A DNA stretch of 32,000 nucleotides from Candidatus Altimarinota bacterium (GCA_041659405.1 JBAZYK010000001.1:150001-182000), one strand, 5' to 3'. Shown: positions 1-32,000, counted from the first letter of the stretch. The notes: generated by a model not told the origin, from the sequence alone. Numbers and translations are program-made.

Positions 1-1
1 A

Positions 2-94
2 ATTAAAGCTACAGAAAACATCCTGAAAGAAAAATTGGATGCTCAAAAAGATGCTAAATTTATTGACGAAAGTCTTAATTCAATCAGTGCATGA
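2..94 (+). CDS. atpF: ATP synthase Fo subunit b, C-terminal fragment (5' end lies outside the window)
   Basis: The frame is open from the window edge (IKATENILKEKLDAQKDAKFIDESLNSISA*) and ends at TGA 92-94. That stop overlaps the atpH ATG (ATGA at 91-94). The assignment rests mainly on position directly upstream of the delta-alpha-gamma-beta-epsilon genes. Confidence 0.55.
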   Translation: MKATENILKEKLDAQKDAKFIDESLNSISA

Positions 95-645
95 TCTCAA
101 CAAATTCTCATTTAAAATACGGCAAAGCGCTCTATGAAGTCGCTTCAAAAAAACAGGAGGAAGCCCCTATTTTGCATGAGCTAAAAGCGGTTTGCGAACT
201 TTATCATCATGTTAAGATTAAAAAAATGATGGATTCGCTTTCTCTGATGGAGAAATCCGCACGAGACCTGGTTTTGGATAAAACTTTTGAAGGTAAAGTA
301 AATCTGCTTGTTGTGAATTTGTTAAAAATGCTGGCTTCAGCTAGAAAATTGGTTTTATTACCAAAGGTTTATGAAGCTTACAGCCAGATTTATCATGAAG
401 CTAAAGGCATTGAAGAGGTTGTGATTGCTTCGGCGCGGCCTTTAAGCAAGGATGAAGAACATAATCTGATTAAAAAACTTGAAGAGAAAATGAAGAAAAA
501 AATATCGGTCCATTTTAAAACTGATGCTGCACTTATTGGTGGCGTGCAAATCTTTGAAAGGGGCTATCTGACTGACTTTTCGGTTCAACATTATCTTACA
601 AATTTGCAAAAATATCTTTTGCATCACGAAACCCCTTTCAACTAA
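91..645 (+). CDS. atpH: ATP synthase F1 subunit delta (OSCP)
   Basis: A 184-aa ORF, translationally coupled to atpF and located immediately before atpA. Its C-terminal part (ALIGGVQIFERGYLTDFSV) looks like the OSCP/delta family. Confidence 0.8.
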   Translation: MISTNSHLKYGKALYEVASKKQEEAPILHELKAVCELYHHVKIKKMMDSLSLMEKSARDLVLDKTFEGKVNLLVVNLLKMLASARKLVLLPKVYEAYSQIYHEAKGIEEVVIASARPLSKDEEHNLIKKLEEKMKKKISVHFKTDAALIGGVQIFERGYLTDFSVQHYLTNLQKYLLHHETPFN

Positions 646-673
646 AAATTAGTAATTAATAATTTTAAAAACT

Positions 674-2182
674 ATGCAAATTAATGCCCAAGAGATTACA
701 GAATTCCTGGCAAAACAACTGGAAAATTATCAATTTCAACCTGAGAAAACCGGTGTTGGAGCCATCGTCTCGATTGGTGATGGAGTTGCCCAGGTAAGCG
801 GCTTGAATGACGTGAAGATGGGTGAAATGATTGAGTTTCCAGGCGGCACCTTTGGTATGGCTATTAACTTAAGCCATGATACCGTTGGCTGTATTTTGTT
901 TGATCTGGGTAAACATTTGAAAGAAGGCGATATGGTTAAGAGTACCGGCCGCGTGATGGAAGTTCCTGTTGGTGAAGCGCTTACCGGCCGTGTTGTGAAT
1001 GCTCTTGGACAACCTGTAGATGGAAAAGGACCGGTTAAGACTACCAAATTCCGTCCAATTGAACATAAAGCCGAAGGTGTAATTTCCCGCAAGTCGGTTA
1101 ATACTCCTTTGCAAACAGGTATTAAAGCCGTTGATGCCATGATCCCGATTGGTCGTGGTCAACGTGAACTTATTATCGGTGATCGCCAAATTGGTAAAAC
1201 TGCGATCGCGATCGATACAATCATCAATCAAAAAGGCCAAAAGGTACATTGTTTTTATGTTGCGATCGGCCAGAAACAATCAACTATTGCAACCGTAGTA
1301 AACAAATTGGAACAATCCGGTGCTATGGAATATACAACTGTGATTGTGGCTACAGCTTCCGATGCTGCGGCTTTGAGTTTTATTGCTCCTTATACCGGTT
1401 GCGCCATGGCGGAAGACGTTATGTACAGCGGTAAAGATGCTTTGATTGTTTATGATGATCTTTCCAAACATGCGTGGGCTTACCGTGAAGTTTCCTTGTT
1501 GTTACGCCGTCCACCGGGTCGTGAAGCGTATCCGGGCGATGTATTTTATTTGCATTCCCGTTTGTTGGAACGTGCTTCCCGCCTTGCGGATGACTTGGGT
1601 GGTGGATCATTAACCGCTTTGCCAATTATTGAAACACAGGCCGGTGACGTTTCCGCTTATATTCCAACCAACGTAATTTCAATTACAGATGGTCAGATTT
1701 ATTTGGAAGCTGAACTTTTCTATGCCGGTAAACGTCCTGCTATTAATGCCGGTATTTCCGTATCACGCGTAGGTGGCTCCGCTCAGGTTCCGGTTATGAA
1801 AAAAGTTGCCGGTAACTTACGTTTAAGTTTGTCTCAATTCCGTGAAATGGAAAGCTTTGCGCAAATTGGTTCAGATCTTGATCCACAAACAAAAGCGTTG
1901 TTGGAACGTGGCCAACGCATGACAGAAGTATTGAAACAACCACAATATCGACCGCTTTCCGTTGCCAAGCAGGTTGCAATTATTTACGCTGTGAATTCCG
2001 GTTTGTTGGATGATGTAGCGGTAAGTGATATCCAGAGTTTTGAAACAAAACTGCACGATTTCATGGATACTAAATACAAGAATCTGCAGGAAGAACTGCT
2101 AATTGCCAAGAAGTTCACTTCCGAATTGGAAGCACAACTTAAGAACGCAATTGTTGAATTTAAAAACGGTTGGACGAAGTAA
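674..2182 (+). CDS. atpA: ATP synthase F1 subunit alpha
   Basis: A 502-aa ORF with Walker A GDRQIGKT. It also carries the highly conserved alpha block [46 protein letters not shown] and ITDGQIYLE. Confidence 0.98.
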
Positions 2183-2201
2183 TTTTCAAATCTTTTAGGT
2201 G

Positions 2202-2285
2202 TGTTCGAGGAGATGGCAGAATCCCCTTCGGACACAGGGCCCCTACCCCGGATGTCCTCAGTGAATTCTGCCACCTCCTCGAACA
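2202..2285 (+). repeat. Structured intergenic element E1 (21-bp stem closing a conserved 42-nt GC-rich core)
   Basis: The arms 2202-2222 and 2265-2285 pair at 20 of 21 positions. The core 2223-2264 (CCCCTTCGGACACAGGGCCCCTACCCCGGATGTCCTCAGTGA) is identical to 4659-4700. The element lies between the atpA stop and the atpG start. Confidence 0.85.
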
Positions 2286-2305
2286 AAAATATTTATTTTT
2301 ATTAA

Positions 2306-3160
2306 ATGGCTTCTCTCAGAGATATTAAATTAAGAATTCGGTCGGTTAAATCGACTCAGAAGATTACCAAGGCTATGGAAATGATTGCGGCTTCTAAAAT
2401 GAAGCGTGCTCAGAACCAGGCCTTAAAAGGTCGTCCTTATTTGGGTAAACTTACGCAAATTATTTCCAATCTGGTGTATTTGAGTGATCCAAAACTTTCG
2501 CATCCTCTGCTTAAAAGCAAGAAAAGTGTTAAGAATGTTGCTTACATTTTTATTACCGGAAATCGTGGACTTTGCGGCGCTTTTAATACCAATGTGATCC
2601 GCAAAATGTTCGAGATTTTGAAAGAAAAAAATCAGACTCAAGAAACCGTTATCACTGTTGGTAAAAAGGGGCGCCAGGCTATGGAACGCATTGGTAAAGC
2701 GGTTTTGGCTGATTTTGAAACGATGCCCGATAAAATTTCTTATCTTGATTCACTTGGTATCAGCCGTGTGGTTGTTGATGATTTTTTGAATGGAAAATTG
2801 GATGAAGTTTATATGGTTTACAACCATTTTTACTCAACAATAAGCCAAAAACCTATTGTGCAAAGGTTGTTGCCGGTGACTTTGGAAAAGAGCGCGGCAA
2901 GTTCAGAAACCAAACGTTCATATATTTTTGAGCCTAAAAAAGAACTGCTTTTGGATGAACTTTTGCATCGTTATATTGAAACAATGGTTTATCAGACTTT
3001 GCTTGAATCCGTGGCTTCAGAACAAAGCGCGCGCATGATGGCAATGAGACAGGCATCGGACAACGCTACGGAAATTGTCGACAATTTAACTTTGAACTAC
3101 AACAAAGCTCGTCAGGCCAAGATTACGACTCAAATCCTGGAAGTGGTGGCAGGAAGTTAG
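2306..3160 (+). CDS. atpG: ATP synthase F1 subunit gamma
   Basis: A 284-aa ORF. The N-terminus MASLRDIKLRIRSVKSTQKITKAMEMIAASKMKRAQ and the C-terminus ARQAKITTQILEVVAG are typical gamma termini. Confidence 0.95.
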   Translation: MASLRDIKLRIRSVKSTQKITKAMEMIAASKMKRAQNQALKGRPYLGKLTQIISNLVYLSDPKLSHPLLKSKKSVKNVAYIFITGNRGLCGAFNTNVIRKMFEILKEKNQTQETVITVGKKGRQAMERIGKAVLADFETMPDKISYLDSLGISRVVVDDFLNGKLDEVYMVYNHFYSTISQKPIVQRLLPVTLEKSAASSETKRSYIFEPKKELLLDELLHRYIETMVYQTLLESVASEQSARMMAMRQASDNATEIVDNLTLNYNKARQAKITTQILEVVAGS

Positions 3161-3194
3161 AAACAGAATCAGGCTTTCCCTATCAATAAAATAA

Positions 3195-4619
<1,425 letters not shown>

Positions 4620-4640
4620 TTTTTCGAGGGATTTCTCCAC

Positions 4641-4718
4641 GGGAAGTGATGTGGAATTCCCCTTCGGACACAGGGCCCCTACCCCGGATGTCCTCAGTGA
4701 AATTCCCCATCACTTCCC
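4641..4718 (+). repeat. Structured intergenic element E2 (18-bp stem closing the same 42-nt core)
   Basis: The arms 4641-4658 and 4701-4718 pair at 17 of 18 positions. The core 4659-4700 is identical to the E1 core. The element lies between the atpD stop and the atpC start. Confidence 0.85.
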
Positions 4719-4808
4719 TGAAGATTGAGATACATCAAAAAAAAATTTGTAATTAAGCGGACCAAACTCGTTTCAAACTTTATATATCACTCTCACTAAA
4801 TCGACTTT

Positions 4809-5225
4809 ATGTTTCACCTTTCTATCGTTACTGCAGAAAAAACCATTTATGATGGGGATATTGAAATGTTGGTGGCTCCGGCAATCGACGGAGAGGTCGG
4901 TATTTTGACGAATCACCACCCTTTGGTGACAAAGTTGGGTCCAGGTGGCATGAAGATTACAAAGGCCGATAAAACCGAAGAATATTTGTTTATAAGTGGT
5001 GGCTATTTGGAAGTGAACAACAACAAAGCCACTATTCTGGCCGATGCTTTGGAAAATGCCGATCAGGTTGAAAAAGAACAGGCGAAGGCCGCCCGTGAAC
5101 GCGCGCAAAGCATGATCAAAACCGCAAAAGACGATTTAATGCGTGAAAATCTGGAAAAAGAACTGCAAGTCCAGATGCTGCGCGAAAGATTTGCGGATGT
5201 GGCGGAGGCGAAGAGGAGGAAATAG
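4809..5225 (+). CDS. atpC: ATP synthase F1 subunit epsilon
   Basis: A 138-aa ORF. The N-terminal beta-sandwich pattern LSIVTAEKTIYDGDIEMLVAPAIDGEVGILTNHHPLVT is followed by a helical C-terminus. It is the last gene of the operon. Confidence 0.9.
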   Translation: MFHLSIVTAEKTIYDGDIEMLVAPAIDGEVGILTNHHPLVTKLGPGGMKITKADKTEEYLFISGGYLEVNNNKATILADALENADQVEKEQAKAARERAQSMIKTAKDDLMRENLEKELQVQMLRERFADVAEAKRRK

Positions 5226-5229
5226 TTTA

Positions 5230-5283
5230 TTTGCGTGTGCCCGGGCACAGATTTATGCCAGAAAAATGGCCTATGTAAGCCAT
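5230..5283 (+). repeat. S-element copy S1 (14-bp perfect palindrome plus a second hairpin); possible atp operon terminator
   Basis: Sequence: TTTGCG-TGTGCCCGGGCACA-GATTTATG...ATGGC-CTATGTAA-GCCAT. By my hand alignment, 42 of 54 positions are identical to the reverse complement of 17296-17349. It lies in the convergent gap between atpC and the 1405-aa ORF. Confidence 0.8.
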
Positions 5284-5333
5284 CAGGGTCCGCCGCCTGC
5301 TATGCCACTGCGCTCGTGTCGCCACCGGTTTGA

Positions 5334-8300
5334 TTAGGTTGCGCCGCCGCCTGGTCCGCCAGCACCGCCGGCCCCGCCAACGCCACCACTTGCGGCCCCA
5401 CCGCCGATTTTCCCGCCCTCTTCAGGCCTTTCTGCAGCGCTTTCACTTGTCCTATCCGCCTCTGCTTTTGGTTTTGGTGGATTTTCTTTTTCTGCGATTA
5501 GATGTTGAAGCCTTTGGATTTCTTCATCCAGCAGTTTTTTGTCGCCTGCCTGACTAATGTAAGTGTTTTCTTTAATGTGCTGGATAATTGTATTCACGCG
5601 CGCATTTTGTGCCTTTTTAATATCTGAAAAACCCGACGGATTGCTTGTGTTTAATTTCTCTTCAAGTTTGCTAACCATAGTGACCCCAGCTTCAATCTCA
5701 GGATTATGATATGCTTCCAAAGTGATTTCTTCTTTGGCCAGCTTTGCGGCTTCCGCTTTGGCTTTTTCCTTATCGTAACCTTCCGGCAGGGGCTGAATTC
5801 CCTGAATATTCATACCAACCGCATGGTTATCCCTTTGAATTTTTGCGAATATCTCATTTAATTCTTCGAGTTTTTTTCCATGCATTTGGCCTTCAAGCAT
5901 TTTTCCAAACTCACTGATAGAATTTTTTTGCTGTTCACGGTCAGTGGTAGAAGGCGCGGCTCCAAAATTCTTGAAGACCATATCTACTTCGCTTTTCAAG
6001 CCAAACTGTCCGGATAAAGCTTTAATAAAAGCACGCATTTCATCTCTGTGTTTTATAACCGGGCGGGATGGATCATTGACCGGTCTGCTGTTCAATTCCT
6101 GGCTGCCAAAGCGGGAATAGTTATTCGAGGCAGGTTCCCAACGACGATCAAGGATAGCATCAAAACGAATAAAACTTCTCATGATATTTACCAGGTTCCT
6201 CAATTCTTTTTGAGCGTTTTCCTGATCTCCGGCTTTTAAATATTTATCGATGAGTTTCATTTTTCTTAAAGAGAAGTCATTAAAACCGGCGTAACAGTTC
6301 TTAAGACCTTCATTTGTAATCTGCTGCTTGGCACCACCGGCTTTTAGGGTGAGCTGTTCAATTGTTTCTTCACCAAGTGGAGGAGCAAATTTATCCATAT
6401 CGTCATGGTCCCAAATATTGGCATCACCTACAGCTTTGTTCATACGTTTTAACGAGCTGTCATGCCACAAAACTTCATCATTCACAAAGTCTTTAAACTT
6501 TGTACCTGGCCCCATCTGCTTTTTATAATCGGTGACACCGGCTGTACCGCCCTGCAAATCCGGCTCAACATAAAGCCTGATCCAATGTTTAAAAACATTA
6601 AGATCTGCCTTGCCAAGTTGGGGCTTTGTTTCACCTGTATTTGGATCCTTCTCATAAAGCGGCCTTCCTTCGGAATCAACCATCGGGAAGTCTGATCTAT
6701 TTGCAAAGAAGTCCAAAACCGGCATGTTCTTAAGCAAATCACTGTTCAAGGCACCATTACGATCAATATGGAATAAAGGCAGTCCGTGTCCTTTATGAGG
6801 ATGGGCTCCAATCGCCATAACCATGAAATAGATTTTCTCTTCAAAACCCAATTTACCGGCTTGAATGGCGTAACAAAGGTAAGCTTCATATTCTGCCGGA
6901 TTTACGTATTCGCCATTAAGATGTTTATAGAGCAAACTCTTAAGCGCTGTTTTTAAACCTCCGTTGTGATATGGATCACCTTCCAAACGCTTGGCATTAT
7001 CAGCAAAAGCACTTTTAATGCTGTTATAAGATGAATCCTGTTTTTGCCTGAATTCACGGAAAGTATCATTTCCCCACCAGTGATCCAAAACTTTTTCAAT
7101 GTCATCCATGTGCGTTGCGGCATTCACAAAAACCGGCACACCGTGAGAATGTTTATTTATACAATGCCAGAAATGCTCATCATCCCAGCGCAACTGGCCT
7201 TTTTCGGCCAATACCGTGATGGACGCTTTCAAAATATCTTTATTTGGAGCCTCGTGGAGTTCATGTTTAATAAAATCGATACCCATTGTTCGATAATGTT
7301 CCACGTGATGATTCACTTCTTCATTTTCCGCGTGCTGGGCAACGCCTTTAAATTCGGCACCCAATTCGGTAAAGAAGCTGCTTAGGCCGTGATAGCCCTT
7401 AAACATGGCCTCCCCGGCTATACCAACTTTGCCATGAGACCAGCGTTTTAATTTACGTTCCACCAATTCATAAGTGGTTTTGCCGATTTCGAATAAGTCA
7501 TAAAGTGAAACAATCGTGGTATCATCCCACATTTGGCGCAGGTAACTTGTTGGATGTCTTGGGGCTTCATTGCCGGTGTCAAAGACAGCATCTTCCGGAA
7601 TTTTTTCTTCTGCGGATTTTGCGACTGGAGGTTGTCCCGCGCCTTGACCATGTTCCGGACCTTCGGGCCCACCTGCCCCCGCTGCTCCTGCGGCTGCGCC
7701 CGCTAATGCGGCAGCGCCTGCAGCTCCACCTTCTGCTGCTTTTACTGCTTCTTCCGGTGGTTTTTTAATAATGTGATTCTTTTTAACCCAGCGTAAAAAG
7801 GCTGCCGGAGTAAAAGTGTCGCCATTTTTCATGACAACTTTTTTATCATCAATTTCCTTGATCACAAATTTCTTTTCTGATTCGACATCGTCGTATTTCA
7901 GGACTTCACCGCTAACTGCCTGAATTGGCTTGTACAAATTTGGATCGCGTTTGTAGACCTGATTTAAAATTTCGTTATGCTGAACCAAAGCTTCCCGCAA
8001 TTTTGCGGCGCTTTCAATTGGCTTCATTACTTCGTTTCGTTTGAACCATCTGGCAAAATGGGCAAAATTTAAAGTTTTTACTTTTTGAGTTGGAGTAATT
8101 AAAACCTCCTGATCAAGCGTAATCTGCTGTTTGTCGTGATCAATTTTTTCAACTCTCACCAGACTGTCTTTTGGCGAAAAGTTTTGAGTTGTCGCGTCCA
8201 GTAATTGGCGATATTCAAAACGGTCGCCTTCGTTTACGTCAACGCCAATGCTTTTTTCCAGATCTTTTTTGGTCTGGATGTCTTCCGTAACACCAAATTT

Positions 8301-9551
8301 GTCGATCCATGTTAAGAAATCGGCAACCGAAAATCGGTCGGTTCTAATAACTTTGCTGTCCGTATCCAGCGATTCAATAACGATAATTGGAGAACCGGGA
8401 AGTTTTTGGGTTACACGACCTTTGTCATCCTTAATTATGACATCTTCAGTTTCGATTCCTTTAATTTTTGCTTTTTCATTTATTTCTTCAACTTCACCGG
8501 TTTTGCCGTTTTCACGGAAACCCTTATAAACTAGAATCTGATCAGCTTTTAATGGTAATCCGGCGGCGCTCGCAAAGACTTCCAGCTGTTTTTCTCTGTT
8601 TAGTTTTTTGTGGACTTCCGTGCCAACTTCACTCATCAGCTCGCGGAATTCATGCATTTTCTCCAGAGTTTCTTTTTTGATTTTGACATCATTTTCGGCT
8701 TCTTTTACTTTTAATTTATAAACCGCTTCAATCGCAGCTTTGGCTTTTGGATCGGTAATATCTTTGACGAGTTCGGCCCATTTTCCTTTGCCACCTTCAT
8801 CATTAAAATCCACTTCGTAAAGCTGATAGGCCAAGACCGAAGTAATCTGATTTTCGTCCGCCATTTCTTTTAAAGAACTTTGAATTGGCTCGTTGAATTT
8901 TTTATCGTCTTCGTTTAGACGTTTAAAATCAGCATGAAAAGCCTTAATTCTTTCGGCATATTCCTGACTTTCAGGTGAGGCTCCCATCATGGCAGATGCC
9001 GCTTTTCCGCTTGTTGATACCGCTTCTTCGGTCTGCGCTTCGACTTTTTTCTTTACATCAAAAGAGAGTTCTTTTTCATCGTCTTTTTCCTTTTCTTTAT
9101 CTTCATCCGCTTTTGCCGGAGTTTTCTTTTCGACCTCGGACAAAAATTTATTGAATTCACTTAAACTGAGCGTGCCATCGGAAGCACGTTGCAGATGCGG
9201 AATTAAAGCCTTTTTATCCTCTTCACTGCCCTTTTCCAAAATTTTCAGACACTTGGCAACATTGGCACTATCGATTTTCTTGTCCTTGCCCAAAGTCTGA
9301 ACAACTTCACGCGCATTGGATTGCGTCACCGTGACCTTATCTTTCTTTTCGGCATCCTTATCGGCCTTGTCATCATCTTTATCTGGATCGATTTTGTCCG
9401 CAGTGCCGCCGCTACCGGAGCCACCGGAACTTCCGCCGGCAGCAAAAATAAAACGAGACGCTGGCAAATGTGAACCTGCGACTGAGCACCAAAAAATCCC
9501 GCCCGGTGTAAGGCTTTCTGCCATTCTTCCGCAAAGAGCATGTTTAATCAT
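5334..9551 (-). CDS. Giant orphan protein (1405 aa) with Gly/Ala-rich termini and hinge and three internal repeats; function unknown
   Basis: An uninterrupted 4.2-kb ORF. It has Gly-rich tracts near the N-terminus (GGSSGGSGSGG), in the middle (GGAAGAAALAGAAAGAAGAGG) and at the C-terminus (GGAASGGVGGAGGAGGPGGGAT). Three modules each end in an F..W..K motif. I saw no signal peptide, TM segment or Walker A by eye. A TTGACA-16-TACAAT promoter lies just upstream. Confidence 0.85.
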   Translation of the reverse strand: MIKHALCGRMAESLTPGGIFWCSVAGSHLPASRFIFAAGGSSGGSGSGGTADKIDPDKDDDKADKDAEKKDKVTVTQSNAREVVQTLGKDKKIDSANVAKCLKILEKGSEEDKKALIPHLQRASDGTLSLSEFNKFLSEVEKKTPAKADEDKEKEKDDEKELSFDVKKKVEAQTEEAVSTSGKAASAMMGASPESQEYAERIKAFHADFKRLNEDDKKFNEPIQSSLKEMADENQITSVLAYQLYEVDFNDEGGKGKWAELVKDITDPKAKAAIEAVYKLKVKEAENDVKIKKETLEKMHEFRELMSEVGTEVHKKLNREKQLEVFASAAGLPLKADQILVYKGFRENGKTGEVEEINEKAKIKGIETEDVIIKDDKGRVTQKLPGSPIIVIESLDTDSKVIRTDRFSVADFLTWIDKFGVTEDIQTKKDLEKSIGVDVNEGDRFEYRQLLDATTQNFSPKDSLVRVEKIDHDKQQITLDQEVLITPTQKVKTLNFAHFARWFKRNEVMKPIESAAKLREALVQHNEILNQVYKRDPNLYKPIQAVSGEVLKYDDVESEKKFVIKEIDDKKVVMKNGDTFTPAAFLRWVKKNHIIKKPPEEAVKAAEGGAAGAAALAGAAAGAAGAGGPEGPEHGQGAGQPPVAKSAEEKIPEDAVFDTGNEAPRHPTSYLRQMWDDTTIVSLYDLFEIGKTTYELVERKLKRWSHGKVGIAGEAMFKGYHGLSSFFTELGAEFKGVAQHAENEEVNHHVEHYRTMGIDFIKHELHEAPNKDILKASITVLAEKGQLRWDDEHFWHCINKHSHGVPVFVNAATHMDDIEKVLDHWWGNDTFREFRQKQDSSYNSIKSAFADNAKRLEGDPYHNGGLKTALKSLLYKHLNGEYVNPAEYEAYLCYAIQAGKLGFEEKIYFMVMAIGAHPHKGHGLPLFHIDRNGALNSDLLKNMPVLDFFANRSDFPMVDSEGRPLYEKDPNTGETKPQLGKADLNVFKHWIRLYVEPDLQGGTAGVTDYKKQMGPGTKFKDFVNDEVLWHDSSLKRMNKAVGDANIWDHDDMDKFAPPLGEETIEQLTLKAGGAKQQITNEGLKNCYAGFNDFSLRKMKLIDKYLKAGDQENAQKELRNLVNIMRSFIRFDAILDRRWEPASNNYSRFGSQELNSRPVNDPSRPVIKHRDEMRAFIKALSGQFGLKSEVDMVFKNFGAAPSTTDREQQKNSISEFGKMLEGQMHGKKLEELNEIFAKIQRDNHAVGMNIQGIQPLPEGYDKEKAKAEAAKLAKEEITLEAYHNPEIEAGVTMVSKLEEKLNTSNPSGFSDIKKAQNARVNTIIQHIKENTYISQAGDKKLLDEEIQRLQHLIAEKENPPKPKAEADRTSESAAERPEEGGKIGGGAASGGVGGAGGAGGPGGGAT

Positions 9552-9597
9552 GTTTTGCTTTGGTTATGGATTTGATCAACGTTGTAATTTCGGCTTG

Positions 9598-9625
9598 ATT
9601 GTATCATGATTTTTAGGTTTGTCAA
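9598..9625 (-). promoter_or_regulatory. Sigma-70-like promoter upstream of the 1405-aa ORF
   Basis: Read on the minus strand: TTGACA (9625->9620), a 16-nt spacer, then TACAAT (9603->9598). It sits in the 82-nt gap between the 831-aa and 1405-aa ORFs, about 45 nt upstream of the ATG at 9551. Confidence 0.5.
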
Positions 9626-9633
9626 ATTGGGTT

Positions 9634-12129
9634 TTATTTTGTTCTGTAATATTTGCCATCTGCCCCTATCGTTACCGATGCTCCTGGTGTGACTGATTTA
9701 ACTTGTGCAGCATCGAATGCCAATGGGTTACTTTCTGTACCAAGGGCTCCTTTTGCTGCGGCTGTAGGTTTAGCACCCCCCGCCGCCTTTGGCGCTGGTG
9801 GTGGGGTTGGTGGTTTAGTATAAATATCCTTAGCCGTCTTGTTGCTACCCATTTCGGCTTCGGAATAATTGGCCTTCAAGTACTCTTGCATTCTACCTTT
9901 TTCCTCATCGTTTAATTGCATGCCTTTTAATTGATTTTCGACTGCAGTTAAAGTTGCGGCTTTATCGGCAGCATTCTGTCCTTTTGCTGCTGATATTTGA
10001 TCAAGAAGGCCGGCAAGCTTTTGTTGTTTTGCTCCGGCAGCTTGGGCATCCTCAGGTTTGGCAAGTTTTTGCAAAATACCTGCTGCTGAAGCATCTACTG
10101 TTTCGGATTTAATTGCTTTTTCCATTACGGCCTTATCGCCTGGAGAAAGCGTTCCTTGCTTTTGTTCATAAGCGGCGACCAGCTTGTCGGCTTCGGCTTC
10201 GGCGTCCTTTCCGCTTTTACCTTTCATTAATGCCTTTTTAAGTTTTTTACTTGCATCGCTTTGGGCCGTGGTTTTTGCGGCTCCGGCTTTTGATTCATCA
10301 ACGTAACCCAATTTATCGCCTAACAGGTTCATGTCAGTCGGCGTTACATTTCCTTCTTTCAGAGCTGTTAAAAGTGTGTCTTGAGTATGACCCCCCACCA
10401 AAGGAAGTTCATTTCGGTGTGTTTTGAAATATTCATGCAAAGCTTTTTGGTTAGCTTCTCTTACAAAATCGGCTGCTGACACTTTTCTAATATTATTCTT
10501 TAGATCTTTAAGATTGGCTGATGTTCTAACAGCACCTACGGCTTTATCGTTATTGCCATAAGCCGCTGAAAAAGTTTCTCTGGAATGTTCATGTGCTTGT
10601 TGATCAACCAAATTTGGAATGTTTTTTGCGCCCAAAAAGATGTCCATAACGGAAGCTCGTTTTCCACCGGCGTCGATTGGGAACATTGGGGCCATAAGCG
10701 GCAATTTGGCAATGGTTTTACCCATTCCGCCAACAAAGTTCTTAATACCGTCCGTAATGCCGGAAGCTTGTGTATCCTTCATTGCATCGAAGACCGCTTT
10801 CCAAATGAACCCAACACAGGCAACCGCCGTTAAAAGTTGCTGGAAAGTGGAAATACCGGAAGTGAAAAGATTCATTCCCCAGGTGGATTGATTAAGTGCC
10901 CATGTTGGAAATTCACTTTTAGACAAGGCACTCAACATCACCGTACCTATGGCTAAAGATACCGCCACAGGAATTGGCACAATGGCATGTTTGATGAATT
11001 GACCTTTAATGTCATCTCCACCTCCGCCCATCATACTTTTCAATTCACCCGGCAAAACCCACATAAGTACGATCAATGGTGAAAGCACAATCATAATCCA
11101 TAAAACTATCATTCTAACCAAAAGTACTGCAAAAAGTGCAATAAAGGCGGATCCATAAATTATGTAAAGAATCACCGAAAGCAAAACGTTTGCCACCAAA
11201 TTTTTGATATTTGCCTGTTCAGTGTCATTTAATCCATCTGCAATCATACTAATTTTACCAATTTGTTCAAAATTTAACGCAAGAACAACGGCAACGTTTC
11301 TGGAATTGATGCTGTTGAAATAGCCATTAAGATCGGCTAGGTCGGTATTATTCTCACGATCAAATTTTGCCAAGTCTACTTCTTTACCATTAACTATTCC
11401 TTTGACTGTTTGATTCAAACAAACTGCTTTTTTTCCATTGCTGGGAGTAGCCGGTACTGCGTATTTTCCTTGATCATTTGTATACATCGCGCGGCAAAGT
11501 TCATTTTCAATTTGTTCCTGCTGAAGTGTTATTCCTACGGCTTGCGGTAGCGCAAAAATACCGGTTGAAATTACGTTGATACCGTCCAGGACCACTTTTA
11601 CGCCCAAGAAAGTAAAGTTTACCAGAATCAATCCAATAATAAATTTTGGCAGTACGGCTTTAACATGAAAGTCCTGCTGAAAACCGCCAACAACGTTATA
11701 AAGGGCGATTCCAACAAGTATTAAAACAAAAAGGATATTTACAATGTCACGTACCTGCACCCAAACTTTTAGCAGGGTTTGCTCCATGCCGGATCCAAAC
11801 AGAATGTCATTCTGCAGCAAATTGCCAATCAGTAATAAAAATGGCCAAAGCAGACTTCTCATCACTCGCAGAATTGGGGTGATGGCATTTAATAATTTTT
11901 GGCCATCATCTTGGCTTGGGGTGGCGCCTTGTGCATGCGCCAAGTTGATGTTTGGCAGCAAAACGCCGGCGACAATCAAAACAAGTCCAAACGCAAGAAT
12001 GGATTTGCGGTGCGCGCGCCAGAATGCGAGCATGGTTCGCCAGAGTTTGGCGGACTTGCTTTGCACTTTGTGCGTGGTGGCAAAAAGGCGGCGGACCAGA
12101 TTTTTTTTGATTTTCAGCAATGTAAACAT
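9634..12129 (-). CDS. Polytopic membrane protein (831 aa) with a long Ala/Lys-rich C-terminal tail; function unknown
   Basis: There is a signal-peptide-like segment ILAFGLVLIVAGVLLPNINLAHA/QG. At least 7 further hydrophobic segments follow, for example LLWPFLLLIGNLL, IVNILFVLILVGIALY, LLSVILYIIYGSAFIALFAVLLVRMIVLWIMIVLSPLIVLMWVL and IVPIPVAVSLAIGTVMLSAL. The last ~330 aa are hydrophilic and Ala/Lys-rich. An alternative start at Met33 (ATG at 12033) would give a canonical signal peptide. Confidence 0.85.
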   Translation of the reverse strand: MFTLLKIKKNLVRRLFATTHKVQSKSAKLWRTMLAFWRAHRKSILAFGLVLIVAGVLLPNINLAHAQGATPSQDDGQKLLNAITPILRVMRSLLWPFLLLIGNLLQNDILFGSGMEQTLLKVWVQVRDIVNILFVLILVGIALYNVVGGFQQDFHVKAVLPKFIIGLILVNFTFLGVKVVLDGINVISTGIFALPQAVGITLQQEQIENELCRAMYTNDQGKYAVPATPSNGKKAVCLNQTVKGIVNGKEVDLAKFDRENNTDLADLNGYFNSINSRNVAVVLALNFEQIGKISMIADGLNDTEQANIKNLVANVLLSVILYIIYGSAFIALFAVLLVRMIVLWIMIVLSPLIVLMWVLPGELKSMMGGGGDDIKGQFIKHAIVPIPVAVSLAIGTVMLSALSKSEFPTWALNQSTWGMNLFTSGISTFQQLLTAVACVGFIWKAVFDAMKDTQASGITDGIKNFVGGMGKTIAKLPLMAPMFPIDAGGKRASVMDIFLGAKNIPNLVDQQAHEHSRETFSAAYGNNDKAVGAVRTSANLKDLKNNIRKVSAADFVREANQKALHEYFKTHRNELPLVGGHTQDTLLTALKEGNVTPTDMNLLGDKLGYVDESKAGAAKTTAQSDASKKLKKALMKGKSGKDAEAEADKLVAAYEQKQGTLSPGDKAVMEKAIKSETVDASAAGILQKLAKPEDAQAAGAKQQKLAGLLDQISAAKGQNAADKAATLTAVENQLKGMQLNDEEKGRMQEYLKANYSEAEMGSNKTAKDIYTKPPTPPPAPKAAGGAKPTAAAKGALGTESNPLAFDAAQVKSVTPGASVTIGADGKYYRTK

Positions 12130-12153
12130 TTTTGTTTTATTAAATATTTATTT

Positions 12154-13761
12154 TTATAAATTGATGGCGGTAAACCACGATGGAAGCAGAACCGCTGCGA
12201 AACCACTTGTTATGACCGCCCCTGCCACCACTTTTCCACCATGTTTTTGGAAAAAACTTTTTGCAGCTTGCTGCACCGGTGGCTTGTACCCTGTTGGGGC
12301 CGGCGGTTGTGCTGCTGTTACTTGTGGTTTGGCTTCTACAGGTGCGGGTGTTGCTTTTGCAGGTTTTGCATTTGGAATATAGGAAGGTTTTTTATTTTCC
12401 ATCATCTTTTTCAAATCAAAAGGGCTTTTTTGCGCCGGTATATTCGAAATTGGCCTTGTTTGCGCTCCCTGCGTTGGTGCCGACTGGCGGTTTACCATGG
12501 TTGGCTGCTGGCCAGAGGCATTTGGCATTGATTGATAAACAGGACTTGGGGCCGGTTCTTTTTTTGCCGGAGGTTCCGGTTTTTCGGCTTCTGAAGACTT
12601 TTGGCCTTGGGTAGCCATAGGAGCAACTTCTTGCCCGGTTGCTTTTTGAGGTGGCTGCGCAACTTGTCCTTTTTGTTCAACTTGCGGCTTTGTTTGGCCC
12701 GGCACTGGCTGTCCCTGTGTAATTTGTGGCTGACCAGCTCCACCCAATAATTCCTGAGCAGCCTGCAGAATTTTGGCCGCTTCGCTCTGTTCATTCATTC
12801 TTTGCTGCTCGATTAAATCAAAAACTTCCGCTACCGTACGCAGTTTTCCGGTATCCGGATCTTGTAATAATGCTTTAAATTGATCCGCGGAAATTGTAAA
12901 TTTCTTTTCAGGATTGTTTTCAGGTTCAAATGTATAAAATTTATTTTCAGGATTTTTTGGATCATCTGAAATAGTCAGATGTACATTTGCGTCCCCTTCC
13001 TGAAAGGTTTGCATAGTCACCGCTTCATCCGGAAAGGTGATGTCTGCGGGCATTAGGCCGGCATTTTCCGGAACAATGTTTGCCGTGCCGACACCGGAAG
13101 ATCCCGCGCCAACCGTTGATTCCTGCGAAAAATCGCCCGAACCGTACATAAATCCAGCGCCATAATCGGAAGGTGGGCTAATTAAAGGCACAATTTTTTG
13201 TCCCGGCTGAATTTTGGTAATATCCTGAACCTGATCAAATTTACCTGTGGTCGGATTTTTTGTTACGATAAGCCGTCTTTGCGCCTGTAACTTTATTAAT
13301 TCCGCCTTTTCCGTTTCAGATTTTTGCTCAATAATTTTGGCCATTTCAATTTTCTGGAACTCTCCGGCAATCTTGTAAGCCATTAAATAAAGCATTCTGC
13401 CTGCGGAAGGTGGAAAATGCGGAGTTTTGTCGTCCTGTTTGTAAGTTGGAATCAAAAAATTGCGGCGAGTTGTTTCGTCCGCAGGGGCCTGCGCTATAAT
13501 CGCCTCCTGTAAAAATTTTATAAAATACAATTGATTATCAGGGGCAATAAATGGCTTAATGCTTTGATCATTTTGACCATGTAAAAAATATTCCATCTGG
13601 AATTTTTCGACTTCGGCCGGTCTTGCCTTTGTTCCATCCTTATTCACCCAATGTTCATTTTTTAAAAGTGAGGCATGCTTGCCTTGGCTTATATCCACCA
13701 TGACCCTTTTTAGCAAAGGGACCAGGTACAGGTCGACCAAATTGTGATTAAATTGGTTCAT
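12154..13761 (-). CDS. Tail-anchored orphan protein (535 aa) with a long Pro/Gln-rich spacer; function unknown
   Basis: The N-terminal ~330 aa look globular. About 180 aa of Pro/Gln/Ala-rich low complexity follow. A single C-terminal hydrophobic segment closes the protein (GGKVVAGAVITSGFAAVLLPSWF). Its start lies 2 nt after the stop of the upstream 528-aa ORF, which suggests translational coupling. Confidence 0.8.
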   Translation of the reverse strand: MNQFNHNLVDLYLVPLLKRVMVDISQGKHASLLKNEHWVNKDGTKARPAEVEKFQMEYFLHGQNDQSIKPFIAPDNQLYFIKFLQEAIIAQAPADETTRRNFLIPTYKQDDKTPHFPPSAGRMLYLMAYKIAGEFQKIEMAKIIEQKSETEKAELIKLQAQRRLIVTKNPTTGKFDQVQDITKIQPGQKIVPLISPPSDYGAGFMYGSGDFSQESTVGAGSSGVGTANIVPENAGLMPADITFPDEAVTMQTFQEGDANVHLTISDDPKNPENKFYTFEPENNPEKKFTISADQFKALLQDPDTGKLRTVAEVFDLIEQQRMNEQSEAAKILQAAQELLGGAGQPQITQGQPVPGQTKPQVEQKGQVAQPPQKATGQEVAPMATQGQKSSEAEKPEPPAKKEPAPSPVYQSMPNASGQQPTMVNRQSAPTQGAQTRPISNIPAQKSPFDLKKMMENKKPSYIPNAKPAKATPAPVEAKPQVTAAQPPAPTGYKPPVQQAAKSFFQKHGGKVVAGAVITSGFAAVLLPSWFTAINL

Positions 13762-13763
13762 AT

Positions 13764-15350
13764 TTATGCGGCTTTAGGTGCGTTCGGATCTTGTTCTACT
13801 ACTTCAATTATTGGCTTTCTGCCTTTCAAACCCTGGCCCTTTTCGATCAGTTCGATTTTGTGGTCAAAAATTGGTTGATTGGAAATTTCCAAAGTTAGAG
13901 AATTTTTTATAAATTCGGTGATTTGTTTTTCGACTTCAATTTCGCCGGCTTTTCCGCTTCCACTAAACTTTTTGGCTGCCTCAAACGATGAAAGTTGTTC
14001 ACGATTTTGTCCGGCTTTTTCTATAAGTTCGGCATAGGTCACCGGCGCGTGATTTTTATTGAGAGCATGATCGTTGTTAAGATCAATAATTGCCTGTGCT
14101 CCGCCATTTTTCAGGTAATTTCCAAAATCAAGATTGTTGGAATATTGCTCGCTTAATTTAATAACTGCCTCTTCCTGTTCAGGATTTTTAGGCTTATCGC
14201 TTTCGGAAAAATATTCAAATAATGGACCTAAACCGGCATACGAAGTCCCAATCTTGCTGCCATATTTTGAAATATAACGACCGGCCAAAACTTCGGCTGC
14301 GGATAGCGCCAAATAAGGATTTTGTAAAATGCGATTGAAATCACCACCACTGGCCAAAAGATTGGTGGCAAACCATAAAACTCCATGTGCCCCCATAACC
14401 ATACCAACAAGTTGGGTCCCACGATTGAAAACATTGTTTGAATATTGCCCCCTAAGTGCTTCAGTAGCTTTTTCTTCATCGGCCTTAAATTTCTCCTGAA
14501 GTCCCGGATATTTTGCCTGCAGGTCTTTTTGAAAATTAACAAGTTGATCAGAGTCGATCAAACCTTTGTTAAAGGCTTCACTAAAAAGCAGTTCACCCTG
14601 GCGAAGTGTAATCTGATTATTTGTTAAAAGTTCATCAATGGCATCGACTGCTTTTGCCTTACTGTCCATCATTTCCCGCACAAAATCCATGCGTTGCTGT
14701 GGATCCATCAATTTGACCAAAATGCGGGCGTTGGTTTGGTTGATTTTGGATTCGTTGGGGCTGGTGCCGTTGGACTTGGCTTTCTCTCCTTCAAGCCACA
14801 TTTCGGCAATTTTTTGATAATCGGAAGGTACCAATTGCTTGTTATCCAAAGCGTCCGGATCCAGCTTTTTCAGGATCTGCTGAAATTGTTTATCTTCTTT
14901 CATTAACGCATTTACATCTTCAAGAATTTTGCTTAATTCAGCGATTTCATTCACTTCAAGTTTCTTTTTGTCTCCGCCTTTTTGAGCTTCAAGATTTATG
15001 ACGATCGTAATTGTATCAATGAAATTATTGGCTTCCGTATCGGCTTCTTCCAGGATTTGATCGTATGGACTAAGTTGTCCCATCAAATTTTGGCGCTGCG
15101 AAATTGAGGCATTTTCCAATCTTTCACGATATTTATCGTAGATTTTTTTAAGAACCTCATCCTTCAGTTTTTTGGGAAGAGTCTCACGCAAAGTAGCCAA
15201 AGCAATTTCATCGGTTTCGCCCTGGGCGGCCCTTTCATCAAAAGCGTCCTGCAGCTTTTTGTTGGCATCCTCATGTTTTTCATTGAGGACTTTGTGTGCA
15301 TCAACTTTCTGCTGTGCCTGTTCGCCTGAATGTTCTTGTCCGATGGCCAT
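13764..15350 (-). CDS. Coiled-coil-rich orphan protein (528 aa) with a central hydrophobic hairpin; function unknown
   Basis: A long ORF whose N-terminal half is charged and heptad-like. One hydrophobic stretch, LVGMVMGAHGVLWFATNLLASGG, is encoded at 14343-14420. No motif was recognised. Confidence 0.8.
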   Translation of the reverse strand: MAIGQEHSGEQAQQKVDAHKVLNEKHEDANKKLQDAFDERAAQGETDEIALATLRETLPKKLKDEVLKKIYDKYRERLENASISQRQNLMGQLSPYDQILEEADTEANNFIDTITIVINLEAQKGGDKKKLEVNEIAELSKILEDVNALMKEDKQFQQILKKLDPDALDNKQLVPSDYQKIAEMWLEGEKAKSNGTSPNESKINQTNARILVKLMDPQQRMDFVREMMDSKAKAVDAIDELLTNNQITLRQGELLFSEAFNKGLIDSDQLVNFQKDLQAKYPGLQEKFKADEEKATEALRGQYSNNVFNRGTQLVGMVMGAHGVLWFATNLLASGGDFNRILQNPYLALSAAEVLAGRYISKYGSKIGTSYAGLGPLFEYFSESDKPKNPEQEEAVIKLSEQYSNNLDFGNYLKNGGAQAIIDLNNDHALNKNHAPVTYAELIEKAGQNREQLSSFEAAKKFSGSGKAGEIEVEKQITEFIKNSLTLEISNQPIFDHKIELIEKGQGLKGRKPIIEVVEQDPNAPKAA

Positions 15351-15466
15351 TTTTTTTGGATTTTTAATTAGTAATTGGTAGTTTTTTGGGATTTTCCTGC
15401 TTGTGATTTGAACTTTGTTTGTTTTGAATTAATGTTTTCATGGAGCCCTAGGCACGCGTGTTGTAT

Positions 15467-16021
15467 TTACAGCCGAAAAAGTCGCAGCAGAATATCAAGA
15501 AAAGCTTCATCTTTGCCTTCCCATTCCGAAATCTGCGAGCATAAAAACTGCCTTAATTGCACGGGATCTTGGTTATTCAGCTGAATGCTTAAATCGGCAT
15601 AGTAGTGCCCTTTATCCACACGAATATTTAAAGTTTTAATAAACGGCGGATTGTAATGGAGCCAAAAAGCTTTGATGTGGCTGAAAGGGTAGGTTTTGTG
15701 CCCAACTTTTACGCCAATTTCAGAAATTTTGATCTCGATTTCCTTGGGTGGATGATAATTTTGAATGTAATAATAAACTGCGCCAAAGGCTATAATTGCC
15801 AAAGCCATGGTCCAGTTTCCTTGTAAAATAGCCACAAAAATGAAAATTGCAGCCACGATGCCGGCAACCAAATACCAGCGCTCGCCCTTTTGGTGCTGCA
15901 GATATTCCGGAGCAATCCAGGCAAAAACGGCGTTATCGTACAAGGTTTCGTCCTGGGATACATCTGACTTGTTGTTAGTTCGGCTTTGTGTTTTTGTCTT
16001 GTTGAAAAGTTTTTTTAGCAT
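15467..16021 (-). CDS. Small membrane protein (184 aa), two TM helices plus a C-terminal beta-rich domain; function unknown
   Basis: Two adjacent hydrophobic helices (WYLVAGIVAAIFIFVAILQG and MALAIIAFGAVYYYI) are followed by about 100 aa of soluble sequence. It is the first gene of the minus-strand cluster. Confidence 0.75.
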   Translation of the reverse strand: MLKKLFNKTKTQSRTNNKSDVSQDETLYDNAVFAWIAPEYLQHQKGERWYLVAGIVAAIFIFVAILQGNWTMALAIIAFGAVYYYIQNYHPPKEIEIKISEIGVKVGHKTYPFSHIKAFWLHYNPPFIKTLNIRVDKGHYYADLSIQLNNQDPVQLRQFLCSQISEWEGKDEAFLDILLRLFRL

Positions 16022-16736
16022 GGGTAGGCTTAAATATTCTTATTATTTTAGCAGAAAATGGCTTTTTTCTCTATGGTAAGGCCAAGTTGCATGCCTACTT
16101 CGAGTTGACTTTTACGGCGACGGTGTTGGGGCGTAGAAATTCAACTCTGCAAAAATGACTGTGTCCATGACTCACCATTACATGAAATGTTTCGTCGTGA
16201 AATAAGTAACAATGCCTTGTTCTGTTTCATCGTGGGCGAGCGCAACTTTTCACCACGAAATTAGCAAAAACTACATGTAATATTACGTAATGTAACATCA
16301 TAAAATGCCAACATCACAATAGTCGTTTTCCCCCTAATACTAGCGCCAAACCAGTGTAATATTACAATGCACTTTTCGGCGAATTTCAACATTAAAAATT
16401 CGATTTTTTGATCTGCATTTGCTAGAATTTTGGTGAACATGGATGCGGAAGATTTGTCACAAAAAAATTGTACCCATTGGACGAACAATCTTCACATCCG
16501 TTAACAACATTTTTTTTGATCGGCTTTTCAAGGGAAGTCCCAGCGGAAAAGTCGCAACACGGACTGCGCACAAAAATTCGGTTGAAATTCATTTTGAACT
16601 CAGCTGGATTTCACACCTAGATTCAGGAAAAATCGCAGTTTCCCCCCTTTGATTATTGACGCTCATCACCTGGATGAGCAGTAATGTTTGGCCTTGTTCA
16701 AGCGACATTACGCCTATTCTTTAACCGTTTTTTTTT

Positions 16737-17888
16737 ATGATCGCAGAAAATAAAAATGATAGCGACGACCAAAAAATCACAAGTCTCAACGACCGGGAAT
16801 TATTTTCACTCTGCCAAAAATACGGAGAGCAAGCCAGAATCTGGCGGCAGAAATTTGCGGGTCTATTGCCGGAAGTGCTCAAAAGACGCTTGTACGAGCG
16901 CAAAGGTTTTGAATCAATTTTCGTGTTTGCCAAAAAACTGGCAGGCATGAGCGAAGAACAGGTTCGTCGCGTGCTCAATTTGGAGCAAAAATTTGAAAAT
17001 AAACCGGCATTGAAAAATTTGTTGTTGAATGGCGAAGTCAGCGCAAACAAGCTCGCAAGAATTGCTTCAATCGCAACACCGGAAAATCAGGAATTTTTGG
17101 CAAACCAGAGCAAAATACTTTCGAATCGTGCGCTCGAAACTTTTGTGAAAGATGAAAAATTCGCTCAAGAAACACTAAATCATAACTTGCAAAATTCCAT
17201 AGGTGTAGAAAATCAAAACTCAAGCCAAAACCAATCGCAAATTTTAATTCAAAACGGCGAGCCGGAAAATAAAAAAGGCTCACCTGAAAATGCAAACGGC
17301 TTACAGGAGCCATTATTTGATCACAAATCTGTGCACGTGCACACGCAAACGACAGATCTTTTCGAGGATGTCAAATTGCTCCAAAAATTTTCGCCGGAAC
17401 TCAAAGAAAAACTAAAAGAGCTCGATGAAAAAGGTCTCAACATTAATCAAATCCTGCTTGAACTTTTGCAAAATCGCGACGAAGAAATCGCAATGGAAAA
17501 AGAACAAATTGGCGAAGAAATAGTGAAGGCGCAGCTAATGCAACAACAGGCAATGGATACGAAAAAACAGGCTGCCAGCGCTCAAGAAAAAATCGGTGTT
17601 GAAATCGCCAGCGCTCAGGAAAAATCTAAAAGCGAACTGCCCACAAAAAAGCCGTCCCACTACATCAACGTAAAAATTAAAAATCTGCTCAAAAAAGAAC
17701 ATGGCGATAAATGCTCAATTCCTGGCTGTAACAAGCCGGCTACGACCATTCACCATACGCAAAGATTCACGCTCTCCCATAACAACGATCCTCGCTTTCT
17801 GGCTCCATTTTGCGAACAACATCACGAAATCGCGCATTCGATTGATCAGAAATATCAGCAAAAAAGAGTATTGGCTGTTTCGGCTTAG
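16737..17888 (+). CDS. HNH endonuclease domain protein (383 aa)
   Basis: The C-terminal HNH/zinc-ribbon-like block is CSIPGCNKPATTIHHTQRF...FLAPFCEQHHEIAHS. The N-terminal helical domain and the Gln/Lys-rich linker were not recognised. The central linker is encoded by S-element copy S3. Confidence 0.8.
   Translation: MIAENKNDSDDQKITSLNDRELFSLCQKYGEQARIWRQKFAGLLPEVLKRRLYERKGFESIFVFAKKLAGMSEEQVRRVLNLEQKFENKPALKNLLLNGEVSANKLARIASIATPENQEFLANQSKILSNRALETFVKDEKFAQETLNHNLQNSIGVENQNSSQNQSQILIQNGEPENKKGSPENANGLQEPLFDHKSVHVHTQTTDLFEDVKLLQKFSPELKEKLKELDEKGLNINQILLELLQNRDEEIAMEKEQIGEEIVKAQLMQQQAMDTKKQAASAQEKIGVEIASAQEKSKSELPTKKPSHYINVKIKNLLKKEHGDKCSIPGCNKPATTIHHTQRFTLSHNNDPRFLAPFCEQHHEIAHSIDQKYQQKRVLAVSA
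17248..17349 (-). repeat. S-element copy S3 (extended form), antisense inside the HNH ORF
   Basis: The reverse complement reads TTTGCG-TGTGCACGTGCACA-GATTTGTG...ATGGC-TCCTGTAA-GCCGT-TTGCATTTTCAGGTGAGCCTTTTTTATTTTCC. It aligns with S1 over 54 nt and with S2 over about 80 nt. Confidence 0.8.
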
Positions 17889-17973
17889 GCCGTGGAGTTC
17901 GCTATGCCATCAGCCGTTTTGCGGGCGAACAAGCTACTTGGAAAAGCGCGTGTGAGCGGATCTGCGGTCCCCA

Positions 17974-20676
17974 TTACATCTTTTCACGCAAACCATTTGT
18001 CCAACGCTCAGCAGCCTGTAATAATGGCAGATCAATTATGCATTCATCTTGACCAGCTTTCGCACCAGTCCCGGATTTTGAGCGGTTTTTAAAGCGTAAT
18101 ATTGGAGCCTTTGTGGTCTTACCTATCTCATAAATTGCCAAATTATTACGCTCACAAAGAGCTTGTAATTTCTTTGCTTTTTCCGGGCTTACTTCCAGGA
18201 CAAAACCGCCGGTTTCACTGAAAAGTTTGATGACGTTTTCTGCTGCTAGTGATGTTGTGAGACTTTGTGTCTTTGCATTGGCTGACGACGTTTGGACGGC
18301 TTGCTTGTTGGATGCAATGACCATATCGGCTGCCATGTTGGCCGCAAGTTTACCTGTCACTGGCGCTTTCGCCAATGATACTTGTGCCCCGCCTGCCGCA
18401 GCTGGCGCCCCCGCTACCGCCACTTTTGCCAAATCAACCTCCGCGCCAATTTGACCTTCGCCACGGCCTCCAAAAGCCATTTCGGCGACGGCAACGGCTA
18501 AACCTCCTTCGCTTATATCGTGTGCGGCGTTAACTAATCCTGCGGCAACTGCATCCACCATAGTGTAAATTTCGCGCTGTACCTGGGCAAAATCCGCCTG
18601 TGGAACATTCGCTCCAAGTTCGCCGTGTAATCTGTAATATTCAGAACCGCCAAGTTCATTTTTGCGCTCACCAATCATGTAAATCTTGCTGCCGGCTTTT
18701 TTGAATTGAGTTGTAATGGCCTTTTCGTAATTATCAATTTTTCCAATACAACACATTACAGCGGAAGGTGGCACGTGCCCGCCCTTTCCTTCGTTATAAA
18801 GGCTCACATTTCCGGAAATAATCGGCGTGGCATATCCAACATAATTCTTCAATTTAATGCCCTCACACGCATCTTTAATTCCTGTAATGCCTTCGATCAA
18901 TTCCTCCATTTGCTCAGGTTTTTCGGGATTACCGTAATTTAAACAATCAGTTAAAGCCTGAGGATAAGCTCCAACCGCCGCCACATTACGCATAGACTCA
19001 ACCACCGCGTTTGCCGCCCCATGATAAGCGCTAATTAAAGCATATCTGGGATTAAAATCCGTGGATAAAGCCATGCCGATTTTTTTGGTTTTGGCATCAA
19101 CCGGCTCATCCATAAGTGGCGCTATTACGCCTGCATCAGCCATTCCCGCCTCTATTATTACATAACCCTGGACCTGTTTATCGTACCTTTCATAGACCGG
19201 TTTTCTGTGCGCGATATTTTCGGAACTCAACAAATCGAGCATGATTTTGTTCCACGCGCCGCCTGCCCTGATGGAGGACTGCGCTGACTGGGTGCCGCTT
19301 GCCTTGCCGAAAGCCTGCGGTGATTGAGCGCCACTTGTTTTATTGGAAGACTGCAGTAGACCGTCGTCCTTTAGCAATTCCTCCAAATCCGGCTCTTTAA
19401 AGCTCTTTTTCGCGGCCTTATGCGGACGATCATATGACAAACCTTCGGTAATGCTTTCGGAAGTCGCATCCACAACCTTTTCGCCTTTGTAATATAAAAC
19501 GAAATTACCTTCTTTAACTTTGCCAATATGGGAAGCGCGCGCATTCTCGGCAACCGCAGGCAGATCCCATTTTTTGTTGTAATGATCAAGAATCATTTGT
19601 GTAATGCTCGGGTGGCACATCCAAGTAAAACGTTCCTGAGTTTCCGAACAGGCGATTACCGATGGTGGCAAATCTTTGATGCCAACATGAACTTTTTCCA
19701 AATCGATTTCTGCACCAAAACCCGCTTTGGCAACCTGCTCAACTGTTGAACAAGTAACTCCGCCGGCTCCCATATCTTTAAAACTGACTTTATCTATGAG
19801 CCCCTGTTTTTGTAGAGTTTCAAAAAGATCATAAGTTGAAACCAAAATGTGACGTTTTAAAAATGGATTTGGTTCCTGGACCGCGCCTTTATTTTTTTCT
19901 TTTTCGGATTCTTTTAAAATGCCGGAAGCAAAAGCCGCCCCACCCATTCCGCTAAAATCAGTTGGTTTGCCAACAACAATAATGTCCCAATTTTCTTTGG
20001 CAGCGTTTTTAGGAACATATGAATGAATAATGTCCGATTCCTTAACCATGCCCACAGCCACCACATTTACCAAACAGTTATCGTTATAAGAAGGATCAAA
20101 ATAAATATCGCCGCCAAGATTTGGAATGCCCACAGGATTGCCATAGCCGGCAATTCCACTAACAACTCCATTAAAAATTTGACGAGGTTGATTTTCCTTA
20201 ATATTCCCCAGCCGAAGCGGATCCATCACACCCAAAACGCGTCCACCCATGCAGGCAATGTCACGAATACAGCCACCGATTCCGGTTGCCGCGCCTTCAA
20301 AAGGAACAATTTGCGAAGGGTGATTATGGCTTTCATGTCCCACAATTAGGCCGTAACGATCTTGAATGGCTTTACCCTTTGAGTCTTTCTTCTTTGTAGT
20401 TATTTTCGCAATTTCCACAATTCCCGCGTCCTCACCAACACCTAAAACTACATTTGGAGCTTTAGTTGGCAGCAGCTTTAAATAGCGTCTGCTACTTTTG
20501 TATGAGCAGTGTTCCGAGCCCTGGATTCCCCACAAAATGGCTTCTGTAACAGTTGGCGGTCTCTTTAAAATCTTCTCGATCTCCCTTGCTTCTTCTATAG
20601 TCAGACCGATTTTGTGTTCGTTAAGCGCGTTTTGCACTTCGGCATCCGACATCTTAGAAAACGCGAGGGTGTCCAT
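17974..20676 (-). CDS. purL: Phosphoribosylformylglycinamidine synthase subunit PurL (FGAM synthase II), 900 aa with low-complexity insertions
   Basis: It carries PurL/AIR-synthase-related blocks: GVGEDAGIV, GHESHNHPSQIVPFEGAATGIGGCIRD, GNPVGIPNLGG, MGGAAFAS and SEGGLAVAVAEMAFGG. Confidence 0.93.
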   Translation of the reverse strand: MDTLAFSKMSDAEVQNALNEHKIGLTIEEAREIEKILKRPPTVTEAILWGIQGSEHCSYKSSRRYLKLLPTKAPNVVLGVGEDAGIVEIAKITTKKKDSKGKAIQDRYGLIVGHESHNHPSQIVPFEGAATGIGGCIRDIACMGGRVLGVMDPLRLGNIKENQPRQIFNGVVSGIAGYGNPVGIPNLGGDIYFDPSYNDNCLVNVVAVGMVKESDIIHSYVPKNAAKENWDIIVVGKPTDFSGMGGAAFASGILKESEKEKNKGAVQEPNPFLKRHILVSTYDLFETLQKQGLIDKVSFKDMGAGGVTCSTVEQVAKAGFGAEIDLEKVHVGIKDLPPSVIACSETQERFTWMCHPSITQMILDHYNKKWDLPAVAENARASHIGKVKEGNFVLYYKGEKVVDATSESITEGLSYDRPHKAAKKSFKEPDLEELLKDDGLLQSSNKTSGAQSPQAFGKASGTQSAQSSIRAGGAWNKIMLDLLSSENIAHRKPVYERYDKQVQGYVIIEAGMADAGVIAPLMDEPVDAKTKKIGMALSTDFNPRYALISAYHGAANAVVESMRNVAAVGAYPQALTDCLNYGNPEKPEQMEELIEGITGIKDACEGIKLKNYVGYATPIISGNVSLYNEGKGGHVPPSAVMCCIGKIDNYEKAITTQFKKAGSKIYMIGERKNELGGSEYYRLHGELGANVPQADFAQVQREIYTMVDAVAAGLVNAAHDISEGGLAVAVAEMAFGGRGEGQIGAEVDLAKVAVAGAPAAAGGAQVSLAKAPVTGKLAANMAADMVIASNKQAVQTSSANAKTQSLTTSLAAENVIKLFSETGGFVLEVSPEKAKKLQALCERNNLAIYEIGKTTKAPILRFKNRSKSGTGAKAGQDECIIDLPLLQAAERWTNGLREKM

Positions 20677-20739
20677 TTAATTAATAATTAATAATTAGTA
20701 ATTCTGGGGGTGGATTTTTGCCGGAGAAAAAGCATTCGC

Positions 20740-20748
20740 ATTATAGCA
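20740..20748 (-). promoter_or_regulatory. Extended -10 promoter element upstream of purL
   Basis: The minus strand reads TGcTATAAT (20748->20740), about 65 nt upstream of the purL ATG. No good -35 hexamer occurs at 16-18 nt spacing. Confidence 0.45.
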
Positions 20749-20819
20749 AATTTATTTTCAATTCCAAGCAAGTTCAACGAATCGAACCTGCCTTTTTCTT
20801 GTAACTTGATTTGTATAGC

Positions 20820-21035
20820 CTATCTATGGAAAGCCAATAAAGCCATTGTGCGGGCATTTTTAACGCCCAATGCAACCGCCTTTTGGTGCTTAAGGCAAGT
20901 TCCCGTGTAGTAACGAGGAATGATTTTGTAGTACTGACTTATGAATTTACGGAGAAGTGGAATATTTTTGTAGTCGATGTATTTCACTTCATCAACGCAG
21001 AATTGACAAGGTTTGTTGTATTTATTCTTAGCCAT
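20820..21035 (-). CDS. rpsR: 30S ribosomal protein S18
   Basis: A 71-aa ORF containing CQFCVDEVKYIDYKNIPLLRKFIS...GTCLKHQKAVALGVKNARTMALL. It follows ssb in the conserved rpsF-ssb-rpsR order. Confidence 0.95.
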   Translation of the reverse strand: MAKNKYNKPCQFCVDEVKYIDYKNIPLLRKFISQYYKIIPRYYTGTCLKHQKAVALGVKNARTMALLAFHR

Positions 21036-21066
21036 GGTGTTGAATTAAAATAAGTAGTTCAGGTTG

Positions 21067-21510
21067 TTAGAATACCTCTTCCGGAGGCATTTCTTCCGAT
21101 TGCATTTCGTTGTGTTCGCCTTCTGTAATTGGCATAGTTGCGATTGAATCTTCTGTGCCGTTTTCAGTTTCGTTATTTGGACGCTTTTCAAGCATGATCA
21201 GGTCATTGGCAACAATTTCGGTGCGGAATTTCTTTACGCCTTCCGGAGTGTCCCAGCTGCGAGTCTTTAAATAGCCTTCAATATAAACGAGTTTTCCTTT
21301 GCGTAAATATTTGTGACAAATTTCCGCAAGACGAGCCCAAGCAACAACTTCATGAAACTCACTGGATGTATGGCGTTGGTTATCACGAGTAGCCCATTCA
21401 CGATTTGTAGCAATACCGAATGTTACAATTGGTTGTCCACTGGTTGTCTGTTTAAGTTCAGGATCTCGAGTAAGGTTTCCAATGAGGATGACTTTATTAA
21501 TGCTTCTCAT
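21067..21510 (-). CDS. ssb: Single-stranded DNA-binding protein
   Basis: The OB-fold N-terminus reads INKVILIGNLTRDPELKQTTSGQPIVTFGIATNREW...FHEVVAWARLAE...KGKLVYIEGYLKTRSW. The acidic C-terminal tail ends in PPEEVF. Confidence 0.95.
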   Translation of the reverse strand: MRSINKVILIGNLTRDPELKQTTSGQPIVTFGIATNREWATRDNQRHTSSEFHEVVAWARLAEICHKYLRKGKLVYIEGYLKTRSWDTPEGVKKFRTEIVANDLIMLEKRPNNETENGTEDSIATMPITEGEHNEMQSEEMPPEEVF

Positions 21511-21564
21511 AGATGAGGATTTATAATATGAATGTTTTTATGCCGGCGTAGCAGCGCAAATCTG

Positions 21565-22125
21565 TTAGAAGTTAAGGTCCGGATTGTCGATGATGCTCTT
21601 TAGTTTAGCATCAACATCTTCTAAATCCTTTTTCTTCTTCTTTGTTGTCTCCTCTGCAGCTTCTACCTTTTCTTCAGGTTTTGCTTTTGGCTCAACCTTT
21701 GGTTCAACCTTAGGTTCTGCTTTAGGCTCAACCTTGGCATAAGGCTTTTTATCATCTGTTTTGCCTTCAACCAAAGCTTCCTCTACTACAACCGTATAAT
21801 CTTTTGGAACGTAGGTCGTAGGAAGAGTGATGAACATGTGGCGAACAACTTCCGGTTCGAGTCTTAAAACTCGATCCATTTCTTTAATGTGCTGCGGATC
21901 AGATACAAAATCAAGGACTGCATAATAGCCCTTTCTTTGTTTACCGATAGCATATGCGAGATCTTTAAGACCCCACAATTCCTCATGGAAAATTTCACCT
22001 TTTACAGAGGTGATCTGTTTGCGCACCTTATCAAGGCGCTTTTTAATATCATCTTCTCCAATATCCGGATTGATGATTACCATCAGCTCGTAGCGTTTGG
22101 CATCGGAAAGAACTGTATTGTTCAT
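21565..22125 (-). CDS. rpsF: 30S ribosomal protein S6 with a repeat-containing C-terminal extension
   Basis: The S6 core (YELMVIINPDIGEDDIKKRLDKVRKQI...YYAVLDF...EMDRVLRLEPEVVRHM) is followed by about 65 extra residues that include the tandem EPK(A/V) repeats KVEPKAEPKVEPKVEPKAKP. Confidence 0.93.
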   Translation of the reverse strand: MNNTVLSDAKRYELMVIINPDIGEDDIKKRLDKVRKQITSVKGEIFHEELWGLKDLAYAIGKQRKGYYAVLDFVSDPQHIKEMDRVLRLEPEVVRHMFITLPTTYVPKDYTVVVEEALVEGKTDDKKPYAKVEPKAEPKVEPKVEPKAKPEEKVEAAEETTKKKKKDLEDVDAKLKSIIDNPDLNF

Positions 22126-22149
22126 TCTTTCTATGGGTTAAGAAATAGA

Positions 22150-22495
22150 TGCTTAAGTAAGCCAATCCGGATTTGAGGATAAGGTGTCGCTTTGCGACTC
22201 CCTACTGCTAGGCCTGCTTAGGGCAGGCGCTTGCCTCACTTCGTTCGGCTTACAGAAAGAAAAGCATTGGGACTTTAACAAAAACTTTTCCTTAAAGCAA
22301 GTGTTGCTCGCGATAGAGATAGTCACTCATGGGCGTAGCGGAAAAATCCAAAGCTGCCTTGAAGCCCTTGCCTTAGTTGATTCAAAAATAGCCTTGGCTG
22401 ATATAAGCCACAATTTGCCAAGATTTGCCAAATCCGGACTTTTTCCTAAGTTTTATTTCCCGTAAGATCATGCTCAATGTCAAGGATGGCTTGCT
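22150..22495 (-). ncRNA. Candidate structured RNA with RNase P RNA-like motifs (possible rnpB); alternatively a long rpsF leader
   Basis: On the minus strand, AGGAAAAAGUCCGGAUU (22447->22431) resembles RNase P CR-I, GAGGAAAGUCCGG. About 275 nt downstream come GAGGCAAGCG, a GCCUGC-CCUAA-GCAGGC hairpin (22228->22212), CCUAGCAGUAGGGA, a GUCGC-AAA-GCGAC hairpin (22198->22186) and AAAUCCGGAUUGGCUUAC (22174->22157). These are collinear with the E. coli blocks GGAGCAAGGCC ... CCUAGAUGAAUGA-CUGUCCACGACAG-AACCCGGCUUA. No convincing ORF is present. I could not fold P1-P3 or P5 cleanly by hand. Confidence 0.4.
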
Positions 22496-22981
22496 TTTTG
22501 AAAAGTCTGTTTTTTAATATAATTGTTTTTAGCACTTTCCCATTGATTTAAGCCGTTTTATACGACACCAGTAAAGTTTACTATACAATACTACTTGACA
22601 ATATCTCTCTTTTTTGGCAATCTTAACGTCTTGATTAGGATTTTTCAGGTGTGTAACGTAGATATGAAAGTGCAAATTTCGCAGACGCATACACAAAAAG
22701 GACGCAGTATTTACTAACACAATATAGATATTAGTACTACGCTCACTCAACAACTAGCAGTTAATGAAGATGCACGACGTGCACGCCACCTAAAAGTATT
22801 CACAAAGGCTGCAGCTCTTCGTTTCTCCGCAATTACCTCGTTATCTACCAATGTATTAAAGCAGGGCTTTGAAGGAAGTCAGAGAGTTAAAAGTGCTTTA
22901 AGTCCATATTTTCATTTCAAGAAGGCTGAAGAAAAAGTTGCCGCACCCGGTCATAAGCTCTTTGTACGCTATACCGCCCTG

Positions 22982-24037
22982 GTGGCCGCATTGATGATGA
23001 TTAGCGTATACACACCATCTAATGCCTATTCTGATGGATCTTCCGCTGCTTCTGCTGCTGATATTGGAGAAATCTGGCAGTCTTCCCAGGTTGATAGCAC
23101 ATTGATGACCGACCAGGAAGGTTACTTGACTAAGGTTAATCCTCAAACAAGCATTGGTGATCGCAGCACTATGAATGATTATCTTGTACATACGATTGCT
23201 TCCGGTGAAACAGCATCTACAATCGCAACTTCTTACCAATTACATACTTCTACTGTTCTCTGGGCGAATAACATTTCAGATAGAAGCACATTACAGGTTG
23301 GACAAAAACTATTTATTCCTCCAGTCGACGGCGTAAGCCATAAGATTGCCAAAGCTGACAATCTCCAAAAGATTGCAAAAGCTTATGGTGTAAGCGCCGA
23401 TGCTATTTCTAAACAGAATGGTTTAACCAATGGAACACTTATCTACGGCGAAGATCTGATCATCCCAGGAGGAAAACCACTTCCGGTTGATACAGCTCCG
23501 GATTTGAGCAAAGTTAAGATTAAAAATACAACTGTTGGCCGTGATACACCGGCCCGTGTGACTACAGCTTCCCGCGTTAATGCAGTTGCCGCTGTTCCTA
23601 CTGCCGGTGGAGCTATTCTTGGTGGTACAAGTGCCGTTCCTATAGGAAATAAACCATTCATATTCCCAACTCATGGCCAAATCACTCAAGGCTTCCGTAG
23701 TGGTCATTATGCTTTTGATATTGCAAACACTGATCGTCCAGCCATCTGGTCTGCCGGAGCAGGTACGGTTGTAAAGGTAGTATCCGGCTGTGCTGACGTT
23801 TCTTATTCTTGTGGTGGAGGTTATGGTAATCACGTTATCATCGACCATGGAAATGGCCTTCAGACGCTTTATGGACACATGACATACACTTCAGTTCAAG
23901 TTGGTGATCGTATTGACCAGGGACAAGTTGTTGGCAAGATGGGACGTAGTGGACGTGTTCGTGGTGTAACCGGCATTCATTTACACTTCGAAGTTCGTAA
24001 AAATGGCGTGAAACAAGTTCCTTCCAACTTTTACTAG
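22982..24037 (+). CDS. Secreted or membrane-anchored LysM-LysM-M23 peptidoglycan metallopeptidase; true 5' end uncertain
   Basis: Two LysM repeats are present (YLVHTIASGETASTIATSY... and HKIAKADNLQKIAKAYGVSADAISKQNGL...). The M23 catalytic blocks are HYAFDI, GGYGNHVIIDHGNG and GIHLHFEV. The GTG at 22982 is the first canonical start, but the frame is open upstream to 22718 (see finding). Confidence 0.9.
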   Translation: MAALMMISVYTPSNAYSDGSSAASAADIGEIWQSSQVDSTLMTDQEGYLTKVNPQTSIGDRSTMNDYLVHTIASGETASTIATSYQLHTSTVLWANNISDRSTLQVGQKLFIPPVDGVSHKIAKADNLQKIAKAYGVSADAISKQNGLTNGTLIYGEDLIIPGGKPLPVDTAPDLSKVKIKNTTVGRDTPARVTTASRVNAVAAVPTAGGAILGGTSAVPIGNKPFIFPTHGQITQGFRSGHYAFDIANTDRPAIWSAGAGTVVKVVSGCADVSYSCGGGYGNHVIIDHGNGLQTLYGHMTYTSVQVGDRIDQGQVVGKMGRSGRVRGVTGIHLHFEVRKNGVKQVPSNFY

Positions 24038-24103
24038 GAAGAACTCTATTTACAAAGATTAGCGGTCACTATAGACTAACCCCCGGCCTTTTTGTCATGC
24101 CCT

Positions 24104-24364
24104 ATGTGGAAGAAAATCCTTAGTATCCCCCGAAAACCTCTGCTCTTTCTGATTCGTCTGTACCAAAGAACACTTTCTCCCGACCATGGTTTCGTTAAAA
24201 TTTTGTTTCCCTATGGATATTGCAAATATCAGCCAACCTGCTCGGAATACGGTTACCGGGCCATCGAGAAGTTTGGTCTTTTAAAAGGTGTTCCGCTGGC
24301 TTTGTGGCGTGTTTTACGCTGCAATCCATGCAGTAAAGGCGGCTTAGATCCAATCAAAAATTAG
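24104..24364 (+). CDS. yidD: Membrane protein insertion efficiency factor YidD
   Basis: Sequence: [26 protein letters not shown]...[45 protein letters not shown] prefer the ATG at 24104 over the TTG at 24092 listed in the ORF track. Confidence 0.9.
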
Positions 24365-24418
24365 TAATTATAAATCTTACATCAATTCGTCACTCCTAAT
24401 TCGTAATTCGTAATTTCT

Positions 24419-25957
24419 ATGATCAAGCGTGCCCTCATCAGCGTTAGTGATAAAACGGGATTAGTTGAATTTGCTCAGGTTTTAGCAAAGGGTGGAGTTG
24501 AAATTCTTTCGACCGGAGGAACGGCAAAAGCGCTTAAAGAAGCTGGAATTAAAGTTACCGAAGTTTCGGACTTTACCGGTTTTCCAGAGATTTTGGATGG
24601 CAGAGTCAAAACACTTCATCCAAAAATTCATGGAGGACTTTTGGCCTTGCGTGAAAAGCCCGAACACATGGAACAGATCAAAAAACTTGGCATTGAGCCG
24701 ATTGATTTGGTGGTTGTGAATTTGTATCCTTTTGAGGAAACGGTCGAACGTGAAGATGCGACTGCTGCGGAAATTATTGAAAATATTGATATTGGCGGTC
24801 CGAGTATGATCCGTTCTGCAGCCAAAAACTTTGGTTCGGTTACTGTAGTCACAAATCCAATGGATTACGCCGGGGTAATGGAAGAATTCAAAAAGAATGG
24901 CGATACCACTCTGGAAACGCGCAAGTTGCTGGCCAGAAAAGCCTTTTCCAGAACTTATCAATATGACGAAGCAATTGATCATTACTTTAGAAAAGAACTT
25001 GGTGAAGCGGAACTTTTGGATCTGCATTATGAAAAAGTTCAGAGTTTGCGCTATGGCGAAAATCCGCACCAGAAAGCGGCCTTCTTCCGAAACCCTTTAA
25101 ACAAAGATGCCAACATTACCAATGCCAAGGTGCTGCATGGAAAGCAACTTTCGTTTAATAACATTGTAGATGGGGACGCTGCTTTGGAACTGGTTAAGGA
25201 GTTTAAAAAGCCAACTGTTGCCGTTATTAAGCACAATAATCCATGTGGTGTTGCTTCCGCGGAAACTATTGAAGAAGCTTTTGAATTGGCTTTTAATGTT
25301 GACCCGATGTCGAGTTTTGGTGGAGTTATTGCCATGAATCGACCTTGCAACATGAATTTGGTAAATTCAATCAATCAAAAAAAATGGTTTGTGGAGATTA
25401 TTATTTCCCCAAAATTTGAAGAAGATGCTTTAAAAGAGCTGATGAAGAAGCCAAATTTGCGTTTGCTTGAAACCGGACCGTTAAAGCTTGATCTGCAAAG
25501 TCGTGACATCAAAAAAGTTGCCGGCGGTATTTTAATTCAAACCAAAGACACTTATCTGGTTTCAGAAAAAGATTTGAAAGTTGTAACAAAAAAACAGCCA
25601 ACTCCCGAGCAAATCAAGAGTATGCTTTTTGCAACGACCATTGTTAAACACGTGAAATCAAATGCGATTGTCTTGGCTAAGGCGGAAGTGGTAATGGGAA
25701 TTGGCGCAGGACAAATGTCACGCGTGGATGCCGTACATTTGGCTTGTTATAAAGCCGGAACGGAACGGGCGAAAGGCTCGGTAATGGCGTCGGATGCGTT
25801 TTTTCCTTTTGCGGATGGTGTGGAGATGGCTGCTGAAAACGGAATAGAAGCTATTGTTCACCCCGGTGGGTCAATCCGCGACGAAGAAGTAATCAAGCGC
25901 GCGGATGAACTTGGCTTGGTAATGGTGGTTACCGGCGTGCGGTTTTTTAGGCATTAG
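24419..25957 (+). CDS. purH: Bifunctional AICAR formyltransferase / IMP cyclohydrolase PurH
   Basis: The MGS-like N-terminal domain reads ALISVSDKTGLVEFAQVL...ILSTGGTAK...DGRVKTLHPKIHGGLLA. The AICARFT domain carries LRYGENPHQKAAF, KHNNPCGVA, GAGQMSRVDAV and SDAFFPFADGVE. Confidence 0.97.
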   Translation: MIKRALISVSDKTGLVEFAQVLAKGGVEILSTGGTAKALKEAGIKVTEVSDFTGFPEILDGRVKTLHPKIHGGLLALREKPEHMEQIKKLGIEPIDLVVVNLYPFEETVEREDATAAEIIENIDIGGPSMIRSAAKNFGSVTVVTNPMDYAGVMEEFKKNGDTTLETRKLLARKAFSRTYQYDEAIDHYFRKELGEAELLDLHYEKVQSLRYGENPHQKAAFFRNPLNKDANITNAKVLHGKQLSFNNIVDGDAALELVKEFKKPTVAVIKHNNPCGVASAETIEEAFELAFNVDPMSSFGGVIAMNRPCNMNLVNSINQKKWFVEIIISPKFEEDALKELMKKPNLRLLETGPLKLDLQSRDIKKVAGGILIQTKDTYLVSEKDLKVVTKKQPTPEQIKSMLFATTIVKHVKSNAIVLAKAEVVMGIGAGQMSRVDAVHLACYKAGTERAKGSVMASDAFFPFADGVEMAAENGIEAIVHPGGSIRDEEVIKRADELGLVMVVTGVRFFRH

Positions 25958-26184
25958 GACGCCTGCCCGTACTTTTCCGCAAGATATTTAACGATTTCAG
26001 AAGATTCGTTCATGATTGTGCCGTTGTCGTCGATTACAGGCACTGTTCCGCCAAGCTTGATGACAACTTCAGGTTTATTGGCAGGATCGATATTCACTTT
26101 TTCGTAATCGAGCTTTAGTTCAGCCAGTTTTTGACGAACTTTTTCGCAAAAAGGACATTCGGTGTATTGGTAGAGTTTAATCAT
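25954..26184 (-). CDS. Glutaredoxin-like small redox protein
   Basis: A 76-aa thioredoxin-fold ORF with the active site CPFC (MIKLYQYTECPFCEKVRQKL...) and TVPVI. Its stop codon overlaps the purH stop codon (25954-25957, convergent). Confidence 0.85.
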   Translation of the reverse strand: MIKLYQYTECPFCEKVRQKLAELKLDYEKVNIDPANKPEVVIKLGGTVPVIDDNGTIMNESSEIVKYLAEKYGQAS

Positions 26185-26242
26185 AATTTGAAATTAAGAA
26201 TTAAAATTAAAGAATGGCACGTTGATTTGCTCGACCGGTTAA

Positions 26243-26770
26243 ATGAGCGCTGATAGAATTGTTTTGATTATATCAGTCATTTTTTTAAAGTCACTTTTTT
26301 CATTTTTTATGGATTTTCCAATAATTTTGCTGGCGAAATATTTTTATCTTTTTGTTGTTGTAATTGGAGTTCTGGTTGTTTTGATGGAAGCAAAAAAAGA
26401 CCGTGTTAATACCATTAAATTGGCTATTGCCGCTTTACCGCTTTCGTTTATTTTTTCCAGAATTGCTGCTGCGTTGTTTTATAATCCTCGGCCATTCGTG
26501 GTTGATAAAATCACGCCGCTGATTGCGCATGCGGCTGATAATGGCTTCCCTTCGGATCATACTTTGTTCGTCATGACAATTTCGGCAATCGTTTTTGCTT
26601 ATAATAAAAAAGCGGGCATGGTTTTAGTTTTATTGTCTTTAGTTGTTGGACTTAGCAGAGTTTTGGCAAAAGTGCATCACGGAATTGATATTTTGGGAGG
26701 TATGGGGCTCGCATTTGTAGCTACATATATTTGCTTTATAGGTCTAAAAAAATTGAAGTTGATAAAATAA
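26243..26770 (+). CDS. PAP2-family membrane phosphatase (undecaprenyl-diphosphatase-like)
   Basis: A multi-TM ORF with the three PAP2 motifs: ...YNPRPF, PSDH and SRVLAKVHHGIDILGG. The true start may be the internal Met (MDFPIILL, near 26309). Confidence 0.8.
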   Translation: MSADRIVLIISVIFLKSLFSFFMDFPIILLAKYFYLFVVVIGVLVVLMEAKKDRVNTIKLAIAALPLSFIFSRIAAALFYNPRPFVVDKITPLIAHAADNGFPSDHTLFVMTISAIVFAYNKKAGMVLVLLSLVVGLSRVLAKVHHGIDILGGMGLAFVATYICFIGLKKLKLIK

Positions 26771-26799
26771 AAAAAATTTATTTAATCCTAAAGAGCCAC

Positions 26800-26829
26800 G
26801 TCCCATTGATCCTCGTGGGACCATTTTTA
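26800..26829 (+). terminator. Rho-independent terminator candidate after the PAP2 gene
   Basis: GTCCCA (26800-26805) pairs with TGGGAC (26816-26821) around a 10-nt loop. The tract CATTTTTA follows. Confidence 0.5.
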
Positions 26830-26839
26830 CCTATTTCTC

Positions 26840-26868
26840 TGGACAAAAAACTGCTTATCTTTTAGAAT
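26840..26868 (+). promoter_or_regulatory. Sigma-70-like promoter upstream of purP copy 1
   Basis: TGGACA (26840-26845), a 17-nt spacer, then TAGAAT (26863-26868), about 28 nt upstream of the ATG at 26896. Confidence 0.45.
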
Positions 26869-26895
26869 AGGTCAAAGTTCATTTTGCATATAAGT

Positions 26896-27936
26896 ATGGG
26901 AAAAATCTCTGATTACGTAATCGCAACAATCGGAAGTCATTCGGCATTACAGATCCTAAAGGGCGCAAAGGATGAAGGCTTTAAGACCTTGTGTATCTGT
27001 GAAAAAGGCCGTGAGGTTGCTTACAAAAGTTTCAAAGTGGCCGATGAATTTATCATGCTTGATTCAATGAATGATTTTTTCTCGGTTGAAGAAGAGCTGA
27101 TTAAAAGAAACGCGATTTTGATTCCACATGGTTCATTTGTAAGCCAAATTGGCTGGGAAAAAGTTCAGGATTTAAAGGTTATGCATTATGGAACAAAAGG
27201 TATTCTGGAATGGGAATCGGATCGTGTAAAAGAGCGCGAATGGCTTAAGGCAGCCGGACTTCGCCAGCCAAAAGTTTTCAAAACTCCTGAAGATATTGAT
27301 CGACCGGTGATTATTAAATTTCATGGAGCTAAGGGAGGCAAAGGTTATTTCATCGCTAATAATACAAAAGAATTTCATGAACGCATCAAGGAATACCCTA
27401 ATGAAACTGGTTATGTTATTCAGGAATACATTGTAGGTGTGCCAATTTATACTCATTATTTTTATTCACGCCTGACCCAGGAATTGGAGTTGATGGGTTT
27501 TGATAAACGTTATGAATCCAACGCGGATTCAATTGGACGCATTGCCGCAAAAGATCAGCTGGATGCCAATATTCGTACATCCTACACAATTACGGGCAAT
27601 ATGCCTTTGGTACTGCGCGAATCGATTTTGCCGGAAGTTTTTGAAATGGGCGAAAATGTAGTGCGCGAGTCACGAAAATTGGCAGAGTTTAAGAGTGGAA
27701 AAATCATGACTGATGGCTTATTTGGGCCATTTTGTCTGGAAGCGATCTTGGATCCACATTTGAATTTTTATGTTTTTGAAATTTCCGCCCGCATTGTGGC
27801 AGGAACAAATCCTTACGTTCATGGCTCACCTTACACCTGGCTTCGTTACGACGAACCAATGAGCACCGGCCGTAGAATGGCGCGTGACATTAAGCAGGCA
27901 ATTGAAGGCGATCAGATTGAAAAGGTTTTGGGGTAG
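26896..27936 (+). CDS. purP: Archaeal-type FAICAR synthetase PurP (formate-dependent, ATP-grasp), paralog 1
   Basis: The N-terminus MGKISDYVIATIGSHSALQILKGAKDEGFKTLCICEKGREVAYKSF matches the PurP N-domain pattern as I recall it. An ATP-grasp C-terminal half follows (VIIKFHGAKGGKGYF..., VIQEYIVG, FVFEISARIVAGTN). I prefer the ATG at 26896 over the TTG at 26884. Confidence 0.8.
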   Translation: MGKISDYVIATIGSHSALQILKGAKDEGFKTLCICEKGREVAYKSFKVADEFIMLDSMNDFFSVEEELIKRNAILIPHGSFVSQIGWEKVQDLKVMHYGTKGILEWESDRVKEREWLKAAGLRQPKVFKTPEDIDRPVIIKFHGAKGGKGYFIANNTKEFHERIKEYPNETGYVIQEYIVGVPIYTHYFYSRLTQELELMGFDKRYESNADSIGRIAAKDQLDANIRTSYTITGNMPLVLRESILPEVFEMGENVVRESRKLAEFKSGKIMTDGLFGPFCLEAILDPHLNFYVFEISARIVAGTNPYVHGSPYTWLRYDEPMSTGRRMARDIKQAIEGDQIEKVLG

Positions 27937-27999
27937 ATTCGGCAAATACCGTCGCGATAATGCAGTAGGTAGAGAAATTTAGTCCGGTTTGGGTACTTT

Positions 28000-28512
28000 T
28001 TAAGCCTCTGATGCTGGTGGTGCTTCTGTTGATGGTGGATCTTCCGGCGGCGGTGGTGGGACGAGTGTGTCCCTTAATGCTTGGCCTAATTGTTTGCCTG
28101 TTTCATCTCTGCTGGCTTCTAATTTGCTAAGATCTGCCGGTTTTAGTCTTATGACGTAAACACGTCTTACTTCACTGATTAAAGCGCGATATTTTTCGTA
28201 GCGATCCCGCATCCTGTTAGTTGGTCCCTGCGATACCATCTGTTTAATGCGTTGCCTGAAGTCTTTTTTTTCAGTAGCTTTTGGCTTTGTTGTTTTTTCA
28301 GTCTCGAAAAGTTTCTCCATTGCTTGCCCTGCTTCAGCTCTTTTTTCTTCTAGAGCTCTTCGCAATGCTATTAAATCATCAGTTGAAAGTGTCTCCAGTT
28401 TATCCTTGCCAAAAGTTGGGGACCACGTTTTGTCGAATGTTTTCATTACTTCATCAAGTAACGCCTGGGCTTCCGTGCTCATGTTTTCTGAATGTTTTTC
28501 AGCTGTATCCAT
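28000..28512 (-). CDS. Orphan charged helical protein (170 aa) with a Pro-rich C-terminus
   Basis: The ORF runs on the opposite strand between the two purP paralogs. It is charged and coiled-coil-like and ends in PPPPPEDPPSTEAPPASEA. No motif was recognised. A same-region plus-strand ORF (28247-28525) looks like its shadow. Confidence 0.6.
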   Translation of the reverse strand: MDTAEKHSENMSTEAQALLDEVMKTFDKTWSPTFGKDKLETLSTDDLIALRRALEEKRAEAGQAMEKLFETEKTTKPKATEKKDFRQRIKQMVSQGPTNRMRDRYEKYRALISEVRRVYVIRLKPADLSKLEASRDETGKQLGQALRDTLVPPPPPEDPPSTEAPPASEA

Positions 28513-28607
28513 AGTTTTTTGTTAATTTTTTACTCGTTGTACCATTTTACCATATTGTACAGATTCCAGCAAATACCCACTTGGTTCCCAGAATGGGCAA
28601 TTACACG

Positions 28608-28688
28608 CTTACTTGTGCGTGCGCACAGATTCATGGTCAATCTTGGCTTATATTAGCCGTTTCGATTTTCAAAAGGACGTTTTTAATT
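28608..28688 (+). repeat. S-element copy S2 (extended form) in the divergent gap upstream of purP copy 2
   Basis: Sequence: TGTGCGTGCGCACA-GATTCATGGTCAATCT-TGGC-TTATATTA-GCCGT-TTCGATTTTCAAAAGGACGTTTTTAATT. It aligns with S3 (reverse complement) over about 80 nt and with S1 over the first two modules. Confidence 0.8.
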
Positions 28689-28771
28689 GATGAACTTTAT
28701 TGCACATCTGACCATTCTTTGCCCAAACGTCTTTTTTTTGGTATGCTCTGGCCTGCCAATAATTTTTTTCT

Positions 28772-29914
28772 ATGATTTCCCGCCAATCAATTTACGACAT
28801 TCTAAAAAAATACGATCCAACCAAGATTTCAATTGGGGTTTTGGGTGGGCACAGCGCTTTGGACGTTTGTCATGGTGCTAAAAAATATGGTTTCCGCACG
28901 GTTGCGGTTTGCCAAAAAGGTCGTGAAAAAACTTATTCTCAATATTACAAAACTCGTACTGATGCCAGCGGTCAGACCAAAGGCTGCGTTGATGAGGTTA
29001 TTTTGGTGGATAAATTTGCCGATATTGTTAAGCCGGAAATCCAACAAAAATTGCGTGATTTAAACACTATTTTTATCCACAACCGTTATTTTTGGGTTTA
29101 TTGTAATTTTGATGAGATTGAAAATGACTTTATGGTGCCAATTTTGGGCACTCGTGAAATGTTAAAACTGGAAGAGCGCGACGTGGCAAACAATCAGTAT
29201 TATCTTTTGGAACAGGCCGGAGTGCGCTTTCCTAAGATCTTTTCTTCACCTGAACAAATCGACAAATTGGCAATTGTAAAAGTTAATGAAGAAGAACGTG
29301 GCTATGAAAGGGCTTTTTTCCTGGCTGCGGATTTTGAGGATTTTAAAAAGAAATCCGGTGAACTTTTGGCAAATAAAACCATCTCCCAAGCTTCGCTTGA
29401 TAAAGCGGTTATTGAAGAATTTATTGTTGGAGCTCCGGTGAATTTTAATTATTTTTATTCACCAATTTCCGGCGAACTGGAACTGATGGGCACGGATATG
29501 CGCCGTCAAACCAATCTGGATGGACTTTTGCGCTTACCTGCTCCCGAACAAATTGCAGTTTTGAAATACATGAAGCCAAAAATGGTGGAAACAGGCCATG
29601 TGGCGGTAACAATTAAAGAATCATTGGTGGAAAAAGCTTTAGAAATGGGTGAAAAATTTATTCAATTAACGCAAAAAGTGATCCCGGGTGGCTTAATTGG
29701 GCCATTTGCTTTGCAAGGCGCTGTTGCCGCGGAATCCGGACGTGAAGAATTAGTGATCTTTGATGTAAGTTTGCGTATACCTGGCTCCCCTGGGACCCGT
29801 TTTACGCCCTATAGCGGCTATTTATACGGCGAAAGCGTGGGTTATGGTGATAGAATCGCTATGGAGATCCAAAACGCGCTTAAAACGAACCAATTGGATA
29901 AACTGGTGACTTAA
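28772..29914 (+). CDS. purP: Archaeal-type FAICAR synthetase PurP, paralog 2
   Basis: The N-terminus reads ISIGVLGGHSALDVCHGAKKYGFRTVAVCQKGREKTYSQYY. ATP-grasp blocks follow (AIVKVNEEERGYERAFF, VIEEFIVGAPVNFNYFYSP, VIFDVSLRIPGSPG). It is collinear with paralog 1. Confidence 0.8.
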   Translation: MISRQSIYDILKKYDPTKISIGVLGGHSALDVCHGAKKYGFRTVAVCQKGREKTYSQYYKTRTDASGQTKGCVDEVILVDKFADIVKPEIQQKLRDLNTIFIHNRYFWVYCNFDEIENDFMVPILGTREMLKLEERDVANNQYYLLEQAGVRFPKIFSSPEQIDKLAIVKVNEEERGYERAFFLAADFEDFKKKSGELLANKTISQASLDKAVIEEFIVGAPVNFNYFYSPISGELELMGTDMRRQTNLDGLLRLPAPEQIAVLKYMKPKMVETGHVAVTIKESLVEKALEMGEKFIQLTQKVIPGGLIGPFALQGAVAAESGREELVIFDVSLRIPGSPGTRFTPYSGYLYGESVGYGDRIAMEIQNALKTNQLDKLVT

Positions 29915-29955
29915 AAATACTAAAGCGCATTTACGATCCAGCATAATCATTTCCT

Positions 29956-31449
29956 ATGAAAGTCATACTACTTGCAGCGGGAAGAAGCAAAAGGCTTAAG
30001 CCGATTGAGGATAAGAATTTCTTGAAGTTTTTGGGAAAGCCCTTGTTGCTTCATCAGTTAGAGCAGCTTTCAGTTTTTTTTGATGATTTTATTGTCATTG
30101 GTGGAGCACATAATCTGGAAAAAATTCGGGAGCTTTTGAATGGCTGGAAGGCGAATAAAACTGGAGGGAAGGCAAAATCCGGCAAATCTAAATTAAAATC
30201 CACAGGTCCAAAATTCCAATTTGTTGAACAAAAAAATCTGGATGAGGGCATGGCCGGGGCTTTATTAAGCGCTGAAAGCTTAATCGGGAAAGAGCCGATT
30301 TTGGTTGTGAGTGCGAACGATGTCGTTGAAAGTCAGGCTTATAAACTTATGCTGGAAGCGATTAAGTCTGTTGATGGCGCAAACGGCCAGGCCAAGAGTG
30401 CCGCTAAAAAAAGCCAAAAAAAGCTCGTTCTGCTCGCGAAAGGAGTAGGCACTTCGGGCCAACTTGAGAGCTTTCTCATCGGCAAAAAAGTTGAAAGTTA
30501 TTTCCCTGGTGGATATTTAAAAACGGCAAAAGATGGCTCCATTCAGGGCATTGTAGAAAAACCGGGCGCGGGGAATGAACCAAGTGACATGATCAATCTG
30601 GTTATCCATTATCATAAAAACAGTGAAGCGTTATTAAAGGCTTTGCATAGCGTTAATTCGACTAAAGATGATAGATATGAAGTTGCGATGGACCACCTGA
30701 TTAAAGCAGGTCACAAGATGAAGTCAGTGCCATATAATGGCTTCTGGCAAAGCATTAAATACCCATGGCACGTTTTAAGTTTGATGGAATATTTTTTGAG
30801 AACGATTGAAGGAAACGGAGAGCGCAAGGCTCGTGGTAAAAATAAGCCCTTCATACTTGAAGGCAAAAACGTTGAAATTGCAAAAACAGCAATCATTAAA
30901 GGCCCGGTTTTTCTGGATGATGGTGTAAAAGTTTTTGAAAATGCGGTGATTTCAGGTCCGGCCTATATCGGTAAAAATAGTATTGTGGCCACAAATGCTT
31001 TGGTTCGCGGATCAATGACCGGCGAAAATTGTATTATTGGGTTTAGTACAGAAGTTGCCCGCAGCTATCTTGGTGACATGGTTTGGACTCACAGTAATTA
31101 TATTGGTGATAGTGTAATTGGTAATAATGTTTCTTTTGGAGCCGGCACGGTAACTGGCAATTTACGGCTTGATGAAGGCAATATCAAGGTTAATATTACA
31201 GATGTAAGAATCGATAGTGGCCGTAATAAATTCGGTTTAATTACAGGTAATAATGTTCGCTGTGGAATCAATACAAGCTTTATGCCAGGCGTAAAAATCG
31301 GTAATAATTCCATGATTGGTGCGGGAATAATTGTGGCGGAGGATATTCCGGACAATAAATTGGTTTATGGAAAAACTGAACTTGTAATTAAAAATTATAC
31401 AGCAAAAATCGACGAAAAAAAGCGGGCAGAGATGAAGGGGAAGTTATAA
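29956..31449 (+). CDS. Sugar-phosphate nucleotidyltransferase with a C-terminal left-handed beta-helix (GlmU/GCD1-like architecture)
   Basis: The N-terminus MKVILLAAGRSKRLKP carries the NTP-transferase G-x-G-x-R-L signature. The C-terminus has hexapeptide repeats (IGDSVIGNNVSFGAGTVTGN..., ITGNNVRCGINTSFMPGVKIGNNSMIGAG). Two Lys-rich inserts interrupt the N-domain (KANKTGGKAKSGKSKLKS and GQAKSAAKKSQKK). Substrate is unknown. Confidence 0.8.
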   Translation: MKVILLAAGRSKRLKPIEDKNFLKFLGKPLLLHQLEQLSVFFDDFIVIGGAHNLEKIRELLNGWKANKTGGKAKSGKSKLKSTGPKFQFVEQKNLDEGMAGALLSAESLIGKEPILVVSANDVVESQAYKLMLEAIKSVDGANGQAKSAAKKSQKKLVLLAKGVGTSGQLESFLIGKKVESYFPGGYLKTAKDGSIQGIVEKPGAGNEPSDMINLVIHYHKNSEALLKALHSVNSTKDDRYEVAMDHLIKAGHKMKSVPYNGFWQSIKYPWHVLSLMEYFLRTIEGNGERKARGKNKPFILEGKNVEIAKTAIIKGPVFLDDGVKVFENAVISGPAYIGKNSIVATNALVRGSMTGENCIIGFSTEVARSYLGDMVWTHSNYIGDSVIGNNVSFGAGTVTGNLRLDEGNIKVNITDVRIDSGRNKFGLITGNNVRCGINTSFMPGVKIGNNSMIGAGIIVAEDIPDNKLVYGKTELVIKNYTAKIDEKKRAEMKGKL

Positions 31450-31459
31450 ATGTGGTCGT

Positions 31460-31506
31460 TTTATCGCTCATGATGAGCTATAAAACTGGGGGTTTTGAGC
31501 GATAAA
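31460..31506. terminator. Long inverted repeat in a convergent gap (possible bidirectional terminator)
   Basis: TTTATCGCTCA (31460-31470) is the perfect reverse complement of TGAGCGATAAA (31496-31506), with a 25-nt loop. A nested 13-bp palindrome GCTCATGATGAGC (31466-31478) could compete with it. No clean U-run follows on either strand. Confidence 0.35.
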
Positions 31507-31530
31507 TTCAAAGAGCCTTAATCGTGGCTT

Positions 31531-32000
31531 CTACGTATATTTCCAAAAATTCTCTTTATTGACGGAGTGCTGCGATTCAATTTTATCTTCATAAAGCTTT
31601 ATAAAAGCGATTGATGGTTTTTCAGCATGGCCATATTTAATTTCCATTGGAACCAGTTTTCCAGTCAGGTTGTTTAATAAAACAAGATCCACTTCGGCCA
31701 TATTTTTTGATCTCCAGAAAAATAGCTTGTATGGATTGCCGAAATATTGCATGTCCCAACTTAAAGTATTTACTACTAAATTTTCAAACATTGCGCCGAT
31801 ATCCGTGCGGTTTTCAGGCAGCACAAAATTGTCGATAAGTGCGTTTCTAATGCCAAGATCAGTAAAGTATATTTTAAAATTTCTGGTTACTTCTTTCCGT
31901 GGATTGCCTGAAAAAGCTTTTAAAATATGGATAATTTTAAATTTTTCACAAAGGCCCAAATATTCAACTACTGTTTTCCTGTTGATCTCCAGTTTAAGCG
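31531..32000 (-). CDS. AAA-type ATPase with DUF4143-like C-terminal domain (COG1373-like), C-terminal part only; 5' end outside the window
   Basis: The frame stays open to the window edge (LKLEINRKTVVEYLGLCEKFKIIHILKAF...). The blocks KIYFTDLGIRNAL, GAMFENLV and AEVDLVL...PMEIKYG match what I recall of this family. Confidence 0.7.
   Translation of the reverse strand, partial: LKLEINRKTVVEYLGLCEKFKIIHILKAFSGNPRKEVTRNFKIYFTDLGIRNALIDNFVLPENRTDIGAMFENLVVNTLSWDMQYFGNPYKLFFWRSKNMAEVDLVLLNNLTGKLVPMEIKYGHAEKPSIAFIKLYEDKIESQHSVNKENFWKYT

Follow-up and report, generated by a model that had tools for sequence, protein, structure and literature searches.

The three S-elements in the window, by which we mean the whole 32,000-nucleotide stretch of DNA analysed, are very probably copies of a composite double-stranded DNA site of ~60-75 bp that belongs to a family of proteins combining a ParB/Noc-like helix-turn-helix (HTH) domain with an HNH nuclease. 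As judged by sequence comparison, the 14-bp palindrome of the element would be the cognate site of this protein, whose gene contains one copy (S3), and S1 and S2 would be solo copies. The HTH-HNH family is large, undescribed and without Pfam, NCBIfam or PADLOC annotation; we found 499 homologues, and 586 cluster representatives at E<1e-30. The proposal is the first functional hypothesis for this family, which is common in bacteria that belong to the Candidate Phyla Radiation (CPR), a group whose mobile-element biology is almost unknown, and makes of what was an anonymous repeat a protein-DNA system that can be tested.

Table 1. Positions of the S-elements and associated features in the window
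Feature	Position	Strand	Remarks
Gene of putative cognate protein, 383 aa	16737..17888	+	ORF
S3, genic copy of S module	17278..17355	+	CM 85 bits, E = 4e-17; codon view
S3 palindrome TGTGCACGTGCACA (site B)	17330..17343		codons 199-202, GTG CAC GTG CAC
S3 site A, CGGCTT-ACAG-GAGCCA	17297..17312		copy alignments
Arg78 codon	16968..16970	+	in predicted HTH recognition helix (residues 73-85)
Asn130-Arg131 codons	17124..17129	+	co-vary with palindrome centre (here CACGTG)
HNH nuclease motif, C-x4-C … HH … N/D-P … C-x2-HH-x3-H	17697..17861	+	
S1, solo non-coding copy	5224..5301	-	CM 64.8 bits, E = 2e-12
S1 palindrome TGTGCCCGGGCACA	5236-5249		
S1 site A	5267-5282		
S2, solo non-coding copy	28602..28678	-	CM 68.3 bits; copy alignment
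S2 palindrome TGTGCGTGCGCACA	28614-28627		
S2 site A	28644-28659		
Orphan ORF, 170 aa	28000..28512	-	with S2 makes ~720-bp insertion between two purP paralogues

The S-element copies and the coding module

The earlier note on this DNA had described three oriented copies of a repeat built on a 14-bp palindrome, and we found all three at the positions and in the orientation given there, and in the same contexts: S1 in a convergent gap after atpC, S3 within an ORF and S2 in a divergent gap. That orientation is opposite to the direction of the gene containing S3. Exact matches to TGTGCNNNNGCACAGATT in the window lie at 5236 (+), 17343 (-) and 28614 (+), and the pattern TGTGC-N4-GCACAGATT gave 3 exact matches, as against 0.29 expected with up to 2 mismatches allowed. 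The note's count of 42 identical positions among 54 for S1 and S3 was confirmed. Comparison with shuffled sequences, a check that the note had named, placed the similarity above expectation in the pairwise alignments (z 5.5 to 18.7): the S1-S3 score was 52, as against 12.4±2.1 in 1000 shuffles (z 18.7), and the S2-S3 and S1-S2 scores were 41 (z 11.3) and 24 (z 5.5), respectively, with the same number of shuffles. The common layout, palindrome-GATTyrTG-~9 nt-TGGC-N8-GCC, is present in 3 of 3 copies. The weaker partial matches that had also been listed did not hold up when searched with a covariance model (CM) of the S module built from 12 copies; a hit at 22376-22429, near the match proposed at 22379-22410, scored 13.5 bits (E = 3.3), and nothing was found by the model at 28538-28569 or 16563-16600.

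Read on the sense strand of its gene, S3 encodes linker residues ~182-206 (…ENANGLQEPLFDHKSVHVHTQT…), such that the DNA of the S module is the coding DNA of the linker peptide NQNGLQEPLFDxKSVHVHT. We observed the module at the same gene position in nearly all homologues examined, down to 45% identity, including the sense strand of the homologous HNH genes of loci L006, L011, L012, L014, L015, L022, L026 and L029. Because the position is the same in essentially all of these homologues, the genic copy is ancient and inherited with the gene. The module is also the part of the gene that is best conserved at synonymous sites: where residues are identical, the share of pairs with one and the same codon is 77% within the module and 44% for the remainder of the gene (p = 1e-14). 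The central dipeptides (HV, PG, RA, YV, RT and RS) have no chemistry in common; what they have in common is that they can be encoded by reverse-complementary codons, as was so for 95 of 108 (102 if Tyr-Val is included), compared with 40±4 and a maximum of 53 in shuffles. At the DNA level the codons found include GTG CAC GTG CAC, GTG CGC GCG CAC, CTG CCC GGG CAG and CTG TAC GTA CAG. The codon data indicate that selection acts on the DNA of the module rather than on its peptide.

These observations leave very little room for a functional linker peptide motif, with S1 and S2 as what is left of HNH genes that decayed. As such a motif would have it, NQNGLQEPLFDxKS…HT can be recognised in nearly every homologue and the translated solos resemble the linker peptide; however, besides the codon and dipeptide patterns just described, the linker is predicted to be disordered, and the solos keep perfect palindromes despite frame breaks and stops, with no flanking-domain remnants within ±1 kb of any of 8 solos. 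The palindromic dipeptides visible in the amino-acid alignments thus counsel caution against reading conserved linker motifs as peptide signals.

In the 17 DNA copies compared, symmetry of the palindrome is 97%. Changes on both sides were seen at 3 of its 7 pairs, and one-sided (G·U-type) changes numbered 0; the two innermost pairs, which are unable to pair in a hairpin, are among the symmetric ones. The palindrome is intact within every gene examined; against a symmetric site, asymmetric half-sites (Leu…His) occur in ~15% of genes. These properties bear on a small RNA gene, which had been offered as an identity for the element, or more broadly on a cis-acting structured RNA with two or three hairpins and possibly a U-tract end. 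We regard an RNA of either kind as most improbable, even though every copy allows hairpins to be drawn, T-rich tails are present on S2 and S3 in the orientation of the earlier note, and S2 site A plus TTTCGATTTT was flagged as terminator-like. There was no Rfam 15 match at gathering score, and none at the S-elements at E≤1. The folds differ between copies and have ordinary energies (z -0.2 to -2.2, and +0.7), the symmetric central pairs of the palindrome are not needed by a hairpin loop, and orientation to neighbouring genes is mixed. Among the 17 copies, all changes in what had been called a second hairpin, TGGC-N8-GCC (site A), were disruptive and none was compensatory, and the U-rich tails are not kept in other copies. 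No intrinsic terminator was detected at S1, and at S2 only the weak site-A stem was flagged, not the palindrome. A middle hairpin (ATTTG…CAAAT) was set aside as being AT-only, with a register that shifts between copies.

Co-variation between the protein and its palindrome

We compared protein residues with the palindrome in 2 sets of sequences, a first set of 107 homologues and a second, independent set made up of 112 representatives from clustering at 50% identity. R78 was associated with a G-initial codon 199, that is, with an outer G:C pair (p = 3e-28 in the first set and 2e-17 in the independent set); K130 with CCN, as in CCCGGG (3e-23 and 1e-19, respectively); Q130 with CGN, as in CGCGCG (8e-19 and 6e-13); and R131 with CACGTG (2e-24 and 2e-20). 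The normalised mutual information of these residue-palindrome couplings was 0.92-1.0, as against a 95th percentile of 0.22-0.28, and the other 16 module-encoded positions gave no outlier coupling to the protein. The outer and centre classes assort independently, and in pairs of proteins with 81-85% identity a switch in the residues goes along with a switch in class. R78 tracks the first base of the codon regardless of whether the amino acid is Val, Ala, Asp or Gly. Co-variation of the linker codons with residues 78, 130 and 131, all in the HTH domain, could in principle stem from contact between the linker peptide and that domain, rather than between protein and DNA.

The alignments indicate a joint diversification of site and protein, with many combinations as its outcome. 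As predicted from the co-variation, residue 78 would read the outer base pair and residues 130 and 131 the centre, and the code would run as follows: R78 for outer G, K130 for CCCGGG, Q130 for CGCGCG and x130-R131 for CACGTG. The earlier view that a loop-less perfect palindrome with symmetric changes favours recognition as double-stranded DNA by a dimeric protein is strongly supported by these data. That note had also rightly pointed to a cognate protein, naming a RAYT-like one among those to be looked for elsewhere in the genome; the putative cognate protein we found is encoded by the ORF of S3 itself, and no RAYT gene was detected in the window or in the other loci examined.

Site A, the constant inverted repeat TGGCTT-N4-AAGCCA, is centred 32 bp from the centre of the palindrome and showed no coupling to protein columns. 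Conservation of this constant half of the module, site A with the spacer, finds no reason in the co-variation data.

The HTH-HNH protein family

In the AF2 model (pLDDT 86), the 383-aa protein begins with an all-helical, ParB/Noc-like HTH domain at residues ~10-155, which includes an HTH-like helix pair at 61-69 and 73-85; a disordered linker (~163-201, pLDDT 43-63) comes next, followed by a long helix at 236-287 and, towards the C-terminus, an HNH nuclease (~320-375). Foldseek searches of the PDB gave ParB, Spo0J or Noc for all of the top 11 matches to the full model and all of the top 18 to the N-domain model, with E-values (0.08-2) that are not significant alone, and the best match was the Noc DBD-NBS complex (TM 0.63, Foldseek probability 1.0). 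Sequence-profile searches assigned no ParB or HTH family to the N-terminal domain. The structural matches span only the DNA-binding domain (DBD), the protein begins ~10 residues before it, and no Pfam ParBc match to a ParB/Srx CTP-binding domain was obtained even at E≤10. For the C-terminal part, Pfam HNH models scored below threshold, PHROGs gave phrog_22514 'HNH endonuclease' (E = 2e-6, 4 of 4 members), and Foldseek gave Cas5-HNH, IscB and McrA. The Cys and His residues of the CxxxxC…HH…CxxHH…H motif are invariant in 119 homologues, and because the catalytic residues are invariant across the family, nuclease activity appears to be under selection.

The homologues examined all came from CPR bacteria (Peregrinibacteria/Gracilibacteria). 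The HNH genes stand singly in the chromosome, in a family that is large and patchy; their neighbours differ in 8 of 8 gene loci, and for none of these did we recover an empty-site allele. PADLOC defence-protein models gave no relevant match for 4 members, searches of viral contigs for the site pattern and for the protein found nothing, nor did look-ups of NCBI-only proteins, and in literature searches on HNH in CPR, Peregrinibacteria or Gracilibacteria we came upon no description of such a system. TIGR-Tas systems of CPR bacteria were considered and rejected; they are RNA-guided, with a Nop domain, and unrelated. Some members are named 'HNH endonuclease signature motif containing' by NCBI, as are DUF222/13E12-type proteins of Actinobacteria, which likewise join a helical N-terminal domain to a C-terminal zinc-HNH. 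However, Pfam DUF222 does not match the HTH-HNH family, and we know of no report of an in-gene palindrome in the DUF222/13E12-type family.

Solo copies and relation to known systems

S1 lies in a 108-nt gap between atpC (stop at 5225) and a 1405-aa gene (stop at 5334); it has no HNH-gene similarity beyond the module and no terminator-like or promoter-like site. S2 has a 1-nt deletion and in-frame stops, and the 170-aa orphan ORF beside it is noted here as context only. Both solos are missing in syntenic relatives, S2 specifically from the syntenic loci L019, L020 and L021. We counted 3 copies in 32 kb here and 3 in 21 kb in L014, as against none in 55 kb of close relatives. One solo (L014s2) has a lineage-specific variant in common with the genic copy of the same contig. 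Pattern scans of genomes and of metagenomes gave 5 matches each, about half of them chance-like (Spirochaete, Bacillus, Lacimonas and L010). The centres of S1 (CCCGGG) and S2 (CGCACG) are predicted to be read by other family members and not by the resident R78/N130/R131 protein, so that paralogues outside the window would be needed to account for what the solos do here.

That mismatch also bears on an operator, in which the protein would bind the palindrome solely for transcription control, as a roadblock in its own gene and at the neighbours of solos, with the nuclease irrelevant. Such an operator would rest on the same binding evidence, namely the co-variation, as a site of the HTH-HNH protein. 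S2 and L004a are situated upstream of small ORFs, at a distance of 40-100 nt, and in the Gracilibacteria contig L002 the core palindrome is 27-31 nt upstream of -10-like hexamers, at tRNA-Tyr and murA. Yet most solos are placed away from promoters, following a gene or separating co-directional or convergent ones, and a conserved purP2 promoter-like element (TTGCCC-N17-TATGCT) lies downstream of S2 and is also present in relatives without S2. With the family-wide invariance of the HNH catalytic residues added, we consider this operator improbable. The operator suggested by the earlier note is likewise not supported as stated, and could stand only in so far as the palindrome is a site bound by a protein.

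A REP- or MITE-like repeat, moved by a RAYT/TnpA-type or other transposase, with one copy having landed in the HNH gene, is most improbable. The elements are short, oriented, palindromic, intergenic and dispersed, and occur in some genomes only; as with REP/RAYT systems (REPINs), palindromic intergenic repeats are tied to one gene with or near a copy, and copy number varies among genomes. The genic copy, however, occupies one fixed position and co-varies with the residues of its own gene; the master copy is inside the gene and not flanking it. We detected no terminal inverted repeats, target-site duplication or REP-type GTAG motif (neither terminal repeats nor duplications at the flanks of 8 solos), and no HUH/Y1 transposase gene in the window or in ~320 kb of loci; the protein is HTH plus HNH. 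Copies are far fewer than those of REPs and single, with a perfect palindrome, whereas REPINs are imperfect, of 20-40 nt and often inverted pairs, and recognition is apparently of the duplex rather than of a single-strand hairpin. The REP-like identity put forward earlier was accordingly dropped.

Several other candidates were tried and rejected. Set against a sigma-54 promoter, or one that depends on a class II activator, the TGGC…GC spacing falls short of GG-N10-GC by one base, most copies, so oriented, point against neighbouring genes, and the purP2 element exists in relatives without S2. A purine riboswitch, considered for the purL, purH and purP neighbours, had no Rfam match, and the copies are not in 5' leaders. 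The PurR-box likeness of ACGCAAACG beside the palindrome is confined to the closest relatives, is coding and was judged coincidental. Integron attC-like boundaries (S - 158-aa ORF - S in L004; S2 with the 170-aa ORF) lack R'/R'' core sites, and other ORF indels occur at the same hotspot in L020 and L021 without S.

The fold of the DNA-binding domain suggests a likeness to ParB-parS and Noc-NBS, which also have a short perfect palindrome bound with two-fold symmetry, as we infer here. The S-site centres CACGTG and CCCGGG are hexamers that also occur in parS and NBS, and a parS copy lies within spo0J of B. subtilis. In ParB and Noc, reading of the site is shared between a residue close to the HTH, for an outer base, and one in a later helix, for a base near the centre (PMC7383237). 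The predicted division of outer and centre reading between residue 78 and residues 130 and 131 is of the same kind. Unlike ParB, the HTH-HNH family has no N-terminal CTPase/Srx domain and no ParA partner nearby, has an HNH nuclease, and goes undetected as ParB by sequence profiles; its half-site is one base shorter (14 bp vs 16 bp), and its specificity is combinatorially diversified rather than fixed.

A site within its own gene is also known from initiators. In phage λ, the type-specific origin oriλ lies in the DNA that codes for the linker between the DNA-binding and C-terminal domains of O. The origin oriL of P1 is likewise within the gene of its initiator, RepL (PMC9948254). As in these systems, the S module is under a dual constraint, of coding and of site; unlike them, it lacks iterons, a defined AT-rich unwinding element next to it and the context of a replicon, and its protein has an HNH nuclease in place of a helicase loader or HUH nickase. 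The family would be a clean natural case of a cis-site that co-evolves with the gene around it, and bears on how DNA-binding specificity diversifies, as in ParB and Noc, and on the linkage of site and enzyme in selfish nucleases.

For the composite site of the HTH-HNH protein, we envisage that the palindrome is a two-fold symmetric recognition site for the protein encoded around it, that the protein would dimerise, probably via the long helix 236-287, and then bind the palindrome, and that the HNH domain would nick or cut nearby. With the site inside the gene, site and specificity determinants would stay genetically linked, an arrangement expected of a selfish nuclease or an initiator-like element. 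S1 and S2 would be copies of the same site that stand free and are non-autonomous, and that related genomes gain and lose.

In this respect free-standing HNH homing endonucleases such as I-HmuI and the T4 Mob proteins offer a parallel, being selfish-looking single genes that join a DNA-binding module to HNH, with a long specific site, a variable neighbourhood and a large, patchy family. They differ in that the target of the HTH-HNH protein is intact inside its gene, neither disrupted by the gene nor adjacent to it, that site and protein co-diversify, and that solo sites persist in the same genome. We tentatively raise the possibility, which we think rather unlikely, of a previously unrecognised selfish element: a single-gene nuclease that carries its own target, in orthogonal lock-and-key lineages, with spread or gene conversion leaving solos. 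Three residues and three base-pair positions would then co-diversify combinatorially in a single bacterial radiation, the conversion or spread would be driven by the nuclease acting on matching sites of other copies or genomes, and the solo sites would be footprints or non-autonomous partners left behind. If such an element exists, the family would amount to a natural recognition code, one that can be read and used to re-target a compact HTH-HNH nuclease.

The S copies of the window

A pattern scan of the window with TGTGCNNNNGCACAGATT found 3 exact matches (Table), where about 0.3 would be expected even with 2 mismatches allowed; these are S1, S3 and S2, exactly at the positions that an earlier note on this DNA had assigned to them. 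The identity of S1 and S3 at 42 of 54 positions was likewise reproduced, and local alignment scores were 5.5 to 18.7 SD above those of shuffled sequences, the check that the note had named. Its three "weaker partial matches" fared less well: with a covariance model built from 12 S copies, the segment 22376-22429 scored 13.5 bits (E = 3.3) and the other 2 were unmatched.

Table. Features of the window; positions of S copies are those of the exact pattern matches
Feature	Position	Strand	Remarks
atp operon	91-5225	+	
S1 (solo)	5236	+	palindrome TGTGCCCGGGCACA
Operon-like block	5334-16021	-	five large proteins (1405, 831, 535, 528, 184 aa), no Pfam match
S3 (in HNH gene)	17343	-	palindrome TGTGCACGTGCACA
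purL, ssb, rpsF, M23/LysM peptidase, purH, two archaeal-type purP paralogues			in this order after the minus-strand block
Relevant stretches of purL/purP neighbourhood	17974-20676 and 24419-29914		
Insertion with S2	27937-28700		between the two purP paralogues
Orphan 170-aa ORF	28512->28000		
S2 (solo)	28614	+	palindrome TGTGCGCACGCACA

The note preferred recognition as double-stranded DNA over an RNA hairpin, and the symmetry evidence favors duplex DNA. An alignment of 17 copies showed 97.4% symmetry in the palindrome, with two-sided changes in 3 of its 7 pairs and one-sided, wobble-type changes in none of the 7, and the innermost 2 pairs, which could not form in a hairpin, were as symmetric as the others. 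The second hairpin that had been proposed, at the inverted repeat we call site A, showed only disruptions among the 17 copies; in one lineage AGGG/AAGG replaces AGCC of site A, in the genic copy and one solo (a free-standing, non-coding copy) alike. A small-RNA identity is not borne out either, as the S elements had no match in Rfam, their fold energies were ordinary and the predicted folds differed from copy to copy. Of the other identities considered, the REP-like one offered by the note fails, the S element not being REP/RAYT, and assignment as a MITE or an Rfam family was rejected, since it fits neither.

A module of the HNH gene under selection as DNA

The module is part of a gene, it is under selection as DNA, and its palindrome is symmetric as duplex DNA. 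As the note had stated, S3 lies inside a coding sequence, and it reads along the sense strand of that ORF. The module pattern gave few matches in genome and metagenome collections, and the genuine ones (loci L004, L006, L007 and L009) also have a downstream TGGC-N8-GCCRTTT, which the pattern did not demand. The L006 copy, like S3, is on the sense strand of an ORF ending in a CxxC…HH…CxxHH motif; read in this direction, the element translates as NQNGLQEPLFDxKSVHVHT. A protein search returned 499 homologues of the HNH protein, and this type of peptide was present in nearly all of the 120 listed, within a linker of varying length. When 1.84 billion cluster representatives were searched with a profile, 586 matched at E<1e-30, a number that rose to 1327 at E<1e-10. 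The homologues are labelled Candidatus Peregrinibacteria, Peribacteria or Gracilibacteria. The family was not recognised by Pfam, NCBIfam or PADLOC, and our literature searches turned up no account of it; PHROGs matches an HNH endonuclease at the C-terminus (E = 2e-6), and the HNH residues are invariant in the family. In L006 a frameshift at 630-645 splits the HNH gene, with an ATGA stop/start overlap directly 5' of the S module; candidate explanations are decay to a pseudogene, an error in the assembly and a real two-ORF form.

Four lines of observation point to a constraint on the module that is on DNA and not on the peptide. The palindrome-encoded residues are V/L, X, Y and H/Q, and in 108 sequences the XY pairs included HV (53), PG (24), RA (13), YV (7), RT (3) and RS (1), which have no common chemistry; their codons can be reverse complements (CAC GTG, CCC GGG, CGC GCG, TAC GTA). 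Pairs compatible with reverse complementarity numbered 95 of 108 (102 counting YV) versus 40±4 in shuffles, the outer residues were V…H in 39 cases and L…Q in 35 (GTG…CAC versus CTG…CAG) but V…Q in only 1, and gene DNA, where retrievable, bore out each case. Among pairs of 6 genes, identical residues used the same codon at 77% in the module versus 44% elsewhere (p = 1e-14), and the module ranked as the top stretch of the whole gene for codon conservation, above the catalytic motif. The AlphaFold model puts the module peptide in a linker that is disordered (pLDDT 43-63) and joins two parts modelled with confidence. Finally, the solos (S1, S2, L004a/b, L007, L009 and L014s1/s2) retain a perfect palindrome and the constant TGGCTT-N4-AAGCCA of site A although they are non-coding, S2 with 1 nt deleted and with stops in frame.

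Co-variation of the palindrome with the HTH-like domain

Should the palindrome be a protein site, the obvious candidate for its reader would be the product of the gene that contains it. We scored every folded-domain column for association with palindrome class by normalised mutual information, and observed that three residues in the HTH-like domain of the same gene vary together with the variable positions of the palindrome. Residue 78 (Arg/non-Arg) tracked the outer pair almost without exception, V…H versus L…Q (0.92, versus an all-column 95th percentile of 0.28), and residues 130 (1.0) and 131 (0.70) tracked the centre, HV, PG or RA (95th percentile, 0.22). We then drew up 2×2 tables for 107 homologues (first set) and for an independent set, 112 representatives that were retrieved anew and clustered at 50% identity. 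R78 accompanied a G-initial codon (49/1/1/56 in the first set; p = 3e-28, and 2e-17 in the independent set), K130 accompanied Pro, CCN (3e-23 and 1e-19), Q130 accompanied Arg, CGN (8e-19 and 6e-13), and R131 accompanied HV (2e-24 and 2e-20). R78 also occurs with the G-initial codons of Ala, Asp and Gly, and thus follows the codon's first base, not the amino acid. As an internal control, the other 16 module-encoded positions had no outlier partner column.

Three points argue that this co-variation is not merely shared ancestry: outer and centre classes assort independently (LQ-HV 16, VH-HV 15, LQ-PG 11, VH-PG 10, and others), mean identity is almost equal within classes (0.54) and between them (0.52), and site and residue both switch between protein pairs that are otherwise 81-85% identical.

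In the AlphaFold model residue 78 is in helix 73-85, right after helix 61-69, a helix-turn-helix arrangement. In Foldseek searches with the full model and with the N-terminal domain alone, the top matches were all DNA-binding domains of ParB, Spo0J and Noc, the best being the Noc domain bound to its own site (TM 0.63, probability 1.0); the E-values, however, were 0.08-2. In ParB/Noc, an HTH-adjacent residue reads an outer half-site base and a residue of a later helix reads a near-centre base (PMC7383237), and the division of labor between residues 78 and 130/131 matches that pattern. The protein of the window carries R78, N130 and R131 and is predicted to read TGTGCACGTGCACA, that is, S3 itself. 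By the same rules, S1 (CCCGGG centre) is predicted to match K130-type relatives, and S2 (CGCACG centre) those of Q130 type.

The family would resemble a site reader of ParB/Noc type that is joined to a nuclease. It does not qualify as ParB, since a CTPase domain is missing. In the mechanism we envisage, a dimer binds the palindrome and the HNH domain makes a nick or cut close by; were such a nick to fall at or close to site A or the spacer, this would explain the conservation of the module's constant half. Embedding the site in the gene would keep specificity and site linked, as in selfish nucleases. A homing endonuclease gene was rejected, since the HNH gene contains an intact copy of its target. 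λ O is an initiator with its origin inside its own gene, and ParB with an in-gene parS likewise has the site inside the gene of its reader. P1 RepL, an initiator with an in-gene origin, offers a similar likeness in its cis site (PMC9948254). Tentatively, and with considerable doubt, the family may be a class of selfish element in its own right, whose lock-and-key specificity diversifies combinatorially.

Solo copies and gene setting

No remnant of the gene's two domains was found within 1 kb of any solo, and the solos may be non-autonomous sites or footprints. S2 and the orphan ORF form an insertion of ~720 bp that is missing from 3 syntenic relatives (L019, L020, L021), which have only 9-112 nt there; their purP is 90% and 78% identical to that of the window, they retain the promoter-like sequence of purP2, and no S copy was present in their 55 kb. 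The orphan ORF had no homologue in the fetched loci, the same genome excepted. The purP orthologue of L004 instead has two solos downstream. L004 also has the layout S - 158-aa ORF - S; a third, degenerate S-like copy at ~5060-5100 (AGCCGTTATCTTGACAT then TTCTGTCTATAATGACAGAA), ~60 nt from L004b, differs in its palindrome. One L014 solo has a lineage-specific variant in common with the genic copy of the same contig, which suggests copying within a genome. In two L014 solos the perfect palindrome is longer, AAATCTGTGCCCGGGCACAGATTT (24 bp, 19449-19472) and AAAGTGTGCACGTGCACACTTT (22 bp, 948-969), and the recognised site may reach past the 14-mer. L002 (Ca. Gracilibacteria JBBAAK010000011) has the core AATCTGTGCACGYGCACA alone, in three copies at 2806-2826, 3411-3427 and 3841-3857: one copy is 9 nt upstream of TTGAGA-N16-TATAAT and tRNA-Tyr, one is upstream of an extended -10 (TGCTACAAT) and murA, and one is within murA, where it encodes RSVHAH at a conserved RPVDLH-like position.

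Nucleotide-biosynthesis genes adjoin the family's HNH genes in several loci, namely purL in the window and pyrB and carA in L012/L013. The genes of the window fit the standard genetic code, and public assemblies contain the same sequence. The two purP paralogues of the window are divergent (32% identical), and the 1405-aa protein has a Gly/Ala-rich tail at its end. The 715 bp (16022-16736) that separate the 184-aa gene from the HNH gene gave no Rfam match and hold no convincing ORF. At 9056-9113 (-), inside a coding region, Rfam gave a sub-threshold match to archaeal C/D-box sR52 (27 bits, E = 0.075), which is probably chance. The segment upstream of rpsF (22150-22470) had no Rfam match and the ORF at 22184-22465 is probably spurious; the segment is GC-rich with repeated 'aatccgga' motifs, and may be a ribosomal-protein leader.
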